In this document: positions 1 through 64,000 of the stretch, one piece after another | Layout: each line of letters opens with the position of its first letter | How positions within the stretch are numbered: the first letter of the stretch is position 1 | Virus record (IMG/VR): IMGVR_UViG_3300027844_001828 | Span: 62,001-126,000 of that record | DNA length: 64,000 nucleotides | Strand: one strand, 5' to 3' | Program-made: the position numbers and the translations under genes | The notes under the pieces: generated by a model | Database searches by the model: none | What the model was told of the DNA's origin: nothing | What the model saw: only the letters and a program-made list of their open reading frames with translations

Positions 1-1
1 T

Positions 2-259
2 ATCAATAACGTCGCAGACCTCGCCGTTAAACATCACGAATACCATGTCGCCAGAGATGTCGTCCGAGCGATGGAAAAAGTTTGCGCCGAATTGGAATTT
101 GATCTCCCTAACAATGTTTTTGCGCATATAATAAGCATCATAGGCAACAACCCTCCGATTAGAACGGCCAGGGAATTAGAAATGCTTAGTTTCATGGTGA
201 TAGAAAAAGACAAGCAACTTAGTAAAAAGCCACAGGCAAACGACAAGAGAAATGAGTAA
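2..259 (+). CDS. Hypothetical protein, 5'-truncated by the window edge
   Basis: The frame of ORF 71..259 stays open back to position 2 (INNVADLAVKHHEYHVARDVVRAMEK...). Its stop overlaps the next ATG. Confidence 0.55.
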   Translation: MNNVADLAVKHHEYHVARDVVRAMEKVCAELEFDLPNNVFAHIISIIGNNPPIRTARELEMLSFMVIEKDKQLSKKPQANDKRNE

Positions 260-941
260 CACAGAACTCACAATTCCACAGACATCAAAAAAGCAATTAG
301 AAAAAGTAGTAGGCAGTGACGAAGATTTAGAGAAATTTCTTTATGCACAAGTCAGCATCAATAATGATGGCCTATATTACGAATCTGATTGCGTAGTATG
401 TTCCAGCCAGTACAGAAAAGAGTCAGAAGAAAAATGGCTCGACTCCAGGAACGCTGATGAAATCGTTACTTATTTCAAAGATAAGGGCGAACCAATTCCA
501 AGATCGGTTGTAAAAAACCATATGGAATTCCACATTGATCAGAGCTATATTGAACTCCGTAAAAGAGAATACATAAAAAAAGTCATTTCTATGACCAATA
601 TGCACCTCGATACTATAAGTAGAGTTGAGATGGCAATGTCGGCAATAAATGACCGTATCATAGCAATAAACGCTTCAGAAGAGCCAGCGTCATCACCTGT
701 TGCTATAAACAAGATAAAAGCCGAGACCACATGTAAATTAGTCTCGTCAATGTCGAGTTTGTTACAATTGAGAGCCAATCTTTTGGGAGAAATGGCTGCT
801 TCAGGGGAAGTGTTAACAATAAAGCAAGAAGATTTTTCTTCTATATTTGGAGACTCGTTGCAAAAGTTTAATTCAGAATCGGCGAGAGAAGCAATAAATT
901 ATATCTTAGACAAGTTTGTCGAGGCAGCAAAAAAACAATAG
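252..941 (+). CDS. Zn-binding/helical protein, possibly terminase small subunit-like
   Basis: CVVC...HMEFH putative Zn site followed by a helical C-terminus. The function is a guess. Confidence 0.35.
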   Translation: MSNTELTIPQTSKKQLEKVVGSDEDLEKFLYAQVSINNDGLYYESDCVVCSSQYRKESEEKWLDSRNADEIVTYFKDKGEPIPRSVVKNHMEFHIDQSYIELRKREYIKKVISMTNMHLDTISRVEMAMSAINDRIIAINASEEPASSPVAINKIKAETTCKLVSSMSSLLQLRANLLGEMAASGEVLTIKQEDFSSIFGDSLQKFNSESAREAINYILDKFVEAAKKQ

Positions 942-951
942 GAGAATAACG

Positions 952-1335
952 ATGGAAAATAACTTAAATGAAGAAGTCGAAGAGACATCCCCAGTAACAC
1001 TTGAAGCTGGAGAAGAACAGGTTGAAGAAGTCAAGGATATCCCTCTTGGAATTAGAGACATTAAAGCCTTGAAAAGAAACAAATACGACGATGTCAAAAA
1101 CAATTTTAATCAGGTTTTTGTGTTAAAGCATAAGACTGGGAAGATCGCGCAATTACAAGCGGCGAGCGATGCCCACGCATGCACGTTGATCGGATGGAGA
1201 CCGCGACAATGCAAGCTCATCACATCTTATGTAAAGTCTGCTGATGAGGAAGTTGATGTTCAAACTATTGACCCGTTGTTCACTCAGGGGTTCAAAGAAG
1301 AACCGGCTGTGTCCCCTGCCGCGTCAATTTCGTAG
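952..1335 (+). CDS. Hypothetical protein
   Basis: ORF with a GGAG RBS before ATG 952 (MENNLNEE...). Confidence 0.6.
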   Translation: MENNLNEEVEETSPVTLEAGEEQVEEVKDIPLGIRDIKALKRNKYDDVKNNFNQVFVLKHKTGKIAQLQAASDAHACTLIGWRPRQCKLITSYVKSADEEVDVQTIDPLFTQGFKEEPAVSPAASIS

Positions 1336-1343
1336 CTCAATAG

Positions 1344-1368
1344 AGGGAATAGGGCGGCGGCGCTTGAA
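1344..1368 (+). promoter_or_regulatory. SigH-like (AGG-N19-GAA) promoter
   Basis: AGGGAAT-agggcggcggcg-cttGAAA upstream of ORF 1414. Same spacing as about 9 other sites. Confidence 0.5.
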
Positions 1369-1413
1369 AATAACCATATCAATTTTGATTAATAAATATT
1401 AAGGAGAATCCAG

Positions 1414-2541
1414 ATGTCTCAATATTGCAGAACTTCACTAACTATATCAGCAGAGATGATTAACCAGTATGTCGCCCAAGTCCTTGGCATTACCAGTTTA
1501 GACTTGGAAGGGACAGAACAGGAAAAGTCTGATCTGGAGAAGCAAATAGAAAGACTTATTGAAGCTTTTGCAACAGAGAGGGATGTCTCACCTACAAGGG
1601 TCACCACGAGAAGAGCCTTGAGAGAAGAATTCGTAAATAAATACGCCGCCAGTCTTGGGATGTTAACCGCTGATTTAGATGAGAAACTTCGAGAGATATC
1701 ACGAGATACGCCGCCAACCCTTATGGATTTGTTAAATACATATGCGCAAGGTAAGGGCGTCCCATTGGAATGTTTTTATGATCCCAACGGAATCACAGAT
1801 GAAAACTTTGCGCTTTGTGATGGGGCAGAAAAAGGAGCGTCTCAGACGGGGATGTATCATGGAACGTATTATGGGAACCTCAAAGAAACTGTGCAGAAGT
1901 CATCGCAATCTTCATTAACCGAAAACGATGAGGTTATTGATAAAGTATACCTTGCTATTCCACCATCAATCGGATCACAGATTTATGGACAGAGAATGCA
2001 GGATTATTTCTTTGTTGGAACAGTGTCCGATCCAAATGCTTTAGTCACAGAAAGACCGTCTGAACAGCAGATGGAGGAAGACTACGCTGCCAGACAGCGT
2101 GGAGAAGCATCTGTTACGAGACAAGGTAGTGAGAAGAAAATAAAGATGGGCGCACATGATTTCAACAGTAGTGGTGTAGAAGGAAAGTTTGGGGAGCATC
2201 TTAGCGGCCTTGTAGGAGAATTCTTGACAAAAGAGTGGAGAAGGAGAATTGAAGATAAGCTCAAGAGAATATTCGGGAACAAGGGAATAATTGAAGATGC
2301 CTTGAGAAGAAATTACGCCGCCGCAGATGCGGCTGGTGCAGATGCTATAAGCGTCTCAGACTTGGAAAATTTTAGCGTCGAGATACTTCCAGCAAGTCCA
2401 GAATGCGATTTTGCCGTTAAGATAACCGTTGATGTTGTAACGGCAGCGCCGACAGTTACAAGAAACCAGAACGCGGTTCCAACTCCGAGTCCAGCACAGG
2501 GCGTTTCAGACGATCTTGAGCAATCATTAGAAGTCACATAA
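1414..2541 (+). CDS. Hypothetical protein (375 aa, acidic)
   Basis: Long ORF with an AAGGAG RBS. No recognisable motif. Confidence 0.7.
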   Translation: MSQYCRTSLTISAEMINQYVAQVLGITSLDLEGTEQEKSDLEKQIERLIEAFATERDVSPTRVTTRRALREEFVNKYAASLGMLTADLDEKLREISRDTPPTLMDLLNTYAQGKGVPLECFYDPNGITDENFALCDGAEKGASQTGMYHGTYYGNLKETVQKSSQSSLTENDEVIDKVYLAIPPSIGSQIYGQRMQDYFFVGTVSDPNALVTERPSEQQMEEDYAARQRGEASVTRQGSEKKIKMGAHDFNSSGVEGKFGEHLSGLVGEFLTKEWRRRIEDKLKRIFGNKGIIEDALRRNYAAADAAGADAISVSDLENFSVEILPASPECDFAVKITVDVVTAAPTVTRNQNAVPTPSPAQGVSDDLEQSLEVT

Positions 2542-2612
2542 GTTTTTCAACATAGCTTGAAAAAAGTTCGATCTACGATATGTTACTTAGAAAAACTATC
2601 CGGGAAATACCT

Positions 2613-4985
2613 ATGACTAATACAGAAGAACTAGATACCTTTGCTATTCCAGCATTCGTTTCGAGAGTAAGATTCAAGAATGATGGTGGTTTCCACATCA
2701 TTTGCGCGGAAGTTAATCCAGGGTCAAACATTGTCTCAAAGGAAACGATCAAAAAAATCCCCCCAGAATGGATGGGCCGTGGAGAAATGATCGTGAAGGT
2801 ATGCACTGACGCAGTCATACTAAAAGATGTTCCATACGTGTTTATAGGAAATATAGCTACTCACGTCAAGTATGGGAAACAATTCGCAGCAGTCGATGTC
2901 TATCCAGACGATCCCAATGACGTTGCCACCATGATTGACTATCTTAAAAGGATGCCCAATATTGACGCCAGAAGAGCGCGAAAAATAGTTGATAATTTTA
3001 GCATCGAACAGATTCCGCCGATCATGAATAACGGCGGAAAAGAATTGGTGTCAATTCCAGGTATCACAGAGAAAAGAGCAGAGGCAATATCTGCCGCTTG
3101 GAAAAAGGACGCGGCTGTAAGACGAACTTATATGTGGCTCTTAAAACACCGTGTATCAGTAAAGCTTGGAAAGAGTATTTTAGAACACTTCGGCGAAACG
3201 GCCATTAACATCATTGAAGAAAATCCGTACAGGTTGATGGAAGTATACGGGATTGGATTTGAAAAGGCAGACGATATTGCCCACAAGATACTACCAGAGA
3301 TTCCGAAAGAGTTCAGAACCAAGAGCTTCATTGATGGATTTTTGAAAGAAAAGGAAACGAGTGGTCACACATGTTATCCGGCAATAAACTTGAGCAGCGA
3401 AGCCAACGCTGTGTTATCAAAAAGAAATAATGAAAATTACGACAAGTATATAAGAGAGTCTTTCGAGACAGACTTTTCCGCTGCAAGAAATTATGACAAT
3501 CAGATTTTCATCTATAGAACTCAGATGCTTTATAAAGAGATCTATTGCGCTGACTATTTGAAAGGGATGAATGAATTGGATTCAAAGTACGACGTGGGAG
3601 AAGAAGAGATATCAAGTGCGGAAGCAGAATGCTCATTAGCACTTGCGAATGGCGGAGAGTTTATTTTTGATGATAAACAGAGAGAGGCTGTAGAGAGCGC
3701 GTTCAAGAGTAAGGTCACAGTAATAACTGGTGGCGGAGGTACCGGTAAAAGCTCTATTTGTCGTGCTATCTGTACAATAGCGAATGGGAAAAATATGACG
3801 GTTAGCTTGATGGCCCCCACGGGTCAGGCCGCGAAAGTTTTGAGCAGGAAGACAGGAGTGTCAGCATCTACAATTCATAGGGGATTGGGATTGATTCCTT
3901 GCTCCAAAACTGGCGGGATAGCCAAAAACCCAGCAGGAAAAGAGGGGATTTCATCATCAATATTGATCATTGATGAATTCTCGATGGTTGGAGTGGATTT
4001 GCTCCCATGCATCTTTGAGGCCATAAGTAATCGAGTGAAAACCAACATAGTATTTGTTGGAGATCCTCAGCAGCTTCCGTCAATATCACCTGGAAACAAT
4101 TTGCATGATATAATTGACTGTAAGGCGGCAAACATAATCAAACTCAATACTGTGTATCGGCAGGATGAGAACAGCTACATATCATTGATAGCTGACAAGA
4201 TAGCGAATGGTGGAAACCCAAAAATCCCCGAAGGGGCAAGCGACTTGTTTTTCACCAACGTTAGTAATGCCGAGCATGGGATAGATTCTATTCTTGCTGT
4301 CGCGAGTAAATTTCATGATCGGGGAGAATTGGAAGATCTCCAAATAATAAGCCCCATGAAAGACAAGGTCTGTGGCGTACACAATATTAATGCCGCTTTC
4401 CAAAACAGATTCACGATTCATAATGAAAGCGTTTTCTATGATCAGAGGCCGTATTATGTTGGCGATAGAGTCATGCATATCAAGAATAACAATGAGAAGC
4501 AAGTATATAACGGGGAGATAGGATACATTGAAGATGTAGGACTTGCCGTCAGAAACCCTGAAGAGAGTGATACGAAAGTCGTTTTTATAAAAGTCAGAAT
4601 GGAAGACAAGACGATTATCTATTACGATATAGATATAAATGAAATCAGAGTTTCATGGTGTAGCACTGTTCATAAATATCAAGGGTCTCAAACTAAGTAC
4701 ATCATTTTTGTAATGATGGGCGAACATCAAAGGATGTTGACGAAGGAACTTGTTTATACTGGTTTGACAAGGGCTGAAAAGGTCGCTTTTATAATTGGAT
4801 CAGAAAGCTTGTTTTTGGCTTCACCAAATAAGAGCCAGATAAAGAGCCGGTATACTCATCTCAATGATTTTTACAATATCATGGCTAATGGAAAGGAGAA
4901 ATTCTCCATAAACATACCAAATGATGCGAATCCGATAGTAAATACCTTGGGAGAGAAAGCCTACGACTTGTTCAATTCGGCCTGA
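2613..4985 (+). CDS. recD2: RecD2-like SF1B DNA helicase
   Basis: HVKYGKQF, HhH repeats (IPGITEKRA; ENPYRLMEVYGIGFEKAD), Walker A TGGGGTGKS, APTGQAA, IIDEFSM, VGDPQQLPSI, TVHKYQGSQ, LVYTGLTRA. Confidence 0.95.
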   Translation: MTNTEELDTFAIPAFVSRVRFKNDGGFHIICAEVNPGSNIVSKETIKKIPPEWMGRGEMIVKVCTDAVILKDVPYVFIGNIATHVKYGKQFAAVDVYPDDPNDVATMIDYLKRMPNIDARRARKIVDNFSIEQIPPIMNNGGKELVSIPGITEKRAEAISAAWKKDAAVRRTYMWLLKHRVSVKLGKSILEHFGETAINIIEENPYRLMEVYGIGFEKADDIAHKILPEIPKEFRTKSFIDGFLKEKETSGHTCYPAINLSSEANAVLSKRNNENYDKYIRESFETDFSAARNYDNQIFIYRTQMLYKEIYCADYLKGMNELDSKYDVGEEEISSAEAECSLALANGGEFIFDDKQREAVESAFKSKVTVITGGGGTGKSSICRAICTIANGKNMTVSLMAPTGQAAKVLSRKTGVSASTIHRGLGLIPCSKTGGIAKNPAGKEGISSSILIIDEFSMVGVDLLPCIFEAISNRVKTNIVFVGDPQQLPSISPGNNLHDIIDCKAANIIKLNTVYRQDENSYISLIADKIANGGNPKIPEGASDLFFTNVSNAEHGIDSILAVASKFHDRGELEDLQIISPMKDKVCGVHNINAAFQNRFTIHNESVFYDQRPYYVGDRVMHIKNNNEKQVYNGEIGYIEDVGLAVRNPEESDTKVVFIKVRMEDKTIIYYDIDINEIRVSWCSTVHKYQGSQTKYIIFVMMGEHQRMLTKELVYTGLTRAEKVAFIIGSESLFLASPNKSQIKSRYTHLNDFYNIMANGKEKFSINIPNDANPIVNTLGEKAYDLFNSA

Positions 4986-5692
4986 TCATCGCCAGAGAAC
5001 ATGACCGCGAACTCATCAATTGTGATAACATCGCCTGAGTTTCCGCTCATCTCAATAAAAACCTTTACTTTTTCACCGGTTACGGAGAGTCTGTCGAGCT
5101 TAGTTATTTTATTCTCGTTGATGAATTGATAGTCGGTGGAATCAATGCTATCAAGGTTGGCAATACCCCACCTTATAATAGTGCCATCAGGGATGTCAGT
5201 CTCGGCAGTTATTAGGGCGTATTTGGGGCTAAAACCAACCTCAAAGGTGTCCGAGTAGAATTTGGCAGCTGTACCGGAGATTATTGCTTTGAGAGAAAGA
5301 GAGTCGATTGAAGGGCCTGTAACGGCATTATATCCGTATCCTGGCGTTGCGACACCAGATTGAATCATAATGATTCTTATTCTGACATATCGTTTTGAAA
5401 AACTTAATAGCGAGGTAGTTCCATTCCTATAAGGGCCGCTCCAGACTGGAGATTCAGTTTTGGTGTCCGTGTTACTTATAAAAATGTATCGATCAGATCC
5501 ACTTGGCGCTGATCCTGAGAATACTATTTCCTTCCATGACAGAAGTGTTGCGCTACCATCTAAGGGGTCACTTTCCCATATCCCCATGATGGTAGAGATT
5601 TTTTCAACCTTAAACACAGGACTTGTAAGCTGATTGAATGTGACCGAGGTCAATGCTGAATCGAGCGTAATTTTTGAGGTAATGTCTGCCAT
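4961..5692 (-). CDS. Putative virion structural protein (beta-rich)
   Basis: 243 aa, S/T/G-rich. Translationally coupled to 5692..6189 and downstream of a SigH-like promoter. Confidence 0.5.
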   Translation of the reverse strand: MADITSKITLDSALTSVTFNQLTSPVFKVEKISTIMGIWESDPLDGSATLLSWKEIVFSGSAPSGSDRYIFISNTDTKTESPVWSGPYRNGTTSLLSFSKRYVRIRIIMIQSGVATPGYGYNAVTGPSIDSLSLKAIISGTAAKFYSDTFEVGFSPKYALITAETDIPDGTIIRWGIANLDSIDSTDYQFINENKITKLDRLSVTGEKVKVFIEMSGNSGDVITIDEFAVMFSGDDQAELNKS

Positions 5693-6189
5693 TATGAGAA
5701 ATCAAAGAACCATTTGAATTTAAGGAAGCCTCTTTTGACCGCATTGGGTGTGGTTACATTGAGGTATATAAATTCAGATTCAGTCCTACTTGAGTTGTTA
5801 ATTTTTATGTTGTTAGTGCTTGCTGGAACGCCATTTTGGTTAGTTCCATTAAAGAATGATGTTAATAATATCTTTTCGACTAAAGAACTGGAATGTTCGA
5901 TGCCAATATTCCCTGAGGGGACAGATCCATCATCTGCTTGAGATCCACTTCCAGAGACTGTTTCGGAGCTTTTTACCAGTCCGAGTCTTATATTACTAAT
6001 TTTATCAACCCCGATGACATTCATTTTAATAACGATTGGTGTTGATTGTTCACTCGGAGTTGTCCTGTCAAGGTTGATTGAGTCCAGTTGTCTCGACGGC
6101 TGGCCGGTTTCGGGGTCATATTCTGTAATCTGAACGCTGACATCGGGTTGTGGCTTTAGCGTCGTAGTTAAATTTGTTTGGTTCGCCAT
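5692..6189 (-). CDS. Putative virion structural protein
   Basis: 165 aa, S/T/N-rich. First gene of the minus-strand pair. Confidence 0.5.
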   Translation of the reverse strand: MANQTNLTTTLKPQPDVSVQITEYDPETGQPSRQLDSINLDRTTPSEQSTPIVIKMNVIGVDKISNIRLGLVKSSETVSGSGSQADDGSVPSGNIGIEHSSSLVEKILLTSFFNGTNQNGVPASTNNIKINNSSRTESEFIYLNVTTPNAVKRGFLKFKWFFDFS

Positions 6190-6222
6190 TTTTATTGTTC
6201 CATCATTAAACTAAGTTAATTG

Positions 6223-6248
6223 ATTCGCTGTTAGAGCTTGAAATTCCT
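6223..6248 (-). promoter_or_regulatory. SigH-consensus promoter
   Basis: The minus strand reads caAGGAATT-tcaagctctaac-AGCGAATca, closely fitting the B. subtilis SigH consensus (AGGAWWW-N11-12-RNNGAAT). Confidence 0.65.
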
Positions 6249-6293
6249 TGTAGCATAGGTATTGTATAAGAGTATAATCGCATAGGAGAAGTT

Positions 6294-9200
6294 ATGAGTA
6301 AAAAGAGTTCACAAAAATTTGTACACCTACATGTCCATTCATACTATTCTCTCTTAGAGTCAGCCGTTCCTGTAAAGGGGTTGGTCAAGAGAGCAGTAGA
6401 ATTGGGGCAACCGTCAATTGCATTGACGGACAGCGGAGCGTGTGGTGGGTTGTATCAATTTTCCGACGTGTGCCATGAAAATGGGGTCAAGCCAATACTT
6501 GGTATAGAGATACATATCGTTCAAGATATGTTAGACACAGATGGCACTAAGCCACAATCTACAGCGATCCTTCTTGCCAAAAACAAGGTTGGCTGGCAGA
6601 ACATTTGTAAGATTTCATCAGAGGCGAGTATTCAAGGGTATCACTATGCTCCAAGAGCGGATTTGAATTTGTTGTCTGAGAATTCAGAAGGGTTGATAGT
6701 TATTGCCGGGGGAAGTCGAGATGGGTTAATAGGTAATGATTTGCTTATGAACAAGAGTAATATCGCAGAAAAGAAAGCTAATTGGTTCAAAGATATTTGG
6801 GGCGACGACTTTTACTTAGAGGCCTTATATCACCCGTGTCCAGACGAGCCCGCTAAAGAATTGATGGAAAAGAACATTTGCAAAAGAGTTTTTGAGTTAG
6901 CCGAAAAGACAAATATCAAGTGCATCGTATCAAATGATGTTAGATATTTGAAGGAAAAAGATAGTGTGGTTCAAGATGCAATGACTTGCATCAAGGATCA
7001 TAAGGTTATGAAAGACGATGAACGCGCCAGACTTCCAGGGACTGGGTTTTATCTCAAATCAGCGGATGAGATGGAAGCGTTATTTCCAGACCGCCCAGAC
7101 TTGTTGGCGAATACTGTTGAGATTTCAGATAAGATAGAAGACGGAATTATTGAAAAGAACTTGGATTTGCTTCCAAGATTTTCTCCGCCAGATGGCTTAG
7201 GATCTTCTGAGTATTTGAGAAAGTTGGTTTACGATGGGTTGAAGAAAGATGATTTGTTTGATAAGCCAGGATACAAAGACAGAGTCGATTATGAGTTGAA
7301 GGTTTTCGAGACCTGTGGATTCGTTGATTACTTTCTCATTTTGGACGACTTCGTTTCTTGGGCATATAGACAGGGTATTGGAATGGGTCCGGGAAGAGGT
7401 AGTGCCGCTGGGTCTTTATGCTTGTACGCTTTGAAGGTTGTTAAGCTTGATCCAATAAAGTATGACTTACTCTTTGAGAGATTCTTCAGCGTTGACACGA
7501 CATATAGAATTCACCCAAGTTGTTTCGGGTTGAAATACAAGGGGGTTGATAAAATTGAAGTCGGCACACAGGTTCAATATGACTTGTTGAAGAGATGTGA
7601 AGATTCATGCTCTGAATTCGACAAGGATGTTTTTACGTTAGAAGGAAAGAAGATGAACCAAATGGGATGTCTTGACGACTTCTTAAGATGCTTTGTTGCA
7701 TTTGAAAAATCAGGCGGTAAGCAAGGTGATACAAACGAATGTAATTCTTCAATAGCTTATTATACTGGAATGACAAGCGTTAAGCCAATGGATATATTTA
7801 GACCGGTAGAAGAGATGGTCGCCGCTAGATTGAGCCCCCCGGATGTTGACCTTGACTTTGACGACAAGAGAAGAGACGAGGTCTATGTCTATCTTAAGAA
7901 AAAGTATGGTGACAGAAGAGCCGTCCAGATTGCGACATACACTTTGCTAAAAGCAAGGTCGATTGTGAAGGATGTAGGTAAGGCTCTTGACATTGGAAAC
8001 GATTGGGAAGCGAATCAAGAGATCAAGGAAAATAAAATGTCCGCAACACTTCGTGGGGAGAAAGCAGACAAGGTTGAAAGACCAAGAAATACCCTTGATA
8101 GAGTTGATGCGTTGGCAAAATTTATTCCATCAGCATCTTCATTTAGGGAAGCGTATGACGACAGTGCTGATTTGAGGAAGCGTGTTATCGAGGGCGGAGC
8201 ATATCATGATATTTGTATGGGGATCGATGGCGCTGTAAGACATCGTGGTGTTCATGCCGCTGGCATTGTTTTGGGAAATCGTGACATCCAAGAGGTTTGC
8301 CCCTTGACATCCATCACTGGCGTTACTGTCGCCCAGTGGGATAAAGAACAAGTTGAAGAGCTTGGCCTTTATAAGTATGATCTTCTTTCGGTCAAGAATA
8401 TTGCAATCATCTCTCAAACATTAGATTTGATCAAGGCCAATCGTGGTGAGGATATTGACATTGATACTATCGAACCAGATGACCAACGAGTGTTCAAGAT
8501 GTTGAATCAAGGTAAGACTCGCGGTGTTTTTCAGTTTGAGGGCGGATCTGTAACAAAGTTGATAAAGAATATCAACATTGACAACTTCAATGACATGGTC
8601 GCAGTAAACGCTATCAATAGGCCTGGCCCGCTACGCGCTGGTGTTGGAGACTCATATGCGGAATGTAAGCATGGTCATAAAGAGATTGAATACTTGCACG
8701 AATCAATGGAAAACATCCTTAAAGAAACTTATGGAACTATTATTTATCAAGAGCAAGTTATGAAGTTGTCAAAAGTTATGGCGGGATTCACGACTTCGGA
8801 ATCAGACGGGTTACGTAAAGCCGTTGGTAAAAAGAAACCTGAGTTGATGGCTAATATGAAGAACAAGTTTTTGGAAGGATGTGACGCTCATGGAATTGGA
8901 AAGTCTACAGCTATAGAAGTGTGGCAAATGATTGATTACTTTGGTGGGTATGGATTTAACAAGTCTCACTCATTGGCTTATTCTTTCGTCTCTTATCAGA
9001 CAGCATGGTTGAAGTTCCATTATCCAATCGAATTCTTTTCAGCTTTGTTGACTTCGGCGATTGGTGACGAAGAGAAAACCCAGTTGTATATCAATGAAGC
9101 GTGTGGCGTGGGAGAAAAAGGATTGGGAGTAAACATTCTTCCGATCAATGTCAACAAGAGCACGAATATATATGAGATTGAAGGCGAAGCTATAAGGTGT

Positions 9201-9524
9201 CCGTTAACAGTGGTTGGTGGAGTCGGAGATAGGGCAGTTGAAGAGATCATTGAGAAAAGAGAGCAGGAAGGCGAATTTATTGATTTCAAGCACTTCGTAA
9301 ATATCATTGAAGCCAGCGCCGTGACAGTTTCTGTTATTAGGAATTTAGCACAGTCAAGGGCCGGGAACGCTTTTGCACCACTTGGTATAAAAGCAAAAGA
9401 TGCGGAAGACGTATTTACAAATATGAAGAAAGATTTGAAATCAAGAAAAATGAGAGAAAATAGATTCGTTGATACTGATCTTATGAAAGTTTCATATGGA
9501 AAAATTAATGGCGCATCGAAATAA
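6294..9524 (+). CDS. dnaE: DNA polymerase III alpha subunit (C family), with a ~113-aa palm insertion and no C-terminal OB/tau domains
   Basis: PHP HLHVHSYYSLL, GPGRGSAAGSL, PDVDLDFD, RHRGVHAAG, KYDLL, GVFQFE, RPGP, YQEQVM, YGFNKSHS. Confidence 0.97.
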   Translation: MSKKSSQKFVHLHVHSYYSLLESAVPVKGLVKRAVELGQPSIALTDSGACGGLYQFSDVCHENGVKPILGIEIHIVQDMLDTDGTKPQSTAILLAKNKVGWQNICKISSEASIQGYHYAPRADLNLLSENSEGLIVIAGGSRDGLIGNDLLMNKSNIAEKKANWFKDIWGDDFYLEALYHPCPDEPAKELMEKNICKRVFELAEKTNIKCIVSNDVRYLKEKDSVVQDAMTCIKDHKVMKDDERARLPGTGFYLKSADEMEALFPDRPDLLANTVEISDKIEDGIIEKNLDLLPRFSPPDGLGSSEYLRKLVYDGLKKDDLFDKPGYKDRVDYELKVFETCGFVDYFLILDDFVSWAYRQGIGMGPGRGSAAGSLCLYALKVVKLDPIKYDLLFERFFSVDTTYRIHPSCFGLKYKGVDKIEVGTQVQYDLLKRCEDSCSEFDKDVFTLEGKKMNQMGCLDDFLRCFVAFEKSGGKQGDTNECNSSIAYYTGMTSVKPMDIFRPVEEMVAARLSPPDVDLDFDDKRRDEVYVYLKKKYGDRRAVQIATYTLLKARSIVKDVGKALDIGNDWEANQEIKENKMSATLRGEKADKVERPRNTLDRVDALAKFIPSASSFREAYDDSADLRKRVIEGGAYHDICMGIDGAVRHRGVHAAGIVLGNRDIQEVCPLTSITGVTVAQWDKEQVEELGLYKYDLLSVKNIAIISQTLDLIKANRGEDIDIDTIEPDDQRVFKMLNQGKTRGVFQFEGGSVTKLIKNINIDNFNDMVAVNAINRPGPLRAGVGDSYAECKHGHKEIEYLHESMENILKETYGTIIYQEQVMKLSKVMAGFTTSESDGLRKAVGKKKPELMANMKNKFLEGCDAHGIGKSTAIEVWQMIDYFGGYGFNKSHSLAYSFVSYQTAWLKFHYPIEFFSALLTSAIGDEEKTQLYINEACGVGEKGLGVNILPINVNKSTNIYEIEGEAIRCPLTVVGGVGDRAVEEIIEKREQEGEFIDFKHFVNIIEASAVTVSVIRNLAQSRAGNAFAPLGIKAKDAEDVFTNMKKDLKSRKMRENRFVDTDLMKVSYGKINGASK

Positions 9525-9537
9525 CTTCACAAAGAGC

Positions 9538-9565
9538 TTGACACATCATAGAATCATGGTATATT
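9538..9565 (+). promoter_or_regulatory. sigma70-type promoter
   Basis: TTGACA-16 nt-TATATT with an extended TG, upstream of the SSB/RecA operon. Confidence 0.6.
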
Positions 9566-9632
9566 GATTGATGTGAGATAGGGATGTATAATTAATAAAC
9601 ACTAAATTGTCTTAACAAAATAGGAGTTGATT

Positions 9633-10031
9633 ATGTTAGATGTATTAAATAAGTTGGGTGATTACGAAATACTTGAGAAGTTCGAAGAAGTTCTCAGAGA
9701 AAAATCACCAGCGGCATCATTGGGGTATTTCACCGGGGAACTGGAGAGAGACCCAGAAGGGATCGTAATCCGATTGAGGGTTGCCGCGATGGTAGATTCC
9801 GCCGGAGAAGAAGACTTTTCTACTAATGAGGATCTCAAATCCATTGTGGTGAAATTCCCTGAAGGCGATGTTGATTTCAGAGTAGAAGAGACGGTTGAAG
9901 TTTCTGGAATGGAAATGGAAGTCGTGTACAGGCCGGTCGATGAAAGTTCGGTTGTATCTGTTGAGAAAGAGGTAGCACCAGTTGATAAAGATTTTGTAAG
10001 GGTCCAAAAGGACATTGTGAAATTAACGTAA
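9633..10031 (+). CDS. Hypothetical acidic protein
   Basis: ORF with a GGAG RBS, located in the operon. Confidence 0.6.
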   Translation: MLDVLNKLGDYEILEKFEEVLREKSPAASLGYFTGELERDPEGIVIRLRVAAMVDSAGEEDFSTNEDLKSIVVKFPEGDVDFRVEETVEVSGMEMEVVYRPVDESSVVSVEKEVAPVDKDFVRVQKDIVKLT

Positions 10032-10054
10032 ATAGTTGAAGGAGTGGGGGCACT

Positions 10055-10717
10055 ATGGCAGAAGAATTCGATAAGGCGTTCGATAGCGCAACGGTTACTG
10101 AGGGAAACCCCACAGTAAAACCACATAGTCAAGACCCTAGTGTCCCGCCACCTTCACTTGAAAAGAAGAAAGAGCTTATTGCATCAACCGAGACATTCAA
10201 TGACCTATTGAAAGATGTTCAGGACTTGATGGAAGAGCTACCGATTAAGTCCAGAGAAGAATACGCCGGTTTGAGAATAGAGATCAGGGAATGCACACTT
10301 GAGTACGTAGATGATCCATCTCCGCTTGTCCTTAGCCAGCAAATGGCAAAGACCCAGGTTTTCAAGGATAGACTTCTTGAAATAAAGCTCGATGCAGAAA
10401 CCACATTCATTGCCCTCAAGAGAATCTATAATAATTTATTAGATGCTTTTATTGGAATCAGTGAAAACAAGTCTGCCGATAAAAGAAAAGGCGAAGCGTC
10501 TTTAAGATTATCAAGATTTAATTTGATCCTCGCAGAAGCGGAAGCGTTCGCTAATTACTGCCGATCAATCTGCGAAAACCTTGAGAGTCAACGGAATACA
10601 ATTTCTAGAAGAATAACATGTAACGAGCACCGTATTAAAATAGGAGAGTTAGGTGCGGGAATGGGGCAAAATATTTCTGAAAAAATTGACGAAAAAGATC
10701 CCTGGAACAAGGTATAA
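10055..10717 (+). CDS. Coiled-coil protein, possibly a UvsY-like recombination mediator
   Basis: Helical coiled-coil immediately upstream of SSB and RecA. Function inferred from context only. Confidence 0.35.
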   Translation: MAEEFDKAFDSATVTEGNPTVKPHSQDPSVPPPSLEKKKELIASTETFNDLLKDVQDLMEELPIKSREEYAGLRIEIRECTLEYVDDPSPLVLSQQMAKTQVFKDRLLEIKLDAETTFIALKRIYNNLLDAFIGISENKSADKRKGEASLRLSRFNLILAEAEAFANYCRSICENLESQRNTISRRITCNEHRIKIGELGAGMGQNISEKIDEKDPWNKV

Positions 10718-10819
10718 TGACAATTCTTATGGTATAATATACTTATACTGGAGAACCGTGTTAATCCACCCAAAACGGCTAAGATTAACGCAAAAAAATC
10801 CCAACAAAGGAGAAACATA

Positions 10820-11650
10820 ATGAGTAACGAAAAAACAACCCCCGCAGCAAATGACGTAGGCTACGCAGACTGGGCCGATGTCGCCACCCCCAAGAATAAC
10901 AACAATTCCAATTCGGATGCTACGAGACTTGCTTACCTTACTATCAAAGAAGGTGAGCAGTCCAGAGTACGATTGATTGGACACCCGTATCCTTTTAAGA
11001 AGCACTACAAGCCGATCAGGGCAACTTCCCCCGGTTTGGAAGAAGATGTTTGCTGGCAGGCCGGTAACGTCCCAGGTGATAGATACATTATCCACGTCCT
11101 TGATAGGAACGATGATAATCAGATCAAGCTTCTCGAAGGTGGATCACTTCTTTTCGGAGTTTTCAAGAACTACTACACAATCACTGGCAATGAGCCCGGT
11201 GGTGCTGTAGCTCCTGACTTCGTTATTTCGAAAGAAGTTCCAATGAAGGATGGCAAGAAAGATTTCAGAAGTACGAAGTATCCGTGCATGAATCTTGAGG
11301 CTGTTGCCCTCACTGCCGAAGAGCAGACTTACATTGATGAGAACGCTCTTGATCTTAAGGAAAAGATCAAGCCGACCGATCCCGCGATCATCGCCGAAAT
11401 GTTCGAGGATTCAAAGACTCGTTCAAACGAAGATCCGATTCCGGGAACGAAGGAATGGTGGAGCGCAAGAAGAGAAAGACGTGTTGCACAGGGCGATGCC
11501 GCCCCAGCACCAGCATCAGATGGAGCGGGCTCAGGTCCGTCGATTCCAGGTGTAGACGCAGAAGGCTCCGCAGAGTCTGGAGAAAGCTTCCAGTCTATCT
11601 TCGACGAAGGTAGCAAAGAGAAATCGGAAGCTGGTTCTACCGCATATTAA
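10820..11650 (+). CDS. Phage single-stranded DNA-binding protein (gp32-like)
   Basis: YLTIKEGEQSRVRLIG, DRNDDNQIKLLE, low-complexity acidic tail ending in an aromatic residue, adjacent to recA. Confidence 0.7.
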   Translation: MSNEKTTPAANDVGYADWADVATPKNNNNSNSDATRLAYLTIKEGEQSRVRLIGHPYPFKKHYKPIRATSPGLEEDVCWQAGNVPGDRYIIHVLDRNDDNQIKLLEGGSLLFGVFKNYYTITGNEPGGAVAPDFVISKEVPMKDGKKDFRSTKYPCMNLEAVALTAEEQTYIDENALDLKEKIKPTDPAIIAEMFEDSKTRSNEDPIPGTKEWWSARRERRVAQGDAAPAPASDGAGSGPSIPGVDAEGSAESGESFQSIFDEGSKEKSEAGSTAY

Positions 11651-11677
11651 TCGGTAAGAAAATAATAGAATAGAGAA

Positions 11678-11712
11678 AACGCATGGGTCAATTGTGGCCC
11701 ATGCGTTGACTT
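11678..11712 (+). terminator. Intrinsic terminator-like hairpin
   Basis: AACGCATGGGTCA-attg-TGGCCCATGCGTT after the SSB gene. Confidence 0.6.
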
Positions 11713-11748
11713 TATCTAACATGTAAACACAATATTCGGAGAAGTATT

Positions 11749-12993
11749 ATGAGTAAAGAAATCATAGATGTAGTGGGCGAAGCGATTGCTCATTATGCAA
11801 AACTATCAAAGGCTGGGAAGAATCCGCTGGATGTCAATCGCGGAACCCCGGAACAGGCTAAAATGAGAAAGGGCTTGGCGGTCACAGATTTGTCAACACT
11901 TTCTGTTAATGTATCAAAGGCCGCAGAATTCACAGAAGTTGTTCCAACAGGGATAGAAGAGTTTGATATCGCATCAGGAATTGGTGGTGTGCCAAGAAAC
12001 GGGAAAACCATTGAGTTATTTGGTGTTGAAAGTGGTGGTAAGAGTTGGTTGGCTTACAAGATAATTGCAGCGTTCCAAAGAGAAGGTTTAATAGCGGGGC
12101 TTCTTGATTTAGAAGATTCGGCGTCGTTGCCTTGGCTCACTGGATTGGACGTTAATCCAGAACATTTGATCTATGAAAATGGATTCAGATCTGGAGAAAC
12201 TTGGATGCAATTGACGAATGACTTGTGCGCAGGCGGTTACTTAGACTTGTTAGTCGTAGACTCAACAGCCGCAGTTGTTCCAGAAGCGCAAATTAACGCT
12301 CCAGCGGGAAAGCAGAACGTCGCTCTTCTTGCCAGATTGTTATCTCAAGAAATCCCTAAAGTATGTGGTGCGGCGAAGTCCAAAGAAGGAAAGGGTGGAA
12401 AGGCAACTACTGTTATTTGGATAAATCAAGTTCGTGAAAAGCCAGGTGTCACATGGGGAAATCCCGAAGTCACCCCCGGTGGTAAGGCATTGAAGTTCTA
12501 TTCTGATATGAGAATAGACGTAAGAAAGAAGTCTATTACCAAGCAAAAAGTTGGTGAGGATGAAATTCCTATTGCGCAGATATCCAGTGGTCAATTTGTC
12601 AAGAATAAGTTGGCTCCGCCATATAGAAAGTTCTTGGTAAACATTAACTTTGATGCGACGTTGTCGAATCCACTTGTTATGCTTGTGCATCATTCGTATG
12701 AAAAGAAGTTGTTCGCAAAGTATAAAGGCGAATATAGATTCGTCCCAGAGGATAAGAAAGACAAGAATGTCCCAACAGGTGAGGACAATCTTGTCGATCT
12801 TGCTAATTGGGCATACGAGAATAGCAAAACATTTGAGCTTGTATCAAGAGTTACACAAGCGTATGAAGACGCTGTTGAAGATATCCCCACATTCTTGGGA
12901 GATATTGACGAAGGCGTATTACCACCACCGAGAGTCGGTGAAAACAATGCAGTTACTGAGGAAGAGGTAGCTGCTGAGGAAGAGGCGGCTTAA
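11749..12993 (+). CDS. recA: RecA-family recombinase
   Basis: ELFGVESGGKS (Walker A), LLVVDSTAA (Walker B), INQVREKPGVTWGNPEVTPGGKALKFYSDMRIDVR, VKNK. Confidence 0.95.
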   Translation: MSKEIIDVVGEAIAHYAKLSKAGKNPLDVNRGTPEQAKMRKGLAVTDLSTLSVNVSKAAEFTEVVPTGIEEFDIASGIGGVPRNGKTIELFGVESGGKSWLAYKIIAAFQREGLIAGLLDLEDSASLPWLTGLDVNPEHLIYENGFRSGETWMQLTNDLCAGGYLDLLVVDSTAAVVPEAQINAPAGKQNVALLARLLSQEIPKVCGAAKSKEGKGGKATTVIWINQVREKPGVTWGNPEVTPGGKALKFYSDMRIDVRKKSITKQKVGEDEIPIAQISSGQFVKNKLAPPYRKFLVNINFDATLSNPLVMLVHHSYEKKLFAKYKGEYRFVPEDKKDKNVPTGEDNLVDLANWAYENSKTFELVSRVTQAYEDAVEDIPTFLGDIDEGVLPPPRVGENNAVTEEEVAAEEEAA

Positions 12994-12995
12994 TT

Positions 12996-13721
12996 GTGAG
13001 CGCATCTGTATTAGAAGATATTGCTGAGGGTAGCCACGAGCTTTTGATTAATGGTCATTGCAAAAAATCAGTTTATGATTATTTGTTAGAAACTCGTGGG
13101 CTTACTCCAGACACTATTAAGAAATTCAAGATCGGTTATTGCAGTGAGGAATTTGAGAGGACAATAAACATGGATTTCTATGATGGAAGGTCTTCATCTC
13201 CAGTTTTCAAATTCCCACTCAATATCCGTTCCAGGGTTATCATGCCAATATATGATGATTGTGGTAAATTAGTTTCTGTAGCAACAAGACCAATAGGGCC
13301 GGGACTCCCGTGGTGGAATACTCCATTTACGAAGTCAGCGGTCCTTTTTGGGCTTAATATGGCAAGAGACGCAACTTTTAGTAAAAATAAAATTTATGTA
13401 GTGGAAGGTTATTTAGACTCTTTGACGTTATATCAAAATGGGTTGTATAATGTAGTCGCCACTATGGGAACCCGATTCACTCTTGCGCATATAGGATTAA
13501 TCTCGCGTTATTGCAGAAACGTTTGTTTCTGTTTTGACTCAGACCTTCCAAAAGAAAATCATAAGTTAGGAGCGGGGCAAATGGCCAGGCAAAGGGCAAT
13601 GAAATTGTCTTCTGGCTACTTTGATGATATTTCATCAATATTGTTGCCTTTGAAAAACGATCCTGACGATTTCGTTAAGAAAAATGGTCTTTCTAAGATG
13701 CTGTTGCTTGAGGAATCATAA
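12996..13721 (+). CDS. dnaG: DnaG-type primase catalytic core (no Zn-binding domain)
   Basis: YLLETRGL...FKIGY, RVIMPI, LFGL, VVEGYLD, CFDSD, DPDDF. Confidence 0.9.
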   Translation: MSASVLEDIAEGSHELLINGHCKKSVYDYLLETRGLTPDTIKKFKIGYCSEEFERTINMDFYDGRSSSPVFKFPLNIRSRVIMPIYDDCGKLVSVATRPIGPGLPWWNTPFTKSAVLFGLNMARDATFSKNKIYVVEGYLDSLTLYQNGLYNVVATMGTRFTLAHIGLISRYCRNVCFCFDSDLPKENHKLGAGQMARQRAMKLSSGYFDDISSILLPLKNDPDDFVKKNGLSKMLLLEES

Positions 13722-13734
13722 TTGTAGGGATGTA

Positions 13735-14505
13735 ATGAAAAAGAAAAAAGCAGGCAGAGTGAAGTTCGGAATTGATAGAGATATTGAAAACGAGCAAGTT
13801 CGAAAATATATAGAGACTGGAGATGAGTTGATCATTGAAGAAGTCTATAAGAAACGAATTCCCACCATTGATCACTTAGGAAGGATTAATTCTTGGATTA
13901 CAGAAGATGCGTCTTCAGAAGTGAACCTTGTTTTTGTCCGGTGTATTCAGTCATATGGCAGGAATGGCAAGACAACTGATTTCAATACATTTTTCTACTC
14001 AAGTGTTAAAAACCATTTCGCTAACCTGTTGAAGAAGAAATACAGGAAGAAGAGAACCACCTTTAGGGGTGATGATCCAAGCATGCAGACGGTATCATTG
14101 GATAGTCCATGCTACGGTGACGATGGTCATGATATAAACCTCCATGAAATCATCCCAGACAACGCTATTGAAGAGAATGACGTTATTACTGAATGCCTGT
14201 CTGAGATATCAGGAGGCAATGAGTCAATCGTTGATATCCTATTAGATTTTGTTGACCTAACCAAAAGGCAGATTGTCAGAAGAGAATTTATCTTTGACAG
14301 AACCTTCCCTTTAATTAGCGGAGACGCCCATGATGATATCGTTCTCGGAATGGGCGTTCCAGCAGAAACGTTTGAGGTTTTGACCTCAAAAGTTAAAAAT
14401 GACAAGGTCTTTTGCAAAATTAAAATAGTTCCCCAGGAATTCATTAGTCATATTAGAGAGAAGATTGAGAGCAACGATGAAGTTCTCCATACTATCAGAA
14501 GATAG
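13735..14505 (+). CDS. Phage RNA polymerase sigma factor (SigH-like region 2/3)
   Basis: FNTFFYSSVKNHFANLLKKKYRKKR resembles region 2.3-2.4 and VSLDSP...INLHEIIPD resembles region 3.2. No obvious region-4 HTH. Confidence 0.75.
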   Translation: MKKKKAGRVKFGIDRDIENEQVRKYIETGDELIIEEVYKKRIPTIDHLGRINSWITEDASSEVNLVFVRCIQSYGRNGKTTDFNTFFYSSVKNHFANLLKKKYRKKRTTFRGDDPSMQTVSLDSPCYGDDGHDINLHEIIPDNAIEENDVITECLSEISGGNESIVDILLDFVDLTKRQIVRREFIFDRTFPLISGDAHDDIVLGMGVPAETFEVLTSKVKNDKVFCKIKIVPQEFISHIREKIESNDEVLHTIRR

Positions 14506-14618
14506 ATCTAATTCCCACCTTGTTTTCGACTAAAAGGGTAATTCTCTATTCTTGTGGTACAATAAAGCTTAAGTCAATTATGCTTTAATAACACTGTATA
14601 TACACAAGGAGAAATAAT

Positions 14619-14948
14619 ATGTCTAATGAAAACACCGACGACGGAATTGTATTAAAGGTTAAGGCCGATGATCCAAATGCGACAGACGAAGAAAGGAAGA
14701 AAAAGTTAAAGTCATTAGCGGGCGCTATCGCTCACGGGCTGAGACAGGCTGGCGAAGTTAAGATTCGCTGTTTCGGAAACGCTACAATTGGCAAAGCTGC
14801 AAAAGCATGTGCTATTGCAAGAGGTATGGTCGCTGTACATGGTTATGACCTTTATATGACTTCATCATTTATTACAGCGGAGATGGGGGACATCACAAAA
14901 ACGGGGATATGTTTTACAGCATTCACAAACGAGAACAGGCCGGAATAA
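14619..14948 (+). CDS. spoVS: SpoVS family (Alba-like) nucleic-acid-binding protein
   Basis: LKV...SLAGAIA...FGNATIGKAAKACAIARGMVAVHGYDL...TGICF aligns with the SpoVS consensus. Confidence 0.9.
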   Translation: MSNENTDDGIVLKVKADDPNATDEERKKKLKSLAGAIAHGLRQAGEVKIRCFGNATIGKAAKACAIARGMVAVHGYDLYMTSSFITAEMGDITKTGICFTAFTNENRPE

Positions 14949-15283
14949 CACGATTAGCATCATTCGAAAAGAATGGTGACGCCGGTACTGATGATTTTTT
15001 ACAAATTCGCCAAGAAGCGGCTGTTCGCTTTATAGAAATTGCATTAACTGATGATTTTGTATTCAGGATTGCAGCTAACGGAAGAGTCAGAGAAGACTCT
15101 TCAGGCAATATTGAAGAGGGGAACAGGCTCGGATGGACGGTCGCCAAACCAAAAGGGATGAGTTTGAGCGATGTAACACTGGTCGCTGGAACAGCAAGCA
15201 TACCAGGGGTAAGTCACTCTATAGACCTTGTTTGTGACGATTTCGGTCTGAATTCACCGCATGCTTTTAAGAGGCTGTTCTAA
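14945..15283 (+). CDS. Hypothetical protein lacking a clear start codon
   Basis: The open frame (ITRLASFEK...) begins at the spoVS stop with no ATG or RBS. It may have lost its 5' end. Confidence 0.35.
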   Translation: MTRLASFEKNGDAGTDDFLQIRQEAAVRFIEIALTDDFVFRIAANGRVREDSSGNIEEGNRLGWTVAKPKGMSLSDVTLVAGTASIPGVSHSIDLVCDDFGLNSPHAFKRLF

Positions 15284-15286
15284 TAT

Positions 15287-16202
15287 TTGTTTAGTGGATC
15301 GAAGGAATTTATATCAAAAACAAATAAAGAAATATCCACATGCCAAATGGAACAATATAGAGATTCATGCTCTGTTCATGAAATCCCATTTGGTTATGAA
15401 AGACATTGTGAAGAGTGCGGATATTCATGGAGCCCGCAAAACTATGTGTCAAATCCAGATACGCTTTGGTGGGATGGATTTTTCCATAATGACGGGACAG
15501 TTCGCCAGTTCTTCTTCACTGAAGAAGTAAAGCGTGATGTTGCCAGCATTATCATGGGCGAGGAAAACACAGTCCCAGCGTTTGGATTTGCTTTTTACAA
15601 ATATAAGCATGATGTCAGATTGCGTGAGCCGGTTCGTAGAAGTCTTGAATATTTCAACAACCCCGCAAAATCGTTCGGTTCTTCTCTCAAAAATAAAGGC
15701 GGCTTAGGCGGCACGAAGGGAACATCTTGTGGAGGGATTACTAAGTCTCACTCTCAATATGAGGGGGGTGGATTTAGAATCATACAATCCCCCTGAAATG
15801 CTTTCTCGTGGGATGACCATTGGCGCGATGTCGGGAATTGGCGCTGCTGGCGCAGAGGATGAGTCTCTCGGTCTTGAGGCTACGGAGTATTCATGTGATT
15901 CCATACAGAGTATCGTAATGTCAGACGCAGCCCTCGACTGTGATCTTAGTGTTGACACAATACAGGCTGAGGCTTCAAGACAAAGGGAAGTTAAAAAGGA
16001 CGTTGCTGTTGGCGCGGGTGCTATTGATCAGAAGTTGACGGTTGATAATAGGCCACTTGATGAATATCACCAGGATGCGAAGGCGACCATGCGTATTTAC
16101 TTCGTTTTTGAGGATGAGTTAAAAAACTACATCCACAAGGGCGGAATTCATGAGCATGCGCAGGTCGCAGGCGGTTCACTCGCTGGAGTTCCAGTGGGTT
16201 AA
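15287..16202 (+). pseudogene. Frameshifted, probably 5'-truncated conserved phage protein (CxxH...CxxC, WxDGF...VRQF)
   Basis: ORFs 15287..15796 and 15729..16202 overlap by 68 nt in different frames and read as the N- and C-halves of one protein. Confidence 0.5.
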
Positions 16203-16219
16203 TTTGAGAAATATAAAAT

Positions 16220-16258
16220 GAAACAATGGGCGGCTAAACAGCCGCCCATTGTTGTTTA
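16220..16258 (+). terminator. Intrinsic terminator (possibly bidirectional)
   Basis: AACAATGGGCGGCT-aaac-AGCCGCCCATTGTT. Confidence 0.8.
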
Positions 16259-16263
16259 TGGAC

Positions 16264-16292
16264 TTGACATATGGTGGTTTCCCCTGTATAAT
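16264..16292 (+). promoter_or_regulatory. sigma70 consensus promoter
   Basis: TTGACA-17 nt-TATAAT, an exact consensus match. Confidence 0.85.
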
Positions 16293-16337
16293 ATACGATA
16301 TACTTTACTCTAATTTTAATTAATCAGGAATTTAGAC

Positions 16338-19300
16338 ATGAGCCACAAAATTGCCATCATAGCAGATTTACATCTAAATAATAATCAATACGGCAAGACA
16401 GTAGAAGGCAGTGGACTTTTACTAAAAACAGATGACGCTCTAAAAGCATTCAAGTTCACCATTGATGAAAGTATCAAAAGGAAGGTTGATCATTACGTAA
16501 TAGCCGGGGATTTATTTGAGCACCCGTCCCCAACAAGCAAGATCAGAAGGCTTGTCAACGCCGAATTGCAGCGTTTGATCGATAATAAGATACTTATTAC
16601 GGCTCTAATTGGTAATCATGACCTTTGCAACGAACACCACGCCCTTGAGCCCTTAGTGGGTTGGAACAAGGGGTTAAGGGTTGCTTCAGACTTCGGTGTT
16701 GAAAGAAAAGAGAAGGCCACATACGTCTATGTTCCCCACACCTTTGATATCGAAAAAAGAAAGAAGTCATTCAAAGACTACATTGCCAAATTAAAAGACA
16801 CGGTTCACCCAGAGCCCGGACATAGAATTGTCATGTTTGGCCATTTTCCCGTATTCGGAGCGTTACAAAACGATAGCGTTACAAATAAGAACGATAGGAA
16901 TGTGGCTATTGAAGAACTTATTGATCTAGATTATGATGCTATTTTCCTCGGCGATTTCCACAAGAGACAAAAACTTTCTGACTCTGGACAAATTTATTAT
17001 GTCGGAAGTCCAGAGAAAGTTGATTTCTCAGAGAGAAACCAAGACAAGGGATTTTGTATTTATGATGTAGTTACAAATGATATTGAATGGATCAATTATG
17101 AAGGTAGCCGACCGTTAATAGAAATAACTGGTGACAACGTTGATGAAATTGATCTTCAAATTGAAAACTTAGACCTCAATAACGCCATTGTGAAAATAAA
17201 AGTAACGGGATCTGACGAAGAGTTTGCTTATGTACAACAAAGATTTAATGAGTTATCTGGAAAGGTTTCAGAATCTGGCAGTGTATTCTTCGCCGGATTA
17301 GAAAGAGTACAGAATGAAGACGACGATGAAGACGACGAAGACAGTGAGTCTATCAAGGAGTTACATGCCGGATCAATAAACGTCTTCGACATTGTTCAGA
17401 AGAATATTGAGAGCGAAGATATTTCAGATGATGAAAAAGATAATCGCATATCAATCTTGAGACAGGTTGAAAAAGAAGTCGCTTCAGAATTGCAGTTGTC
17501 AACAGACGTTTCATTCAAAGACAAGCGAACGATAAAGTTTAAGAGTGTTAAGCTCCATAACTTTTGTAGGTTCGGAGAGAAGGACAACGTCGTCGATTTT
17601 GACAAGCTCTTTGAGGACGCAAACGGATCAAGCATGGCATCTATATCTGGCATCGTTGACGGGAACCCCTCTGAGTCAAATGGTTCTGGAAAGTCTACGA
17701 TATTAGAATCTATAGCATATGTTCTTTATGAAAGAATGCCGAGATTGTCGTTATTCAAAGACCCATCAAAGTCAAGAGATAAATCGAAGAAGACGACCTT
17801 TGAAATAATAAGGACAGACGATGCTGGAAAGTTTGCGTGTAAGGAAGCCTATGCCGAGTTGACTATGGAGGTCTCTGGAAGCGAGTGGGTGATTCGTCGT
17901 GGAAGAAAGGTTCAAAAGAATGACAAGCATACAGCAATTTTGGAACTCTCGAAAGATGGTGAGCCATACAATAGTAGAAAATCAAAAGACCCCAATGATG
18001 TGATCAAAGATTTGATCGGAGTTGATTATGAACCATTTTGCAACAGCGTGTTCTTTGCCCAAAAGGATACGAGTAAACTTTTCACAGCAACGCCTGGGGT
18101 AAGGATTGATACAATCTTGAATATTCTTGGCGTTCTTTCAGACATTACATCAGCAATAGAAAAGATTCGGGAGAGAAAGAAGACAGTCGCCGCCGAAATC
18201 TCGACTCTTTCAGGACGTGTTGATACCCTTAAAGAAATGTCAAGTCATGACGAAGATACGTTGGCGAGTAAAATATCCGAATTAGTCACAGAGACTGAAG
18301 AGTTTGACGAGAAGATAAAGAAGAACGATAAAAATACTGTAAAGATAAGGGGCTTGAAAGATAAGAAAGTCGCTCGCCGGGAAGAGATGAATTTATCATT
18401 GAAAGGATTAGATGATAAGATAGACTCGGTTGACGAGAAGGGTTCGGCAGAGTCTTTGAGCTTGAAATATGAGATATCCTCATGTGAAGATCAAGTGAAA
18501 GCTATTAATGAACGTGATAAAAGATTTTCTGATGATAAGGAAATACTCAGAGTTGAATACGAAAATTACTTGAAGATCAGAGATGGGATAAAAGAGCAGG
18601 ATCTTGAAGTTTCTCTTGAAAAAATTTCAGCTGCAAAATTAGAGAAGGTCGGATTATCCCAAAGCAAGTTTAAGTGTCAGGAAGAAATAGTTACCTTCGC
18701 CGGTAAAAGGGCACAGTATGAATCTGACGGATTACATGCAATGCAATCTCTTGAAAAATATAAGAGCGTGTTGAACACTGTTAAAGGGCAGGATGTCAAG
18801 TGCCCGCATTGTGGCTCAGTTCATGATAGGGATCACTACGATAAAGAGATAGATAATTTGAGAGAGAAGATCCGAGTTTCAGAAAGAGAAGCTGCGGAAG
18901 TGAAGGGTAAAAATAAGGAAAGCGAAAAAAGACTCGTTGGATTTGTAAAGACAGAAGAAGGATTGGATTTTGTTATTGACAGAGCGCCCCAAGTCGTTTC
19001 TCAATTGCAAAAGAGAAAAGATGCCGTCATTGGATTGGATGCTGTTGGTAAAAAGATCGTAGAATTGAAAAAAAGAATGGCGGAGCCCGTCTCTACTGAC
19101 ACCTTTGAGTCATTAGGTGAGCGCATGAAAGAGGCCAAGTCAAAACTTGAGGGGATACAGTTAAAGTACCACAAGATGAAAGAAGGATGGTTAAAAGAAA
19201 CCACCGTCTTGAATAGTGACATAAGAGCAATCAAGCATGACATTGTTATGATAGATGACAATGTGGTAATAAGTGAACAATTGAGTAAGACTCTCATGGG

Positions 19301-19916
19301 AAGACTCAGTGAGGCGGGGATAGAAAAAGCCAGATGGCAAGATTCATTGTCTACTCTCAGGAAATTAAAGAAGGATCTCAGTAAAGCCACAGATTCTCTT
19401 GAGGGGCATAGAAACGAACAGATAGGTATCCTTTATCTTGAGAGTTCATTTGGTAGTGATGGTGTCAAGATGGATATTGTTGATTACTATTTGCCCATCT
19501 TCAATAACCATATGGAAAATTTCATTACGATATTGACAGAGGGTAGAATAAATGTAAGTATAGATAGGGAGACTATGGAGCCTGTTATATTCGGTGCCAG
19601 TTCCTCATCGTATGAAATGCTTAGTGGCGGAGAGCAAGATGTAATCCGGTTAGCCGGTAATCTCGCTCTTGGTATGGTGTCTCTTGGTAGTAGCAGATCT
19701 CTTCCTGAGACTCTCTTCCTCGACGAGATATTTGGCGCTCTTGCGCCAGCGATGAAAGAGAGGGTGTTCAAGTTGATTGACCATCTCCGTTCATATTTTA
19801 ACAGGATTCTTGTAATCACTCATGACCTCGAATTGCAAACTAAATTCAGTCGCGGCATATATGTTCATAAAAATAACGGTATAAGCGCTGTATCATTATT
19901 AAATGACAATCATTAA
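16338..19916 (+). CDS. SbcD-SbcC (Mre11-Rad50) fusion nuclease/ATPase
   Basis: N-terminal ADLHL, AGDLF, GNHD, GHF, GDFH phosphoesterase motifs. Then LHNF, NGSGKST, coiled coil with a CPHC Zn-hook, LSGGE, LFLDE, ITHD. Confidence 0.93.
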   Translation: MSHKIAIIADLHLNNNQYGKTVEGSGLLLKTDDALKAFKFTIDESIKRKVDHYVIAGDLFEHPSPTSKIRRLVNAELQRLIDNKILITALIGNHDLCNEHHALEPLVGWNKGLRVASDFGVERKEKATYVYVPHTFDIEKRKKSFKDYIAKLKDTVHPEPGHRIVMFGHFPVFGALQNDSVTNKNDRNVAIEELIDLDYDAIFLGDFHKRQKLSDSGQIYYVGSPEKVDFSERNQDKGFCIYDVVTNDIEWINYEGSRPLIEITGDNVDEIDLQIENLDLNNAIVKIKVTGSDEEFAYVQQRFNELSGKVSESGSVFFAGLERVQNEDDDEDDEDSESIKELHAGSINVFDIVQKNIESEDISDDEKDNRISILRQVEKEVASELQLSTDVSFKDKRTIKFKSVKLHNFCRFGEKDNVVDFDKLFEDANGSSMASISGIVDGNPSESNGSGKSTILESIAYVLYERMPRLSLFKDPSKSRDKSKKTTFEIIRTDDAGKFACKEAYAELTMEVSGSEWVIRRGRKVQKNDKHTAILELSKDGEPYNSRKSKDPNDVIKDLIGVDYEPFCNSVFFAQKDTSKLFTATPGVRIDTILNILGVLSDITSAIEKIRERKKTVAAEISTLSGRVDTLKEMSSHDEDTLASKISELVTETEEFDEKIKKNDKNTVKIRGLKDKKVARREEMNLSLKGLDDKIDSVDEKGSAESLSLKYEISSCEDQVKAINERDKRFSDDKEILRVEYENYLKIRDGIKEQDLEVSLEKISAAKLEKVGLSQSKFKCQEEIVTFAGKRAQYESDGLHAMQSLEKYKSVLNTVKGQDVKCPHCGSVHDRDHYDKEIDNLREKIRVSEREAAEVKGKNKESEKRLVGFVKTEEGLDFVIDRAPQVVSQLQKRKDAVIGLDAVGKKIVELKKRMAEPVSTDTFESLGERMKEAKSKLEGIQLKYHKMKEGWLKETTVLNSDIRAIKHDIVMIDDNVVISEQLSKTLMGRLSEAGIEKARWQDSLSTLRKLKKDLSKATDSLEGHRNEQIGILYLESSFGSDGVKMDIVDYYLPIFNNHMENFITILTEGRINVSIDRETMEPVIFGASSSSYEMLSGGEQDVIRLAGNLALGMVSLGSSRSLPETLFLDEIFGALAPAMKERVFKLIDHLRSYFNRILVITHDLELQTKFSRGIYVHKNNGISAVSLLNDNH

Positions 19917-19929
19917 TCGGAGATAAATA

Positions 19930-20760
19930 ATGGCTTCAAATAAATCTAACAAAACTAAGAAGCGAAAAGAGAAGAAGCCTATAGCAAAAAGACCCATAAC
20001 TGGCGTCAATTCTGAGAAGGAGGCGAAGAAAAAGGATACTAAGGTCGTGAACTTGATCGATAAGCTTCAGGATATCTACAACTCTGTTGATCTTGAAACG
20101 ACTTGTGGTGGCCATTGTGTATGTTGCAATGTCGCATGTCCACAGATGAATTATTCAGAGTTCCTTGTCATATTGGACAACTTGTTCAATAGAGATGACA
20201 AGAGTTCTCGCATAGACATCATAACTAAAAGTATCAGATATTTCTTTTCAAACAGTCTTGTGAAGCCGTGCCCTCTTTTACAGGCTGGTAGATGCTCAGT
20301 GTATAAAGAGCGACCACTCTCATGTAGAATGTATGGTCAGTGGCCAGAAGACGTATATGAAGAACGTGTCCAGGGATTCATGAAGGCGACAGGACTCAAG
20401 AAGGAAGAAATCCCCTTGAATACTCAGTGCAAGTTTGTTAGAAGGCATGATGTCGTAAACGATTTGACGAAAGACATCATTGAAGGACTTTATGACGATC
20501 TTAATGATATAGACAAGTTAACTGGTAAGTTCAACGATAATCAAATCAAACAAAAACATAATCAAAGAACCTTCCACGATTGGTTGATGGTAACCATTTT
20601 TGGAGAGGAAAGATTGTCAGCGATGTCATCTTTCTATGTAGCGGCTGAAGATGCGTTAACGGTTCTCGACTTCGTTGATCAACTTGTTAATCAGGTTGAG
20701 GAAACTGGAGACGATATATTTAGGAGGATAACAGGTGGAACCGATAGAACAACAGAATGA
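19930..20760 (+). CDS. YkgJ/CxxCxxCC family Fe-S/Zn cluster protein
   Basis: CGGHCVCC...CPLL...CSVYKERPLSCRMYG. Confidence 0.85.
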   Translation: MASNKSNKTKKRKEKKPIAKRPITGVNSEKEAKKKDTKVVNLIDKLQDIYNSVDLETTCGGHCVCCNVACPQMNYSEFLVILDNLFNRDDKSSRIDIITKSIRYFFSNSLVKPCPLLQAGRCSVYKERPLSCRMYGQWPEDVYEERVQGFMKATGLKKEEIPLNTQCKFVRRHDVVNDLTKDIIEGLYDDLNDIDKLTGKFNDNQIKQKHNQRTFHDWLMVTIFGEERLSAMSSFYVAAEDALTVLDFVDQLVNQVEETGDDIFRRITGGTDRTTE

Positions 20761-20980
20761 AAACGAATCAATAGTGGTGACAGTTCAGTCTGCGCATTAT
20801 AATGATATGGACAAATGCATAAAGTTTCACATGCTTCTTGACAGTGGTCATGTGGTTGGTGGTGAGTGGCCAATAACAATGTTTCGATTCGAGCCAGGAA
20901 TGGATATCGATGAAGAAATGAGAAAAACTGCAAGACTTATGCCTGGGAAAAAGTTAGAATATGTCTACAAACCAAAATAA
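20735..20980 (+). CDS. Hypothetical protein
   Basis: GTG start with a GGAGG RBS, overlapping its neighbours. Confidence 0.5.
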   Translation: MEPIEQQNENESIVVTVQSAHYNDMDKCIKFHMLLDSGHVVGGEWPITMFRFEPGMDIDEEMRKTARLMPGKKLEYVYKPK

Positions 20981-21221
20981 GGTCTTAGTGCCAGAATTTA
21001 AGATATATAGTGGTGAAACAACAATAGACGATTGCTCTATAGCTGGCCAAAGGATGAGAAATGAGAATGGTCTGTGTTCAATCGCGGATTGTAAAAAGCC
21101 TCTTGGGGATGCGCCCAAAAACTTTTGGTTGTTAGGGAAAGTATGTCCGGGCTGCACTGCCAGAGTTGATGCGTCATTAAAAGAGATCAGGAGAGATTGT
21201 ATTGAAGACTATAGACGATGA
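20961..21221 (+). CDS. Small Cys-rich (Zn-finger-like) protein
   Basis: CSIADC...CPGC. Confidence 0.5.
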   Translation: MSTNQNKVLVPEFKIYSGETTIDDCSIAGQRMRNENGLCSIADCKKPLGDAPKNFWLLGKVCPGCTARVDASLKEIRRDCIEDYRR

Positions 21222-21939
21222 ACTTCCAATAATATCAGGATTTAGCTTTATAGCAGATTTCGGATACCCATCCAGGATCTGCTCTTCCATATTCATCTCT
21301 GGATGTAACATGAGATGCCCTTACTGTATCAATAGAGATTTGGTAAATGGATATTGCGATACAATCATAGACCCACATGATTTGATAAGAAGATTACAGG
21401 CTCGACAAGAAAAAATGGTCGTCCTGTCTGGTGGGGAGGCCCTTGCTCACCCAAATATTTTTAATCTCATTAAGTTGCTTTACGATGCGGGATTTGAAGT
21501 TGGTATATGCACAAATGGAAGTTTTCCAGAGAAGGTCCTCAAAGCGTTAAAGAGTGGGATGGTGGAACATATCATAATGGATATCAAGGCCGCACTTAAT
21601 AAAGATGCTTATTCAAAAGTGTCTGGAAGATTCATTCATGATATTTGGTTTGATAGAATCATAGAGACGATGAATATTTTGAAGGGGAGAGCGATGTCCA
21701 TACCTTCAGCAGAATTTAGAACGACAGTCTGTTCAAAGTTTGTAGACAAAGAAGCGGTCATAAGTATCGCAGAAGAAGTCGGCGATAAGAGCCTCTATTT
21801 TTTGCAGCCGTTCTCGATTCACCAAACCCTCGATCCAGAGGTTGCCGATGAGAAATACAAGATCCCATTTGAAGAACTTGTTGGATGGGCCGATGAAATA
21901 AGACCGCTGGTTTACGCCACAGGCGTCCGAGAAGTTTAG
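21202..21939 (+). CDS. nrdG: Anaerobic ribonucleotide reductase activating protein (radical SAM)
   Basis: GCNMRCPYC, LSGGE, TNGS, MDIKA, EFRTT, YFLQPF. Confidence 0.85.
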   Translation: MKTIDDELPIISGFSFIADFGYPSRICSSIFISGCNMRCPYCINRDLVNGYCDTIIDPHDLIRRLQARQEKMVVLSGGEALAHPNIFNLIKLLYDAGFEVGICTNGSFPEKVLKALKSGMVEHIIMDIKAALNKDAYSKVSGRFIHDIWFDRIIETMNILKGRAMSIPSAEFRTTVCSKFVDKEAVISIAEEVGDKSLYFLQPFSIHQTLDPEVADEKYKIPFEELVGWADEIRPLVYATGVREV

Positions 21940-21999
21940 CACAACGACTTGACAAACCAATCTTGGTGATATACCTTCCCTCTCAACCAAGGAGAACTC

Positions 22000-22527
22000 A
22001 TGAAAATAATACTTTTGTTTATATTGTTAACTGTCAATTGTGCTGGCTCCGATATAACTGGGGAAGAAATTATGCCCTTAGCCAAGGCTGTGTGGGCCGA
22101 GAATGGGATATATTGGAACAACGATGCGTCTGTCGTGTCAATCGCTTATGTGATCATAAACAGGCGCGATTCAAGCGAGGGTACATTTGCCAAACATATG
22201 ACCATTGACGATGTCTTAAACAGTGGGGAAATCCATGGAGTTGGGAATGGGCAATATCGGGCAATTGAAACGTTGCTTGATAATGGGTTTCAAAAATCAG
22301 AGTATGAAAGGAAGGCTTGGGTTAGAATCTTCAATGCGATTAGCAGAATTGCTAAAGGGGTATATTCAGACCCAACAGATGGTGCATTGTTCTTTGACCA
22401 CATGAGATGCGACCCATTAGACTTGGAGCCCCTTGCTCAGAAAGGTAGAGTGATGACTGGAGAGTCTATCATTCCGTATAAGTATATAGAGTTGGGGAAT
22501 GGCCGTTATTTATACTTCTGGAAGTAA
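22000..22527 (+). CDS. Secreted cell-wall hydrolase (SleB/Hydrolase_2-like)
   Basis: Signal-like N-terminus, LAKAVWAE, IAYVIINRR, DPTDGALFF. Confidence 0.75.
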   Translation: MKIILLFILLTVNCAGSDITGEEIMPLAKAVWAENGIYWNNDASVVSIAYVIINRRDSSEGTFAKHMTIDDVLNSGEIHGVGNGQYRAIETLLDNGFQKSEYERKAWVRIFNAISRIAKGVYSDPTDGALFFDHMRCDPLDLEPLAQKGRVMTGESIIPYKYIELGNGRYLYFWK

Positions 22528-22890
22528 CATATAGGCTTCGGCGTATCCGAGGTTGACAAGTTCCGCATTCAGGTATGTAAGAGTCTTAGGGGGGCTGCTT
22601 GCAGTAACAAGGTTGCTCTTGCAGTAAAAGATATCCCCAAGCCATCTACCGTATTTACCGGACTCATCCTTTTGTGTTCGTAAGATGATCTTTTTATCCA
22701 GGATCATTTCTCTGACGAAGTCTCGAACGATTATCCCCTGCTCTCTTGAGTCACCCCTGACTTCCGGCGTATCTATACCAAGCAATCTGATTTGTTGATT
22801 CAACATTAACATGTTAAATCCCAGGTCAATGTCTGCTCTAACGGTATCCCCATCGTATACTGAAATTATTTTGGCATTATATTCGTACAT
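22510..22890 (-). CDS. Thermonuclease (SNase-like)
   Basis: VYDGDTV, IRLLGIDTPE, GKYGRWL, LNAELVNLGYA. Confidence 0.92.
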   Translation of the reverse strand: MYEYNAKIISVYDGDTVRADIDLGFNMLMLNQQIRLLGIDTPEVRGDSREQGIIVRDFVREMILDKKIILRTQKDESGKYGRWLGDIFYCKSNLVTASSPPKTLTYLNAELVNLGYAEAYMLLPEV

Positions 22891-22923
22891 AACGACTCCT
22901 TTGTTACCATCTATTTTCAGTTT

Positions 22924-24639
22924 TCACTGCTTATTGTCCTGTTTGAAATCAATTATGCGCATGTGCCAGTCTTCTTCATCGAGAAATGATCTGTTGATGG
23001 AAAACAACACGTCAACGGTTTTCCCATGGAGTCTTTTCTTTATTCCTTTACCGTATGCTACGGAGTTAAGACCGGTGTTATCAAAGTGTACAAAGGCCCC
23101 TGTTCCACTCCCCCATTCTTTAACACGGTTACATTGTAAACCATTCGCTCTGAATATTGGAGTTGGGTTTCCTGGTCCGTATGGCTCAAGCATAGCGAGT
23201 CTTTCACAGAACACATCGTTAACTCTTAACATGAGATCAGGACTAAGTTCGCAATCATATGATATCGAGGGCTCTCCAATATTGTGAGCTTCAAGGTATT
23301 CCTTGACCTTCTTATCAAATATTTCCCAGGCCGTATCAATAAAGGCCGGGTCAAGTTCAGCGCCAGCGGCCATCTCATGCCCACCGTGAGCAATAAATAT
23401 TTCTGAGCAAGAATCCATTATTTCTTTGATATTCACGCCCTCAATTGATCTGGCACTACCTTTAATTTTCCCATCGTAGTTCCCGAAGCAGATTGTAGGT
23501 ACATTATAGGTCTCGGAGATTTTACTTGCGACAATACCAACAATGCTGGGGTTCCAGTTCTCTTTGTATAACAATGCGCTACTTTTACCGGCTTGGTCCG
23601 CGTCAAAAATTGAAATAGCCTCAACTGCCGCTTCCTTTTGAATCTTCTTGCGATCTTCATTTAATGACTTGAGATGCTTCGCGCTTACTTTAGCTTGCTC
23701 TATGTCTTCTGACATAAACACTTTATACGCATCTGAGGCGACAGTCATTCTTCCAGAGGCATTGATCATTGGAGCTATTCTGAATGCAATGTCTTCAGAG
23801 TTGCAATCAATGGTGCTTACATCCGCGACCTTGAATAACGTGCTGAGACCTACGTCTGTGCAAGAATTTAATTGGCGGAGTCCATTTTTTACAATAACTC
23901 TATTGGTTCCAGTCAATTCACAAACGTCAGCGATAGTAGTTAATGCGGCATACGGCATATATTTTGGAACGTTGATGATTGCTTCCTCTCCGCATTTTCT
24001 GGCAAGTTGAAAAACAAGCCCGCCTGTGCAATAAGGGGTGGCGTCATTCATTCTTGGATTCACAACCGCATCGGCATTGCTTGAAAAATTTTCTGGTTCA
24101 ATAATATGATGGTCAATAACAATGCAACGGGCGTCGGGGAGATGTGCTCTGATTTTTTCGATGTGTTTTCTAGAAGAACTTCCACAGTCCAATATTGCAA
24201 CAAGAGCATATGGCTTTTTACATATTTTTATGAAGTTCTCAACAGATCTGTCATTCAACCCATACCCGTCGCTGGTTCTTGAAGGTAAATAAACGTCTAC
24301 AGATGAAGCGTGAAGTTCACGCATCAATTTTTCGAACATATATGATGAGACGATTCCGTCAACATCATAGTCTCCAAAGACAACGACATCATGACCGCCA
24401 GCTGTAATACATTCCCGCATAGCGAGTTCTATGTTCTCAAGAGCCTCTGGTGGCTCGATGAGGTCGAATGGTGAATCGATCAAGGTCTTGATGTCCGACT
24501 TCTTTTTTATATGCTCGAAATTTCGGTTGGCGATTAATGAACAGAACAATTCGGCGACACCCTGTCCTTTTAATAAATTGAATTGGTCTTCTCTGTATAG
24601 TTTTTCTTTCCAGATCATGTGTCCCTCGTTGGTTGACAA
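22924..24639 (-). CDS. recJ: RecJ ssDNA exonuclease (DHH/DHHA1)
   Basis: GDYDVDG, DGYGLN, DCG, IDHH, TIADV, APMINASGR, GSARS, GGHEMAAG, LEPYGPGNPTP. Confidence 0.95.
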   Translation of the reverse strand: MSTNEGHMIWKEKLYREDQFNLLKGQGVAELFCSLIANRNFEHIKKKSDIKTLIDSPFDLIEPPEALENIELAMRECITAGGHDVVVFGDYDVDGIVSSYMFEKLMRELHASSVDVYLPSRTSDGYGLNDRSVENFIKICKKPYALVAILDCGSSSRKHIEKIRAHLPDARCIVIDHHIIEPENFSSNADAVVNPRMNDATPYCTGGLVFQLARKCGEEAIINVPKYMPYAALTTIADVCELTGTNRVIVKNGLRQLNSCTDVGLSTLFKVADVSTIDCNSEDIAFRIAPMINASGRMTVASDAYKVFMSEDIEQAKVSAKHLKSLNEDRKKIQKEAAVEAISIFDADQAGKSSALLYKENWNPSIVGIVASKISETYNVPTICFGNYDGKIKGSARSIEGVNIKEIMDSCSEIFIAHGGHEMAAGAELDPAFIDTAWEIFDKKVKEYLEAHNIGEPSISYDCELSPDLMLRVNDVFCERLAMLEPYGPGNPTPIFRANGLQCNRVKEWGSGTGAFVHFDNTGLNSVAYGKGIKKRLHGKTVDVLFSINRSFLDEEDWHMRIIDFKQDNKQ

Positions 24640-24661
24640 AGTGGCAATTGTATGCTATAGT
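24633..24661 (+). promoter_or_regulatory. sigma70-type promoter for dnaJ
   Basis: TTGACA-17 nt-TATAGT with an extended TG. Confidence 0.7.
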
Positions 24662-24744
24662 ATGGGTTCATAATGGGATTCTATCCCAGTAGTCATTGTA
24701 CTACCTACTATACTATCAAACACGACGTTTTCAAGGAGAGCCAG

Positions 24745-25857
24745 ATGGATTACTACGAAATATTAGGAGCCAAGAGGGGAGATACCGCCGCTACGATAAA
24801 GAAAGCGTATCGAAAATTGGCTCATAAGTATCATCCAGATAAAAACCCTGACAATAAAGAGGCGGAAGATAAATTCAAAGATGTCGCCGAGGCATATGAA
24901 GTTTTGTCAGATGAAAAAAAGAAGCCGATTTATGACAAGTTTGGAAAAGAGGGGTTGAAGCGTGGCGGAGGCGGCGGAGGCGGCGGAGGCGGCGGAGGCC
25001 AGGGTCAGGGCTGGGGTGGTTTTGCAGGCTTTAACTTCGGAATGGGACAGGACGATGGGATTGATATCATTCAGGTTCAGATGGGTATTGATGTTTACGC
25101 TGTAGCTTATGGCTCAGATAGGCAATTTAAGATCAATATTAACGACAAGTGCAAAACTTGTGATGGGTCAAGAAAAAAGCCGGGTGGGAAAGAAGAAATT
25201 TGCTCATCGTGCAAGGGCCAGAAATTTATAATAAGAAAGCAGGGCGGAATGATGTTTCAGTTACCCTGCCAAGCCTGTCAAGGCCAAGGTGGCACTTTTG
25301 ATAAATGCGAAAGCTGTCATGGTCATGGGGTCCAGGCAAGGACCATGACTATGAAGGTTAGTATTCCAAAGGGAGCAGGACATGGGATGAAGATAAGACT
25401 CAAGGGAGTCGGTAACTACTCTGTCGGAGCGAATGCTAAGGGACATATTCATTTTATCTTAGTCCTTGCAGAACATGAGTTATTTGCCATCAATGGATCG
25501 GATGTTCATGCTGGGTTGCCAATAACCTTCAAACAAGCCATTCTTGGGGGTGATATAAAGGTTCCGACCTTATATGGCGATGTGGACGTTACCTTACCTA
25601 AAGAGTCGAAGAATGGTGATGTTTTAACGGTTTCTGGATCGGGTGTCCCAAACAAGCCAAATAGTACCGTAAAGGGCGATCAATATGTCCATTTGATAGT
25701 CGATATGCCAAAAGGAGTTTCAGATGAAATTAGAGAAGTTATAAACGGCATTGACGACAGCGGATGTACATACGAAACCATTAATGAATACAATGGCGTA
25801 TGCGAAAATATAAAAAAAGAGATAGGCAGGGCTAATAATGAAGATAAAACTGGCTGA
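24745..25857 (+). CDS. dnaJ: DnaJ (Hsp40) chaperone
   Basis: MDYYEILG...HPD J-domain, G/F linker, four CxxCxGxG-like motifs, C-terminal substrate domain. AGGAG RBS before 24745. Confidence 0.95.
24964..24999 (+). repeat. (GGCGGAGGC)4 poly-Gly tandem repeat in the dnaJ linker
   Basis: Four perfect 9-nt units, in frame. Confidence 0.85.
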
Positions 25858-28800
25858 AACTCCACGTGAAGAATGGATATCCATAGAGTTCAACTTCCTA
25901 TACAGTGCATGGCATGCCCATTTCTCTATGGACGACCTGTCTCAAACCCAACAAGCATCAATTGATCAGGGCAATGAAGAGGTGGAGGCGGTAATGAACT
26001 CCACTTTCAGTGCCGATCAGTACGTCTCTGGGTATAGAAATGCTTTGAATGGCGATCCTGGTAAAATTCTTTATGATCCAGAAATAACTTTGAGTCAAGA
26101 ATTATCTGTGATGATTCAAACCATTGATACTAATGTTGGAAGAATTTTATCTGGTGAAATCGATTCGCTTAATATAGATACACCAGATATCTTTAACAAA
26201 TTTGTAGATTTCCATGTTTTATTTGGCGGGTTGGAGAATTCATATAGTAATTTCGACTTTTCACCAGGCTTGAGTAATTCGCTATGGCTTTTCAGGAGTC
26301 CATACAATGCCAGGTTTCCCAGATCGATAATCCTTGATGATGTACAAGAGGAAATTACCAGACGTGAGGAAAAAATAAAATCCTACCTCATGACACGGTA
26401 TGATATTGGTGATGAGATCAATGAGACATCAGATAGTTGGAGAATAATCGATGGAGAACTGCATTATGATAATGCGGTTGCTGACGACTTCGAGGAAGGG
26501 GTAGTTGATAAACTTATGAATGAAGACGCACATGCATCGGCGATCCTTTCATCCCTGAACTTATTTAACTCTACCGAACCAATTGACGGCGGGTGGGAGA
26601 GGGTTGAAACAAGAGTTATATTTGCCGAAGAAGGGGCTGTAGAGGGGTTGATTAGAAGGGTCACTGACGCTGACGACATTAGGGCTGTTCAAGATATTTT
26701 AGAAATCGGTCAGGGAGCGGTATTGACAGATTTGAGATTGAATACCGGGAGCACTTTAGACAATGCAACCTGGGTTATCGTAGGGAACCAAATATATTTC
26801 TTATTGTCTGAGTCTGGACTTTCTCAAGAAGATATAGTAGATCAGGTCACAGAAATTACTGGCCATGATGAACGCGCTTATGATAGATTGTCTACTGGAG
26901 GGTTTTTGAGAGATGATGTAGACAGTGGGGGAGGTCCTGATTTTGACCATCAGGTTAATTTAAGCGTCTTATTTAATGGTCTTGATACTGATCTTATTGC
27001 AGATGAATTCAGAAGTCAAGTTTTGATTATAATTCAGAGAGAGGAAGAAGCAATAACCGAATTTGTCTCGTCCAACTTATCCCAGAACTTTGACCATCAC
27101 GATGGTGTTTTTAGATTCACATTAAACCCAATGAATGATGACACAAGAGCAGACGGGGCTAAAAGGGCGTTGAGGGTCATGAATGCTCATGCCGAATCTG
27201 AAATTATAGCATTGTTGAGTGGGATATCTGTAAGCCCTCATTCAGCCTTTAATTGGAAACATGTGGAAACTGAAATTATATTAAGGCCAATTAACGACGT
27301 TTTGGACATGCTTTACAATCACGATGAGGGGAGAAGCATTGTCACGGCAGAGAGAACGTTGTGTCGGGATATGCTGCGAGAGCGAAATAGCCGTGCCATT
27401 GATTATTTAAGTCAGGCTTGTGGCAATGATATTGACAATCCACAATGGATAGTTCATGAGGAATCATTGTATATCCCAGACGGAAGCCGTTTGCGAAGCG
27501 TGGACGATTTCGGAGATATATTGGTAAGAATAGCCAATGCTGACGGTGAAGCCAAGCGCTCTTTTAGGGGTATGGGAGTTCGTTTCGCTGACGATGTGGA
27601 TGAAGATCGAGGGATGGAGACGCATGAGTACCCTGGCCTTTTTTCTAATCCAATGAGAATGAATATTGTAAACAGGAATGGTAGTTCACTGTCGGGTGAT
27701 TCGAGGGACGAGGTAGAAAGAATTAGGAATTTGTACAGCCCCCGTGCCGCAGACATACTTCAATTGTTATCTGGATCTGGATCTGGAACGGTCTATTCGA
27801 TTGCGAGTGCGAGTTCTAGGGTCTCTTTTGATAAAGATATGTTGACGGATTTGCAAATTAAAACCGTTCATGAATTGTTAAAGACATTAGATGATTCCGT
27901 TAGAGCAGATATTATATCAAATCTTGATGTTATAGTAAGACGTAGCGCAGTGTCGCATGATTTAGATTTTGATTTTCTATTTAGAGACGCCAACTTCTTA
28001 ATTGACATGTCTAATACGCATTCAGATATATATAGAGAGAGAAATATTGTTACGATGGAGGACGGAAGTGGAATCCCAAACTCGGCAGATAATATTCACG
28101 AAATACAGTGGCGTTTAAGAAGTGTAAATGATCGGGCATCTTCCTGGCTAGATAGCCACTTCCCGGAAAATTCATTCATATTTGAAATGGGTGAAGGGTA
28201 TGGGACTCTTTATGTTGATTTGAACATTCTCCAACCAAACCTCCTTATGTCACTATATGATGGGTTGACGATGGCTGACAACGATCTTAGATCACGATTA
28301 GGGCAAGCTCCTGGTTTTGGCGTATTTCCCACTTCAAGATTTACAGACAGGGAAGACAGGGATGAGGTGACAACTGAAGAGGAAGTTTCAGATATTGACA
28401 GAGAGGTTTGGTTGGAGTTCGACTTCTTATTTAGACCCTTTGAACACTTTCAGCAGTTTGTAGAGTTGACAGACAATGGACTTCCAGTGTCAACAGATGA
28501 TGATATGATGAACAGGTTGGAAGACATTGTTAGACCAATCATGGACGCTGCTAATGATTATGTCGCAGTAAATGTCGATGATGAAGCATACAGGTATGAT
28601 GCTGGCGAACTTGTTGTATTAGAAGAGAGAGATCATCAACTAGGATTATCTCCGACTGATCTTGATATGTTGAGAACCAATCTTGAGAATTTAGACCGAT
28701 CAGTTGTTCAGGCAATTGAGTCCGATCCAATTTTTCAATTGCATGATGTGGAGCCGACCACTTTCGATTCCGAACAAGAATTTAGTTTTGATTTTTTATT

Positions 28801-30628
28801 TAATACGCCACAAATATATACGAGTAATGGTTTAGTTAAATTATTTAATGGAAATCCAGTTAGAACAACTGTTGGGAACTTTGGATTATTGACAAATATT
28901 GTCAGGAGAAAAGTAATTTTGGCAAGAACATATCTTGACAGAGTTATTGGCTTTGATGCATATAGAATTCATTTTATGCCCGTCCTCGCGCCGCGATCCG
29001 GATTCTTGTTTATTGATTCTGATCAGGTTTCTGAAGAAGAGATAGAAGAGGTAGAAGATGCGCTTAGACAGTTGGATAAAGACGCTGGGGAAGAGATAAA
29101 TAGACATTCAAGATTTCGCGTAGAATCATTTGAAAAAGAGGAAATAAAACTCCAGGCTTTATTCCAAGATCCGTCAGGACTGTTCAACAATATCGGTTAT
29201 GATGATCAAGGATCGATAACGACGTTACGACCAGGCGGGCCATGGGCGTCCCCGAGTTCAGTGTTTCGGGAATTGAGTAGATACAACTCACTCGCCAGAG
29301 ATTTCCTGGAAAATGAAATAAAAGATAAATGGAAGCTTGAGGATACCGAGTTTTCTGCCGGATTGTATTTCAAAGAAAACATTGATCCGGCTGACAGAGA
29401 AAGAGTTGTGAAAGCTTTGAATAAAATGGATATTGAAGCTATAAGTTTTCTTAATTCTGATGACTCATACAATATTACAGATGAAATGAAAGAAAAAGTG
29501 GAGTCCGTCTCAGGAGAGTGGGAAGAGCTAATTACAAAGGTGTTGTTCAAGACGAGAGAATATTTGGACAGGTCTCTTAATTATGAAAATGATGCGGAAA
29601 AATCGATTTCAATTTCCGAGCAGGATATGGATGATATTGTAAAAATATTGCAGGATCATTATGAGGATTTAGTTATTCCAAAGTGGAGACACAGACTATC
29701 TGATGGTAATACAACCTTTGAATCCCCGCATTTTAAGATAGACCTTGGCTCAGATCAGAGTTTTTATTTGAGATCTGGTAATGATGACGAAAGGGCAAGG
29801 ATTATCGATCTGGGAAAACTGGCAATGGTAGAAATATATGGGATGAAGAGGGTTTTATTTACCGATACCATTTCAGAGCAAAATAATTGGAGTGATGAGT
29901 TCGGAGAATCTATTGAAAAGCTATCTGCTCTTGATGACTTCAGTTGGATTGGAGAATTTTTAAGCGATGAAGATAGAGAAAGATTGTCTGAGTTGATGTT
30001 TCGAAGAAGAGATTATTTTATAGCTGGTGCTCATGATGAAAAAATAGAAATGATCAGAGATAAGATTAGTAAAATTGGCGGACCAGTAGGGTATTCAACG
30101 ACATATTCTAGACTTTCTGATAAAATAGAATCCAACAGGAAAATTTATAAAGAATTCAAATCAGTTGCGGACAAAAATGATCTTTCAGTTCCAGAATTTC
30201 GATCCAAAGCAATATATGAGAATACAATATCTATGAATAATAAGAACGCTATCTTAACCAATAAGGTGTATGAAGAAGCCGCATATAATTCTGGGCCATA
30301 TAAAAATGACTATGATGGAACAGCAGAGAGTTTTGTTCTGTATCTTGTGTTTGACATATTAATAAGTATTAAGGATAGATATGAAGATGAAGAGTTTTCA
30401 GAAATCGTTGATCTGGTAAAATTCAACGAAGATATTTTTGATCAATTTGGCGATCCATTTGGTCCTATCAAGAGCGGTCTTGTAAAGGGTTTCATTCCAA
30501 ATACAAAGAAATTTATAGAGAGATGTCCAACTATTGAATCCTCCTTTGATACAACAGTCTATAGGGACATAAGAATTAGTATGGCGAAGATTATTAGAAA
30601 TGTCATAAAAAACAAGGGTTCGGAATAG
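25838..30628 (+). CDS. Giant acidic repeat protein A (1596 aa), putative internal virion protein
   Basis: Recurring W..(I/L).F.(F/L)L(F/Y) units. C-terminus homologous to the next gene. AGG-N19-GAA promoter at 25713-25737. Confidence 0.65.
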
Positions 30629-33600
30629 TGAGAATAATCAAAACAGCAGACTGGGAAGGCGCGACAGAGACAGCCATGTTCCCAGTATTATTCAGGGGTC
30701 AAGTGGGGCTCTCGACAGATAGAGCGAGGGTTTTAGAACAAGCCCAAACACTTGCCAGGAGTATTTTGCACACTGTTGTTCCAGATGGAGACTCGGATGA
30801 AGAGCACTACATCATTGAGGACACAGTTTTGAGATATAAGGCTGGTGGTGTTATTACTGCTGGGGTGTTGCAAAGATTGCGCCTCATGGAGTCTGAAATC
30901 TCGAATCATATCGTTCAAGAGGATGAGAATCAATTAGAATGGGTCGAACTTCCATTTAGATTTCTATATAATGGGGAATTGCAAGATATATATGTTAATA
31001 ATTCGATAAGAGACAGCCCGTCTCATATAACAAGCATATCTCAAGCTGGAGAATCGAGGGTTTTTCCATACCTTAATGACAATGCCACAACCATCGCGGA
31101 TTTCAGATTTGTTAACATCGTGAATCGTGGGGAAAGACCCCAGGTTAGGGTGAGAGGATCTTTGGACTCTGATCATCATATTAATAACTTGATGGCAATT
31201 GAGAATCAATGCATATTGAATTTCGCATCTTATGATATTAATAGTAATGGCGGAACCATCCCTTATGATGGCACTTGGAGTAGAGTTGATACCGTGGTTC
31301 TTTTCAAGAGTTGGTCGGAGGTTGCTGGAATTGTATCTATCCTCGAGCAACGGGCTGGCCACCTTGGCGAACGATCACGACGTGAACGTCAGAATATTAT
31401 TCAAATTATCCAAGGGTATGAACGAAGTGTGTTAATGAGCCTGCATGAAGATTGTCCATTGGGGGATATTGAAACTGGTCCAGATTGGTTGGTCCATGAA
31501 CGGGCGTTACATTACAAATTGGATGGGTGCTTCCATGAATCTCAGGGTGACAGAAGCGTCTGGGATTTACTAAGTTCCAGGGACGAATGGGCCGTTGAGG
31601 CACTTGTCGCAAGGGGATTTGATGTTAACACGGAAAACCCAGAAGATGAATTTGATGAGTCGAGCATTGAATGGCGACGATTTGAATTTGATTTGCTTTA
31701 TGATGGTGATCTTTTCCAGCAAATTAATAATGATGAAATCGAAGGGGATTCTTCTTACTCTCGTATAAACAGAGATGCTATAGATGGAGTAATGACCGAT
31801 GCTCAATTGGAAGTAGATCGATACTTAAGAAGTACTAATTCTGTAGAGGGGAGAGATTTTGTATATCGTGATTTTCCCGGAGATGCACATAGAAATTATC
31901 CATCTTATGCTGTCGGATCTGAATTGGATAATCGGACTGATCGAAAAAATATTGCAGATATCGAACGTTCAGCTTTAATGAAGGTCTGCCACTATTCTAA
32001 CAGTCTGAATAGACGACATCCAGAAATGTCACCGGTTTCTGCGGCTGGATATGTTTTGTTTAAGGCGAGAAGCACTCTTGATACATTTTTCCTGGGTGGG
32101 GTGTCTGACGATGAATTAGTAAAGATAAAGAATTCAGGAGAAGAAAACGTATTAGACTATTTGACGGAAAACCATCCAATCACAAATGTATTTAACCCCC
32201 CGTGGCTCGTATACGACAGGTATTTATTCATTGATGAAAATATTATTCCGATAGATTATTTTGAAGAGTTCCTTTTAGATAATGATGCAGACACTATACA
32301 ATATTTATCGGATGAAGGCTCTTCATTTCAAAGAAATCCCGATGGGATAAGAGTCCCAGAAGGATATATTAGATTCCCTGGATTGAAGTTTTTGTTCAAT
32401 TCTCTTTCTGAGTCTGGAGTTATGGTGAGAGATGCGAACCCGCCAACAAGAATTCCAATTGGTGGTGAAGTTGCAGAGATTATAGAGTTAAGAACGGTTC
32501 AACAGCAAGAGTTGGTAACATGGATGGATGCTGTTGCAAACTCAGAAATTGCATATAGTTTCACCAATAGCGCGGACGCTGTGAAATTCAACAATAGACT
32601 TTATGTGTTGGAAAATGGGGCTTTAAATAATGACGAGGTATTAAAACGCACAATATTAAGCTGGGATCGCACCGCAATACAATCTGTGGAACATGCGTCT
32701 GAAACAATGCCGTATGATTTCATATTCCCCGTCAATACTGAAGATCATACTGTCCCAGAACCGCAATATCCAGAAGATGAGCGGGCCGAAGCGAATGAAA
32801 ACTTGATAAACATGCTTTCTGGATACGATTTGGCTAATAGACCATTAACTTTTGATATTTCAAACACGGGCATCTTCTACGGGACATGGACAAGATTTGA
32901 CGGAACAGAATTATTGTTTAAGAGCGTGGATTATCTATATGACAATTGTAGGATAAATGGCATTCCTCTAAATCAAGAGACGTTAACACTGATTTCTAGG
33001 CAATTGCAGGATGTTGAAGATCAGTATGTAAGTAGTGGAAATGTTATTTTTGTCCCTCAGGAAGTGGCTCCAGAATTACTTTATACAAAAAACACCACTG
33101 TGTCGTCTGAAATATTTAGAAGCGATAATATTTTCAGAAATAATTTAGCTGATGATTTCCCCGGATTTACATTTGAAGATGGGGATGCGGACCCCAGAAC
33201 AAGAGTGAGAAACGGAGCCGATTTCCATCTTTTAGATTTGGATCTTTTGTTTAAGCCAAGATCTATGAGGATTCAGAATTTCAGTTTGAATGGAGGTCTT
33301 GTTCCAAGGGATATCATGGAAGATATAACAGAGTGGTGCTCAGGGGCAGAGGACTTATTTATATCCGAAGTTAATGCAGAATACTTTATTTTTGATGGTA
33401 GAAATGGTAAGATATTTGCCAGAGAAGATGCTAATCAATTAGAGACGAGATTATTGAGGGCGGAAGAGGGCGGAAGAAGCACTCTTTCGGAAAGATATCA
33501 GGGGCTTTTATTTACAGGTGGGCACAATGGAGCGCAAGGGCCTTCGGAGACCCCTGAAGGCAGAGACTTCGAATGGCTTGAAGCCCCATTGACTTTTATC

Positions 33601-35112
33601 TTCAATCCAGTTAATATCAGATGGAAGGTTAGATATATATTTCAACTTGCTCCATTCAATGATCAAGAATTGGATAAGGAACTTGCCGAATCCGTGGTTA
33701 AAGACTATGAGAGTGATCTAAAGAGATATTTGACAAGTTTTTTTCCAGATGATGGGGAGTGGATGGAGAAAGATGGTAAGTTGTATTACGCTGCAAATGG
33801 ACAGATTATTTCTAATCCATCGATCATGACAAAGATAATGGAGTATAACCATGCCGCTATCCGTCAGTTTACCAACTCAGGAGCATTCTCTGGTCAATCA
33901 TTGTTATATGAGGGAAACTTAGAAGCTGCATATGACAAACAATTTGACAACCAAGAAGACTTTATTTACATTGGTAATTTTTCAGATCTTAAAAACAATG
34001 ACGAGGTGATTCTTGCCAAAATGTATGTTGCCAAGTTTATTGAAGCGGTAACCAGTAGAAGGGTTAAATACGGAATAGATTTTGCCTTGTGGCAAGAGGG
34101 GAATGATAAGACATCGAGACTTTATTATAACAATAAAGACAGAAGTGGTGATGATATTAGTCAAACCATTGAGAACATGTATAGTGAGTATGAAGACAAG
34201 ACTCACGCCGTCATTAGTGCTTTGAGAGCCCATCCAGGGATGCGAGAGAGTTTACTTCGCGGAGAAGAGTACGACCTTATGGAACAAGAGATGGATAGAG
34301 GCCGAATTAGTTTGGCGGAAGAACTTGTTAGCAGTCAGATTAGCGAAAAAGAGACTTGGGCAAGAGAGTTAGTGAGCGAAGATGACTATCAATATATTGC
34401 AAAGGAACTTAGAGAGTGGGATTTGGTTGCAGAAGGCACCGATGTTCCTACGGATAATATTGCTGGTATGGGGGCGGATATAAAAAGACATTTATTTAAG
34501 AGGGTCATAAATAAATACTCTCTTGTTTCAGGGTATGATTTAGGATATTCTGAGGGCGTATTCAGGAATGACAATGACAATCATTACAAGGCGATCTCTG
34601 ATTTAATGGGTAAATTATTGTCTAATAGATTCACTCATAGGAAGTTTGACAGGTTGGCAGAAAGTAGAGGTTTGGAGGTCCCAAAATTTAGAGATTCTGA
34701 AAACATATATGAAAGCGCAATCGCAATGAATGAGAAAGACGCTTTGCCAATAAACAAGTTAATCGTAGAGGCAGGGTATAATATTGATGTCGGCAGGGGC
34801 GTTAATGACCAGGTCATAAAAGGCAGAGTTTCACATTTAATTAAGTACCTTCTTTATGATATTCTTGAGAGATCCCGATCTTCAATATTGCGGAGGTCCG
34901 AGGAGACTAATTATAAAAAAGTGATAAAAACAGTTTCGACCAGACTTATAAGCCAAGAGGTTATAGATAAATTAATTTCAACTAATGTCCATGATCCTAA
35001 AAAGTTTGTGGAATCTTTCCCAACAATAGAATCCACTTATGAGTCACTTGCGTATAAAAATCTTCGAATAGCGATTGCTCAAGAAGTGATGAAAATTGTT
35101 GGAAACAAATAA
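30628..35112 (+). CDS. Giant acidic repeat protein B (1494 aa), paralogue of A
   Basis: Shares VP.FR...IYE..I.MN.K.A...NK...EA.YN and KKF.E..PTIES...Y...RI..A with the upstream gene. TAG/GTG coupling. Confidence 0.65.
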   Translation: MRIIKTADWEGATETAMFPVLFRGQVGLSTDRARVLEQAQTLARSILHTVVPDGDSDEEHYIIEDTVLRYKAGGVITAGVLQRLRLMESEISNHIVQEDENQLEWVELPFRFLYNGELQDIYVNNSIRDSPSHITSISQAGESRVFPYLNDNATTIADFRFVNIVNRGERPQVRVRGSLDSDHHINNLMAIENQCILNFASYDINSNGGTIPYDGTWSRVDTVVLFKSWSEVAGIVSILEQRAGHLGERSRRERQNIIQIIQGYERSVLMSLHEDCPLGDIETGPDWLVHERALHYKLDGCFHESQGDRSVWDLLSSRDEWAVEALVARGFDVNTENPEDEFDESSIEWRRFEFDLLYDGDLFQQINNDEIEGDSSYSRINRDAIDGVMTDAQLEVDRYLRSTNSVEGRDFVYRDFPGDAHRNYPSYAVGSELDNRTDRKNIADIERSALMKVCHYSNSLNRRHPEMSPVSAAGYVLFKARSTLDTFFLGGVSDDELVKIKNSGEENVLDYLTENHPITNVFNPPWLVYDRYLFIDENIIPIDYFEEFLLDNDADTIQYLSDEGSSFQRNPDGIRVPEGYIRFPGLKFLFNSLSESGVMVRDANPPTRIPIGGEVAEIIELRTVQQQELVTWMDAVANSEIAYSFTNSADAVKFNNRLYVLENGALNNDEVLKRTILSWDRTAIQSVEHASETMPYDFIFPVNTEDHTVPEPQYPEDERAEANENLINMLSGYDLANRPLTFDISNTGIFYGTWTRFDGTELLFKSVDYLYDNCRINGIPLNQETLTLISRQLQDVEDQYVSSGNVIFVPQEVAPELLYTKNTTVSSEIFRSDNIFRNNLADDFPGFTFEDGDADPRTRVRNGADFHLLDLDLLFKPRSMRIQNFSLNGGLVPRDIMEDITEWCSGAEDLFISEVNAEYFIFDGRNGKIFAREDANQLETRLLRAEEGGRSTLSERYQGLLFTGGHNGAQGPSETPEGRDFEWLEAPLTFIFNPVNIRWKVRYIFQLAPFNDQELDKELAESVVKDYESDLKRYLTSFFPDDGEWMEKDGKLYYAANGQIISNPSIMTKIMEYNHAAIRQFTNSGAFSGQSLLYEGNLEAAYDKQFDNQEDFIYIGNFSDLKNNDEVILAKMYVAKFIEAVTSRRVKYGIDFALWQEGNDKTSRLYYNNKDRSGDDISQTIENMYSEYEDKTHAVISALRAHPGMRESLLRGEEYDLMEQEMDRGRISLAEELVSSQISEKETWARELVSEDDYQYIAKELREWDLVAEGTDVPTDNIAGMGADIKRHLFKRVINKYSLVSGYDLGYSEGVFRNDNDNHYKAISDLMGKLLSNRFTHRKFDRLAESRGLEVPKFRDSENIYESAIAMNEKDALPINKLIVEAGYNIDVGRGVNDQVIKGRVSHLIKYLLYDILERSRSSILRRSEETNYKKVIKTVSTRLISQEVIDKLISTNVHDPKKFVESFPTIESTYESLAYKNLRIAIAQEVMKIVGNK

Positions 35113-35124
35113 TCGGAGAGATCA

Positions 35125-35427
35125 ATGCCATTATATATGTTAGACAAAAAGACGTATGAAACTTTCCCCAATCTCAATGAAGATGACCCAAAAAATGAGA
35201 TCCCAGAAGAGCAAATAAGAAATATCGGGAATAACTTGGGAGAGTATTTCGGAGCATTCATGTTGTTTGGATTATCTCTACAAGGACAGCCAGTATTGGT
35301 AATGTCTGGATCATCCGGGATGGAACATTTGGCATTGAAGAAGTTCGCAGAAGACGTAGTCCTTGGCGAATCAAATGTTTCACTAATACCATTAGACGAA
35401 GAAGAAGAAGAAGAAGAGGAAGACTAA
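35125..35427 (+). CDS. Hypothetical protein with poly-Glu tail
   Basis: ORF with a GGAG RBS. Confidence 0.6.
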   Translation: MPLYMLDKKTYETFPNLNEDDPKNEIPEEQIRNIGNNLGEYFGAFMLFGLSLQGQPVLVMSGSSGMEHLALKKFAEDVVLGESNVSLIPLDEEEEEEEED

Positions 35428-35428
35428 A

Positions 35429-36724
35429 ATGAAAACATTTTTAATAGATACGAATGTCCTTTTGCACGATCCCAATTCAATAGAGTCGTTTCAGGAAAAC
35501 AATATTGTGATTATACTTTCAGTATTGGGTGAAATAGACGATTTCAAAAATTCTCCAGGTGAACTGGGGGCAAACGCAAGAGAGGTTGCGAGAAAACTTG
35601 ACAAGTTAAGTCAAAAGGGGAATATTTTCAAAGGCGTAAAACTCCCAAGCGGTGGTACAGTAAAAATTTATCCATACCACAAAGTTCCATTGACCATTAA
35701 TCATGAAGAGGACGTTGACCACAAGATACTATGCGAAGCAAAGCACTTGAGATCAAACGATGTTGATGCCAGGATTGTGACCCAGGATATTATCTTGAGA
35801 CTCAAGGCCAGTGGCCTTGAGATCCCCGTTGAAGATTATAAGAAGGGGAAGAAGGAAGTTGAAAAGAAAAAGAGTGGGCATGTCTTTGACGTGTCCAAAA
35901 AAGACATAGATGAATTCGCTGAAAATAATTCAATTGTGATAAAAGATCATGGGTTGTTACTCAATGAATATATCAATTTAATCGCCAATGAAGACGGTAA
36001 ACACAGCATGCTTGGAAGAGTGGCGAAAGGGGACAGGATTAATAGAATCAGAGACACTTCTTCTGATTCTATTGTAAACATTACCCCTAAGAATATGGAG
36101 CAAATTTTTTCATTGGATGCCCTGCTTGATAAAGATATCAAGTTGGTGACCTTGCAAGGAAGAGCGGGAACTGGTAAAACATTATTGACTGTCGCCGCTG
36201 CCATTCATCAGATGAAGACTCATAATGATTATCAACGCATCGTTGTGACGCGACCGGTTATTCCAGTTGGTAAGGGAATTGGATTCCTCCCAGGAGACAT
36301 TGACGAAAAAATGCAACCGTGGATGAGACCGATTTATGATGCGATAGATATGATTAAGGAAAATGATAGAAATAGTAAAAAGACTCAGATTCCAATTAAT
36401 TTTGATGATGATGGTAAAGATATTCAAATTGCCCCCTTGTCATATTTGAGAGGAAGATCTATTCCGCATAGTTTTATGATTGTCGATGAGAGCCAAAATT
36501 TGACTCCGTTAGAGGTCAAAACTTTAGTGACAAGATGTGGGGAGGGTACAAAGATGGTTTTCACAGGAGACGTGGACCAGATTGACAACCCCCTCTTGGA
36601 CGACCAGTCAAATGGGTTGACCCACTTGATTTCTAAGTTCAAGGGACATCCATTACATGCTCACGTGTCGTTAGTTAAGGGCGTCAGGAGCGTGTTAGCT
36701 GCTGCCGGGGCAGAAATATTGTAA
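35429..36724 (+). CDS. phoH: PIN-PhoH (PhoH2/YlaK-like) protein
   Basis: PIN motifs IDTNVLLHDP and DHKIL. ATPase motifs GRAGTGKT, GFLPG, RGRS, VDESQN, GDVDQID. Confidence 0.93.
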   Translation: MKTFLIDTNVLLHDPNSIESFQENNIVIILSVLGEIDDFKNSPGELGANAREVARKLDKLSQKGNIFKGVKLPSGGTVKIYPYHKVPLTINHEEDVDHKILCEAKHLRSNDVDARIVTQDIILRLKASGLEIPVEDYKKGKKEVEKKKSGHVFDVSKKDIDEFAENNSIVIKDHGLLLNEYINLIANEDGKHSMLGRVAKGDRINRIRDTSSDSIVNITPKNMEQIFSLDALLDKDIKLVTLQGRAGTGKTLLTVAAAIHQMKTHNDYQRIVVTRPVIPVGKGIGFLPGDIDEKMQPWMRPIYDAIDMIKENDRNSKKTQIPINFDDDGKDIQIAPLSYLRGRSIPHSFMIVDESQNLTPLEVKTLVTRCGEGTKMVFTGDVDQIDNPLLDDQSNGLTHLISKFKGHPLHAHVSLVKGVRSVLAAAGAEIL

Positions 36725-36814
36725 AGTAGCCTTGAAAAATAGGCATTGTGGGCTATGTTATTGGTGGTGAAAGGGAATAAATAACTAAAAACCACATTTA
36801 ACAAGGTCAGCAAA

Positions 36815-37855
36815 ATGTTAACGACAGTATTTTCAGCACTCTACGCCGATCCACTCTACCTTAGAGAGGGAAGCTATATCTATCCGTACTATGGGCAGAC
36901 CTGCTTGGCTACGTTTCGTGAACGCCCTGATGGCAAAGTCTCCATCACACAGGGTTTCGGCGGAGCGTATGGATTCCTCTACGATCCTGACACGGGCCGC
37001 GTCCACGTTGGTAACGAGAGGGGCGAGACCATCTTTCGTGTCAATGACAGTCAGACCAGAGTCTGTCATGGCATTGGTGGCTACGATGACCATTTGATGG
37101 TGAATTCCCCTGATGGTGCCGCTCTCGCATCTGCGGCCATTGCTTCAATGGGGGATGATCGTCTTATCACTCCTTCGACAGCGCCGAGATCGGCTCATGA
37201 ATTAATGGGCGATCATCATCCAGGATTGGCTGATTCAGTTGACTCAGGTAATCCTGATTACTTGGGATATAACTCCAGCGTCGATCCCATGAATCGTTAC
37301 AATGATCGCAGCAAGCGTCGTGAGTGGAGTGATGATCCTGCGGAGAATCTCCGCCAGGGACAGCGTCCGATCAGTGATCATTCTTGGGTAGGAAACGACA
37401 ACTTAGAGCCAGACTTTCAGCCCGTCTCCGAGACTGACTCCGAGACTGACATAGATGACCTCATCAGGTTATATGAAGTTAAAAAGGTCACTTATTATGG
37501 GGGGTGTGTGTGGAATGATCAGGGCTATATCCAAAACGATGAATACACAGAACAGCAATATATTGACGCTAAAAAAAGAAGCGACGATAAGCATATAAGA
37601 GAGAAAAATAAGCAACGAAATACTGTGGCAAAAATGAAAGCCAATGAGGTCCGGGAAACCAGTGGAAGATGTACAGAATCCATCTTTGCTATTGGTGGGC
37701 TTATCATTTCTCTTATTCTCTTTTTTGTTTGCGTGAGTTCCGTCGCGTATGTCGGGGCTTTGGCCTGTCTTGTATCATTACTTTTCTGTGTGTTCTGGAT
37801 CATATTCGTTTGGCCAGGGTGGCCTGTCATGTCTGCACATTTTAATGGAGGGTAA
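36815..37855 (+). CDS. Hypothetical protein with two C-terminal TM helices, possibly a deletion-fused chimera
   Basis: The 5' part is more GC-rich than the AT-rich TM-encoding 3' part. sigma70-like promoter at about 36732. Confidence 0.45.
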   Translation: MLTTVFSALYADPLYLREGSYIYPYYGQTCLATFRERPDGKVSITQGFGGAYGFLYDPDTGRVHVGNERGETIFRVNDSQTRVCHGIGGYDDHLMVNSPDGAALASAAIASMGDDRLITPSTAPRSAHELMGDHHPGLADSVDSGNPDYLGYNSSVDPMNRYNDRSKRREWSDDPAENLRQGQRPISDHSWVGNDNLEPDFQPVSETDSETDIDDLIRLYEVKKVTYYGGCVWNDQGYIQNDEYTEQQYIDAKKRSDDKHIREKNKQRNTVAKMKANEVRETSGRCTESIFAIGGLIISLILFFVCVSSVAYVGALACLVSLLFCVFWIIFVWPGWPVMSAHFNGG

Positions 37856-37856
37856 T

Positions 37857-38170
37857 GGATGCACATTTTAATTGAAGGAAAAGTCTATAGCAGTGAAGAT
37901 GTTCCAGTGATGATCTTGTTTAGCAAGAATGAATTGGAGCAATTTAAGAATGAGTCGTCTAATGCAGATATTCATTGTTCGTTCCCAAATTCATGGGGGC
38001 AACAGCGAGGAAATGATTGGATGAAGAAAAACACTGGTAAAATTTCAAAAAGAAGAGAAGAAGACGACGCAAAGAAGCCGTCTATGGCTGAAATAGGCGA
38101 TGAAAATTTGGTTAATTTCATAGAGGCCATGGACGATGACGATGTTGAAAACATTGAGGATATAATGTAA
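37857..38170 (+). CDS. Hypothetical protein
   Basis: 103-aa ORF (ATG 37859) in the operon. Confidence 0.55.
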
Positions 38171-38430
38171 TGACTGGTGAAGAAATATACGGAAACCTTT
38201 TGTCTGAAAACATTGCAAGAGATGGGTGCCCGATTATCAGATTCGAAGGAGATCAGCTTGATTTTCTCAGGAAAGTTAGAGTCGGAGAGTTCGAATATGA
38301 GTGGCTTCTCAGCTATGTTGAAGACAAGCTTGAAGAGGTAAAGAGTCTTTTTGAAACAAGCTCTTTGCCAGATGGAATTAACACTAAGAAAATCAGCAAA
38401 TTATATCACGATTTAGTGATAAATTTCTAA
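38170..38430 (+). pseudogene. Internally deleted nucleotidyltransferase-family remnant
   Basis: LRKVRVGEFEYEWLL...LFETSSLPD resembles the C-terminal helical part of phage/bacterial predicted nucleotidyltransferases. The GS/DxD core is absent. Confidence 0.5.
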
Positions 38431-38555
38431 TCTTTTTGTTTTTTCGATGTATAATAATATAATAACCCTTTTGGGAAAAGTAGTACCTTAGGGCTTGTAT
38501 TAAATTCGAGTTATGGTATATTGATTAGTAACGACAGATAAAGGAGAATTTCAGT

Positions 38556-39128
38556 ATGGAGCTATCATTTTTGAAAGGAACAGAATTTGTTTTTCTTGAC
38601 TTGGAGACGACAAGCGCTTCGGTCGCGAAAACACACATCAGAGAGTTCGGCATGGCCGAGTTCGTTGATGGTGTAAAGACAAGAGAGGGGTCAGCCTTAT
38701 TCTCTGGTGGCAAAAGCGAACCAATGGCCCTCAAGGTACATGGGATCGCTGAGGAATCAGTTATGGGTAAGCCTACCTTCGCCTCCAAAGCGAAAGACGT
38801 TGGTAATATTCTCAGCAACAAGATTATTGGCGGACACAATGTTATGAAGTTTGACCTTCCTATCATCGCCAGGATTTTAGCAGAGAAGGGCCATAGAATC
38901 TCAGGCTCTGGTGAAAAAGGCAGGATACGAATCGTTGATACTTTACTTTTAGCAAGAAAACATCTTCATGCACCAAGTAATAAGTTAGAAGATTTGTGTC
39001 CAATGTATGACATTGTTCATGGGGGCCATAGGGCTCATGGCGATGCGATTAGTAGTTGGAACTTGTTTCTCAAGATCATTGAAATAACCGGAAACACAAA
39101 CATTAACGATTATATCAAGGTTATATAA
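38556..39128 (+). CDS. DEDDh 3'-5' exonuclease (Pol III epsilon-like)
   Basis: LDLET, VHGI, GHNVMKFD, VDTL, HRAHGDA. Confidence 0.92.
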   Translation: MELSFLKGTEFVFLDLETTSASVAKTHIREFGMAEFVDGVKTREGSALFSGGKSEPMALKVHGIAEESVMGKPTFASKAKDVGNILSNKIIGGHNVMKFDLPIIARILAEKGHRISGSGEKGRIRIVDTLLLARKHLHAPSNKLEDLCPMYDIVHGGHRAHGDAISSWNLFLKIIEITGNTNINDYIKVI

Positions 39129-39157
39129 TTAACACAACAAAAAAAGGAGAAGTCATC

Positions 39158-39715
39158 ATGGCTAAAGTCAGAGAAAAGAAATCAACAACGTGCGTTCTAC
39201 AAAGAGATGAAAATGGATCTTGGACTGAAGTTCCAAACACTCATGCGCCAGGAGCGGCGGAAGCGCAAAAGGGAGCGGTCGATTTGGCCAGCGTAAATCC
39301 CGGTAACATCTATTGCGTTGCAAACTTGTGGCCCCCAGTTCAGGCACAGGAAATTAGAACCGTCAAGCTTATCAATCCAGATAGTGGCGAAGATGACAAT
39401 GGCGAAGAGGTGCCGACGTCAGAGCCAGTCGTTGCAACAGCGCCAACCCCGCCAGTATCGGCAACACCAGAGCCAACTCCGGCACCAGTGGCCGAAGCTC
39501 CACAGCCGACTGTGATACCAGCAGATGAGACAAAGACTGAAGCGGCTACGGAAGCGCCACAGCCAACTGTACTTGCCACCGACGAAAAGAATGGTGAAGA
39601 CGATGGTGGATTCGCCAATATATTCGAAGAAGGCAATGACGAAGACAATAAGGACGATGCTGATCTTGTCGCTGTCGTTGATGGTGAGGATGCGCCACCA
39701 TCATTGTTTGACTGA
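39158..39715 (+). CDS. Hypothetical protein with Pro/Ala/Thr-rich acidic tail
   Basis: AAGGAG RBS, duplicated EAPQPTV, and a GGGAGCCC/GGGCTCCC hairpin downstream. Confidence 0.7.
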   Translation: MAKVREKKSTTCVLQRDENGSWTEVPNTHAPGAAEAQKGAVDLASVNPGNIYCVANLWPPVQAQEIRTVKLINPDSGEDDNGEEVPTSEPVVATAPTPPVSATPEPTPAPVAEAPQPTVIPADETKTEAATEAPQPTVLATDEKNGEDDGGFANIFEEGNDEDNKDDADLVAVVDGEDAPPSLFD

Positions 39716-39784
39716 TAATTAGTGTATAATTGGATTGTTGGGAGCCCATTAAGGGCTCCCTCAATTCTTTTTACAGGGGTTATT

Positions 39785-40108
39785 ATGAAAGAGTCTTTAG
39801 ATATGTTAGATATAGGGGCTTTACCAAGATATCCAATGGGTGAAGAAGGCGCGATGGTATCTGGAAAGAAAGGACCAGCAAAAGTTTTAGGCCGGGAAGA
39901 GATGAATGCTATTTCAAAAAACGCAGGGCTACCGACTGGAGACACATCAATTCCTTTGGATGTTTTATGCCCTCTTCACGATTTAAGCATTGAAGTGTTA
40001 AGAAATATATGCGACACGGTTGCAGCAGCCAAGTCAGAGGGGCTTCAGGAAAGAACAATAATCATAAGGGATCATACAATTGGGTTTTTCGCGACTAATG
40101 CACCATGA
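39785..40108 (+). CDS. Hypothetical protein
   Basis: Likely start MKESLD. ATGA overlap with the next gene. Confidence 0.5.
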   Translation: MKESLDMLDIGALPRYPMGEEGAMVSGKKGPAKVLGREEMNAISKNAGLPTGDTSIPLDVLCPLHDLSIEVLRNICDTVAAAKSEGLQERTIIIRDHTIGFFATNAP

Positions 40109-40746
40109 TAACAGTTGATAGGTTATATTTTGGAGATGACTACGAAAAGATTGAGAGAATCAATTTTTTACAAGTTGTGAAATACATCAAACTTGCAAAG
40201 GATCTTTCTGACCCTTTGCTGTTTGTTAGTTCGTCAAAAGTTTTTGATAGAAGTGTTGATCAGTTGTATGATGAAGATACCAAGCCGAACCCAACAGACA
40301 TTTGTGGGAAATTCATTTCTGAATCTGAGAAGAGAGTTTTAGACTATGAACATGGATATGTTTATAGAATTCAAGATTCTATTTCCGATCACATTGAAGA
40401 CTTCAAGGCATTGGCGAGGGAACAAGATCCGTCATTCTCTTCAAAAGAATCGATGTGCCCAATAGATTTCGACTTGTCAATACCGAATGCCGATGCCAAC
40501 TCCTGGTTAATCGGTCAACATAAGATTACTCACATTTGCTCACCATATCAATTTGATATGACAGCTATGTGGGCGGTCCTTGGAGACGGTGGTACTTGCA
40601 GGCTTGATGAAGAGCCGTTTTCTTTTAGAGGCCATGTCGGCCATTTGTTTTCAAAGTATTATAGCAATGATAGAGATAAGTACGAGGATTTTGCTGAATG
40701 GAATAAGAAGAAGGCTATTAAGAAGTTATCTTCATTAAAGGACTGA
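40105..40746 (+). CDS. Hypothetical protein
   Basis: 213-aa coupled ORF. Confidence 0.6.
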   Translation: MITVDRLYFGDDYEKIERINFLQVVKYIKLAKDLSDPLLFVSSSKVFDRSVDQLYDEDTKPNPTDICGKFISESEKRVLDYEHGYVYRIQDSISDHIEDFKALAREQDPSFSSKESMCPIDFDLSIPNADANSWLIGQHKITHICSPYQFDMTAMWAVLGDGGTCRLDEEPFSFRGHVGHLFSKYYSNDRDKYEDFAEWNKKKAIKKLSSLKD

Positions 40747-40747
40747 G

Positions 40748-40990
40748 ATGAAACCATCAGAAAAACCAGCGTACTCACCGGATCACGAATCTGTCGATAA
40801 GAGAATTGATGAGGGGCGTGAGGAAATGAAAAACCTGAAAGATAAGGTAGCACCTACAACCGGGTATTTAGATACTCAATTGTTCCCAGGAAAACCTAAG
40901 ATAGCCCCATATGAAGAACCATATTCATTCCCAGACGACCAGCCAGGAACTAAAACTACAGAAGAGTCTGTACAAGAGGAGGTTGATTGA
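40748..40990 (+). CDS. Small acidic hypothetical protein
   Basis: 80-aa ORF. AGG-N19-GAA at 40685-40709. Confidence 0.5.
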   Translation: MKPSEKPAYSPDHESVDKRIDEGREEMKNLKDKVAPTTGYLDTQLFPGKPKIAPYEEPYSFPDDQPGTKTTEESVQEEVD

Positions 40991-41450
40991 CCCTCTTGTG
41001 AAAGAGGCAAAAAATCTTCAGTTATATGATCCATGGCAGATAAGATTAGTCAAGCAGATCAATAAAGAGCTTGAAAATCTTGAAAACGCAGATATTTGTA
41101 CCGTTTGTCATGGTATTGGCGCGGTTTTCCACAAAATAGTTGAAAATTACCCGGAAAGCTTCTCAAAAATAGACCCAAGAGCTTTTTCAAGCGGAATTTG
41201 CGTCGATTGTTCGGGATTTGGTATCATTTTCCAAACTGAGACTACAAATAGTTGTATTTATCCATCAGGGGACGTTCAAATTGGGATACATGACGAAGTT
41301 ATCTGTCCTCAATGCGGACTTAACCTAATTTGGTTCTTAAACGAAGACGACGAAAACGGAGACCTTTTTTACTCTGCCAAATGTCACGGAAAAAGATATT
41401 ATCTGAGACCAAGTTGTTATAATTTGACTCAGCAACGGGAAGCCACGTGA
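40987..41450 (+). CDS. Zn-finger protein (CxxCxGxG x2, CPQC)
   Basis: CTVCHGIG, CVDCSGFG, CPQCG. Probable TTG start after GGAGG. Confidence 0.6.
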
Positions 41451-41504
41451 CAGGAGGAAGACGGTTACATTTAGAATTAAAGTGTAACCAAAACCCTTCT
41501 GTTA

Positions 41505-43175
41505 ATGAAAGCTACAACAAAACAATACAATTCAAAAGGCGCATACCTAGAAGATTCTTCCTCGATTGACATTGGGGCAGTAGTTTCGGCGGCTTCCGAT
41601 AAGGGGCCATTTATATTTTCTCTGGATGTGAAAGATGCTTCTTATGCGTCTTCAATATCCCTTGAAATAGTCTCATCACATAATGTAGACACTACCGAAG
41701 GATTCTTTCAGTATTATATCAGTAGGGATGTGATCACTTCCTTTGAAGACATCGTTAAAAAAGAGGGAAATCTAAATTCCCCCTTCAGCGTTGACAATGT
41801 AACAGACACAACTTCCGAATACATCTATATATGGATCGATCCATCAAAGATTAGTCTTTTAGGTCCCTCGTTCTTTTCGTTAAATTGGGACTTTGATTAT
41901 ATCGATGCCTCATCAAGCTCTTCTTCATCATCAAGTACAATCCACGCCCCGTTCAAAACACTTAAGAAGAATGTTTTGGCAAAATGCAAGGCTATTGATT
42001 GTGCATACATAAATTTCAAACTGGACCTCGAAGTTGGTGAGTACGCTACTCTGTACATAAATGGAGTTGCGTTTTCTATTGAAAACAATGGTGGAACAAT
42101 TGGGATAAATGATACATGGTTCTATAATGATGATTATTCCAATGATATAGTTGTTGGTGCTGAGACATATACCTTCACCCAGATAGAACAAGCGAGTTTG
42201 TTTTTCAGAGCCCACAGACAGGGTGACTGTACCGCAGAAGATAACCTGAATCTACTAAACAATGCAGATCTAGAACTCGTTGACGGAGACTTCTTATTAC
42301 TTTTTAGCGGTGAAGATGAGGTCAATGATTTAATCGATCTACTTGATGGTGACGAATTAAACCTGGAAGGTGGCGACAACTTGGCCATGTTTGGAAGTAG
42401 CTCGTCAAGTTGTTCATCCAGTAGTTCTTCATCCTGTAGTAGCGTTTCCTGTAGTAGCTCTTCAAGTTGCAGTAGTTCAAGCTGCTCATGCAGTAGCTCA
42501 TCCTGTAGTTCGTCATCCTGTAGTTCGTCAAGTTGTAGTTCAAGCTGTAGTTCTTCAAGCTGTAGTTCTTCAAGTTGTAGTTGCTCAAGCAGTTCGTGTA
42601 GCTCTTTAAGCTGTAGTTTAAGCTGTAGTTCATCCTCAAGTTCATGTAGCAGTTCATGTAGCAGTTCATGCAGTAGCTGGGTAAGTATCTCAAGTTCATG
42701 TAGATCATCGTCCTCATCTGGATATAATTGTGACGGATGCGATGAGAGCCCATTTGAATTGAGTGGAGAATTCGGTGGATGGTACCCATCTAACGCCAGC
42801 AAGGATTGGGAGACAGTGTGTAGCGGATGTGGCGGAACAGTTTATACGTTCCAGTGGGCAGACACTCAAGGCACCGGACCATTGGTTAACTGGTACGTTT
42901 GTGGATCGTCCATAACCTGGGAAGCATATTATTACCAGACCGCCGAAGATTGCTATACTCAGAGTGAGATTCCATGGGTCTCTGGATCGGTCGCAACATT
43001 GAATCGATACTTAGTTTCCAACGATGAACTTTGTGGTCCAGTACAAATTTATGCTCCGACAGTGAGTTCTTCGGTGTTTAATTGCTCAAGTTCAAGTAGT
43101 AGTTCTTCATCATCCTCAAGTTGTTCAAGCTGGTTTAGCAGTTCAAGTTGCTCATGCAGTTCAAGTAGTTCATAA
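41505..43175 (+). CDS. Ser/Cys low-complexity repeat protein, putative virion/fibre component
   Basis: Three poly-Ser tracts, the longest about 110 aa of SSSSC-type repeats. SigH-like promoter at 41452-41477. Confidence 0.75.
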   Translation: MKATTKQYNSKGAYLEDSSSIDIGAVVSAASDKGPFIFSLDVKDASYASSISLEIVSSHNVDTTEGFFQYYISRDVITSFEDIVKKEGNLNSPFSVDNVTDTTSEYIYIWIDPSKISLLGPSFFSLNWDFDYIDASSSSSSSSSTIHAPFKTLKKNVLAKCKAIDCAYINFKLDLEVGEYATLYINGVAFSIENNGGTIGINDTWFYNDDYSNDIVVGAETYTFTQIEQASLFFRAHRQGDCTAEDNLNLLNNADLELVDGDFLLLFSGEDEVNDLIDLLDGDELNLEGGDNLAMFGSSSSSCSSSSSSSCSSVSCSSSSSCSSSSCSCSSSSCSSSSCSSSSCSSSCSSSSCSSSSCSCSSSSCSSLSCSLSCSSSSSSCSSSCSSSCSSWVSISSSCRSSSSSGYNCDGCDESPFELSGEFGGWYPSNASKDWETVCSGCGGTVYTFQWADTQGTGPLVNWYVCGSSITWEAYYYQTAEDCYTQSEIPWVSGSVATLNRYLVSNDELCGPVQIYAPTVSSSVFNCSSSSSSSSSSSSCSSWFSSSSCSCSSSSS

Positions 43176-43229
43176 AAGGAGATTCTATGACTAAAAAAGA
43201 ATTAAACATGGAAATCCAGGTGATAAAAA

Positions 43230-43676
43230 ATGGCCGATAAGAGACTAATACAATTAAATGAAACCACCAAATTAGACGATCTCGATCTGGTCTATTCTAC
43301 GGGTCCAGTCTCTTCGGATGCCGCGATCACTCTGAAGGTATTAAGAGACTTGGTAAATCCTGTTGAGACAATCGTTGATAAGAGCGTTAGTTATAATGTG
43401 TTACCGGCGGACTGTGATGGGGGTTGGTTTTCTAATAAGAATGCATGGACCTCGGTTAATTTTTCATTGCCAGAGGCCTCTGATAATTTAACTATAGGGT
43501 TCATTGTCGAGGAAAGCGAACAATTAATAATAACTCCAACGGTAAATGATAAGGTGGCCTTCATAAATACGATTGATGGTGATGATATTAGAAGCAATAC
43601 GATTGGAGACTCTGTTTTCTTAAGAGCTACAAATAATGACTGGTATATAGTGTACTTAGGTGGGAGTTGGACATAA
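43230..43676 (+). CDS. Fibre/baseplate-like protein, paralogue 1
   Basis: MAD..I..L...DLVY N-terminus and a CD..WFSNK...FSLP domain. SigH-like promoter at 43177-43202. Confidence 0.65.
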   Translation: MADKRLIQLNETTKLDDLDLVYSTGPVSSDAAITLKVLRDLVNPVETIVDKSVSYNVLPADCDGGWFSNKNAWTSVNFSLPEASDNLTIGFIVEESEQLIITPTVNDKVAFINTIDGDDIRSNTIGDSVFLRATNNDWYIVYLGGSWT

Positions 43677-44137
43677 TGGCTGATCAGACTATTCCAAGTT
43701 TAACAGAGGCGACCACAGTATTCGATGCAGACCTTGTATATGTCGCCAGAAAGGGCCTTCAGGGGGGCTTTTCCGATAATCATGCAACTGTGGCCACACT
43801 TGGCCGATTTTTGCGTACAGGCCAAACAGAAGAGAAATCTTCAAATTATGTAATAAGCGTAGCAGAATGTGATAAAAGATGGTTTTCCAATAAGGATTCA
43901 ACACTGTCGATTGAGTTCTCTTTACCACCCGCCGCCGATGGATTAGAAGTTGGTATCGTTTTGGAAGAGAATGAGTCTGTAGTTGTGGCCCCACAAGGGA
44001 CCGATACTTTATTCCCCACCGGAGTATCAGACGGTGTCAAGATAACCGCTTCCTTGGCTGGAGCAACTGTTTATCTACGAGGATTCTCAGAAGGGTGGTG
44101 CATTCTATCCGAAGTTGGCACCTGGGTCACTGTATAA
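43676..44137 (+). CDS. Fibre/baseplate-like protein, paralogue 2
   Basis: TAATG coupling. ECDKRWFSNK...FSLP...YLRGFSEGW...GTW. Confidence 0.65.
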   Translation: MADQTIPSLTEATTVFDADLVYVARKGLQGGFSDNHATVATLGRFLRTGQTEEKSSNYVISVAECDKRWFSNKDSTLSIEFSLPPAADGLEVGIVLEENESVVVAPQGTDTLFPTGVSDGVKITASLAGATVYLRGFSEGWCILSEVGTWVTV

Positions 44138-44174
44138 TGTGAGACAATAGTTAATACAGTCTGGAAATCATACA

Positions 44175-45122
44175 ATGAGAAAACGCACAGCTGCCTTGAA
44201 GCATTGGGTTTCAATACTAATCACATTCATGCTCAAATATGGGCCTACCCTTAGAAACCACATTGATAAAATAGGTGGATATTGGGATGGTCCCTTAGAC
44301 AAGTATGGATATTTCCTACATATTAAAAAGTTCGAGGGTTTTTCAAAAAAGACGTTGAGTGAAAAAATCCTTCCATTAATGACTGATTTTGAGATTCACC
44401 CCTTATACAACCGAGACTTCTTCCAAGGCCTGACAGAAGGCCTTGGGGAGAAGGTCCAAAGCCCTTCCCACCGAATTTCTTTTTTTAACAGGACAGAATT
44501 GTTCGAATTTTTAGAATCTGGTGATCATGGATTCAATATTAGCTTTAATAATCAGAAGTATTATAGAAGTCGGACCAATAGCGTATATCTATTTAATTTG
44601 CCGAGGAAGGGAGAGATTGATAGATACTTTGCCGGAGTGTTGTCTTCTGGAGAGATTTGTTATGACAAAAAAGACCAGTTAGTATGTAGAGTCAACATAT
44701 TATGTAAAAGTGAATTAGAAAAATTTGGAATTCTTTACGAAGAAGTTAAAAACAGGTTGACAATCAGCCCCTTTTATGTTATGTTGTTTGCTGGTGAGTT
44801 GCCATTCGAGATTTTTTCGGCCTGGGTTAAGGCTATTGAGGAAACAAGTGGTAGATCATTGAGACGGGCCTCATATGACGCCTTGATTCACTGGAGACTG
44901 ATTTTCGGTAAAAAGCACTTTAAGCCGGGTCCATTCCCGTTCCTTTCCGCAAGGGAAAGCTACTACAGATTTGGCCCTCATTCCGTTAAGAAGTTGGAGG
45001 TTGAATTAAAGGGAAAAAGATTCGATTTTGTTGATAAAAGGATCATCAAAAGGTGTCACAGGTGGTATAATATGAGTAACGTCCAAATTGGCGAAAAACA
45101 AGACCAAAACAGTCTAAATTAA
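44175..45122 (+). CDS. Hypothetical protein with degenerate LAGLIDADG-like motifs
   Basis: FFQGLTEGLG and YFAGVLSSGE. Basic protein. Confidence 0.35.
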   Translation: MRKRTAALKHWVSILITFMLKYGPTLRNHIDKIGGYWDGPLDKYGYFLHIKKFEGFSKKTLSEKILPLMTDFEIHPLYNRDFFQGLTEGLGEKVQSPSHRISFFNRTELFEFLESGDHGFNISFNNQKYYRSRTNSVYLFNLPRKGEIDRYFAGVLSSGEICYDKKDQLVCRVNILCKSELEKFGILYEEVKNRLTISPFYVMLFAGELPFEIFSAWVKAIEETSGRSLRRASYDALIHWRLIFGKKHFKPGPFPFLSARESYYRFGPHSVKKLEVELKGKRFDFVDKRIIKRCHRWYNMSNVQIGEKQDQNSLN

Positions 45123-45133
45123 AGGGAATTAGT

Positions 45134-45734
45134 ATGACCACATTCAAGACAAAAATCAGCGACCTATTCGGAAAAGAAAAGGCGCTATTATCATTTACGG
45201 AGCGAGAAGTCTCCGCTTCACCCACCGGTTCTTCCAAGACCAAGCATCGCATCGCATCGCATTGCAATCATTGATCGTTCAGGATCTATGTATTATGACA
45301 TGGAAGACCTAAAGGGATGCATCAAGAAAGTTTTCGATTATCTTGTTTTAGGGAAACAGGGCGATGCCGATATAGCCAACGTCTTGAAAGAGTCCAAGGC
45401 CGATAGTCTTGGTACGTTAACAAAGAATGGACTCCAATCCGCTGACAAGGAAAAGGCAATTGCGGCACTTGTAAATGCTGATAAGAAGTTGAACAAGTAT
45501 ATCAATGATCTCTACATGGATAATGTCTTTTCGATCTTATTTTACATGGGGTCATTCGGTATGGTTCCAGACGATAGGAATGCACGAGCGTTGGACGCAG
45601 AAGAGTTCAAGACAAAGTGTCCAGATGCGAAAATTGGCAAGAATGAGGCGGACGGGATCTTCTTCGCCCTTGACAATGATGTGAACTTCGGTATTGTAAG
45701 TGAACGTCGGTACGTATCGATGGATAGAAAATAA
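45134..45734 (+). pseudogene. vWA-domain protein remnant, frameshifted by (GCATC)3 and apparently internally deleted
   Basis: Removing 2 GCATC units gives MTTFK...KHRIAIIDRSGSMYYDMEDLK (MIDAS DxSxS). Too short for a full vWA domain. Confidence 0.65.
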
Positions 45735-45744
45735 TAGAGGCTGA

Positions 45745-46461
45745 ATGGGGGCCAACCGGCCCCCTAAGCTTTCCAACGATAGGGTCTATGAAATGGAAAT
45801 AGAGCATATTTATTGTAAGAAATGTGGAAAAAACAAGGGGCGGCAACCATCTTTGACTGTCAACCCAATATATTGCGAAGATTGTCGTAAAGGAATCGTA
45901 CCAGAGGATTTTGAGGGAAGCGTTGCAATTTGCATGCTTGGGAAAGCTGGATGCGGAAAAGACACAGTAGCCGACTACCTATGTAGAAATGAACAATTCA
46001 TTAGGATGGCTCTTGCAGATCCAATTAGGGATATTGTTCAAATAGCCCTTGTCAAAGACCATGAAAGCATATGGGACCGAGACAAAAGAGAGGAAGAGCT
46101 TGAAGATTTCCCAGGTTTTACGGTAAGGAAATTGTTACAACTTGTTGGTACAGAGTTGTTTAGGAAAAATGTATCAGAAGACATTTGGGTTCGGAACCTA
46201 ATCCAAAGGCTTGAGCCTGGAAGGAACTATGTTATTACAGACGTGAGATTTCCCAATGAGCTTGATCAGATCCGCAATGAATTTGGCGGCAAGACGATAT
46301 TTGTTAAAGTCGTTCGAGAGGGATGTGAGGGAAAAGACGTTGGAATACAGAATCACGAGTCCGAAAGCTATGACCTTGAAGGCGATATAGTCATAGATAA
46401 TAATGGCTCATTAAAGGATTTGGAGAGGAAAATTGAGAAGGATCTTGTAGAACTAATTTAA
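45745..46461 (+). CDS. Deoxynucleoside monophosphate kinase with an N-terminal Zn ribbon
   Basis: CKKC...CEDC, GKAGCGKDTVA, ALADPIR, RKLLQLVGTE, ITDVRFPNE, HESE. Confidence 0.9.
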   Translation: MGANRPPKLSNDRVYEMEIEHIYCKKCGKNKGRQPSLTVNPIYCEDCRKGIVPEDFEGSVAICMLGKAGCGKDTVADYLCRNEQFIRMALADPIRDIVQIALVKDHESIWDRDKREEELEDFPGFTVRKLLQLVGTELFRKNVSEDIWVRNLIQRLEPGRNYVITDVRFPNELDQIRNEFGGKTIFVKVVREGCEGKDVGIQNHESESYDLEGDIVIDNNGSLKDLERKIEKDLVELI

Positions 46462-46479
46462 CCAATTAGAGATACAAGA

Positions 46480-47928
46480 ATGGCCGATTCCCCTGTAACA
46501 ACCTTAACGAAAAATAATTCCCCGGATTTTAACGACATCATGTATGTCGGTCAAGATAATGGGTCCAATTGGTATTTAGACAAAAAAGCAGATTTTGGAA
46601 CGATTCAAGATCATGCCACCTCTATAAATACAATTAATAAGGGTGGCAACTACACAATCCCCATATCTGAATGCGATGGGCGCTGGATTTCAAATAAAAG
46701 CACCTCCGGTCATACCATATATAGCCTGCCAGAAGGAAAAGAGGGATATCAAATATCTTTTGTTATTGAAGCCAATCAATGGCTTGAGATCAATCCAATT
46801 TCTACAGATTCTATTTTACCAACGGGCGTCACTGTAAATGGCAATGTTTATTCCCAATCGATTGGAAGTACGATAGTCCTGAGAGGATTTGAGGGTGGAT
46901 GGTTAATCTCTTCCATGTACGGGACCTGGGATAATCTTGGAAGCTCAAGTAGTTCTTCGGAAGAAATTGTAGCTGCAATTAAAACCATCATGCCAGACGG
47001 TGGAGGCGATTATACAACTCTTGCTTTATGGGAGGATTGGGCAGATGATCAGGTAAGTACGGATCAATGGGCAGAGTGTTATGATGGCGTTGCTGATATG
47101 GGAATCTTTACTATTTCTGGCTGGACCGGGACGCCTTCAGCCACAGAATACCCAAGAATTTATGCTCCATTAGCAGAAAGGCATAACGGGACATCAGGAA
47201 GTGCAGGAGCATGGATTGAAGATGACTCGGCAACAACCGCAATTCTTGTCCAAGTTGATTTTACAAGAATTGAAGGTATTAGAATAGTCGCTTCAGCAGG
47301 ATTTAGTAACAGATCAATAAAAGTTTACAACGCAGATAATGCAATAATAGATTCGAACCTTTTGGACTCAACGACAAGTGCTGGTGGCATAGCGATTGAG
47401 GTGCGACAAGGAATAGAAAATACGTATACTGTTACGATTAGAAATAATATCATATATGGAGACGCTTATGGCGATGGACTTTATGTCTATCCCCATTCTA
47501 CCGGCCTTGGAACTTACACTCTTAATTCATTTATATATAACAATACAATTGATAATTGCTCTCTTCATGGAATTCATCTATGGGAATACGCAGCATCTGG
47601 TCTTCCTGTGCATAATACTACATGCGAAAATAATGTAGTTACAAATACCGCCACTAAAGATTTTGAAATTATTATGACAAATGGGACGATAACTACGAAT
47701 AATAATTGCTCTGAAGATGACACCGCTGATGATGATGGTGGATCTGATCACTTAATTAGTCAGACTCCTGGCGACTTGTTCGTAACAGAAGGATCTGATC
47801 ATAACCTTAAGACCGGATCAAATGCTATTGACGCCGGTAAGACAATTGGCACATTTGCAATTGACGCACTCAAGGTCGCCAGACCACAGGGCGCAAGTTG
47901 GGATATCGGAGCATTGGAAAAAGTTTAA
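46480..47928 (+). CDS. Fibre-like protein paralogue 3 with a C-terminal parallel beta-helix (tailspike/adhesin-like)
   Basis: Same N-terminal domain as 43230/43676, poly-Ser linker, IRNNII/IYNNTI repeats, LKTGSNAIDAG...RPQGASWDIGALE. Confidence 0.75.
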   Translation: MADSPVTTLTKNNSPDFNDIMYVGQDNGSNWYLDKKADFGTIQDHATSINTINKGGNYTIPISECDGRWISNKSTSGHTIYSLPEGKEGYQISFVIEANQWLEINPISTDSILPTGVTVNGNVYSQSIGSTIVLRGFEGGWLISSMYGTWDNLGSSSSSSEEIVAAIKTIMPDGGGDYTTLALWEDWADDQVSTDQWAECYDGVADMGIFTISGWTGTPSATEYPRIYAPLAERHNGTSGSAGAWIEDDSATTAILVQVDFTRIEGIRIVASAGFSNRSIKVYNADNAIIDSNLLDSTTSAGGIAIEVRQGIENTYTVTIRNNIIYGDAYGDGLYVYPHSTGLGTYTLNSFIYNNTIDNCSLHGIHLWEYAASGLPVHNTTCENNVVTNTATKDFEIIMTNGTITTNNNCSEDDTADDDGGSDHLISQTPGDLFVTEGSDHNLKTGSNAIDAGKTIGTFAIDALKVARPQGASWDIGALEKV

Positions 47929-48196
47929 CATAGCTTTACTTTTCCGAAAGACAGAGTTATATTGACCCAAATTATTCTAAGGAGGGTTTACATGGCTTCA
48001 GTAAAGGTTGAAAACGCGACAGACATAATCGAGAGATATGAGTCCAGACTCACCAGAAATCAGAAGAGAATCCTCAAATCTATGCAGACGGGAATTTCAT
48101 CATGTTGAGAATCGAAAGGTTTAACCCTGTTTGGACACTCATGAGTCCGAAATTACTGGAAGCGGTTATTGTTCAGAATGTGTAAATGATAGTTAA

Positions 48197-48339
48197 TAAT
48201 GCCCTTTTGGTGGGCGGGTCCAACCTGAGTCAAACCACTATGCAAGGCTGCATGCTTAAGGGTCAACGGGTTAGCTGAGCACCCTACCTACCGCTTCCTA
48301 CACAAATTACGAGCTTACCCGCGCCCCAAAAAGGCATTA
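48197..48339 (+). ncRNA. Unassigned structured RNA (rod-like, 6S-like size)
   Basis: The ends pair (TAATGCC-TTTTGG-GCGGGT with ACCCGC-CCAAAA-GGCATTA) around internal hairpins. Confidence 0.45.
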
Positions 48340-49035
48340 CTAAGGAGAGAGTAAAGTGGATAGCCAGTTGAGAAAAGAATTTGAGGATTGTATCAAAAAT
48401 TGGACATGGGAAGATATTCATAAATCCATGAAGGCGGTAGAGGATTATCCTGACATTGTAGAATTCTTTTGGGGAGAGAACATGCTCAGAGGTCGAGGGT
48501 TTTATCAGGAATCTCTCCTGGGAAGATATTCAGGTGGCTTTGAAAGAAGTGGAGTCCTTTATTGATATCGAAGTATTCTTTGGAGATAAAAAATGCCCAT
48601 GCACAAGCACAGGTGTTTCTTTCAAGGATGGTATAAAAACAGTGTGTTGCGCTCATTGCGGAAAAGTAAAGTGGAGGGTGGGGCCACAGGATCTTACCGG
48701 AAGTCCAGCGTATGGATGCTAATACAAAGATATTTAAAACTACTATTTGGAGACAAAATTAATAACTGGAAAACAAGAGCGTTGATTGGTACGGTTGAAG
48801 AAGTGAGAATTCGTGAAAGAAACTCAACTTGGAAGCGTATGGTAGAATGTGTGGGAAATTGGAAGAAGTGGAAAAGGAAAGGGGACAATGATGAACGATA
48901 ATTACGATAAACCATGAAGGCAAAGTCAGGGCGAGATAAGGATAAGCCCCGGTCGAACATCGGGAACTGGCTCCGTAGATACGTTGAGAGAAGAACGTGT
49001 CGAAAGTGGGAACGAACAAAAACTTCAAAGCTGAC

Positions 49036-49063
49036 TTGACAAATCGAAAAGTCATGGTATAAT
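49036..49063 (+). promoter_or_regulatory. Strong sigma70 promoter of the tRNA array
   Basis: TTGACA-16 nt-TATAAT with extended -10 TG. Confidence 0.85.
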
Positions 49064-49140
49064 AAACACATTGAAAGCAGGAGTTCTTCTCGAAAGTTTA
49101 GTAGCAGTCTAACACAACACAACCTAACAAGGTTAAGAAA

Positions 49141-49233
49141 ATGAAAAGGTTCAGTTTACAATCAAGTCAGCCGTCATTGCCCGAATCGCTCTCCGAGCCA
49201 TTCGTTGCTCCCTGCTGCCAGGTTGTTGCATGA
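49141..49233 (+). CDS. Leader peptide (30 aa) MKRFSLQSSQPSLPESLSEPFVAPCCQVVA
   Basis: Short ORF between the promoter and the terminator. Codons 5-20 encode only S/L/Q/P/E. Confidence 0.7.
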   Translation: MKRFSLQSSQPSLPESLSEPFVAPCCQVVA

Positions 49234-49254
49234 GTCTTTAAGTAGATGTGCCAC

Positions 49255-49306
49255 AAAGGCCTCTGAAGCTGGGAGTAATTCCAGCTTCAGAGGCCTTTTT
49301 GTTTTT
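49255..49306 (+). terminator. Attenuator terminator
   Basis: 15-bp perfect stem GGCCTCTGAAGCTGG/CCAGCTTCAGAGGCC followed by TTTTTGTTTTT. Confidence 0.9.
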
Positions 49307-49314
49307 AGTTTTGA

Positions 49315-49326
49315 GATCTTTGAAAA
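49315..49326 (+). promoter_or_regulatory. rrn-type boxA antitermination element
   Basis: GATCTTTGAAAA directly before the first tRNA. Confidence 0.65.
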
Positions 49327-49340
49327 TTGAATAGTATATA

Positions 49341-49419
49341 AAATTGGTTGTATTATGCATAGTATGTCCACGTTTCGTGGACTTACTGTGTATTATCGGA
49401 GTGTAGGAAAGTCTGGTCA
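49341..49419 (+). repeat. 79-bp perfect direct repeat, copy 1 (hairpin plus tRNA-Pro 5' end)
   Basis: Identical to 50011-50089. Confidence 0.95.
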
Positions 49420-49474
49420 TCGCGCTTGTTCCGGAAACAAGAGAACGAAAGTTCGAATCTTTCCACCCAGACCA
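49397..49474 (+). tRNA. tRNA-Pro(CGG), atypical/chimeric
   Basis: Stem CTTGT/ACAAG, loop TC-CGG-AA, T-arm GAAAG-TTCGAAT-CTTTC, ACCA end. Acceptor mismatches G2:A71 and A4:C69. Confidence 0.6.
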
Positions 49475-49498
49475 GTTTTAATAATAGGAGATTATAAA

Positions 49499-49690
49499 AT
49501 GAATAAAATAGATGATATAGCGAATGATATTATTGCAGGAAGTGAATTGCCAAATTTAATTGAGTTAGTTCCTGAGAATTTTGTTCTTCTTGGAGAGATT
49601 AAAATGGCAATCATGAAAGCTGTTAAGATTGGGTTGAATATGGAAATAGAATTGCAAAAAGAATTTATTCTTAGTGGCAATAAGACTTAA
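49499..49690 (+). CDS. Small hypothetical protein
   Basis: MNKIDDIAND... with an AGGAG RBS. Confidence 0.5.
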   Translation: MNKIDDIANDIIAGSELPNLIELVPENFVLLGEIKMAIMKAVKIGLNMEIELQKEFILSGNKT

Positions 49691-49702
49691 GGAGAAATAA
49701 TA

Positions 49703-49792
49703 ATGTTAGAAATATCTATTGGTTTGGTAGTTGTAATAGTCGCATCATGTTCTTGGCTCGTATGGTTTATGGCAAAGAACGTATGGGGATAA
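49703..49792 (+). CDS. 29-aa single-TM peptide
   Basis: MLEISIGLVVVIVASCSWLVWFMAKNVWG, preceded by TAAGACTTAAGGAGA. Confidence 0.5.
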   Translation: MLEISIGLVVVIVASCSWLVWFMAKNVWG

Positions 49793-49808
49793 GACTTAAG
49801 GAGATACA

Positions 49809-50012
49809 ATGAAAGGGTTGCATTATGATGATGTTGGAAATCGTAAGTTAATTGAAACTTTGGTTACTGTTTTACTTCAAGATGGATTGAAGGGAGAAGA
49901 TATGATTGGGGTTTTAACTAAGAATGGAGCGTTTAAAGTATTGAATGGAGATCAATTATGTGCGGTTGCAGAAGCAATGGAAGAAGTTTATAAGGATATG
50001 TTGTTGAAATAA
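49809..50012 (+). CDS. Small hypothetical protein
   Basis: Preceded by the same TAAGACTTAAGGAGA 15-mer. Confidence 0.55.
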   Translation: MKGLHYDDVGNRKLIETLVTVLLQDGLKGEDMIGVLTKNGAFKVLNGDQLCAVAEAMEEVYKDMLLK

Positions 50013-50089
50013 ATTGGTTGTATTATGCATAGTATGTCCACGTTTCGTGGACTTACTGTGTATTATCGGAGTGTAGGAAAGTCTGGTCA
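50011..50089 (+). repeat. 79-bp perfect direct repeat, copy 2 (ends in a truncated tRNA-Pro 5' fragment)
   Basis: Identical to 49341-49419. Confidence 0.95.
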
Positions 50090-50108
50090 GCGATACCAAT
50101 TTATAAGA

Positions 50109-50184
50109 TGCCTCGTAGCATAACTGGTAATGCAACAGCCTCTGAAGCTGTTTTATCTTGGTTCAAATCCAAGCGGGGTAGCCA
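50109..50184 (+). tRNA. tRNA-Gln(CTG)
   Basis: U1-A72, anticodon arm ACAGC-CTCTGAA-GCTGT, T-arm CTTGG-TTCAAAT-CCAAG, GCCA. Confidence 0.92.
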
Positions 50185-50190
50185 TTTTAT

Positions 50191-50267
50191 AGGGATGAGG
50201 GCTTGTTGGTAAGCCGCATGCTCTGGAAGCATGAGTACTCTGGGTTCGACTCCCAGTATCCTGACCA
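50191..50267 (+). tRNA. tRNA-Pro(TGG), atypical
   Basis: CATGC-TCTGGAA-GCATG, CTGGG-TTCGACT-CCCAG, ACCA. A1:G72 mismatch, C33, A37. Confidence 0.8.
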
Positions 50268-50286
50268 TTTTCAGATGTTATTAGAC

Positions 50287-50314
50287 TTGACATTCACCTG
50301 TTTTCATGTATATT
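50287..50314 (+). promoter_or_regulatory. Internal sigma70-type promoter
   Basis: TTGACA-16 nt-TATATT upstream of tRNA-Ser. Confidence 0.5.
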
Positions 50315-50400
50315 AATTCCATTAGAGCTTGAAGACTGGCAGAAAACTGAAATTATGAATATCTTTACCGAAAGAATGCAAGCAGAGATAGGGTAACATC

Positions 50401-50490
50401 GGAGGGGTGGCTGAGTGGCTAAAGGCACCTGTCTTGAATACAGGAGGGCGTGAAAGCGTCCCGTGGGTTCGAATCCCACTCCCTCTGCCA
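50401..50490 (+). tRNA. tRNA-Ser(TGA)
   Basis: CCTGT-CTTGAAT-ACAGG, long variable arm, GTGGG-TTCGAAT-CCCAC, GCCA. Confidence 0.95.
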
Positions 50491-50493
50491 AAT

Positions 50494-50581
50494 GGCCTCG
50501 TGGCGTAACTGGCAGACGCGGCAGGATTTAAAATCCTGTGTCCGAAAGGGTGTTAGGGTTCGACTCCCTACGAGGTCACCA
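50494..50581 (+). tRNA. tRNA-Leu(TAA)
   Basis: CAGGA-TTTAAAA-TCCTG, long variable arm, TAGGG-TTCGACT-CCCTA, ACCA. Confidence 0.93.
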
Positions 50582-50631
50582 ATTAAAAGGTTATATGATT
50601 TGTTATTCAGAAATATATAGTGAGGTGAATA

Positions 50632-51042
50632 ATGGATTGGTATAAAAAATCAAATGTAGATCTTGAGCAGAGAATAAAAATTCTTGTTCCACAAATGGTC
50701 ACTAAGTCACAAAGTGTTTACGACGCCTGGGATCAAGATGAAGATGGAATTGATGTATGGCTTGGGTGTGGTGGGATATGTCAAGACATTGCTGATGGAA
50801 TATGTGATGTTTTGACAATGAATGGAATTGATTGCACTTCTGTTTCGGCCCAAGTTGGAGAGCAGCATGTATGGGCTATAGCTTATGAAGGAAGCGAGGC
50901 TTTTGATTTAGATATTCATCCTGGAAATTACGAAACTGGTGGTGGGTATAATTGGAAAAAGATACCAGGGGTTGTATTTACCACTGATATGGTGTCAATT
51001 GAACGAAACAGTTTTTTTGATCCTGAGGATGAAGATTATTAG
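50632..51042 (+). CDS. MDWYK-leader protein with a transglutaminase/papain-like Cys-His-Asp pattern
   Basis: GICQDIA...QHVWA...DLDI. SigH-like promoter at 50588-50613. Confidence 0.55.
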   Translation: MDWYKKSNVDLEQRIKILVPQMVTKSQSVYDAWDQDEDGIDVWLGCGGICQDIADGICDVLTMNGIDCTSVSAQVGEQHVWAIAYEGSEAFDLDIHPGNYETGGGYNWKKIPGVVFTTDMVSIERNSFFDPEDEDY

Positions 51043-51092
51043 GAAGAGTTGGCCGAAAGATCGCAGGGTAGCGGCTACTGTCTCTTCTGCCA
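51042..51092 (+). pseudogene. Internally deleted tRNA-Ser remnant
   Basis: GGAAGAG/CTCTTCT acceptor stem plus GCCA, but only 51 nt with the anticodon arm missing. Confidence 0.65.
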
Positions 51093-51108
51093 TTTTATAG
51101 TTTTATGT

Positions 51109-51179
51109 GGAAAGCATCCGGCTGGATGAGGAGGTGCCCAATTGATCAGGGCCGTGGGTTCGAATCCCACTCTATAGCA
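51109..51179 (+). pseudogene. Chimeric tRNA remnant (5' of one tRNA fused to 3' of another)
   Basis: GGAAAGCATCCGGCTGGATGAGGAG is joined to a variable arm plus GTGGGTTCGAATCCCAC. The acceptor strands do not pair and there is no anticodon arm. Confidence 0.55.
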
Positions 51180-51247
51180 ACTTTGTATTTGTTTTGGGCT
51201 TGAGATATAGGCTTGTTGAGATATTGTAATGGTTAAAGAATATAAAT

Positions 51248-51324
51248 GACCCGTTGGACGAATTGGTTAAGTCGTCAGGTTTTCAACCTGAAGATTGCGG
51301 GTTCAAATCCCGCACGGGCCACCA
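51248..51324 (+). tRNA. tRNA-Glu(TTC)
   Basis: TCAGGT-TTTCA-ACCTGA anticodon arm, GCGGG-TTCAAAT-CCCGC, ACCA. A2:C71 mismatch. Confidence 0.9.
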
Positions 51325-51329
51325 GTATT

Positions 51330-51472
51330 ATCCATGCCGACGAAAGTCTCACTAAGTGGAGCCTGTGTTTTGGACATGGGAGAATTTTAATTCTTGTTGA
51401 AAATTGAAATATGAGTAACGTTCGATGATGTCATTCGTCAGCACTCAATTCCGTTTAGCGTCGGTCATGGAT
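51330..51472 (+). ncRNA. Unassigned multi-stem structured RNA
   Basis: Closing stem ATCCATG-CCGACG / CGTCGG-T-CATGGAT, internal hairpins and a 3' U-run. Confidence 0.5.
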
Positions 51473-51563
51473 TTTTATTTTTTTAAAGATAGTTTGTATA
51501 CTAATAACAAGGGTCTAAGAAGTGTTTTCATGAATAATATGAAAACCAAATGGAGATCAATTT

Positions 51564-51773
51564 ATGAGAGTTATAGAAAATAATAAAAAGACCGTGAAGG
51601 TCGCCGATGATAAGACAAAGGCGATGGACATTATAAAAAGTCTTCTTGAAAGATATAGGAATAGTGAGTTGCCTGTTATCATTAACAACATATGCCAAGC
51701 GATCATTGATGAGAATCAAAGACAACCTGGACCTGGTGATATTTTTGAAGAGAAAGTAAAATCAACTGACTAA
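51564..51773 (+). CDS. Small hypothetical protein
   Basis: GGAG RBS. SigH-like promoter at 51510-51535. Confidence 0.55.
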   Translation: MRVIENNKKTVKVADDKTKAMDIIKSLLERYRNSELPVIINNICQAIIDENQRQPGPGDIFEEKVKSTD

Positions 51774-51778
51774 ATTAA

Positions 51779-51807
51779 GGCCTTGTGGTGGAATTTTGGC
51801 AGACACG
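51779..51807 (+). pseudogene. 5' fragment of a tRNA-Leu
   Basis: GGCCTTGTGGTGGAATTTTGGCAGACACG is an acceptor 5' strand plus D-arm. Confidence 0.65.
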
Positions 51808-51870
51808 AAGTTTTAAAATGAAGGTGTCTTTACCATTTCTGAAGAATACTTTATACAAAGGAGTATTTAT

Positions 51871-52407
51871 ATGAAAATAAAGAGCAAAGAACATCTTGAG
51901 AATGTGGTTAAAGAATCTGCAAGTGTTTCAGAGGTTCAGCGTAAATTGGGATATAAACCATCAGGTGGTATACATAAATTTCTTAAAGGTAAGTTTAAAG
52001 AATTTGAAATAGACACTTCTCATTTCACAGGTCAAGGGTGGTCGCTTGGGAAATCAAGGGAGACGGATGAAATTGTTGATATAGTTTCTCGAAAAATAGA
52101 ATCTCCATGGGAACATGTTTTTAGGAAAGGTAACCATAAAACACAAAATGAGACCTTGATTAGACGTTTGATAAGAAGCGGCAAAAGAGAATATAAATGT
52201 GAAGATTGTGGGGTTAAAAAGTGGGGCGACAAACCTCTACGATTGCAACTTGATCATATAAATGGAGACAATTCTGATTGTCAAGAAATAAACTTAAAGA
52301 TTATTTGCCCTAATTGTCATTCTCAAACTGAAACATTTTCAAGAGGAATGAGGGAAAGTAGAAGTTATTATAGAAACAAATGGTGGAAACAATTATCTAT
52401 GAATTAA
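51871..52407 (+). CDS. HNH homing endonuclease (tRNA-associated)
   Basis: IDTSHFTGQGW, CEDC, LQLDHINGDNSD...NLKIICPNCHSQT. Confidence 0.92.
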   Translation: MKIKSKEHLENVVKESASVSEVQRKLGYKPSGGIHKFLKGKFKEFEIDTSHFTGQGWSLGKSRETDEIVDIVSRKIESPWEHVFRKGNHKTQNETLIRRLIRSGKREYKCEDCGVKKWGDKPLRLQLDHINGDNSDCQEINLKIICPNCHSQTETFSRGMRESRSYYRNKWWKQLSMN

Positions 52408-52408
52408 T

Positions 52409-52495
52409 GGTGCTGTGATGGAATTGGCATACATCTATGGTTGAGAATCATAGGCTCGAAAGAGATTGAGGGTTCGAGTCCCTACGAGGCCACCA
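52409..52495 (+). tRNA. tRNA-Leu(GAG), chimeric acceptor stem
   Basis: TATGG-TTGAGAA-TCATA arm, variable arm, TTCGAGT loop, ACCA. G4:G69 and C5:A68 mismatches. Confidence 0.75.
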
Positions 52496-52787
52496 AATTT
52501 GGATAAGCAATGAAATATACAAAAAAACTATTTAAAGTCCCTATAAATGCCAACTTCGCATCTTCTTTTATAAAGACGGCGAACATTCAGAAGCGAATTA
52601 AAGACGAGAAAGATTGTGGTCATTATATTTTAAGGACTGAATTTTGGAAAATGTTTGGCGGCGATAGGATAATGTATTTGAGAACCTAAAAGATAACGAT
52701 GTTACAATCTCAGACATAAATGCAGGATATTTGTGGTTATATAGACAAATATACTATATACAATAATCCTTTCATAAGACTGATAAC

Positions 52788-53696
52788 GTGAATTGGTATA
52801 AATCTTACATTTTCAAAGAAGCCCGATTCTTTTTCGATCAAACATTCTCAGATGAGACAGGGACATGGCGCGTTCCTGATCTCCATGAATACGCAGTCGA
52901 AAATGGAAAGAAAGTATCAATTCCAATCAGCAAGTTGATGAATAACCTTGAGCCTTCAGATCATGAACGAGGGGAAGATCTTCCAGGACATCCGCTGTTT
53001 ATAATTAGAGCTAACGATGCGGACTTGAAATTCCCTATACTTGTTGTAGAATATCCAGACGGGCTTTGGATCGCAGATGGCGTACATAGGCTCTGGAAGG
53101 CAAAGCAGAAGAAACGTAAAAACATTGACGCTTATCTAATTAAAAATGATGAGTTGAAAAAAATAACCCAAGAAAATCCCAATAAAATTCCAATGAGAAC
53201 AATAAAGATAAAAGGAGTTGATTACACGGGAAGGTTCATTCAAGATATTAAGGATGAATTCAATGTAATATCACTCCGAACCTACACAGATCCAATACCA
53301 ACAGAAACAATATGCTATTCTCTTATAGATGAACACATGGAAGAACAATTCTTATGTGTTGAAACATTTGATGATGTTGACAGCACTGAGAGCAAATTCT
53401 TTGCTCCCAAGCCCGACCAGGTTAAGAGAATCCTTGAATGGGCTGCTTTGAAGGCCAAAGAGAATGATAGACCGTTCCTTGTTCATTGCACCGCTGGAAT
53501 AAGTAGAAGCTCAGCGATTGCTATTTTGATTAGTCAGATGATCAATGGTCGTTTCCATCACATTTTCAATCCAATGATCCACGATCCTAACGAATTGGTC
53601 ATTCATTACGGGGAGCAATTTACGGGTTTGGCGGTTTCAGAAAATATCACGAGACAGAAACGACGCGTGGCACGGGACAATGCATTGTTGCTATAG
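52788..53696 (+). CDS. ParB/Srx-like domain fused to a protein tyrosine/dual-specificity phosphatase
   Basis: FPILV...IADGVHRL and VHCTAGISRS (CX5R). N-terminus MNWYK. Confidence 0.75.
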   Translation: MNWYKSYIFKEARFFFDQTFSDETGTWRVPDLHEYAVENGKKVSIPISKLMNNLEPSDHERGEDLPGHPLFIIRANDADLKFPILVVEYPDGLWIADGVHRLWKAKQKKRKNIDAYLIKNDELKKITQENPNKIPMRTIKIKGVDYTGRFIQDIKDEFNVISLRTYTDPIPTETICYSLIDEHMEEQFLCVETFDDVDSTESKFFAPKPDQVKRILEWAALKAKENDRPFLVHCTAGISRSSAIAILISQMINGRFHHIFNPMIHDPNELVIHYGEQFTGLAVSENITRQKRRVARDNALLL

Positions 53697-53830
53697 AGAC
53701 TTGAAAAGTTTCAGACGTTCGCTATAGTAACCCTCAACTGTAGGCTAATGTGAAAATAAATTTATATACTATTCAACTGTAATCAGGAGATAGATGAAAA
53801 TGATGTACCAATCAAGAGGGGGTGTAAATA

Positions 53831-54166
53831 ATGGAAAAAGAAGAAAAAAACTTAAGTTTGAATGAGTCAAATACTGTGACGATAGACATTAAAAGTTTGG
53901 TTGGAATACTTGCCATGATATTATCAATGGCTGGCATCTATTTCAGCCTGACAGGACAGATAGCGCAACTTCAATTAGACGTTATCCGTATGCAAGACTC
54001 CGTTGCAACCAATGAAGAATTTCGAATTAAGTGGCCCCGTGGAGAACTTGGGGCTTTACCTGACGACGCGGTCCAGGATCTAAACATTGAGTACATTCAA
54101 AAGGAATTGGCAAAGATTCAGGTAGAATTTGATGATCACATAGACGAGCCTCATCAATGCAATTAG
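53831..54166 (+). CDS. Single-TM coiled-coil phage protein
   Basis: LVGILAMILSMAGIYFSL followed by a coiled coil. Confidence 0.6.
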   Translation: MEKEEKNLSLNESNTVTIDIKSLVGILAMILSMAGIYFSLTGQIAQLQLDVIRMQDSVATNEEFRIKWPRGELGALPDDAVQDLNIEYIQKELAKIQVEFDDHIDEPHQCN

Positions 54167-54787
54167 GACACAAAAAGTGGAAGAAGCTTAGAAACCATAA
54201 TCGAATACATACAATGTAGCAAATGAATTACTACACGAAGGATTCTTTTCTAATCCAAGAAATATAAAAAATTTTAAAATTCAATGAGACTCTATTGATA
54301 AACTATTTTAGAGGATCATTAAATAATATACAAGGAACTTAATTTAAGGAAGTAAAAAAAGACCCGAAGGTCTCTTCTTTATGCGAGACATTGTTTATAT
54401 GTCTCTTCTAATTTATTTATCAACCCCAAAACCCATTGGGAAATCGGGCGACCATACGTTTCAGTCAGAACCGCCACCGAACCACCTATTACATTAATCT
54501 GCAATGATGACGTTCCAGATGAAGTTGAGTCAGAACTTAATGACGAGGACATCTATACTCACAGTAGTAATTCATTAGTATCGATCTGGAACTAACCTGA
54601 AGAGCATTACTTGCTTAAATGGTTGATCTCTGAAGGGGTTGATATATCAGCGGCATTTGATGGGACATATTATCACATTAGTATCATGGGAACATAAACG
54701 AAAAGGATATTATTTATGGGAAACAAGATGGGGTTTATTAATGGATACAATCAATGCTTATAAAAATTACTTAAACGAGGGCATAAA

Positions 54788-55102
54788 ATGGCAAAGAATC
54801 AATTGCAAAGATTAACGGATCTCGCTAATAAGACTATGACAAGGTATTGTCAGGAATTTCCCGACATAGTAGTTGATAGAGATTACTTCCCTCTCAAGAC
54901 TGGGGAAGAGTGGGGCGAATGCTTACAGTCCTTTTTAATGTTGACTAATCGTGGGCGGCAGAAGGGAAAGACTAAGAGACAGATTAAAGAATCATTGTCT
55001 CAGGAAATGGCCGATGTCTTTGGATTCTTATTGTTATTCGCGGAGCAAGAGGGGATTGATCTTGACAAAGAATTAACCAAGAAATGGACCTGGAAAAAAT
55101 AA
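54788..55102 (+). CDS. MazG-like nucleotide pyrophosphohydrolase
   Basis: KTGEEWGE...EMADVF...GIDLD...KKW. Confidence 0.8.
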   Translation: MAKNQLQRLTDLANKTMTRYCQEFPDIVVDRDYFPLKTGEEWGECLQSFLMLTNRGRQKGKTKRQIKESLSQEMADVFGFLLLFAEQEGIDLDKELTKKWTWKK

Positions 55103-55292
55103 TGGATAAATTTGGCAGAGAATTATCTGGTAGTTGTTCAAATTGTGACGCCCTCTATATTTGAAAGATGGGTTGACCACAGATGATAATTGGAGCAAGA
55201 TAGATCACCACCCGTTTATGACCTTTGAAGACTCAAAGGAAGCGTATTCTCACAAGTGTAGAGATGGCAAGAGTGGCATTTGTGCTGGTGTT

Positions 55293-55337
55293 ATAAATGG
55301 CCAAATGTAATGATAAGTGTTACATTTGGCCATTTAT
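55293..55337. repeat. Perfect 18-bp inverted repeat
   Basis: ATAAATGGCCAAATGTAA-9 nt-TTACATTTGGCCATTTAT. Confidence 0.9.
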
Positions 55338-55476
55338 GAACTCGTCAATAATTACGAGTACCATTTTGGTTAGGGGAACTCTCTTGCGAGGTATTAATAT
55401 TAATTACTCTGTATGTTTAATGTCCCCAGGTAGGATCTGATCTCATTATACACGAAGATAAACTAAAGGTTTATTT

Positions 55477-56061
55477 ATGTCACAATCAACAATTCCAATG
55501 TTAGAAATAATTCTTGATGAAATAAAGTTGCTTGAAAACTCCGTAGTAATTGAAGTCGGTGCCGGAGCGTCTACGGTTATAGTCGAGAAGATTTGCAAAA
55601 AGAATGATTGTATTGGATATACACTTGAAATAGCTGAGAAGACTATTGAAAGGGTTTCAAAAACTTGCCCCTCAACCAAGTTTATCCTTGGCCCAAGTTT
55701 AGACACTCTTCCAGAAATGGATCTTGAACAAAAACCAATTGGCCTTCTTTTTCTTGATGGCGCACCATCTGCAATGATGACTTTTTTAGAATTCCAATTG
55801 ATGCAATCTCATTTAATTGTCGGGAGCATTGTTCTTATTGACAATGCCACGATGTATGAGGAAACAATCTCAAGAGAGTCTGAGCTTGCGTGTCGTAAAG
55901 GCAGGGTGATAGTTCCTTATCTTAGGGCTCACCCATTTTGGGAAGTAAAACCCTACCCTCAGTATGGTGGGGGAATGGTCATGGCAATCCTTCGAGACGA
56001 ACCTTCTTTTTGCAAGAAAAAGATGGATAATAATCCTGGGCATGTCGCAAAATATTTGTAA
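55477..56061 (+). CDS. Class I SAM-dependent methyltransferase (Methyltransf_24-like)
   Basis: VIEVGAGAST, LLFLDG, GSIVLIDN. Confidence 0.8.
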   Translation: MSQSTIPMLEIILDEIKLLENSVVIEVGAGASTVIVEKICKKNDCIGYTLEIAEKTIERVSKTCPSTKFILGPSLDTLPEMDLEQKPIGLLFLDGAPSAMMTFLEFQLMQSHLIVGSIVLIDNATMYEETISRESELACRKGRVIVPYLRAHPFWEVKPYPQYGGGMVMAILRDEPSFCKKKMDNNPGHVAKYL

Positions 56062-56066
56062 CGGGG

Positions 56067-56094
56067 TTGAAAAATCTCAATTTGTCGGTATAAT
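56067..56094 (+). promoter_or_regulatory. sigma70-type promoter
   Basis: TTGAAA-16 nt-TATAAT. Confidence 0.65.
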
Positions 56095-56161
56095 ATAACC
56101 AAATGAAGTGGTAAATAACACTACTTAAAAATATAAATTATCGGAAGCGATGAGGTAGAAA

Positions 56162-56293
56162 ATGGCCAGATTAATTATTAAGAAAGATCGAGAGAGGTCG
56201 GTTTCCAGAACTGGATATGAGACTTCTCGACAATATAGACGAGAGCGTAGACGAGAGCTTGAGAAGAAACACAAGATGAGAAGTCATGACTGA
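56162..56293 (+). CDS. 43-aa basic protein, possible internally deleted bS21-like remnant
   Basis: GAGG RBS. MARLIIKKDRERSVSRTGYETSRQYRRERRRELEKKHKMRSHD. Confidence 0.35.
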   Translation: MARLIIKKDRERSVSRTGYETSRQYRRERRRELEKKHKMRSHD

Positions 56294-56543
56294 TTGGCTT
56301 GTGTATATCCTGGTTTGCAGTGATGGGACTTATTACACTGGAATAACCAACAATCTTGAAAAGAGGGTTGCTAAACACAACAGTGGTAAGGGAGCTAAAT
56401 ATACAAAGACACGTAGGCCAGTGACAATTTTAACATGTCGAACTGGGTTTTCAAGATCTGAAGCTATGAAGCTTGAGAGAAAGGTTAAGAGTCAAAAAAG
56501 GTCAAACAAGGTTGAGTACTTAGAAAATTTCAGCGCCCTATAA
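56286..56543 (+). CDS. GIY-YIG nuclease (UPF0213/YhbQ-like)
   Basis: VYILVCSDGTYYTGITNNLEKR...HNSGKGAKYT...RP...AMKLE. Confidence 0.92.
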   Translation: MTDWLVYILVCSDGTYYTGITNNLEKRVAKHNSGKGAKYTKTRRPVTILTCRTGFSRSEAMKLERKVKSQKRSNKVEYLENFSAL

Positions 56544-56550
56544 TACAACT

Positions 56551-56653
56551 CGTTTAGTTAGCTACTGACGGGGAATATCGGACACCAGCCGGGTGCCCAA
56601 TGCATTGATGAAGTTCGCGACGACGGAGAGCGCGGCAGGGCGTAGCCGAGGCG
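56551..56653 (+). ncRNA. GC-rich structured element, unassigned
   Basis: GCTAC/GTAGC closing stem, with GGACACC/GGTGCC and TCGCG/CGCGG hairpins in AT-rich surroundings. Confidence 0.4.
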
Positions 56654-56889
56654 CTGTCTAATTTAACTAAGGTTCATAGAGAAGAGAAACACTGATGCAT
56701 ACACAATTCATAAACGATGGTTCGACGGCGTTCCCAATAAATGGTAGATTTTTTTAACCTATTCTGATCAGCATAGTAATGTTGGCGTTGAATGGAATCT
56801 ATGGGGAAACTCATGCGGTATAGAATTATCTATAAATGATGAGGGGGGTGGACATTTTATGTGCCCTTGCCACCTATTTCATTGTGGTT

Positions 56890-57036
56890 GTCATTTGCAA
56901 AATAAATGAATGGCTTGGAAATAAAATCACATTACACTTGGATCATAAAAACGGAATAAATAATGATAACAGAATAGAAAATTTAAGAATATTGTGTCCA
57001 AATTGTCATCAACAAACAAAGACTTGGGGTAGATGA
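56890..57036 (+). pseudogene. HNH endonuclease C-terminal fragment overlapping the tRNA-Leu 5' end
   Basis: LHLDHKNGINNDNRIENLRILCPNCHQQT with the N-terminal part missing. Confidence 0.75.
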
Positions 57037-57104
57037 AGGGAACTGGCATACCTCGTTGATTTAGAATCAACGGTTTGGGGGTTCGAATCCCCCTCTACTC
57101 ACCA
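57027..57104 (+). tRNA. tRNA-Leu(TAG), short variable loop
   Basis: GGGTAGA/TCTACTC, GTTGA-TTTAGAA-TCAAC, GGGGG-TTCGAAT-CCCCC, ACCA. Confidence 0.9.
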
Positions 57105-57717
57105 GACGAGAAGAAGTGACGGTAATACGAAAGCTAACAGCTTTTACAACTAAAGATAAGGAGAAGAGAACATGAGTATCATTCCGTTAGTAGTATTTGG
57201 TGTAATCGTTTGGGGAGCTTGGCAATTCTTGAAACCATTGTTGGTTGTATTTCAGCAAGAATCTGAGAACAAGAAGAAATCTCTTGAAGAGGAAGCTTCG
57301 TAATACGCGCCACGATCACAATCCCGTCAATGACGCAATCGGAAATGCTGAGGCATTAGAGTCGATTATTAAAATGATTAAGGCTGAGAGGCGAAGAAAG
57401 TAATGTTTTTTATCAAACGGAACGTTTGGACATATTGACGATCTCGCTTCAGAGTTAGGGAAAAGTGATAGTATGGATTGTGACAATCTTGAAAGGTTGA
57501 TCAGTGGAATAATAGAAAGTTCAATTATTTACACTAATGATTTAGCACAAGATTCTCCAGAGATGTTAAGAGAGATTGCAGACAAATACGATAAATGTAG
57601 CATAAAACCTACAACACAGACCTCTGTAGCAGAGTAATGACAACAAGGAAGATCCCCATTGTCTAATTTTGATAAGATTAATTAATGGGCTAAGAAAATA
57701 AAAACAGGAGAATAGCG

Positions 57718-58518
57718 ATGAGAATAGTTGATAGTCCAGAATCATACTTAGTTGGGATAACCTCCCTTAACGACATTGGTCTAAATTCATACCTTGATGA
57801 TATAGGAGATCCCGATTGGGACCCTGACATTTCGGTTTCAGATGGGGAGAATTTAATCGAAGCCGCAGGCCGAATGTGCTATCGAAGCTGGCAGGCCTAT
57901 GATCCGGCGAAGCCACTCGCCACCAATCCTAATGTAAAAAAAGTCAGAGAGGGCAACAGGGACTACATTGCCAATGTTCTCAAGCACAAGCATGGATCAA
58001 TCCTTGAACACGTCTCAGCGAGCTTTATCCTCAAAGACGTGTCTCGTGTTTTAACTCATGAAATAACCCGCCACAGAGCCGGGACGGCTTTTTCCCAGGA
58101 AAGCTTAAGATATGTCAGACTTAATGATTTAAGCTTCTGGATTCCCACCTTGATCAAAGAAAATGATGCAGCGATAGAATTGTTCTTGGGTGCGATCACT
58201 CAAATGGAGCAATGGCAAACACAATTGGCCGAAATTTATGATATCGATAATATGAAGGATTTTCACACGAAAAAGCTTCTCACGTCGGCATTTAGAAGAA
58301 TTGCACCGATTGGTCTTTCAACATGTATACTGGTCACAGGAAATTTGCGATCCTGGCGGCACATTGTTGAAATGAGGACTTCAGAAGGCGCTGAGGAAGA
58401 AATTAGAATCAGTTGTGACCAAATCGCCGAGGCACTTTCTGTAGAATTCCCCAATGTGTTCCAGGATATGGAGTTAAATGATAAAGGGGAAAGGATTTTT
58501 GTTAATTCCAAGGTTTAA
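57718..58518 (+). CDS. thyX: Flavin-dependent thymidylate synthase
   Basis: AGRMCY, HGSILEH, VSRVLTHEITRHRAGTAFSQESLRY, NLRSWRH, AEEEIR. Confidence 0.96.
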   Translation: MRIVDSPESYLVGITSLNDIGLNSYLDDIGDPDWDPDISVSDGENLIEAAGRMCYRSWQAYDPAKPLATNPNVKKVREGNRDYIANVLKHKHGSILEHVSASFILKDVSRVLTHEITRHRAGTAFSQESLRYVRLNDLSFWIPTLIKENDAAIELFLGAITQMEQWQTQLAEIYDIDNMKDFHTKKLLTSAFRRIAPIGLSTCILVTGNLRSWRHIVEMRTSEGAEEEIRISCDQIAEALSVEFPNVFQDMELNDKGERIFVNSKV

Positions 58519-58589
58519 CCACGAAAACTAAAGTAAATATGGTGTACAATCCTTAATTGGACACTAACCTATAACAATAAATATTAAAA

Positions 58590-58955
58590 ATGAGTGCATT
58601 TTCAAGTATCATGAGTACAATTGCTTCTTGGAGCAAATGGTTCACTTCTGGCGATCAAGTCAAGAAAAGAAAGAAGAACAAGTTAGAGGATGAAGTGTCA
58701 GATGGCGCGACAGCCATAAAAGAAAAGGATGTAGACGAAGTGAACAGAAGATTACGAAAACATACGATGGAATTGATCTTTATTGTAGGAATGTTAGTTT
58801 CGGTTGCTGGGTGTCGAACGCCTCAGGTAATATATATACCACAGGAACATAAGGCGATTCCTTTGGTTCATAATGGCGCTGAAGGTTGGTGGCTCCCAAA
58901 TGGCCAATTTTCAATACTATTAGAAAAAGCAGAACGCTACGATGCCTCAAAATAA
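58590..58955 (+). CDS. Membrane protein with an internal lipobox (possible spanin-like)
   Basis: Amphipathic N-terminus, coiled coil, then LIFIVGMLVSVAGC. Confidence 0.45.
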   Translation: MSAFSSIMSTIASWSKWFTSGDQVKKRKKNKLEDEVSDGATAIKEKDVDEVNRRLRKHTMELIFIVGMLVSVAGCRTPQVIYIPQEHKAIPLVHNGAEGWWLPNGQFSILLEKAERYDASK

Positions 58956-58968
58956 AAGGAGAGATTGA

Positions 58969-59523
58969 ATGAAGAAGTTAATTTGTGGAATGATGGTGGT
59001 CCTAATGGCGGTGTTAGGCAATGGTTGTGCGACTACAGGCGGAACGGGCGGAGTAGGAGGAATTGATGTCAGCACTGCTGATGCCGAAAAGTTTGGCCGT
59101 GTAGTTGGAGTTGGATATTTGGTTGGAAAACCTCATCTTAGCGCGAAAGAAGTTGAAATACTTGAGTATGTATACCATCAATTTGATGCTTTGATTACTG
59201 ATGAAAACAGTAACGACGTTATCAAGAGCTTGATTACGAACGCTGTAATGACTGAATTCGCTGATGATCCAGAGAGTGCAATTTTGATTGCATTTGGAGT
59301 TGAAACATTGAATATGTATTGGATGCGACTTGATGAGAGATATCAAATCGACAATATTGTAGGCGCAGAAAGGCTTGCGATCTTGAGAGCGTTCAATAAG
59401 GGGATCAAGGAAGCTGTAGCGGACTACAAATTCCAGGCCGCTCCAGCGCCACCAGAGGTTATTTTGGAAGTTGCCCCACCGGTTTCTGTAGAGCCAAATC
59501 CAAGTTCTGGGGCCAACAATTAA
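58969..59523 (+). CDS. Lipoprotein
   Basis: MKK, hydrophobic stretch, LGNGC lipobox-like site. Confidence 0.7.
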   Translation: MKKLICGMMVVLMAVLGNGCATTGGTGGVGGIDVSTADAEKFGRVVGVGYLVGKPHLSAKEVEILEYVYHQFDALITDENSNDVIKSLITNAVMTEFADDPESAILIAFGVETLNMYWMRLDERYQIDNIVGAERLAILRAFNKGIKEAVADYKFQAAPAPPEVILEVAPPVSVEPNPSSGANN

Positions 59524-59597
59524 GAGGAAGCTATGAGATATTTGGGTATTAAGTATTATGAAGACTTAGTACCCATTTATCATTTAAGAGGTTAAAC

Positions 59598-59951
59598 ATG
59601 AAAGATTTCATATTAAAATATGACGAGAACAAAAACGATAGTGGATTTTACCCACAGTCAGACATTATTTACAATGTCGTTCTGGCGGCTGACACTCCTG
59701 AATCAATAACGGTTCCCGTAGGCGCAGAAGTGGCTGAATTTTCCGCTAATGGAGACTTTTGGTGTAGGTTTAACACTGCCGCTGCCGTTCCAACAACTGA
59801 AGTTGTTGATTCGGGGTCAGAGTTGAATCCTACGAGAAGGACTGTTGTTCCAGGCCAACCGATTAGTTTTAGCGCAAGTTCGCCAACACTAATTTCGATT
59901 GCGTTTTACAACATCGCTGGAGCAATTAAGACTCATACACATGTTGTTTAA
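59598..59951 (+). CDS. Putative small virion protein
   Basis: Beta-rich, A/T/P/V-rich 117 aa with a GAGG RBS. Confidence 0.5.
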   Translation: MKDFILKYDENKNDSGFYPQSDIIYNVVLAADTPESITVPVGAEVAEFSANGDFWCRFNTAAAVPTTEVVDSGSELNPTRRTVVPGQPISFSASSPTLISIAFYNIAGAIKTHTHVV

Positions 59952-59953
59952 TA

Positions 59954-60092
59954 CGATCTTCGCTGTGATACGTAAGTGGGCCTGCGGGCTCGTGTAAAAT
60001 CGCCAAGATCGAACGCATAGCCAGGCGGTTAACTGGTAGAGCAACCTTGCGGTATAACTCGTCCCCAATTAGGTTAACCGCAAATTTTTTTT
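59954..60092 (+). promoter_or_regulatory. Structured leader with alternative terminator pairings upstream of dUTPase
   Basis: CGATCTT/AAGATCG domain. GCGGTTAACT and TTGCGGTATAACT can each pair with GGTTAACCGCAA, followed by a U-run. Confidence 0.45.
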
Positions 60093-60121
60093 AACTACGA
60101 TAAGAACAAGGAGAATTAACT

Positions 60122-61447
60122 ATGAATGATGCAGAAATTGAAAAGGCGGTTGGGGAAATCGCTATGGGAACTACAATTACCAATGTAAACGATCCGAAAA
60201 ATAAAACGCAAGCAGCACTTCAAGCTATGAATGACCACGTGGCAGGAATTATCCCTGTCAGTATTAAGAGATTAAGTGCCGCTGCCGTAATCCCTCAATA
60301 TGCAAAGCCTGGTGATGCTGGTGTTGATTTAGTCTCCCTTCACGACGCCTCTCTTTCCCCATTTCAATCAACAATGATTGAGACTGGAATTTCAATTGAA
60401 TTACCAGTTGGTTATGAGGCGCAAATAAGATCAAGAAGCGGCCTTGCCAAAAAGGGCATAGTGGTTGTCAACTCTCCGGGGACTATTGATTCTGGGTATC
60501 GAGGGCCTGTAAATGTCTTATTGATCAATCTTTCAAAACCCCCACCGCCAGAATCTGGTAACGATGGATTTTTCAAGATAAAAAAGGGCGACAGGATTGC
60601 TCAAATGGTTATCGCTCCGGTCTCACAGGCTAAATTTGTAGAAGTAGATGAGTTGGGGGATTCAGAACGTGGCGCTGGTGGTTTTGGACACACTGGGATG
60701 ACAGATGTAAGAGTACACATGACTTCAGAAGAAGATAAGAGAGCCATGACTAAGGAATTGCTTGAGAAAAATACTTGCGGTATTGTTGAAGAATTCGAAA
60801 ATGAGATAAAGGAAGAAACAGGTAAGGGTGATATTGATCATCGTGACATTAGAAATAAATTGAATGATGAAAGGGAAGAGAGGCTCAGTACAATTTCCAA
60901 AAGAGGCAGAGAGCGATTAAGTGAAGATGAGCTTGCAGATATTGATGCTTCCGCAGGGAAAAAAGAGCTTTTGCGTAGGAGCATGAACAATAACGATATG
61001 AAAGATGCTCAAAAGTACTTGTATGAGATATTGATTTCTCCAGCAAGAACTAAAGCCACAGAATTTGGCGAAGAGCTTATTGATCATTTGTTTTCTCAGG
61101 ATAGTGCCTCGAAAGAATTGATCAAGAATGAAGTTGAGAAATTGTTAGACGGAAAGGTGACAGATGATATCTTCCTTGTTGGAACCAACTCTATTAAGCC
61201 GACGAAAAGGGGGAAAATCCACAGGACAGTTCTTGAAATGATACTCGACTTGCGGGATGAAACTATAGCAAGTTTTGTTTCAGGGCTTGACAACGCCTTA
61301 AACATGAGTAGAGTAATAGAGAGATATGATGGTTGTGCGACTACAGGCGGAAAAGAGAGGAAGCCGGTCTCGCAGCCGCGCCAGTCGAGATCTCAGACGT
61401 GCTTTCGCGGAGTCAAGGTGGCGAAAGTTATTTCAAGGGAAAAGTAA
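60122..61447 (+). CDS. dut: Trimeric dUTPase with a ~250-aa C-terminal extension
   Basis: AGVDL, IRSRSG, GTIDSGYRG, GDRIAQ, RGAGGFGHTG. Confidence 0.9.
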   Translation: MNDAEIEKAVGEIAMGTTITNVNDPKNKTQAALQAMNDHVAGIIPVSIKRLSAAAVIPQYAKPGDAGVDLVSLHDASLSPFQSTMIETGISIELPVGYEAQIRSRSGLAKKGIVVVNSPGTIDSGYRGPVNVLLINLSKPPPPESGNDGFFKIKKGDRIAQMVIAPVSQAKFVEVDELGDSERGAGGFGHTGMTDVRVHMTSEEDKRAMTKELLEKNTCGIVEEFENEIKEETGKGDIDHRDIRNKLNDEREERLSTISKRGRERLSEDELADIDASAGKKELLRRSMNNNDMKDAQKYLYEILISPARTKATEFGEELIDHLFSQDSASKELIKNEVEKLLDGKVTDDIFLVGTNSIKPTKRGKIHRTVLEMILDLRDETIASFVSGLDNALNMSRVIERYDGCATTGGKERKPVSQPRQSRSQTCFRGVKVAKVISREK

Positions 61448-62109
61448 TGAATAACAGTAGAGAAGACGGTGATCCGATAGCACTCGTGGATCTTGATAGG
61501 ACACTTTGTGATCATGATGATGGTTTACATAATGGAGTTGAGCATGAGTGGAAAGAGGGTCGTCTCATGGGTATGAATGATTTGGCGTCTCAAGACGAGA
61601 AGATGTTCAATCTTTGGGACGACGATGTTCCTTCGTATGTTAAGAATAGAATGAGGATTGTCAGATCGCAGGAAGGGTGGTGGAGAAACCTTAAGAAGAT
61701 CCCGCAGGGATTTGAAGTGTTCGACTTGCTTGTTGAAGCAGGGTTTTCCATTTGCATCACATCAAAAGCCGCATGGACTTCTGAAAATTCTTGGACTGAA
61801 AAGTTTCAATGGTGCAGAAGAAATTTGCAATCCAGTATCGTTGAAAGCGACAGATTCGATATGAACACTACTACTGAGAAGAGTATTGTTTATGGGAAAA
61901 TTCTCTTTGATGATTATGTCGGTTTTGTTGAGCCCTGGCTCGAACAGAGAAGTAGGGGACTTGTGATCATGCCCGCGCTTCCACACAATGATGGATTTGA
62001 ACATCCTAACGTAGTCAAGTATGATGGCACGACTGAAAGCTATGCTATAGTAAAAAACGCCATTCAAACCGCGTATGCACGAGGCCACAAGGAACCGTTG
62101 GTTTTGTAA
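61447..62109 (+). CDS. 5'(3')-deoxyribonucleotidase (NT5C-like HAD)
   Basis: LVDLDRTLCD, WTEKFQWC, ILFDD. TAATG coupling. Confidence 0.8.
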   Translation: MNNSREDGDPIALVDLDRTLCDHDDGLHNGVEHEWKEGRLMGMNDLASQDEKMFNLWDDDVPSYVKNRMRIVRSQEGWWRNLKKIPQGFEVFDLLVEAGFSICITSKAAWTSENSWTEKFQWCRRNLQSSIVESDRFDMNTTTEKSIVYGKILFDDYVGFVEPWLEQRSRGLVIMPALPHNDGFEHPNVVKYDGTTESYAIVKNAIQTAYARGHKEPLVL

Positions 62110-62190
62110 AATTCCATGGATGGACTTGAAATTCGAGTTTGATGTGATATGTTACCCGATAATATCACTTAAATTTTATGGAGTAATGCA

Positions 62191-63000
62191 ATGAAAAACG
62201 ATGCGGATGGAGACCGTATGAAAGGCTATGAAATGGAAGAGGCTGGGCGTAGGCTCATGCCTCTTCTTCCCGTCATGGTCAGGATTGATGGTAAGTGCTT
62301 TTCCAAATTCACTAATGGTCTCAAAAGACCATATGACGTCCGAATGTCTCTCCTTATGGAATATACCATGAGGAACTTGGTTAAGGAATACAATGCGCTT
62401 ATTGGGTATACCCAGTCTGACGAAATCTCACTTATCCTTTATAGTGATAATGTGAAGAGTCAGATCCCATATGATGGTAGAATCCAAAAACTCGTTGGAG
62501 ATATGGCTTCATTCGCCAGTCTTACGTTTAACGAACATCTTGTCGAATACATCCCCGAAAAGACAGACAGCCGCCCCAGGTTTGATTGCAGAGTGTGGAA
62601 TGTTCCTAACATGATGGAAGCAGCGAACACTATTCTTTGGCGCGAACAAGATGCGACCAAGAATAGCAAGTCAATGGCCGCGAGAGCGTATTATTCTCAC
62701 AGGGACCTTGAAAACAAGAGTGGTCCTGAAATGATGGACATGCTTATAAATAAGGGTGTCAATTGGAATGATTATCCGACCTTCTTCAAAAGAGGCGTCT
62801 TTGTTCGTCGCGAGATCTCTTCAACTTTGTTTACTGCTGAAGAAATTGAGGGTCTTCCTGAGAAGCATGAGGCAAGGATGAATCCGCACTTGCATATTGA
62901 GAGGGCGTCTATTGAAACTCTTGACATGCCCCCGTTTTCAAAGGTCATCAATCGTGTTGGTGTTATTTTCAACGGTGAGACTCCAGATGTAGAAGGCTGA
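62191..63000 (+). CDS. Thg1-like protein (tRNA-His guanylyltransferase / 3'-5' polymerase)
   Basis: RMKGYE, RIDGKCFSKFT, YTQSDEISL, FDCRV, WREQDATKNS, FKRG. Confidence 0.93.
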   Translation: MKNDADGDRMKGYEMEEAGRRLMPLLPVMVRIDGKCFSKFTNGLKRPYDVRMSLLMEYTMRNLVKEYNALIGYTQSDEISLILYSDNVKSQIPYDGRIQKLVGDMASFASLTFNEHLVEYIPEKTDSRPRFDCRVWNVPNMMEAANTILWREQDATKNSKSMAARAYYSHRDLENKSGPEMMDMLINKGVNWNDYPTFFKRGVFVRREISSTLFTAEEIEGLPEKHEARMNPHLHIERASIETLDMPPFSKVINRVGVIFNGETPDVEG

Positions 63001-63003
63001 TTA

Positions 63004-63180
63004 ATGAATAAAGAAATTGAAGAAATAATAGACAGCGCGAACATAATAAGATCAAACTCTTTTATAGTCAGAGAGTATCTTGATGATGGTATTTTTATTG
63101 TATGCGCAAAGTGCGAGAAAGAATTCGCCAATGACGACGGATTAAAATGTTGTGATAAGTGTGGTCACATCAACGACTAA
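63004..63180 (+). CDS. Small Zn-ribbon protein (58 aa)
   Basis: CAKC...CDKCGH. Confidence 0.55.
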   Translation: MNKEIEEIIDSANIIRSNSFIVREYLDDGIFIVCAKCEKEFANDDGLKCCDKCGHIND

Positions 63181-63192
63181 CGGGAGATGTAG

Positions 63193-64000
63193 ATGGGAGA
63201 CATAAAGACTTCATTATCTTACAATGATGTATTGATGGTGCCAAGGTATTCAGATATGAGCACGAGTGATGGTGATTTGTGTTATCATTATAAGAATGAC
63301 TTGTCTGGGACACCGTTAATCAATGCGCCTATGGATAGAGTGTGTTCCCCTGAATTGATCCATCATCTTTCAGAAACAAATTGGTTCACCTCAATCCACA
63401 GATTTTTTGATAGTGCGTCAAGTCAGTTTAATTTTTTTATTGATTGTAAGGTTAATAAAGACAAATCCCTTTGCTTCTTATCTGTCGGAAACATTTTTAA
63501 GTGGAAGGATTGGATAAACGAGTTGATTGTAGAGTATAAGTACAAGGCGAGTGTGAAAAGGCAATTTGGATTCTTAGTTGACATGGCGAATGGTGATACA
63601 AACGCTTGTGTTGAGACTGTCAAGTACATAAGGGAGCATTGTCCGTTTGCTATTATCATGGCTGGCAATGTTGCCACCAGAAGTGGTTATCGGCATTTGG
63701 CTGAAGCCGGGGCGAATTTTATTCGTGTTGGGATTGGGGGCGGATCGATCTGTTCAACAAGATTAAACACTGGATTTGGCGTCCCCACTTTTGAATCAGT
63801 AATGCGTTGTGCAGATGTGAAGATACCTGGAGCTTACATTGTTGCTGATGGTGGAATTGAAAACACTGGTGATATAATGAAGGTTATGGCTGCTGGTGCG
63901 GACATGGTGATGATGGGCAAGATGCTCGCTTCGACTGATATGGCACCGGGCGAAAAATATGATGAGAATTTGAATGTTACGACAAATGAGGAAGAATACA
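63193..64000 (+). CDS. IMP dehydrogenase / GMP reductase family, CBS-less, 3'-truncated by the window edge
   Basis: Own translation: LSYNDVLMVPRYS, NAPMD, IHRF, VDMANG, AGNVAT, VGIGGGSICSTR, ADGGI, GADMVMMG. Confidence 0.92.
   Translation, partial: MGDIKTSLSYNDVLMVPRYSDMSTSDGDLCYHYKNDLSGTPLINAPMDRVCSPELIHHLSETNWFTSIHRFFDSASSQFNFFIDCKVNKDKSLCFLSVGNIFKWKDWINELIVEYKYKASVKRQFGFLVDMANGDTNACVETVKYIREHCPFAIIMAGNVATRSGYRHLAEAGANFIRVGIGGGSICSTRLNTGFGVPTFESVMRCADVKIPGAYIVADGGIENTGDIMKVMAAGADMVMMGKMLASTDMAPGEKYDENLNVTTNEEEY

What the first reader, a model, noticed from the sequence alone, without database searches (positions are those of the whole stretch)
1344..52749. Phage SigH-like sigma factor with a readable regulon (AGG-N19-GAA promoters)
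An exactly spaced AGG-N19-GAA motif lies just upstream of genes at 1344, 6248 (minus strand), 25713, 40685, 41452, 43177, 46415, 50588, 51510 and 51822, with one mismatch at 52724. It resembles the B. subtilis SigH consensus (AGGAWWW-N11-12-RNNGAAT). These genes are mostly virion-like or WYK/KxA-leader proteins, whereas replication and tRNA genes have TTGACA/TATAAT promoters. The encoded sigma (13735-14505) has a SigH-like region 2. Inference: a two-tier early/late programme.
Basis: partly seen in the sequence, partly recalled or inferred. Interest (0 to 1): 0.7.

Follow-up and report, generated by a model that had tools for sequence, protein, structure and literature searches.

The report
Conserved second promoter class in jumbo phage

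Summary
The AGG-N19-GAA strings exist where stated, but the bare motif is at chance in the window (44 found, 42.4 expected). Restricted to intergenic DNA 10-105 nt upstream of start codons genome-wide, spacing 19 stands out: 15 against 3.8 for GAA and 22 against 6.1 for G[A/T]A. Coding-embedded copies are not enriched.

The true element is (A)AGG-N19(18-20)-G-W-A-Y-A-W-W. It is conserved at three orthologous positions in relatives whose proteins are only about 40-50% identical. It has the architecture of published SigH promoters, and its best copy precedes a phage spoVS homolog.

about 5 are credible (1344, 51510, 51822, 41452, 43177). Sites 25713, 40685, 46415, 6248(-), 52724 and 50588 are unsupported or unlikely. 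The two best window sites (10710, 14535) were missed because they read GTA.
- **Main promoter class:** a host-type GCTTGACA-N16-TATAGT with at least 57 sites.
- **The "sigma" (13735-14505):** it has a genuine sigma-2 domain but a family-specific alpha/beta C-terminal domain instead of region 4. It is not specifically SigH-like.
- **What remains inferred:** the sigma-to-motif link. A clean early/late or virion split is not shown.

The parts
13735..14505 (+). Sigma-like protein (256 aa): N-terminal sigma-2 domain (aa 15-103), flexible linker, and a family-specific alpha/beta C-terminal domain (aa ~144-255) in place of region 4
   Evidence: phrog_1740 sigma factor, E = 1e-4. 7 of 26 family members hit Pfam Sigma70_r2. 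26 of 26 hit TIGR02937 below its cut-off. AF2 model pLDDT 82, with aa 15-103 matching SigB, SigI6 and sigmaE at Z 10.9-11.8, and the top 27 hits all sigma factors. The CTD model has pLDDT 88, no PDB match at Z >= 5, and the domain occurs only in proteins of ~255-285 aa with this architecture.
14535..14563 (+). Class-2 promoter (AGG-N19-GTACAAT) upstream of the spoVS-like gene.
   Evidence: The same element, AGG-N18/19-GTA(C/T/A)AAT, is found at the orthologous place in 6 relatives (L013-L018). Spacers are only 6-9 of 19 identical. The AGG keeps its distance to the -10 element but not to the sigma stop codon.
10710..10738 (+). Class-2 promoter (AGG-N19-GTATAAT) upstream of gene 10820-11650, which precedes RecA, primase and sigma
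   Evidence: Conserved in L013 (N19), L014 (N20) and L015 (N18). L018 keeps the -10 element but has a TTGACT -35. RNA-contig depth steps up here in three metatranscriptomes and an X14 contig starts at 10758. A terminator-like hairpin lies at 11678-11707.
1344..1372 (+). Class-2 candidate (AGG-N19-GAAAATA), 41 nt upstream of ORFan 1414-2541, which is followed by a RecD2-like helicase
   Evidence: Intergenic and fits the strict pattern. It cannot be footprinted because the downstream gene has no homologs.
51510..51538 (+). Class-2 candidate (AGG-N19-GAATAAT) upstream of the 69-aa ORF 51564-51773
Evidence: Strict pattern and intergenic. An X13 RNA contig begins at 51550.
51822..51850 (+). Class-2 candidate (AGG-N19-GAATACT) upstream of the HNH endonuclease gene 51871-52407
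   Evidence: Intergenic; 7.3 bits with the relatives-only PWM. The gene matches phrog_10822 HNH endonuclease, E = 4e-47. An X13 RNA contig begins at 51872.
58511..58539 (+).
   Evidence: Strict pattern and intergenic.
41452..41480 (+). Possible class-2 site (AGGAGG...GAATTAA) upstream of 41505-43175. It overlaps a hairpin (GGTTACA...TGTAACC).
   Evidence: Intergenic. The -10 is acceptable by SigH standards but scores low with the relatives-only PWM, 4.3 bits.
43177..43205 (+). Possible class-2 site (AGGAG...GAATTAA) upstream of 43230-43676, a member of the tailspike-anchor family. The AGGAG could instead be the SD of a 17-codon mini-ORF.
50588..50616 (+).
6220..6248 (-).
25713..25741 (+).
40685..40713 (+).
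   Evidence: (-11.9 bits).
46415..46443 (+). Unsupported as a class but not excluded.
52724..52752 (+).
   Evidence: -1.9 bits. RNA contigs of two runs begin at 52788.
9538..9565 (+). Class-1 (host sigmaA-type) promoter TTGACA-N16-TATATT with TG. It is the first promoter upstream of the block that ends with the sigma gene.
6238..6265 (+). Class-1 promoter of the PolIII-alpha gene (6294-9524)
49033..51230 (+). Three class-1 promoters (PWM windows starting at 49033, 50284 and 51197) ahead of the tRNA genes at 49397-51324
14619..14948 (+). spoVS-like gene directly downstream of sigma and of the best class-2 promoter
   Evidence: phrog_35646 sporulation protein, E = 3e-9. Orthologs in six relatives (L013-L018) carry PF04232 SpoVS.

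Best explanation
The window belongs to a ~235-253 kb uncultivated jumbo phage from seawater. The phage uses two promoter classes.

Class 1 is GCTTGAMA-N16-(TG-n)TATAGT. It has at least 57 sites, lies in front of tRNAs, replication genes and many small ORFs, and is read by the host primary sigma.

Class 2 is (A)AGG-N19(18-20)-G-W-A-Y-A-W-W, with roughly 16-22 sites. Its AGG sits in the register of TTG in a promoter with a 17-bp spacer.

Most likely, class 2 is read by host core RNA polymerase carrying the phage sigma-like protein (13735-14505). In this model the sigma-2 domain reads the -10 element and the family-specific C-terminal domain, not a region-4 helix-turn-helix, reads or positions the AGG.

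The sigma gene would first be transcribed from the class-1 promoter at 9538 and then reinforced from the class-2 promoter at 10710. Class 2 drives a mixed middle/late set: tail-fibre and tailspike genes, giant tail genes, the gene before RecA, and the spoVS-like gene.

Shown: the two motif classes, their conservation, and the domain make-up of the protein. Inferred: who reads class 2, and its timing.
For: The motif is real:
- The N19 peak is specific to intergenic, sense-strand upstream DNA.
- It replicates outside the window.
- It emerges de novo when anchoring on the -10 element alone.
- In seven relatives' loci, AGG-Nk-G[AT]A[CTA]A peaks at k = 19, 12 against about 2.

The motif is conserved at three orthologous promoters despite 40-50% protein identity and unconserved spacers.

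For activity in situ there is a weak hint: a depth step at about 10.7 kb and a contig end at the hairpin 11678-11707.

For the factor:
- A sigma-2 fold at Z 10.9-11.8, with the top 27 hits all sigma factors.
- The protein family is syntenic in all 7 relatives' loci obtained via their sigma homologs, and a class-2 promoter lies immediately downstream of the sigma gene in 6 of them.
- Class 1 looks like the host-type class that must act before any phage protein exists.
- Precedent: phage-encoded sigmas with their own promoter classes (SPO1 gp28 and gp34, T4 gp55, from general knowledge) and phage SigF/SigG homologs (PMC9429907).
Against: - No experiment or structure links this protein to the motif.
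- The protein lacks a recognisable region 4, so how a -35-position element would be read is unknown.
- The -10 of class 2 is compatible with a primary-sigma -10. At one orthologous promoter, L018 has TTGACT in place of AGG with the same -10.
- The motif equals the host SigH type in Bacillota, so a host factor could read it.
- Classes 1 and 2 are not clearly mutually exclusive or separated by module.
- The metatranscriptome evidence is at contig level and low depth.
Confidence: 0.45

Rival explanations
1. Class 2 is read by a host alternative sigma of the SigH type. The phage borrows a host transition-state regulon logic, and spoVS may have been captured with its promoter. The phage sigma-like protein would then do something else, such as reading an unidentified late class or modulating the host.
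For: The architecture matches mapped or assigned C. difficile SigH promoters, AAAGG(A)-N18/19-GAA(T/A), including spoVS. spoVS is SigH-dependent in B. thuringiensis (PMC8510167). Low GC, strong AGGAG Shine-Dalgarno sequences and an R-n-G-n -16 region in class 1 are compatible with a Bacillota-like host.
Against: The host is unknown and the phage is abundant in seawater metagenomes. The best-conserved copies read GTAYAAT, which departs from the GAAT core of SigH promoters; GTA variants are only low-scoring in that table. Making fibre genes depend on a stationary-phase host sigma would be a fragile strategy. A conserved phage sigma sits next to the best site.
Confidence: 0.2
2. Class 2 promoters are read by the host primary sigma through their TATAAT-like -10, which has G or TG upstream. 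The AGG is then a box for a phage activator or sigma-appropriation factor (T4 MotA/AsiA logic), or merely a tolerated weak -35.
For: The -10 elements in relatives are near-perfect (G)TGTATAAT or GTACAAT. L018 has a TTGACT -35 with the same -10 at the orthologous promoter. The AGG sits exactly in the -35 register.
Against: The AGG is conserved at fixed spacing across diverged phages, which argues for a specific reader. In this phage many copies have A at -12 (GAATAAT), which is suboptimal for a primary sigma. No MotA/AsiA-like gene was identified, though none was searched for exhaustively.
Confidence: 0.2
3. The motif is a compositional or chance artefact: SD-like AGG plus A-rich sequence near gene starts.
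For: The whole-window count is at chance. The de novo EM search did not return the motif on its own.
Against: The spacing-19 peak is sharp and specific to intergenic sense DNA, and sites within 10 nt of the start were excluded. It replicates outside the window and in other phages. It is conserved at three orthologous positions with unconserved spacers.
Confidence: 0.05

Closest known systems
SigH-dependent promoters of Bacillota
   Same: The -35 is (A)AGG(A). The spacing from AGG to GAA is 18-19 nt, and the -10 begins GAA(T/A). A spoVS gene lies downstream of such a promoter.
   Different: The best-conserved phage copies read GTA(C/T)AAT, a TATAAT-like hexamer, rather than GAAT. The -35 is often AGGG or AGGT rather than AGGA. 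The reading factor is unknown and the host is not known to be a Bacillota member.
Phage-encoded sigma cascades (SPO1 gp28 and gp33/34; from general knowledge)
   Same: A large lytic phage uses host-type early promoters plus a phage sigma that redirects host core RNAP to a distinct class. The gp28 -35 also begins AGG (AGGAGA).
   Different: The gp28 -10 is TTTNTTT. Here the -10 is TATAAT-like. The protein lacks a recognisable region 4, and timing classes are not established.
Phage-encoded sporulation-like sigma factors (SigF/SigG homologs in Bacillus phages; PMC9429907)
   Same: A sigma-70-family gene is carried by large phages, next to a sporulation-family gene (spoVS).
   Different: Those proteins are clear SigF/SigG homologs with full domain sets. 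This family reaches only sub-threshold region-2 hits and has a novel C-terminal domain.
T4 gp55 (late sigma consisting essentially of a sigma-2-like domain; from general knowledge)
   Same: A divergent phage sigma in which only the region-2-like part is recognisable.
   Different: gp55 promoters are -10-only (TATAAATA) and need gp33 and the sliding clamp. Here an upstream AGG element is conserved and a second folded domain is present.
SigI of Clostridium thermocellum (8i23/8i24)
   Same: A sigma-2 domain is combined with a non-canonical C-terminal domain that replaces classical sigma-4. It is among the top structural hits for the N-terminal domain.
   Different: The C-terminal domain here shows no detectable similarity to SigI-C or to any PDB chain.

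Membership tests
Sigma-70 family RNA polymerase sigma factor | Region 2 (sigma-2 domain) fold and sequence signature | tested here: met
   VIA-align Z = 11.8 to S. aureus SigB and 10.9 to SigI6 and E. coli sigmaE over aa 15-103, rmsd 2.7-3.8 A. The top 27 hits are all sigma factors. Pfam Sigma70_r2 hits 7 of 26 members. TIGR02937 hits 26 of 26, all below its cut-off.
Sigma-70 family RNA polymerase sigma factor | Region 4 helix-turn-helix (sigma-4) that reads the -35 element | tested here: not met
   The C-terminal model (pLDDT 88) is alpha/beta (H H H E H E E H H). No PDB chain reaches Z >= 5, the best being 4.0 to Alba. Sigma-4 chains appear only at noise level, Z about 3. All Foldseek E-values exceed 0.03. 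No Pfam or NCBIfam region-4 hit was found.
Sigma-70 family RNA polymerase sigma factor | Binds core RNAP and confers promoter-specific initiation | not testable with these tools
No biochemical data exist.
SigH (Bacillota transition-state sigma; TIGR02859 / PRK08295-type models) | Scores above the curated cut-off of a SigH model, or is closer to SigH than to other sigma groups | tested here: not met
   The window protein hits only TIGR02937, a Bacteroidetes-type model and a BldN-type model, all weakly. In the family, 2 of 26 hit TIGR02859 (E about 1e-3) and 7 of 26 hit NF006147 (PRK08295.1-4, E down to 1e-7), all below their cut-offs and in region 2 only. That PRK08295 corresponds to SigH is my recollection. 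The structural hits do not favour SigH.
SigH-type promoter class | -35 AGG(A) and -10 GAA(T), 18-19 nt apart | tested here: met
   Intergenic AGG-N19-GAA is 15 against 3.8. The extended form is GAAWAWW. The published C. difficile SigH promoters that I counted by hand show N18/19.
SigH-type promoter class | GAAT core invariant in the -10 | tested here: not met
   The conserved copies read GTACAAT, GTATAAT or GTATATA. GAA and GTA interchange at one orthologous promoter.
SigH-type promoter class | Transcription starts about 10-12 nt downstream of GAA and depends on the sigma | tested here: inconclusive
   Only low-depth metatranscriptome contigs are available. Contig starts lie 16-40 nt after GAA/GTA/CAA at 51510, 51822, 52724 and 10710, and some contigs read through.
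Two-tier early/late phage transcription programme | The two promoter classes partition between early/replication genes and virion genes | tested here: not met
   Class 2 precedes both fibre/tail genes (genome 7982, 15839, 128694; window 43177) and replication-module genes (window 1344, 10710, 14535). There is no difference by module or gene length. Co-occurrence OR is 0.46, p = 0.10.
SPO1 gp28-type middle promoters | -35 AGGAGA with -10 TTTNTTT | tested here: not met
   The -10 here is G-W-A-Y-A-W-W. The gp28 consensus is from general knowledge.

The most novel reading that the evidence does not exclude
This family of uncultivated jumbo phages encodes a sigma factor in which region 4 has been replaced by a new alpha/beta domain found nowhere else. 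This domain, not a helix-turn-helix, reads or positions the AGG at -35. The result is a phage-private, SigH-like promoter class whose -10 remains close enough to the primary-sigma type that promoters can switch class by changing only the -35 element, as seen in L018.
Probability: 0.3. Interest if true: 0.75.

Novelty: new variant of a known kind. Interest (0 to 1): 0.55.

Why it matters
Phage-encoded sigma factors with private promoter classes are a classic way of timing infection, but almost all known examples come from a few cultured phages.

Here a promoter class can be read directly from metagenomic sequence and validated by conservation across phages that share only 40-50% protein identity. 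The candidate reader is a sigma-2 protein without a recognisable region 4. If the link holds, it would be a new solution for -35 recognition and a handle for annotating transcription units in uncultured jumbo phages.

The resemblance to SigH promoters and the adjacent spoVS homolog also raise the possibility that these phages interact with host transition-state or sporulation-type regulation.

Tried and rejected
- **Near and protein searches of cultured phages** found no relative of the sigma or of the 556-aa protein. PolIII-alpha is at most 35% identical to any cultured-phage homolog.
- **IMG/VR and GTDB genome scans** with the sigma profile found nothing.
- **De novo EM** on intergenic DNA returned class 1 and a palindromic repeat, but not class 2 on its own. 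Seeded EM converged to aaAGG-N19-GAAtaaa with a likelihood similar to noise motifs. The case therefore rests on the spacing tests and conservation.
This PWM over-weights GTAYAAT.
- **Footprinting of site 1344** failed because the downstream gene is an ORFan.
- **Virion gene searches:** Terminase_6N and sheath Pfam models did not hit the genome. PHROGs and Pfam left most candidate virion genes unnamed.
- **Metatranscriptome contigs** are too shallow to map TSSs.
- **The WYK-leader idea:** 50632 and 52788 share the N-terminal WYK but are not detectable paralogs.
- **A reading of the C-terminal half as a divergent region-4 HTH**, which I first suspected from the alignment, was not borne out by the models.
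Full report
**What the window is.** The window is bases 62001-126000 of a single 235,624-bp IMG/VR virus record. CheckV estimates the record at 93% complete, and an identical sigma protein also occurs on a 252,658-bp contig. It holds 8 tRNA genes, with 11 in the whole genome. GC content is about 0.41, and nearly all genes lie on the + strand.

The DNA is held almost completely by a dozen seawater or marine metagenome runs and partly by three seawater metatranscriptomes. It has no close relative among 50,697 cultured-phage records. PolIII-alpha is at most 35% identical to its best matches there. The Bacillus framing of the finding is therefore not given by the data.

Gene content of the window:
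- a RecD2-like helicase, PolIII-alpha, RecA, a DnaG-type primase and SbcCD
- RecJ, DnaJ, a DnaQ-like exonuclease and a dNMP kinase
- PhoH and a spoVS-like gene
- an HNH endonuclease
- two giant ORFs with no homologs

Outside the window, giant tail or baseplate-like genes lie at 1-33 kb. More replication genes lie at 38-62 kb.

**Check of the observation.** Over the whole window the bare motif is at chance: 44 matches against 42.4 +/- 6.2 in shuffles.

I built a gene model of 257 genes and used other spacings as the control.
- In the 100 nt upstream of starts, sense strand, N19 gives 21 hits against about 8 for N8-N30. The antisense strand shows nothing.
- In intergenic sense DNA, N19 gives 25 against 11.4.
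- With the stricter requirement of a fully intergenic motif 10-105 nt from a start, AGG-N19-GAA gives 15 against 3.8 (p about 1e-5). AGG-N19-G[AT]A gives 22 against 6.1 (p about 5e-7). Coding-embedded copies give 7 against 5.1, which is not significant.
- Anchoring only on a -10-like heptamer (139 intergenic anchors), AGG at N19 is the most enriched upstream trimer at any offset, 11 against 1.5, p = 7e-7. It ranks ahead of the GCTTGAC signal.

Roughly two thirds of the intergenic copies are in excess of chance.

**What the element is.** De novo EM on intergenic DNA first returns a very strong host-type promoter, GCTTGaAAt-N13-G-n-TATAgTA, that is, TTGACA-N16-TATAGT with an R-n-G-n -16 region. 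It has 57 sites at z > 0.5 and 74 PWM hits. These sites precede tRNAs, PolIII-alpha, the helicase, DnaJ, RecJ, the exonuclease and many small ORFs.

The second class became clear from relatives. The sigma protein has 25 metagenomic homologs at 35-79% identity. I fetched seven loci around them. Synteny is conserved: PolIII-alpha, several genes, RecA, primase, sigma, a SpoVS-family gene, several genes, SbcCD.

Three orthologous promoters carry the element.
- **Between sigma and the spoVS-like gene.** The window and six relatives all carry AGG-N18/19-GTA(C/T/A)AAT. The 19-nt spacers are only 6-9 of 19 identical, except in the closely related pair L014/L015. The AGG keeps its distance to the -10 element but not to the sigma stop codon. 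It is noncoding in the window, an Arg codon in L017 and a Gly codon elsewhere.
- **Upstream of the gene before RecA.** The window (10710), L013, L014 and L015 have AGG-N18-20-GTATA(A/T)(T/A). L018 keeps the same -10 but has a TTGACT -35.
- **Upstream of a fibre-like gene.** The sequence is GTATATA in this phage (genome 128694), GAACAAT in L020 and GAATATA in L021, each exactly 19 nt after AGG.

In the relatives' upstream regions, AGG-Nk-G[AT]A[CTA]A peaks at k = 19, 12 against about 2.

- **Credible:** 1344, 51510 and 51822.
- **Possible:** 41452 and 43177. Both begin AGGAG. Site 43177 overlaps a 17-codon mini-ORF and 41452 overlaps a hairpin.
- **Unlikely, 50588:** only 15 nt separate the -10 from the ATG, so the SD would lie outside the transcript.
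- **Unlikely, 52724:** it reads CAA in place of GAA.
- **Unlikely, 6248(-):** it is the reverse complement of sequence adjoining the -35 box of the class-1 promoter at 6238-6265.
- **Unlikely, 25713, 40685 and 46415:** these are coding-embedded, and that class of sites shows no enrichment.
- **Missed:** 10710 and 14535, the two best sites in the window, and 58511.

**Relation to SigH promoters.** Table 3 of PMC7438776 lists C. difficile promoters assigned to SigH. Those I counted by hand read AAAGG(A)-N18/19-GAA(T/A), including spoVS. The listed sequences run about 10-12 nt beyond GAA, which I take to end at the mapped TSS. A few low-scoring entries have GTA.

spoVS is also SigH-dependent in B. 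thuringiensis (PMC8510167). It is notable that the best phage copy precedes a spoVS homolog. The conserved GTAYAAT copies, however, depart from the GAAT core.

**The sigma-like protein.**
- **Sequence:** Pfam gives nothing for the window protein even at E = 10. PHROGs gives a weak sigma hit. In the family alignment A1, 7 of 26 members hit Sigma70_r2. All 26 hit TIGR02937 below its cut-off, and minorities hit PRK08295-type, SigH, SigE, SigK, SigX or SigI models, always in region 2 only.
- **N-terminal domain:** the AF2 model has pLDDT 82. Residues 15-103 match the sigma-2 domains of SigB (Z = 11.8), SigI6 and sigmaE (both 10.9), sigma-32 and AlgU. The top 27 hits are all sigma factors.
- **C-terminal domain:** when aa 140-256 is modelled alone, the model has pLDDT 88 and pTM 0.76. 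It is an alpha/beta domain with no PDB match at Z >= 5.
- **Distribution of the C-terminal domain:** its profile finds only 14 representatives among 1.84 billion proteins. The meaningful ones are all proteins of ~255-285 aa with the same architecture, or fragments.

The protein is therefore a sigma-70-family member by region 2. It lacks a recognisable region 4 and is not specifically SigH-like.

**Programme.** Class-2 sites precede several kinds of gene.
- Tail or fibre genes: genome 7982, 15839, 127440 and 128694, and window 43177. Genes 43230, 43676 and 46480 share an N-terminal domain. The beta-helix of 46480 recurs in 130361 and 134140.
- Replication-module genes: window 1344, 10710 and 14535.
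- An HNH endonuclease and small ORFs.

The classes do not separate by module or by gene length, and co-occurrence is only mildly depleted (OR 0.46, p = 0.10). A two-class system is therefore supported. A clean early/late or virion regulon is not.

The sigma gene lies downstream of both a class-1 promoter (9538) and a class-2 promoter (10710). This would allow host-driven onset followed by self-reinforcement if the protein reads class 2.

**Expression evidence.** Only Logan contigs of three metatranscriptomes were available. Depth rises at about 10,650-10,760 in all three runs. One X14 contig starts at 10758, about 12 nt after the predicted start. An X13 contig ends at 11727, just past a 13-bp-stem hairpin at 11678-11707. 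Contigs also begin at 51550, 51872 and 52788. Other contigs read through the sites, and DNA contamination cannot be excluded. This evidence is weak.

**Verdict.**
- The promoter class is real (about 0.85).
- That the phage sigma-like protein reads it is the best but unproven explanation (about 0.45).
- The rivals are a host SigH-type sigma (0.2), the host primary sigma plus a -35 activator (0.2) and chance (0.05).
- This is a new variant of a known kind: a phage sigma with a private promoter class.
- The most novel admissible reading is that a new domain replaces region 4 for -35 recognition.

Noticed in passing
Outside the window: genome 205110, 214079, 224272, 224375, 227926, 234101 (L010:10110, L011:4079, L011:14272, L011:14375, L011:17926, L012:9101): Six copies of a 26-bp perfect or near-perfect palindrome, CACTGTATAAAACATTTTATACAGTG, with conserved flanks (GG(C/T)T before, GGACCGAAACG after). 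All lie in long intergenic stretches of the small-ORF region. They could be an operator-like site or a repeat element of unknown role.
   Followed up: partly
window 14619-14948; orthologs in L013-L018: A spoVS-family gene sits immediately downstream of the sigma gene in this phage and in six of seven relatives. spoVS is a SigH-regulon gene in Bacillus and C. difficile.
   Followed up: partly
window 25838-30628 and 30628-35112: Two abutting giant ORFs (1596 and 1494 aa) have no Pfam or PHROG match. They share only a ~300-aa C-terminal region at 28% identity. Function unknown.
   Followed up: partly
window 43230-43676, 43676-44137, 46480-47928; genome 130361-131413, 134140-138228: A modular tailspike/fibre family. 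Three window genes share a ~150-aa N-terminal domain. The right-handed beta-helix of 46480-47928 recurs once in 130361-131413 and four times in tandem in the 1362-aa protein.
   Followed up: partly
L014:829-4245, L014:6892-9228, L015:177-5000, L013:8965-9987; window 51871-52407: Homing elements vary between relatives. There are inteins with LAGLIDADG domains in PolIII-alpha and RecA of L014 and L015, and an RRXRR/HNH gene inserted between primase and sigma in L013. In this phage an HNH endonuclease lies inside the tRNA cluster.
   Followed up: no
L018:~7060-7100, compared with window 10710-10738: At the orthologous promoter of the gene before RecA, L018 keeps the -10 element (GTGTATAAT) but has a sigmaA-type TTGACT -35 in place of AGG. 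This is an apparent evolutionary switch of promoter class.
   Followed up: partly
window 52788: RNA contigs of two independent metatranscriptomes (X13, X14) begin at exactly the same base. This could be a real 5' end or an assembly effect.
   Followed up: no
window 47929-49396: About 1.4 kb has no convincing ORF and no Rfam family. It contains a strong class-1 promoter (PWM window from 49033) about 360 nt before the first tRNA.
   Followed up: no
window 41462-41488 and 43187-43240: The possible promoter at 41452 overlaps a hairpin (GGTTACA, 13 nt, TGTAACC) just after the stop of the preceding gene. The one at 43177 overlaps a 17-codon mini-ORF with its own AGGAG that ends inside the start of gene 43230.
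   Followed up: no
whole record: No terminase or sheath Pfam model hits the 235.6-kb record. The same phage appears on a 252.7-kb contig elsewhere, so the record is probably missing about 17 kb, or its head genes are too divergent to recognise.
   Followed up: partly

What the first reader, a model, noticed from the sequence alone, without database searches (positions are those of the whole stretch)
25838..35112. Tandem giant acidic paralogues built from a divergent ~90-100-aa repeat plus a shared C-terminal domain
Both proteins repeat a unit starting W..(I/L).F.(F/L)L(F/Y) (e.g. [48 protein letters not shown]) followed by YL...W...DG.LY-like segments. They end in clearly homologous ~170-aa domains. 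This is 9.3 kb with no recognisable family, sitting right after dnaJ under a SigH-like promoter. Candidate roles include ejected or internal head proteins, a scaffold, or DNA-mimic arrays.
Basis: partly seen in the sequence, partly recalled or inferred. Interest (0 to 1): 0.6.

Follow-up and report, generated by a model that had tools for sequence, protein, structure and literature searches.

The report
Amplified orphan repeat proteins after phage dnaJ
Two neighbouring giant genes of an uncultured marine jumbo phage are inflated copies (11 small alpha/beta modules each instead of 2) of a rare, unnamed ~500-residue phage protein that always sits directly behind the phage's own dnaJ chaperone gene; what the protein does is still unknown.

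Summary
Window 25838-30628 (1596 aa, "A") and 30628-35112 (1494 aa, "B") are complete tandem paralogues. Each has about 11 very divergent ~100-130-aa modules plus a homologous ~300-aa helical C-terminal domain (28% identity, E=2e-21). The internal repeat is far above shuffled controls and survives cross-validation between the proteins. Pfam, PHROGs, PADLOC, PDB sequences, Foldseek and ESM Atlas give nothing significant.

New here: an exhaustive profile search found eight relatives, mostly ~500 aa with 2 modules plus the C-domain. Every one sits in the same synteny: RecJ(-), DnaJ, X, a ~100-aa ORF, PIN-PhoH. The X start overlaps or abuts the dnaJ stop. Two more distant phages have that cluster without X. 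So the giants arose by module amplification (2, 3, ~4, then 11) followed by tandem gene duplication.

The module is a generic beta-alpha-beta-beta-alpha sandwich. X evolves about twice as fast as its neighbours. The operon has a sigma70-type promoter, not a SigH-like one, and lies among DNA/RNA-metabolism genes.

My best guess, at low confidence, is a non-virion, DnaJ-coupled multivalent scaffold or decoy made during infection. Virion and DNA-mimic roles are not excluded but are disfavoured.

The parts
22924..24639 (-). RecJ-like exonuclease; upstream synteny anchor of the cluster
   Evidence: Pfam DHH, DHHA1 and RecJ_OB; PHROG 2484 at 1e-73. It holds the same position in L004, L007, L008, L177 and the contig carrying P0005.
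24633..24661 (+). sigma70-type promoter-like site (TTGACA, 17 nt, extended -10 TGcTATAGT) upstream of dnaJ; probable operon promoter
   Evidence: It matches 11 of 12 consensus positions and is the best site in 22-39 kb. The same motif class occurs 31 times on the + strand and 2 times on the - strand of the genome. The scan lists no terminator-like site at a gene boundary between dnaJ and phoH; the two + strand matches (26936, 32032) lie inside the giant ORFs, and the total count is at the shuffle level.
24745..25857 (+). phage type-I DnaJ (J domain, Zn-finger, C-terminal domains). The real start is ATG 24745, behind AAGGAG, not 24673
   Evidence: Pfam DnaJ, DnaJ_CXXCXGXG and DnaJ_C. The sequence shows AAGGAG followed by ATG-GAT-TAC-TAC-GAA-ATA, which reads MDYYEIL. 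Its 3' end overlaps the start of gene A by 20 nt.
25838..30628 (+). gene A (P0001, 1596 aa), the more divergent and more acidic paralogue
25838..29812 (+). A module array: 11 units beginning at about aa 9, 115, 249, 365, 469, 594, 703, 854, 975, 1096 and 1224
   Evidence: Unit anchors and alignment; cross-validated HMM; unit-by-unit z-scores; AF2 of units 8-9 shows the beta-alpha-beta-beta-alpha pattern, pLDDT 64.6.
29813..30625 (+). A C-terminal helical domain, the signature of the family
   Evidence: BLASTP against B at E=2e-21; profile hits to 8 relatives; alignments A6 and A8.
30628..35112 (+). gene B (P0002, 1494 aa). Its GTG start overlaps the TAG stop of A by 1 nt. This is the more conservative paralogue
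   Evidence: Its N-terminus (V-RIIKTADW) matches the family's N-terminal motif. Its C-domain is closer to the relatives than A's, E=6e-21 against 4e-12.
30628..34230 (+). B module array: 11 units beginning at about aa 1, 101, 213, 345, 467, 576, 690 (a short 60-aa unit), 750, 862, 979 and 1106
   Evidence: The last unit (aa 1111-1201) is hit by the HMM of the relatives' unit 2 at 25.5 bits.
34231..35109 (+). B C-terminal helical domain
35125..35427 (+). conserved ~100-aa ORF with a poly-Glu C-terminal tail. It lies between X and phoH, and is also present where X is absent
   Evidence: Translation. It is 47-58% identical in L003-L007 and 31% in L008. No Pfam or PHROG hit.
35429..36724 (+). PIN-PhoH (PhoH2-type) fusion; downstream synteny anchor
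   Evidence: Pfam PIN_4 and PhoH; PHROG 2765 at 5e-103.

Best explanation
Shown:
- A and B are tandem duplicates of a clade-restricted orphan phage gene, called X here.
- In relatives X is ~500 aa: a short basic-hydrophobic N-terminal tail, two small beta-alpha-beta-beta-alpha modules, and a ~300-aa all-helical C-terminal domain with a few invariant residues (Tyr, Asn, Arg, Thr).
- In this marine jumbo phage the stretch between the first and last module was amplified to 11 modules per protein, and the whole gene was then duplicated.
- X sits at the 3' end of the phage dnaJ gene, with its start overlapping or abutting the dnaJ stop in every genome that has it. This arrangement is compatible with translational coupling, which was not tested.
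- X lies in an operon headed by a sigma70-type promoter, among replication, repair and RNA-metabolism genes.

Inferred:
- X is made inside the infected cell at early or middle times. It is not a virion part.
- The conserved C-domain carries the core activity or anchoring contact.
- The modules act as protein-binding arms, so that amplification and acidification here give a multivalent acidic scaffold or decoy for host proteins.
- The co-made DnaJ, working with host DnaK because the phage record has no Hsp70, folds or hands over these aggregation-prone multi-module proteins.

The fast divergence and the presence/absence pattern fit a host-interaction (accessory) role better than a core replication role.
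For: Architecture and paralogy.

Family and synteny:
- The exhaustive profile search found 8 relatives among 1.84 billion representatives.
- Their loci share RecJ(-), DnaJ, X, orf~100, PIN-PhoH.
- The alignment of the ~500-aa proteins covers the last two modules plus the C-domain of A and B.
- Module number varies: 2, 3 in L004, ~4 in the 884-aa P0009 (read by eye from the sequence, not by a test), 11 here.
- X is absent from L008 and L177, which keep DnaJ next to PhoH; L008 also keeps orf100.

Overlap of X start with dnaJ stop: 20 nt here and in L004, 4 nt in L006, L007 and the contig carrying P0005; a GTG follows directly after the stop in L003. In L005 X overlaps an unidentified 45-aa upstream fragment by 7 nt.

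Fold: AF2 of P0004 gives pLDDT 79 with two beta-alpha-beta-beta-alpha modules and a helical domain. Window units 8-9 show the same pattern.

Rate: the X C-domain is 20-33% identical to relatives in BLASTP local alignments. The neighbours are more conserved: RecJ 54-61%, PhoH 54-62%, orf100 47-58%, DnaJ 42-48%.

Promoter class and strand bias.

Genomic neighbourhood is DNA/RNA metabolism.

No Hsp70 in the phage record.

Pieces of both genes occur in two seawater metatranscriptome libraries at 99% identity or more.
Against: - No experiment and no homology to any protein of known function exist. The functional part is inference from context only.
- DnaJ also occurs without X in L008 and L177, so DnaJ is not there solely for X, and adjacency may be incidental.
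- The RNA-library contigs do not prove transcription, because DNA can contaminate such libraries.
- The structural gene module of this phage could not be located. 'Not in the late region' therefore rests on the neighbours and the promoter type only.
- Promoter matches are consensus matches, not measured starts.
- The complex prediction for the A and B C-domains gave no verdict.
Confidence: 0.35

Rival explanations
1. Virion-associated proteins (ejected or internal head proteins, or an assembly scaffold). Large acidic proteins would be packed with the DNA or would template capsid assembly, and DnaJ would assist that assembly.
For: Size and acidity. Iyer et al. [quoted passage not shown] The structural module of this phage was not found, so distance from it cannot be measured.
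Against: - The genes are embedded in replication, repair and RNA-metabolism genes behind a sigma70-type promoter.
- The orthologues are ~500-aa proteins of average charge.
- The gene is missing from two sister phages.
- BFVD rows include internal virion and tape-measure proteins only at E of 0.1 or more and TM of 0.16 or less, which is noise.
Confidence: 0.1
2. DNA-mimic arrays. Each acidic module would imitate DNA and soak up host DNA-binding proteins such as restriction enzymes or nucleoid proteins. More modules would mean more capacity.
Against: - The ~500-aa relatives carry only -1 to -4 charges per 100 residues, like the genome mean of -2.7.
- Module 2 of P0004 is net positive.
- The Arn match is within the range the tool calls chance.
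- There are no PADLOC or anti-defence family hits.
Confidence: 0.15
3. A replication or recombination accessory factor, for example a helicase loader or replisome organiser, that DnaJ and host DnaK remodel. The model is lambda P being released from DnaB by DnaK and DnaJ (textbook knowledge, not tested here).
For: X is flanked by RecD2, DnaE-type polymerase, an SbcCD fusion, RecJ, and a DnaB-like helicase elsewhere in the genome. X has a conserved physical link to dnaJ.
Against: - X is absent from L008 and L177, which keep the same cluster.
- X evolves much faster than the replication genes.
- It is acidic, with no recognisable DNA-binding or ATPase motif.
- Inflation from 2 to 11 modules is hard to reconcile with a stoichiometric replisome part.
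Confidence: 0.15
4. Not real genes: chance long ORFs, or decaying remnants without function.
For: No named homologues. The modules are extremely divergent.
Against: - Two uninterrupted ORFs of 4.8 and 4.5 kb have complete family-type N- and C-termini.
- Relatives occur in at least 7 other contigs in conserved synteny.
- The AF2 model of the family is confident.
- The sequence is virtually invariant across many marine samples: 1 aa difference in A, and only the start residue in B.
- Both genes are represented in RNA libraries.
Confidence: 0.02

Closest known systems
The unnamed ~500-aa 'X' proteins of related uncultured phages (P0004-P0008, P0010; also P0003/L004 and the 884-aa P0009)
   Same: Homologous C-terminal ~300-aa helical domain (E from 9e-16 to 5e-4 against the A+B profile). 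Same N-terminal tail motif and same module type. Same position between dnaJ and orf100/PIN-phoH, with the start overlapping or abutting the dnaJ stop.
   Different: They have 2 to ~4 modules instead of 11. They are single-copy instead of a tandem pair. Their charge is average rather than strongly acidic. Identity to A and B is only 20-33%.
Small two-layer alpha/beta sandwich domains (ferredoxin-like or ACT-like, aIF2-alpha C-terminal domain, KH, secretin/T3SS ring-building N-domains, M20 peptidase dimerisation domain; PDB 2idl_B)
   Different: Z stays under 8, a range the tool says may mean only a common arrangement. Foldseek gives no hit at E of 0.001 or better. There is no sequence similarity and no sixth element of the ferredoxin fold.
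Polyvalent and giant proteins of phages and jumbo phages (recalled from Iyer, Aravind and co-workers; only PMC7824862 was opened)
   Same: Very large phage proteins with a modular build that occur sporadically among related genomes.
   Different: As I recall them, polyvalent proteins string together different, mostly enzymatic domains. A and B repeat one non-enzymatic-looking module and have no detectable catalytic domain.
Acidic DNA-mimic proteins of phages (Ocr, ArdA, Arn), recalled from knowledge
   Same: Strong negative charge, phage origin, possible early expression.

Membership tests
Orphan 'X' family (defined here) | C-terminal ~300-aa helical domain that matches the A+B profile | tested here: met
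   hmmsearch over 1.84 billion representatives found A, B and 8 others at E of 5e-4 or better. The alignment has an invariant Tyr and Asn, and near-invariant Phe, Lys, Gly, Ala, Tyr, Leu, Arg and Thr.
Orphan 'X' family (defined here) | Position directly downstream of phage dnaJ and upstream of orf~100 and PIN-phoH, with the start overlapping or abutting the dnaJ stop | tested here: met
   Window; L003, L004, L006, L007 and the contig carrying P0005. In L005 the 45-aa ORF fragment upstream of X could not be identified as DnaJ.
Orphan 'X' family (defined here) | N-terminal beta-alpha-beta-beta-alpha modules ahead of the C-domain | tested here: met
   AF2 of P0004 and of window units A8-A9. The HMM of the relatives' unit 2 hits B 1111-1201 at 25.5 bits. 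The link between the window's inner units and the relatives' units is weak at sequence level, 4-11 bits against a shuffle maximum of 6.5.
Any Pfam, PHROGs or PADLOC family | Score above the family threshold | tested here: not met
   A and B have no Pfam family above cut-off, and the only PHROG hit is at E=0.006 to a 63-position family of unknown function. Relatives: none. PADLOC: none.
KH domain | beta-alpha-alpha-beta-beta-alpha or alpha-beta-beta-alpha-alpha-beta topology with a GXXG loop | tested here: not met
Virion internal, ejection or scaffold proteins | Presence in the particle, or a gene inside the structural/late module | not testable with these tools
   No proteome exists for this uncultured phage. 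Neighbours are DNA/RNA-metabolism genes. The structural module was not located.
DNA-mimic proteins | A surface array of carboxylates that imitates the DNA backbone, and binding to DNA-binding proteins | not testable with these tools
   Only bulk charge is known. The models are not accurate enough for surface geometry, and no binding data exist.
J-domain proteins or Hsp70 co-chaperones | A J domain with the HPD motif (or GrpE/NEF folds) | tested here: not met
   No DnaJ or other chaperone domain was found in A, B or the relatives. The J domain is in the upstream gene only.
Polyvalent proteins | Several different, mostly enzymatic, domains in one giant polypeptide | tested here: not met
   There is one repeated module type plus one helical domain, and no enzymatic family hit.

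The most novel reading that the evidence does not exclude
X is a new class of phage host-takeover protein. A conserved helical 'head' would work together with the phage-encoded DnaJ, using or diverting host DnaK. A variable number of small alpha/beta 'arms' would capture host targets. Arm number would be under arms-race selection, and this phage shows the extreme case: 22 arms in two proteins, strongly acidified. This would be a chaperone-coupled multivalent decoy or anti-defence system unlike any described one.
Probability: 0.15. Interest if true: 0.75.

Novelty: new variant of a known kind. Interest (0 to 1): 0.45.

Why it matters
The finding defines a previously unnamed protein family and domain pair with no detectable relatives in Pfam, PHROGs, PADLOC or the PDB. 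About ten 50%-identity clusters exist among 1.84 billion representatives.

It also offers an unusually clear natural series of domain amplification: 0, 2, 3, ~4 and 11+11 modules at one fixed chromosomal position.

The constant physical link to a phage-encoded full-length DnaJ gives a concrete, testable handle on an open question: why do some large phages carry their own J-protein? If X turns out to be a DnaJ/DnaK-dependent effector, it would connect phage chaperone genes to host takeover or counter-defence.

If it does not, the pair is still a good model for how long arrays of similar domains diverge. Adjacent units here are below ~20% identity.

The phage is widespread in seawater metagenomes, with at least 12 samples holding half or more of the region's sampled words, so the proteins are environmentally relevant.

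Tried and rejected
**Searches that found no relatives**
- Word-index protein searches with A, with B and with the ~500-aa family alignment returned only the queries or two known members. The tool is limited by shared 5-mers and by length; it did not even find B with A.
- megablast and tblastn against cultured and GenBank phages: no match.
- IMG/VR pattern scans with the C-domain alignment and with a 3-member family alignment: no relatives. The 6-member alignment was too divergent to scan.
- PhoH-anchored retrieval of 80 IMG/VR loci and 80 metagenome loci, followed by an HMM search of all their ORFs, found no further X. It did find two X-less outgroups.
- ESM Atlas feature searches: nothing at 0.9 or above.
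- PDB profile search: E of 0.12 or worse.

**Fold searches**
- Foldseek against PDB and BFVD, Atlas by shape, and VIA-align wide gave only noise-level or generic matches.

**Methods that did not work**
- A first loose iterative HMM was discarded as circular and replaced by the cross-validation.
- An alignment of overlapping three-unit segments merely stacked identical residues. It was discarded in favour of non-overlapping unit pairs.

**Other negative or inconclusive results**
- Complex prediction of the A C-domain with the B C-domain: no verdict (score 0.00). This is not evidence either way.
- Host inference from DnaJ: best hits are ~37% identical and spread over many phyla, which is uninformative.
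- Pfam terminase, sheath and HK97-capsid models, plus PHROG scans of 16 large ORFs, did not locate the structural module.
- SigH-like promoter scan: negative.
- Strain variation: no module-number variants or joints in four runs, and near-identical protein variants.

Full report
**Where the window lies.** The window is bases 62001-126000 of a 235,624-bp IMG/VR virus record, estimated 93% complete, with 41% G+C. Near-identical DNA occurs in marine and seawater metagenomes: 12 runs hold half or more of the region's sampled words. The same proteins occur on a 252,658-bp contig. This is therefore an uncultured marine jumbo phage. No cultured phage is close: the DnaE-type polymerase is at most ~35% identical to any phage record. 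The host is unknown, because DnaJ is at best 37% identical to bacteria of many phyla.

**Checking the observation.**
- A's TAG stop overlaps B's GTG start by one base. A's start overlaps the end of dnaJ by 20 nt.
- Both proteins are acidic: net -140 (pI 4.5) and -96 (pI 4.7). That is the 2nd and 18th percentile of the genome's long ORFs.
- The C-termini are homologous over ~300 residues (28% identity, E=2e-21).
- The internal repeat is real. Windowed BLASTP gives 19 distinct non-self matches of at least 22 bits, against a mean of 0.83 (maximum 4) in 60 shuffles.
- After cutting the proteins at the recurring strand motif, the 21 units align over a common pattern.
- As a non-circular test, an HMM built from B's units alone scores A at 37.7 bits (shuffle maximum 7.0). 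An HMM from A's units scores B at 15.9 bits (maximum 8.1). The hits start at the independently chosen unit borders.
- Units are ~100-130 aa. A has 11. B has 10 plus an eleventh (aa 1111-1201) that was found with the relatives' profile.
- At DNA level nothing repetitive remains except the 28-nt stretch that encodes the (D/E)FxFDFLF strand. The duplications are therefore old or have diverged fast.
- Some units are positional counterparts between the proteins (A3-B3 z 6.9, A5-B5 z 7.0). Part of the amplification therefore preceded the gene duplication.

**No named family.** Pfam, PHROGs and PADLOC give nothing for A or B. The genome holds no third copy of either the module or the C-domain.

**Relatives.** The word-index searches were blind here; they did not even retrieve B with A. 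The claim of being an orphan rests on absence of relatives, so I spent the exhaustive profile search on the A+B C-domain alignment. It found eight further representatives among 1.84 billion. Six are 472-530 aa, one is 309 aa and one is 884 aa. None has a Pfam or PHROG hit.

Their contigs show one conserved arrangement: an SbcD-SbcC fusion, some other genes, RecJ on the opposite strand, DnaJ, X, a ~100-aa ORF, PIN-PhoH, and then RlaP and RNase T. The window has the same order with A+B in the place of X.

The X start overlaps or abuts the dnaJ stop wherever DnaJ is identified upstream: by 20 nt here and in L004, and by 4 nt in L006, L007 and the contig carrying P0005. In L003 a GTG follows directly after the stop, which restores the family's N-terminal tail that the database protein lacks. 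In L005 X overlaps an unidentified 45-aa upstream fragment by 7 nt.

The 309-aa protein is an artefact. In L004 the gene is interrupted by a run of N, a scaffold gap. The upstream piece carries the tail motif and at least two more modules, which makes about three in all.

Two more distant phages keep RecJ(-), DnaJ and PhoH with no X between them: L008 (a 255-kb IMG/VR contig), which also keeps the orf100 homologue, and L177.

**What the giants are.** The ~500-aa proteins align end to end with the last two modules plus the C-domain of A and B. A and B also start with the family's N-terminal tail, M/V then K/R, I/L, K/R, a hydrophobic residue and so on, ahead of the first Trp-containing strand.

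X therefore consists of a tail, a first module, a last module and the C-domain. The giants have nine extra modules inserted between the first and last. The series is 0 (L008, L177), 2, 3 (L004), about 4 (P0009, counted by eye from the sequence) and 11+11 (this phage).

B is the more conservative copy. Its C-domain matches the relatives at E=6e-21, against 4e-12 for A.

Strong acidity is special to the giants. The relatives carry -1 to -4 charges per 100 residues, and the genome mean is -2.7.

X evolves faster than its neighbours. Its C-domain is 20-33% identical between this phage and the others in BLASTP local alignments. The corresponding figures are 54-61% for RecJ, 54-62% for PhoH, 47-58% for orf100 and 42-48% for DnaJ.

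**Structure.** AF2 of the 505-aa P0004 with the 10-row family alignment gave mean pLDDT 79 and pTM 0.60. It shows two modules (a short first strand, a helix, a beta-hairpin, a helix) followed by about a dozen helices. AF2 of window units A8-A9 with a 17-row alignment of non-overlapping unit pairs was weaker (pLDDT 64.6), but it gave the same strand-helix-hairpin-helix order for unit 8 at pLDDT ~65-83.

Fold searches found no convincing relative:
- Foldseek against the PDB: best E 0.025.
- BFVD: best E 0.05.
- ESM Atlas: TM 0.21 or less by query.

By the tool's own calibration these values are background. The module is a common two-layer alpha/beta arrangement. The C-domain has no recognised fold at this level of analysis.

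**Expression context.**
- The best promoter-like site in 22-39 kb is TTGACA, 17 nt, TGcTATAGT at 24633-24661, just upstream of dnaJ.
- Motifs of this class occur 31 times on the + strand and twice on the - strand of the genome, which argues that they are real promoters.
- The real dnaJ start is ATG 24745, behind AAGGAG, and reads MDYYEIL.
- No terminator-like site lies at a gene boundary between dnaJ and phoH. Terminator-like hits overall are at chance level.
- dnaJ, A, B, orf100 and phoH therefore most likely form one transcription unit.
- A SigH-type consensus is absent.
- The phage record has no Hsp70, so its DnaJ would have to work with host DnaK.
- Contigs from two seawater metatranscriptome libraries cover pieces of both genes at 99% identity or more. 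This is compatible with transcription but does not prove it.
- Populations are nearly invariant: one amino-acid difference in A, and no module-number variants among four runs.

**Interpretation.** Four things are solid:
- a new, very small protein family;
- a fixed position behind phage dnaJ;
- modular amplification followed by gene duplication;
- a generic alpha/beta module plus a conserved helical domain.

The function is inferred. The pattern is that of an accessory, host-facing gene: present or absent among close relatives, fast-evolving, variable in module number, embedded in an early/middle-looking operon and attached to a chaperone gene. It does not look like a core replication or virion component.

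I therefore favour an intracellular multivalent scaffold or decoy whose arms were multiplied and acidified in this phage, and whose folding or action is tied to DnaJ and host DnaK (confidence ~0.35). A conserved basic-hydrophobic N-terminal tail resembles, from memory, the kind of peptide Hsp70 binds. This is a lead only and was not tested.

The rivals are a DNA-mimic array (0.15), a replication accessory remodelled by DnaJ/DnaK (0.15) and a virion protein (0.10). Their evidence is set out in the Rival explanations section. A complex prediction for the two C-domains returned no verdict and counts for nothing.

**Comparison with known things and novelty.** The closest relatives are the unnamed X proteins themselves. 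In build, the giants resemble other tandem-domain arrays and the large modular proteins of jumbo phages. However, they fail the test for polyvalent proteins because they have no diverse enzymatic domains, and they fail the tests for KH, J-domain and any Pfam, PHROG or PADLOC family.

An orphan phage family is not surprising in itself. The clean amplification series at a fixed locus and the invariable link to a phage DnaJ are the unusual parts. I rate it a new variant of a known kind (a lineage-specific, amplified repeat protein) with moderate interest (0.45). There is a ~15% chance that it represents a genuinely new chaperone-coupled host-takeover system.

Noticed in passing
window 16338-19916 (+): A single 1192-aa ORF fuses an SbcD-like phosphoesterase (Metallophos, residues 4-209) to an SbcC/SMC-like ATPase. 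The same ~1188-aa fusion is conserved in L007 and in the contig carrying P0005.
   Followed up: partly
window 35125-35427 (+): A conserved ~100-aa ORF between X and PIN-PhoH ends in a run of nine Glu plus one Asp. It matches no family. It is also present in L008, which lacks X, so it belongs with the DnaJ/PhoH cluster rather than with X.
   Followed up: partly
window 24673-24745: The mechanical ORF list starts dnaJ at 24673. The real start is almost certainly ATG 24745, with AAGGAG 6 nt upstream and a canonical MDYYEIL N-terminus. That leaves a ~77-nt leader after the promoter.
   Followed up: yes
whole genome G000; window sites include 9538, 16264, 24633, 49036 and 50287: A TTGACA, 16-18 nt, TAnRnT (often TATAGT, often with an extended TG) motif occurs 31 times on the + strand and 2 times on the - strand. 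Most sites lie between genome positions 55 and 224 kb, and only 3 sites (at 11, 21.5 and 23 kb) fall in the first 50 kb. This looks like the host-sigma70-dependent promoter set of the phage.
   Followed up: partly
window 49397-57104 (+): A cluster of eight tRNA genes: Pro-CGG, Gln-CTG, Pro-TGG, Ser-TGA, Leu-TAA, Glu-TTC, Leu-GAG and Leu-TAG.
   Followed up: no
genome G000:C1:1060-31181, outside the window (loci L088, L089): Six consecutive giant ORFs (1308, 956, 1403, 1184, 2334 and 2760 aa) lie on the + strand. The three that were scanned have no PHROG match, and none shows similarity to the X module or C-domain HMMs. They may be the structural or tail region, or further orphans.
   Followed up: partly
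whole genome G000: Pfam models for large terminase (Terminase_6N), tail sheath and HK97-type capsid find nothing, and neither do PHROG scans of 16 large ORFs. The morphogenesis genes of this phage are either very divergent or lie in the missing ~7% of the genome.
   Followed up: partly
L004:3535-3544 (JGI contig Ga0216253_10012164): A run of 10 N (a scaffold gap) splits the X gene of this relative into two called proteins of 332 and 309 aa. The database protein P0003 is therefore a fragment, not a short family member.
   Followed up: yes
P0009 (L005:133-2787): The 884-aa relative has about four modules and an extra ~160-residue C-terminal extension beyond the family domain. The extension has a sub-threshold hit to the ribosomal L7/L12 C-terminal domain, E 0.0027, below the cut-off.
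   Followed up: no
window 35429-36724 (+): A PIN domain is fused to a PhoH ATPase (the PhoH2 type, described as an RNA helicase/RNase pair in PMC7824862). It is highly conserved across many jumbo-phage contigs, with 297 relatives in IMG/VR.
   Followed up: no

What the first reader, a model, noticed from the sequence alone, without database searches (positions are those of the whole stretch)
49036..49326. Leader-peptide attenuator that appears to take a census of the tRNAs the phage supplies
Seen in sequence: a consensus promoter (49036-49063), a 30-codon ORF (49141-49233), a 15-bp GC terminator (49258-49300), boxA (49315-49326), then the tRNA array. Codons 5-20 (AGT TTA CAA TCA AGT CAG CCG TCA TTG CCC GAA TCG CTC TCC GAG CCA) encode only Ser/Leu/Gln/Pro/Glu, the same five amino acids served by the tRNAs found here. 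They include the exact cognate codon for 7 of the 8 full-length tRNAs (TTA, TCA, CAG, CCG, GAA, CTC, CCA). The exception is Leu-TAG, which lies 7 kb away behind another promoter. The leader's last codons (CTCCCTGCTGCCAGG, 49208-49222) can pair imperfectly with the terminator 5' arm and loop (CCTCTGAAGCTGGGAG, 49260-49275), forming an antiterminator. Established: this is the geometry of trp/his-type attenuation, and hosts deplete tRNAs with anticodon nucleases. Inference: smooth translation lets the terminator form, while stalling on any depleted or cleaved tRNA frees the antiterminator and turns on phage tRNA transcription. That would be a multi-codon sensor for a tRNA operon rather than a biosynthetic operon.
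Basis: partly seen in the sequence, partly recalled or inferred. Interest (0 to 1): 0.93.

Follow-up and report, generated by a model that had tools for sequence, protein, structure and literature searches.

The report
Possible ribosome-gated terminator before phage tRNAs
In an uncultured marine jumbo phage, a very strong promoter, a 30-codon reading frame and the genome's strongest terminator sit just before a tRNA gene block; the frame's codons match those tRNAs far better than chance, so it may switch tRNA production on when translation stalls, but this is plausible rather than shown.

Summary
The anatomy is real. There is a 12/12 sigma-70 promoter with TG (49036-49063) and a 30-codon ATG ORF (49141-49233). 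The strongest hairpin-plus-U-tract terminator of the whole 235-kb phage genome follows (49255-49306), then the tRNAs.

The codon match is real and unusual. Seven of eight cognate codons are present (p about 0.003-0.004 under three null models). A 16-residue run uses only the five amino acids served by the array (0 of 20,000 shuffles).

I applied a nascent-RNA test to the leader and calibrated it on E. coli thrL, hisL and trpL. The leader behaves like a true attenuator: the terminator's 5' arm is sequestered when a ribosome stalls on the census codons (0.61) and freed when it reaches the stop (0.20). That contrast occurs in 1.3% of shuffles, but it depends on the footprint assumed.

Evidence against:
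- The boxA is a chance-level match.
- The Shine-Dalgarno is weak.
- The signal is mostly at amino-acid level, not codon level.
- A near-consensus internal promoter (50287) serves four of the seven counted tRNAs.
- There is no anti-antiterminator.
- No relatives exist to test conservation, and the public RNA data are too thin.

The parts
49036..49063 (+). Sigma-70 promoter: -35 TTGACA (49036-49041), 16-nt spacer, extended -10 TGgTATAAT (-10 at 49058-49063). The start site is predicted near 49070.
   Evidence: 12/12 match. All 17 near-consensus promoters in the genome lie on the + strand.
49070..49140 (+). Predicted 5' untranslated leader. It contains a weak AAGG Shine-Dalgarno at 49129-49132, inside a small 5-bp hairpin.
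   Evidence: SD pairing energy is -3.3 kcal/mol, against a gene median of -5.6 and a random-position median of -2.5.
49141..49233 (+). 30-codon leader ORF (ATG to TGA).
   Evidence: Gene callers did not call it in any metagenome copy. It has no recognisable protein relatives.
49153..49200 (+). Census core, codons 5-20. It encodes only Ser, Leu, Gln, Pro and Glu, uses 14 distinct codons, and includes 7 of the 8 codons cognate to the window's tRNAs.
49205..49224 (+). Putative antiterminator 5' strand (ORF codons 22-28). It pairs with 49255-49278 in the nascent RNA.
49255..49306 (+). Intrinsic terminator: 20-pair stem (49255-49274 with 49279-49298), GUAA loop, and U-tract T5GT5 ending at 49306.
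   Evidence: It is the strongest in the genome. Its 5' arm holds a 13-nt copy of the tRNA-Gln anticodon stem-loop.
49341..49422 (+). First copy of an 82-nt direct repeat (second copy at 50011-50092). It comprises a hairpin plus the first 26 nt of tRNA-Pro(CGG). The two copies bracket a 670-bp cassette.
49397..50267 (+). First tRNA block, reachable only by read-through of the terminator or from weak promoters. It holds tRNA-Pro(CGG) 49397-49474, three small ORFs, tRNA-Gln(CTG) 50109-50184 and tRNA-Pro(TGG) 50191-50267.
50287..50314 (+). Internal near-consensus promoter (TTGACA, 16 nt, TATATT; 11/12). No terminator lies between it and tRNA-Ser.
50401..52495 (+). Second tRNA block behind promoter 50287. 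It holds Ser(TGA) 50401-50490, Leu(TAA) 50494-50581, Glu(TTC) 51248-51324 and Leu(GAG) 52409-52495, interleaved with ORFs including an HNH endonuclease.
57027..57104 (+). tRNA-Leu(TAG), the one tRNA whose cognate codon (CTA) is absent from the leader. It lies behind promoter 56067-56094.

Best explanation
This is a transcription attenuator at the head of the phage's tRNA region, most likely ribosome-controlled and of the thr-operon type.

Proposed mechanism:
- Host RNA polymerase starts at the consensus promoter, near 49070.
- A ribosome translates the 30-codon ORF.
- If the ribosome runs to the stop codon, it covers about 49216-49245. That breaks the pairing between 49205-49224 and the terminator's 5' arm, so the 20-bp terminator forms and transcription ends near 49306.
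- If the ribosome is held up on codons 5-17, or never loads, the 5' arm stays paired upstream. More polymerases then read through into tRNA-Pro(CGG), tRNA-Gln and tRNA-Pro(TGG), adding to transcription of the later block. Codons 5-17 sample the codon families of the five amino acids that the array serves.

Shown here: the sequence elements, the statistical match of codons to tRNAs, and the predicted position-dependent switch in folding.

Inferred: that the ORF is translated, that the terminator is bypassable, and that stalling on these codons is the signal.
For: - Architecture: the order is promoter, 190 nt, terminator. This is the reverse of the genome's only other strong hairpin, where the terminator at 16222-16253 precedes the promoter at 16264. 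That points to a deliberate short transcript or a gate.
- Position: the ORF ends 22 nt before the terminator foot. A suitably placed ORF of 20 or more codons arises in 13% of shuffled leaders.
- Census at codon level: 7/8 cognate codons. This occurs in 0.28% of six-frame 30-codon windows and in 0.27% of ORF shuffles. It occurs in 0.4% of shuffled leaders, and in 0 of 57,681 windows of 16 codons in real genes.
- Census at amino-acid level: a Ser/Leu/Gln/Pro/Glu run of 16 occurs in 0 of 20,000 shuffles. It is the only non-repetitive run of that length in the genome.
- Switch: the fraction of the terminator 5' arm paired upstream is 0.61 for a ribosome on codons 6-17 and 0.20 at the stop. The same test gives 0.99/0.05 for thrL, 0.64/0.36 for hisL and 0.73/0.13 for trpL. 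A contrast this large occurs in 1.3% of 600 dinucleotide shuffles.
- Energetics: the equilibrium advantage of the terminator is 25 kcal/mol. That lies inside the range of the three true attenuators, 14-32 kcal/mol.
Against: - The Shine-Dalgarno is weak: -3.3 kcal/mol, against -7.3 to -9.2 for neighbouring genes, and close to random positions.
- The match is mostly at amino-acid level. AGT (twice), CAA and TCC are read by no phage tRNA.
- Given the peptide, eight cognate codons is what codon usage predicts (p 0.35). Only the 'one of each' pattern is mildly unusual (p 0.04).
- Each tRNA is sampled by only one or two codons.
- Promoter 50287 (11/12) serves four of the seven counted tRNAs with no terminator in its path.
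- No anti-antiterminator exists. The untranslated leader already sequesters the arm (0.61), and the leader body folds no better than shuffles (z -0.39).
- The switch vanishes with a -12..+12 footprint.
- Arm sequestration as such is not special: the shuffle mean is 0.62.
- No relatives were found, so there is no conservation or covariation evidence.
- RNA data are uninformative.
- The pattern was noticed post hoc.
Confidence: 0.33

Rival explanations
1. This is a stand-alone short transcription unit. The consensus promoter makes a discrete RNA of about 235 nt, which is either a regulatory small RNA or the mRNA of a 30-residue peptide. It ends at a constitutive strong terminator that also insulates the tRNA region from the long upstream + strand operon. 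The tRNAs are made from other promoters (50287, and weak sites near 49327 and 50004). The codon match is coincidence.
For: - A promoter plus a strong terminator is the standard anatomy of a small RNA gene.
- The terminator is the first on the + strand after about 14 kb of + strand genes.
- The internal promoter 50287 is near-consensus.
- The weak Shine-Dalgarno fits a non-coding RNA.
- Large lytic phages commonly carry short early units (general knowledge).
Against: - It leaves the codon and amino-acid match (p about 0.003 or lower) and the position-specific alternative pairing (p about 0.013) as two unrelated coincidences.
- There is no Rfam family match.
- There is no excess complementarity to phage translation-start regions: best -34.5 kcal/mol, against a shuffled-RNA best of -34.4 +/- 1.7.
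- The peptide resembles no known protein.
- The leader body is undetected in two of three metatranscriptomes that do hold flanking sequence. That argues weakly against an abundant stable RNA.
Confidence: 0.3
2. This is a terminator gate that works without the ribosome. The alternative pairing of 49205-49224 with the terminator arm makes read-through the default. A phage or host factor, an antisense RNA, or simply transcription speed sets the termination ratio. The result is either a fixed 'leaky' dose of early tRNA transcription or a temporal switch. The ORF and its codons are incidental.
For: - The nascent RNA sequesters the arm even with no ribosome (0.61).
- The alternative partner lies just upstream of the terminator.
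- The geometry recalls lambda pR'-tR', where a short RNA is made until an antiterminator acts (general knowledge).
Against: - No Q-type antiterminator domain is found in the genome for PF06530 or PF03589. The PF06323 search was uninformative.
- The boxA-like site is chance-level and lies after the terminator.
- It does not explain the codon match.
- Arm sequestration of 0.6 is what random leaders also give.
Confidence: 0.2
3. This is a by-product of tRNA-array scrambling. The hairpin arose as an inverted duplication of a tRNA-Gln anticodon-arm fragment during the recombination that also produced the 82-nt repeats and the orphan T-arm. The unit has no dedicated regulatory role.
For: - There is a 13-nt exact (16/18) match between the terminator 5' arm and the tRNA-Gln anticodon stem-loop. 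The alignment score exceeds all 300 shuffles against the eight tRNAs.
- Other tRNA fragments lie at 50067-50092 and 51152-51172.
- The 3' two-thirds of tRNA-Pro(CGG) occurs in another genomic context in L036-L038.
Against: - A 13-nt match has BLAST E = 0.67 against the whole genome.
- The leader body has no similarity to tRNAs.
- Origin does not exclude function.
- A perfect 20-bp stem with a U-tract and a 12/12 promoter look maintained.
Confidence: 0.07

Closest known systems
E. coli thr operon attenuator (thrL), together with the multivalent ilvGMEDA leader
   Same: - It has a promoter-proximal terminator.
- It has a short ORF whose last codons form the 5' strand of the antiterminator.
- A ribosome at the stop codon frees the terminator arm.
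- It has regulatory codons for more than one amino acid.
- In the same in-silico test, thrL gives 0.99/0.05 and the phage leader 0.61/0.20.
   Different: - Known leaders gate amino-acid biosynthesis genes and use runs of the same codon (8 Thr plus 4 Ile).
- Here the gated genes are tRNAs, five amino acids are sampled, and each codon appears once or twice.
- There is no 1:2 anti-antiterminator.
- The SD is weak.
- Nothing matches the Rfam leader families.
pheST (pheM leader) attenuation of phenylalanyl-tRNA synthetase (from my own knowledge)
   Same: A leader peptide gates a gene of the translation apparatus, so the signal is the supply of a usable tRNA rather than a metabolite end-product.
   Different: - It involves a single amino acid.
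- It is a bacterial chromosomal operon.
- The product is a synthetase, not tRNAs.
T-box riboswitches
   Same: They sense tRNA status and decide between a terminator and an antiterminator upstream of translation-related genes.
   Different: - T-boxes bind uncharged tRNA directly through a specifier codon and a conserved T-box sequence, with no ribosome.
- No T-box match was found here.
- T-boxes are specific to one tRNA.
Lambda pR'-tR' (6S RNA) with Q antitermination, and N/nut boxA systems
   Same: A strong promoter is followed about 200 nt later by a strong terminator that guards a downstream block. A short RNA is the default product.
   Different: - No Q-like protein domain was found.
- The boxA-like site is at chance level and lies downstream of the terminator.
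Phage-encoded small RNAs with their own promoter and intrinsic terminator
   Same: The size (about 235 nt), the promoter and the terminator hairpin with U-tail all fit.
   Different: - No family match was found.
- No target complementarity above chance was found among the 303 + strand phage translation-start regions tested.
- Host targets are untestable.

Membership tests
Ribosome-mediated (leader-peptide) transcription attenuator | An intrinsic terminator lies between a promoter and the regulated genes on the same strand. | tested here: met
   Promoter at 49036-49063, terminator at 49255-49306, first tRNA at 49397.
Ribosome-mediated (leader-peptide) transcription attenuator | A short ORF with start codon and ribosome-binding site ends close to the terminator. 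| tested here: inconclusive
   The ATG ORF of 30 codons ends 22 nt before the stem. The SD is only AAGG at -3.3 kcal/mol, near the level of random positions.
Ribosome-mediated (leader-peptide) transcription attenuator | Regulatory codons are matched to what the operon supplies. | tested here: met
   Seven of eight cognate codons, p 0.003-0.004. A run of 16 residues uses only the five served amino acids, 0 of 20,000 shuffles. Caveat: given the peptide, the count of cognate codons is not enriched.
Ribosome-mediated (leader-peptide) transcription attenuator | An antiterminator pairing is exposed by a stalled ribosome and blocked by a ribosome at the stop codon. | tested here: inconclusive
   The values are 0.61 against 0.20 with a -15..+14 footprint. 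That contrast occurs in 1.3% of shuffles, and the positive controls behave alike. It is lost with a -12..+12 footprint. The duplex z-score is -2.1, against about -4 for thrL and hisL.
Ribosome-mediated (leader-peptide) transcription attenuator | An anti-antiterminator or pause hairpin (1:2) causes termination when the leader is not translated. | tested here: not met
   With no ribosome the arm is already sequestered (0.61, against 0.13-0.44 in thrL, hisL and trpL). The leader body fold has z -0.39.
Ribosome-mediated (leader-peptide) transcription attenuator | Read-through depends on translation of the ORF and on its codons. | not testable with these tools
   This needs reporter, Term-seq or Ribo-seq data. 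Public metatranscriptome contigs cover the leader at about 2x in one run only.
Ribosome-mediated (leader-peptide) transcription attenuator | The ORF and the alternative helices are conserved in relatives. | not testable with these tools
   No syntenic relative was found in GenBank phages, IMG/VR, JGI metagenomes or the 5.8-billion-protein collection. All copies found are 100% identical.
Rfam leader, T-box or other curated cis-regulatory RNA families | A covariance-model match. | tested here: not met
   Only meaningless microRNA-model hits on the hairpin at E 0.35-0.87. No leader or T-box family matched.
Lambda-type N/nut antitermination | A boxA consensus upstream of the terminators it overrides. 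| tested here: not met
   A 9/12 match at 49315-49326. The window holds 99 matches of that quality against 74 expected, and the site lies after the terminator.
Q-type antitermination (pR'-tR') | A Q-family antiterminator protein encoded by the phage. | tested here: not met
   PF06530 and PF03589 give no match in the 235-kb genome. The PF06323 search was uninformative because its control was silent.
Trans-acting small RNA | Its own promoter and an intrinsic terminator bound a short RNA. | tested here: met
Trans-acting small RNA | Seed complementarity to targets above chance. | tested here: not met
   Tested against 303 + strand phage start regions only: best -34.5 kcal/mol, against a shuffled best of -34.4 +/- 1.7. 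Host targets are unknown.

The most novel reading that the evidence does not exclude
A phage uses a thr-type leader-peptide attenuator to gate its own tRNA genes. The leader ORF samples nearly every codon box of the five amino acids that the array serves. Slow decoding could arise from scarce host tRNAs, tRNA cleavage by a defence nuclease, or a general translation block. In each case slow decoding raises transcription of replacement tRNAs, and ample tRNA shuts it down. This would be the first ribosome-mediated attenuator known to control a tRNA operon, and a self-adjusting tRNA supply in a virus.
Probability: 0.33. Interest if true: 0.87.

Novelty: new variant of a known kind. Interest (0 to 1): 0.62.

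Why it matters
Phage tRNA genes are currently explained in two ways. One is codon-usage compensation. The other is replacement of host tRNAs destroyed by defence nucleases (for example PMC11555353 and PMC12409363, found). How phages regulate these genes is largely unknown.

A leader whose own translation reports on the tRNA pool would give a simple feedback loop. It would extend classical attenuation from amino-acid biosynthesis to the translation machinery of a virus. It could also be tested directly in a defined-tRNA in vitro system.

My full-text searches found no described leader-peptide control of a phage tRNA array.

If it is instead a coincidence, the locus is an ordinary early promoter and terminator unit.

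Tried and rejected
1. 'The terminator is too strong for the antiterminator' (25 kcal/mol at equilibrium). I rejected my own argument. thrL, hisL and trpL give 14-32 kcal/mol in the same calculation.

2. 'The stalled-ribosome geometry is wrong because the last census codons mask the antiterminator.' thrL has the same layout.

3. boxA is at chance level.

4. The leader as a degenerate tRNA. ARAGORN at relaxed thresholds finds nothing, and the alignment score equals the shuffle mean.

5. Local base composition as the cause of the Ser/Leu/Gln/Pro/Glu run. Dinucleotide shuffles never reproduce it.

6. Relatives:
- DNA search of GenBank phages.
- tblastn with the 482-aa, 1596-aa and DNA-polymerase proteins.
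- IMG/VR scans with five proteins and two DNA patterns.
- Protein searches with the 482-aa, 63-aa and ThyX proteins, with context look-ups.
- One metagenome scan and one genome scan.
- These returned only identical copies, unrelated phages, or a mosaic relative lacking the leader.

7. Strain microdiversity. Seven independent metagenome contigs are 100% identical over 47929-50100, or as far as they reach.

8. Metatranscriptomes X13, X14 and X20 have about 2x patchy contig coverage and no usable ends.

9. Other large phages sharing the 136-aa protein carry up to 46 tRNAs and are not syntenic (six of the twelve records have none). They give no power for a codon/anticodon correlation.

10. The peptide as a known protein: no match.

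11. Small-RNA targets in the phage: none above chance (a first attempt timed out).

Full report
**Context**

The window is bases 62001-126000 of a 235,624-bp IMG/VR virus record rated 93% complete. The phage is uncultured. It recurs at 100% identity in many seawater metagenomes.

- It encodes a DnaE-like DNA polymerase, SbcCD, a UvsX-like recombinase, PhoH, ThyX and a dCTP-deaminase-like protein.
- The polymerase is only about 34% identical to anything in GenBank phages.
- The closest ThyX proteins are bacterial, at 60-65% identity.
- Genes run almost entirely on the + strand.
- All 17 promoter sites matching the sigma-70 consensus at 11/12 or better lie on that strand. This is strong evidence that host-type promoters are really used.

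**Checking the observation**

- The promoter at 49036-49063 is a perfect TTGACA, 16 nt, TATAAT with an extended -10 TG. It is one of three perfect sites in the genome.
- The ORF runs from ATG 49141 to TGA 49233 and has 30 codons. Codons 5-20 encode only Ser, Leu, Gln, Pro and Glu.
It has a 20-pair stem at 49255-49298 (-36.8 kcal/mol) followed by T5GT5.
- A genome-wide scan found only one other long hairpin with a T-rich tail, at 16222-16253. There the terminator precedes a promoter (16264), which is the usual order. At this locus the order is reversed, which implies either a deliberate short transcript or a gate.
- ARAGORN confirms the eight tRNAs. The whole genome has three more elsewhere: two Met and Arg-TCT.
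- The 'boxA' is a 9/12 match. The window contains 99 matches of that quality against 74 expected by chance, so it carries no weight.

**Is the census more than chance?**

The ORF contains the Watson-Crick cognate codon of seven of the eight tRNAs. Several null models agree:

| Null model | Frequency of 7 or more of 8 cognates |
|---|---|
| All 30-codon windows of the genome, six frames | 0.28% |
| Dinucleotide shuffles of the ORF | 0.27% |
| Shuffled leaders containing any ATG ORF of 20+ codons | 0.4% |
| 16-codon windows inside real genes | 0 of 57,681 |
| 16-codon windows, six frames | 11 distinct loci genome-wide |

A hypergeometric estimate of my own for a random set of eight codons gives about 0.4%.

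The amino-acid pattern is stronger. A run of 16 residues drawn only from the five served amino acids never appeared in 20,000 shuffles. It is the only non-repetitive run of that length in the genome.

Given the peptide, however, the codon level adds little.
- Eight cognate codons of 16 is what codon usage predicts (p 0.35).
- Only the 'one of each' pattern is mildly unusual: 14 distinct codons (p 0.05) and seven distinct cognates (p 0.04).
- Four core codons (AGT twice, CAA, TCC) are decoded by no phage tRNA.

The leader therefore looks more like a sampler of the codon boxes of five amino acids than a list of the phage's own anticodons.

**Mechanism tests**

The leader upstream of the terminator is not unusually structured (z -0.39). 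At equilibrium the terminator wins by 25 kcal/mol wherever a ribosome is placed. I first read that as evidence against an antiterminator. I then ran the same calculations on E. coli thrL, hisL and trpL, fetched. They give 14-32 kcal/mol, so the argument is void.

A more mechanistic test looks at the nascent RNA just before the 3' arm is made. It asks what fraction of the terminator's 5' arm is paired upstream:

| Leader | Ribosome stalled on regulatory codons | Ribosome at stop | No ribosome |
|---|---|---|---|
| thrL | 0.99 | 0.05 | 0.44 |
| hisL | 0.64 | 0.36 | 0.26 |
| trpL | 0.73 | 0.13 | 0.13 |
| Phage leader | 0.61 | 0.20 | 0.61 |

- In 600 dinucleotide shuffles of the leader, sequestration itself is ordinary (mean 0.62). 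A stall-minus-stop contrast of 0.40 or more occurs in only 1.3% of shuffles, and the joint condition in 0.3%.
- The arm's partner (49205-49224) therefore lies just where a terminating ribosome would interfere.
- The result holds for footprints of -15..+14 and -13..+16 and is weaker for -11..+17. It vanishes for -12..+12.
- Unlike the classical leaders, the untranslated phage leader already sequesters the arm. There is no anti-antiterminator, and the default without translation would be read-through.

- The Shine-Dalgarno is AAGG (-3.3 kcal/mol). The gene median is -5.6, the four neighbouring small genes give -7.3 to -9.2, and random positions give -2.5.
- No gene caller called the ORF in any metagenome copy.
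- A second near-consensus promoter at 50287 lies directly before tRNA-Ser with no terminator between them. Ser, Leu-TAA, Glu and Leu-GAG therefore do not depend on the leader. Only Pro-CGG, Gln and Pro-TGG do.
- The first tRNA after the leader sits in a 670-bp cassette bracketed by 82-nt direct repeats. Its 3' two-thirds, together with the adjacent 63-aa ORF, occur at 99% identity in a different genomic context. There they lie behind an Fe-S assembly gene and without any leader (L036-L038). The present arrangement may therefore be recent.

**Expression**

- Three marine metatranscriptomes hold parts of the region as assembled contigs at about 2-6x.
- Only one (X14) holds about half of the leader, and it has similar depth on both sides of the terminator.
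- Another (X13) has a contig running across the promoter from upstream.
- DNA carry-over cannot be excluded, and contigs carry no strand or end information.
- Nothing can be concluded about termination or read-through.

**Relatives**

Conservation would be the decisive computational test. I searched GenBank phages, IMG/VR, JGI metagenomes, GTDB genomes and the 5.8-billion-protein collection, using flanking proteins, tRNA and terminator patterns and core genes.

- The searches returned identical copies, unrelated phages, or the mosaic relative noted above.
- One distant phage array (L040: Pro-TGG, Leu-CAA, Trp, Leu-TAA) has no terminator-gated leader.
- The 63-aa ORF next to the leader has no homologue at all.
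- Conservation and covariation therefore remain untested.

**Rivals**

- A stand-alone small RNA or mini-gene fits the promoter-terminator anatomy and the weak SD. It has no positive support. There is no Rfam match, no target complementarity above chance in the phage, and no recognisable peptide. It also leaves two independent coincidences unexplained.
- A ribosome-independent gate fits the default sequestration. It lacks a factor, since no Q-type domains were found, and it does not explain the codons.
- The terminator arm shares 13 contiguous bases with the tRNA-Gln anticodon stem-loop. That may tell something about its origin, but a match of that length has E 0.67 genome-wide.

**Comparison and novelty**

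- The closest working analogue is the thr or ilv type of multivalent leader-peptide attenuator.
- The closest in purpose are pheST attenuation and T-boxes, which tie expression of translation genes to tRNA status (my own knowledge).
- The locus matches no curated family, and one defining feature of classical attenuators, the 1:2 hairpin, is not met. It should not be filed as a member, only as working like one if the model holds.
- Full-text searches found no report of leader-peptide control of phage tRNA genes.

**Verdict**

I put the ribosome-gated, tRNA-matched attenuator at about 0.33, a stand-alone short transcript at about 0.30, a ribosome-independent gate at about 0.20, and the remainder elsewhere. 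The case rests on two statistical coincidences seen post hoc in one clonal genome. It is testable with simple constructs.

Noticed in passing
49341-49422 and 50011-50092: An 82-nt direct repeat (99% identical) made of a 7-bp hairpin plus the first 26 nt of tRNA-Pro(CGG). It brackets a 670-bp cassette holding tRNA-Pro(CGG) and ORFs of 63, 29 and 67 aa. RNA run X14 holds a contig joining 50010 back to 49341. This is probably an assembly path through the repeat, but a tandem or circular form is not excluded.
   Followed up: partly
L036-L038 (JGI metagenome contigs); window 49425-49690: The 3' two-thirds of tRNA-Pro(CGG) plus the 63-aa ORF occur at 99% identity in another genome context. They sit directly behind an FeS_assembly_P (PF01883) gene, with different sequence on both sides. 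The same contig also has a 90-nt 100% match to genome position 216270-216359. This is a co-occurring mosaic relative or a mobile cassette.
   Followed up: partly
49259-49271 versus 50138-50150: The terminator's 5' arm carries a 13-nt exact copy (16/18 over 49254-49271) of the tRNA-Gln(CTG) anticodon stem-loop. Its 3' arm is therefore antisense to that tRNA. The match is significant against the eight tRNAs (it beats all 300 shuffles) but has E 0.67 genome-wide.
   Followed up: partly
51152-51172: An orphan 21/21 copy of the T-arm of tRNA-Ser(TGA) (50461-50481) with no tRNA around it. Rfam reports it as a partial tmRNA-like hit.
   Followed up: no
48356-48722: Two copies of a WEDI...VEFF(W)G motif lie in different reading frames, followed by a Cys-rich tail (CPC...CCAHC). 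A single protein would need a frameshift near 48480-48500. The sequence is identical in all metagenome copies, so it is not an assembly error.
   Followed up: partly
56836-57036; also genome 215270-215470 and 218070-218170 (outside the window): Small HNH-like ORFs end right at tRNA-Leu(TAG). From reading the sequence, the same holds at tRNA-Arg(TCT) and the second tRNA-Met. This suggests tRNA genes travel with homing-endonuclease cassettes.
   Followed up: no
Whole genome; in the window 9538, 13422, 16264, 24633, 49036, 50287 and 56067: All 17 sigma-70 promoter matches of 11/12 or better are on the + strand. Only two long hairpin terminators exist in 235 kb. The phage seems to rely on host-type promoters with very few intrinsic terminators.
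   Followed up: yes
57718-58518: The phage ThyX is 60-65% identical to proteins of Lentisphaerae and Desulfobacterota genome bins and has no closer viral relative. This hints at acquisition from bacteria.
   Followed up: no
Genome 168010-168700 (window coordinates 106010-106700, outside the window): The sequence around the first tRNA-Met looks like a long, GC-rich structured RNA with many short hairpins rather than coding DNA. It was not examined further.
   Followed up: no
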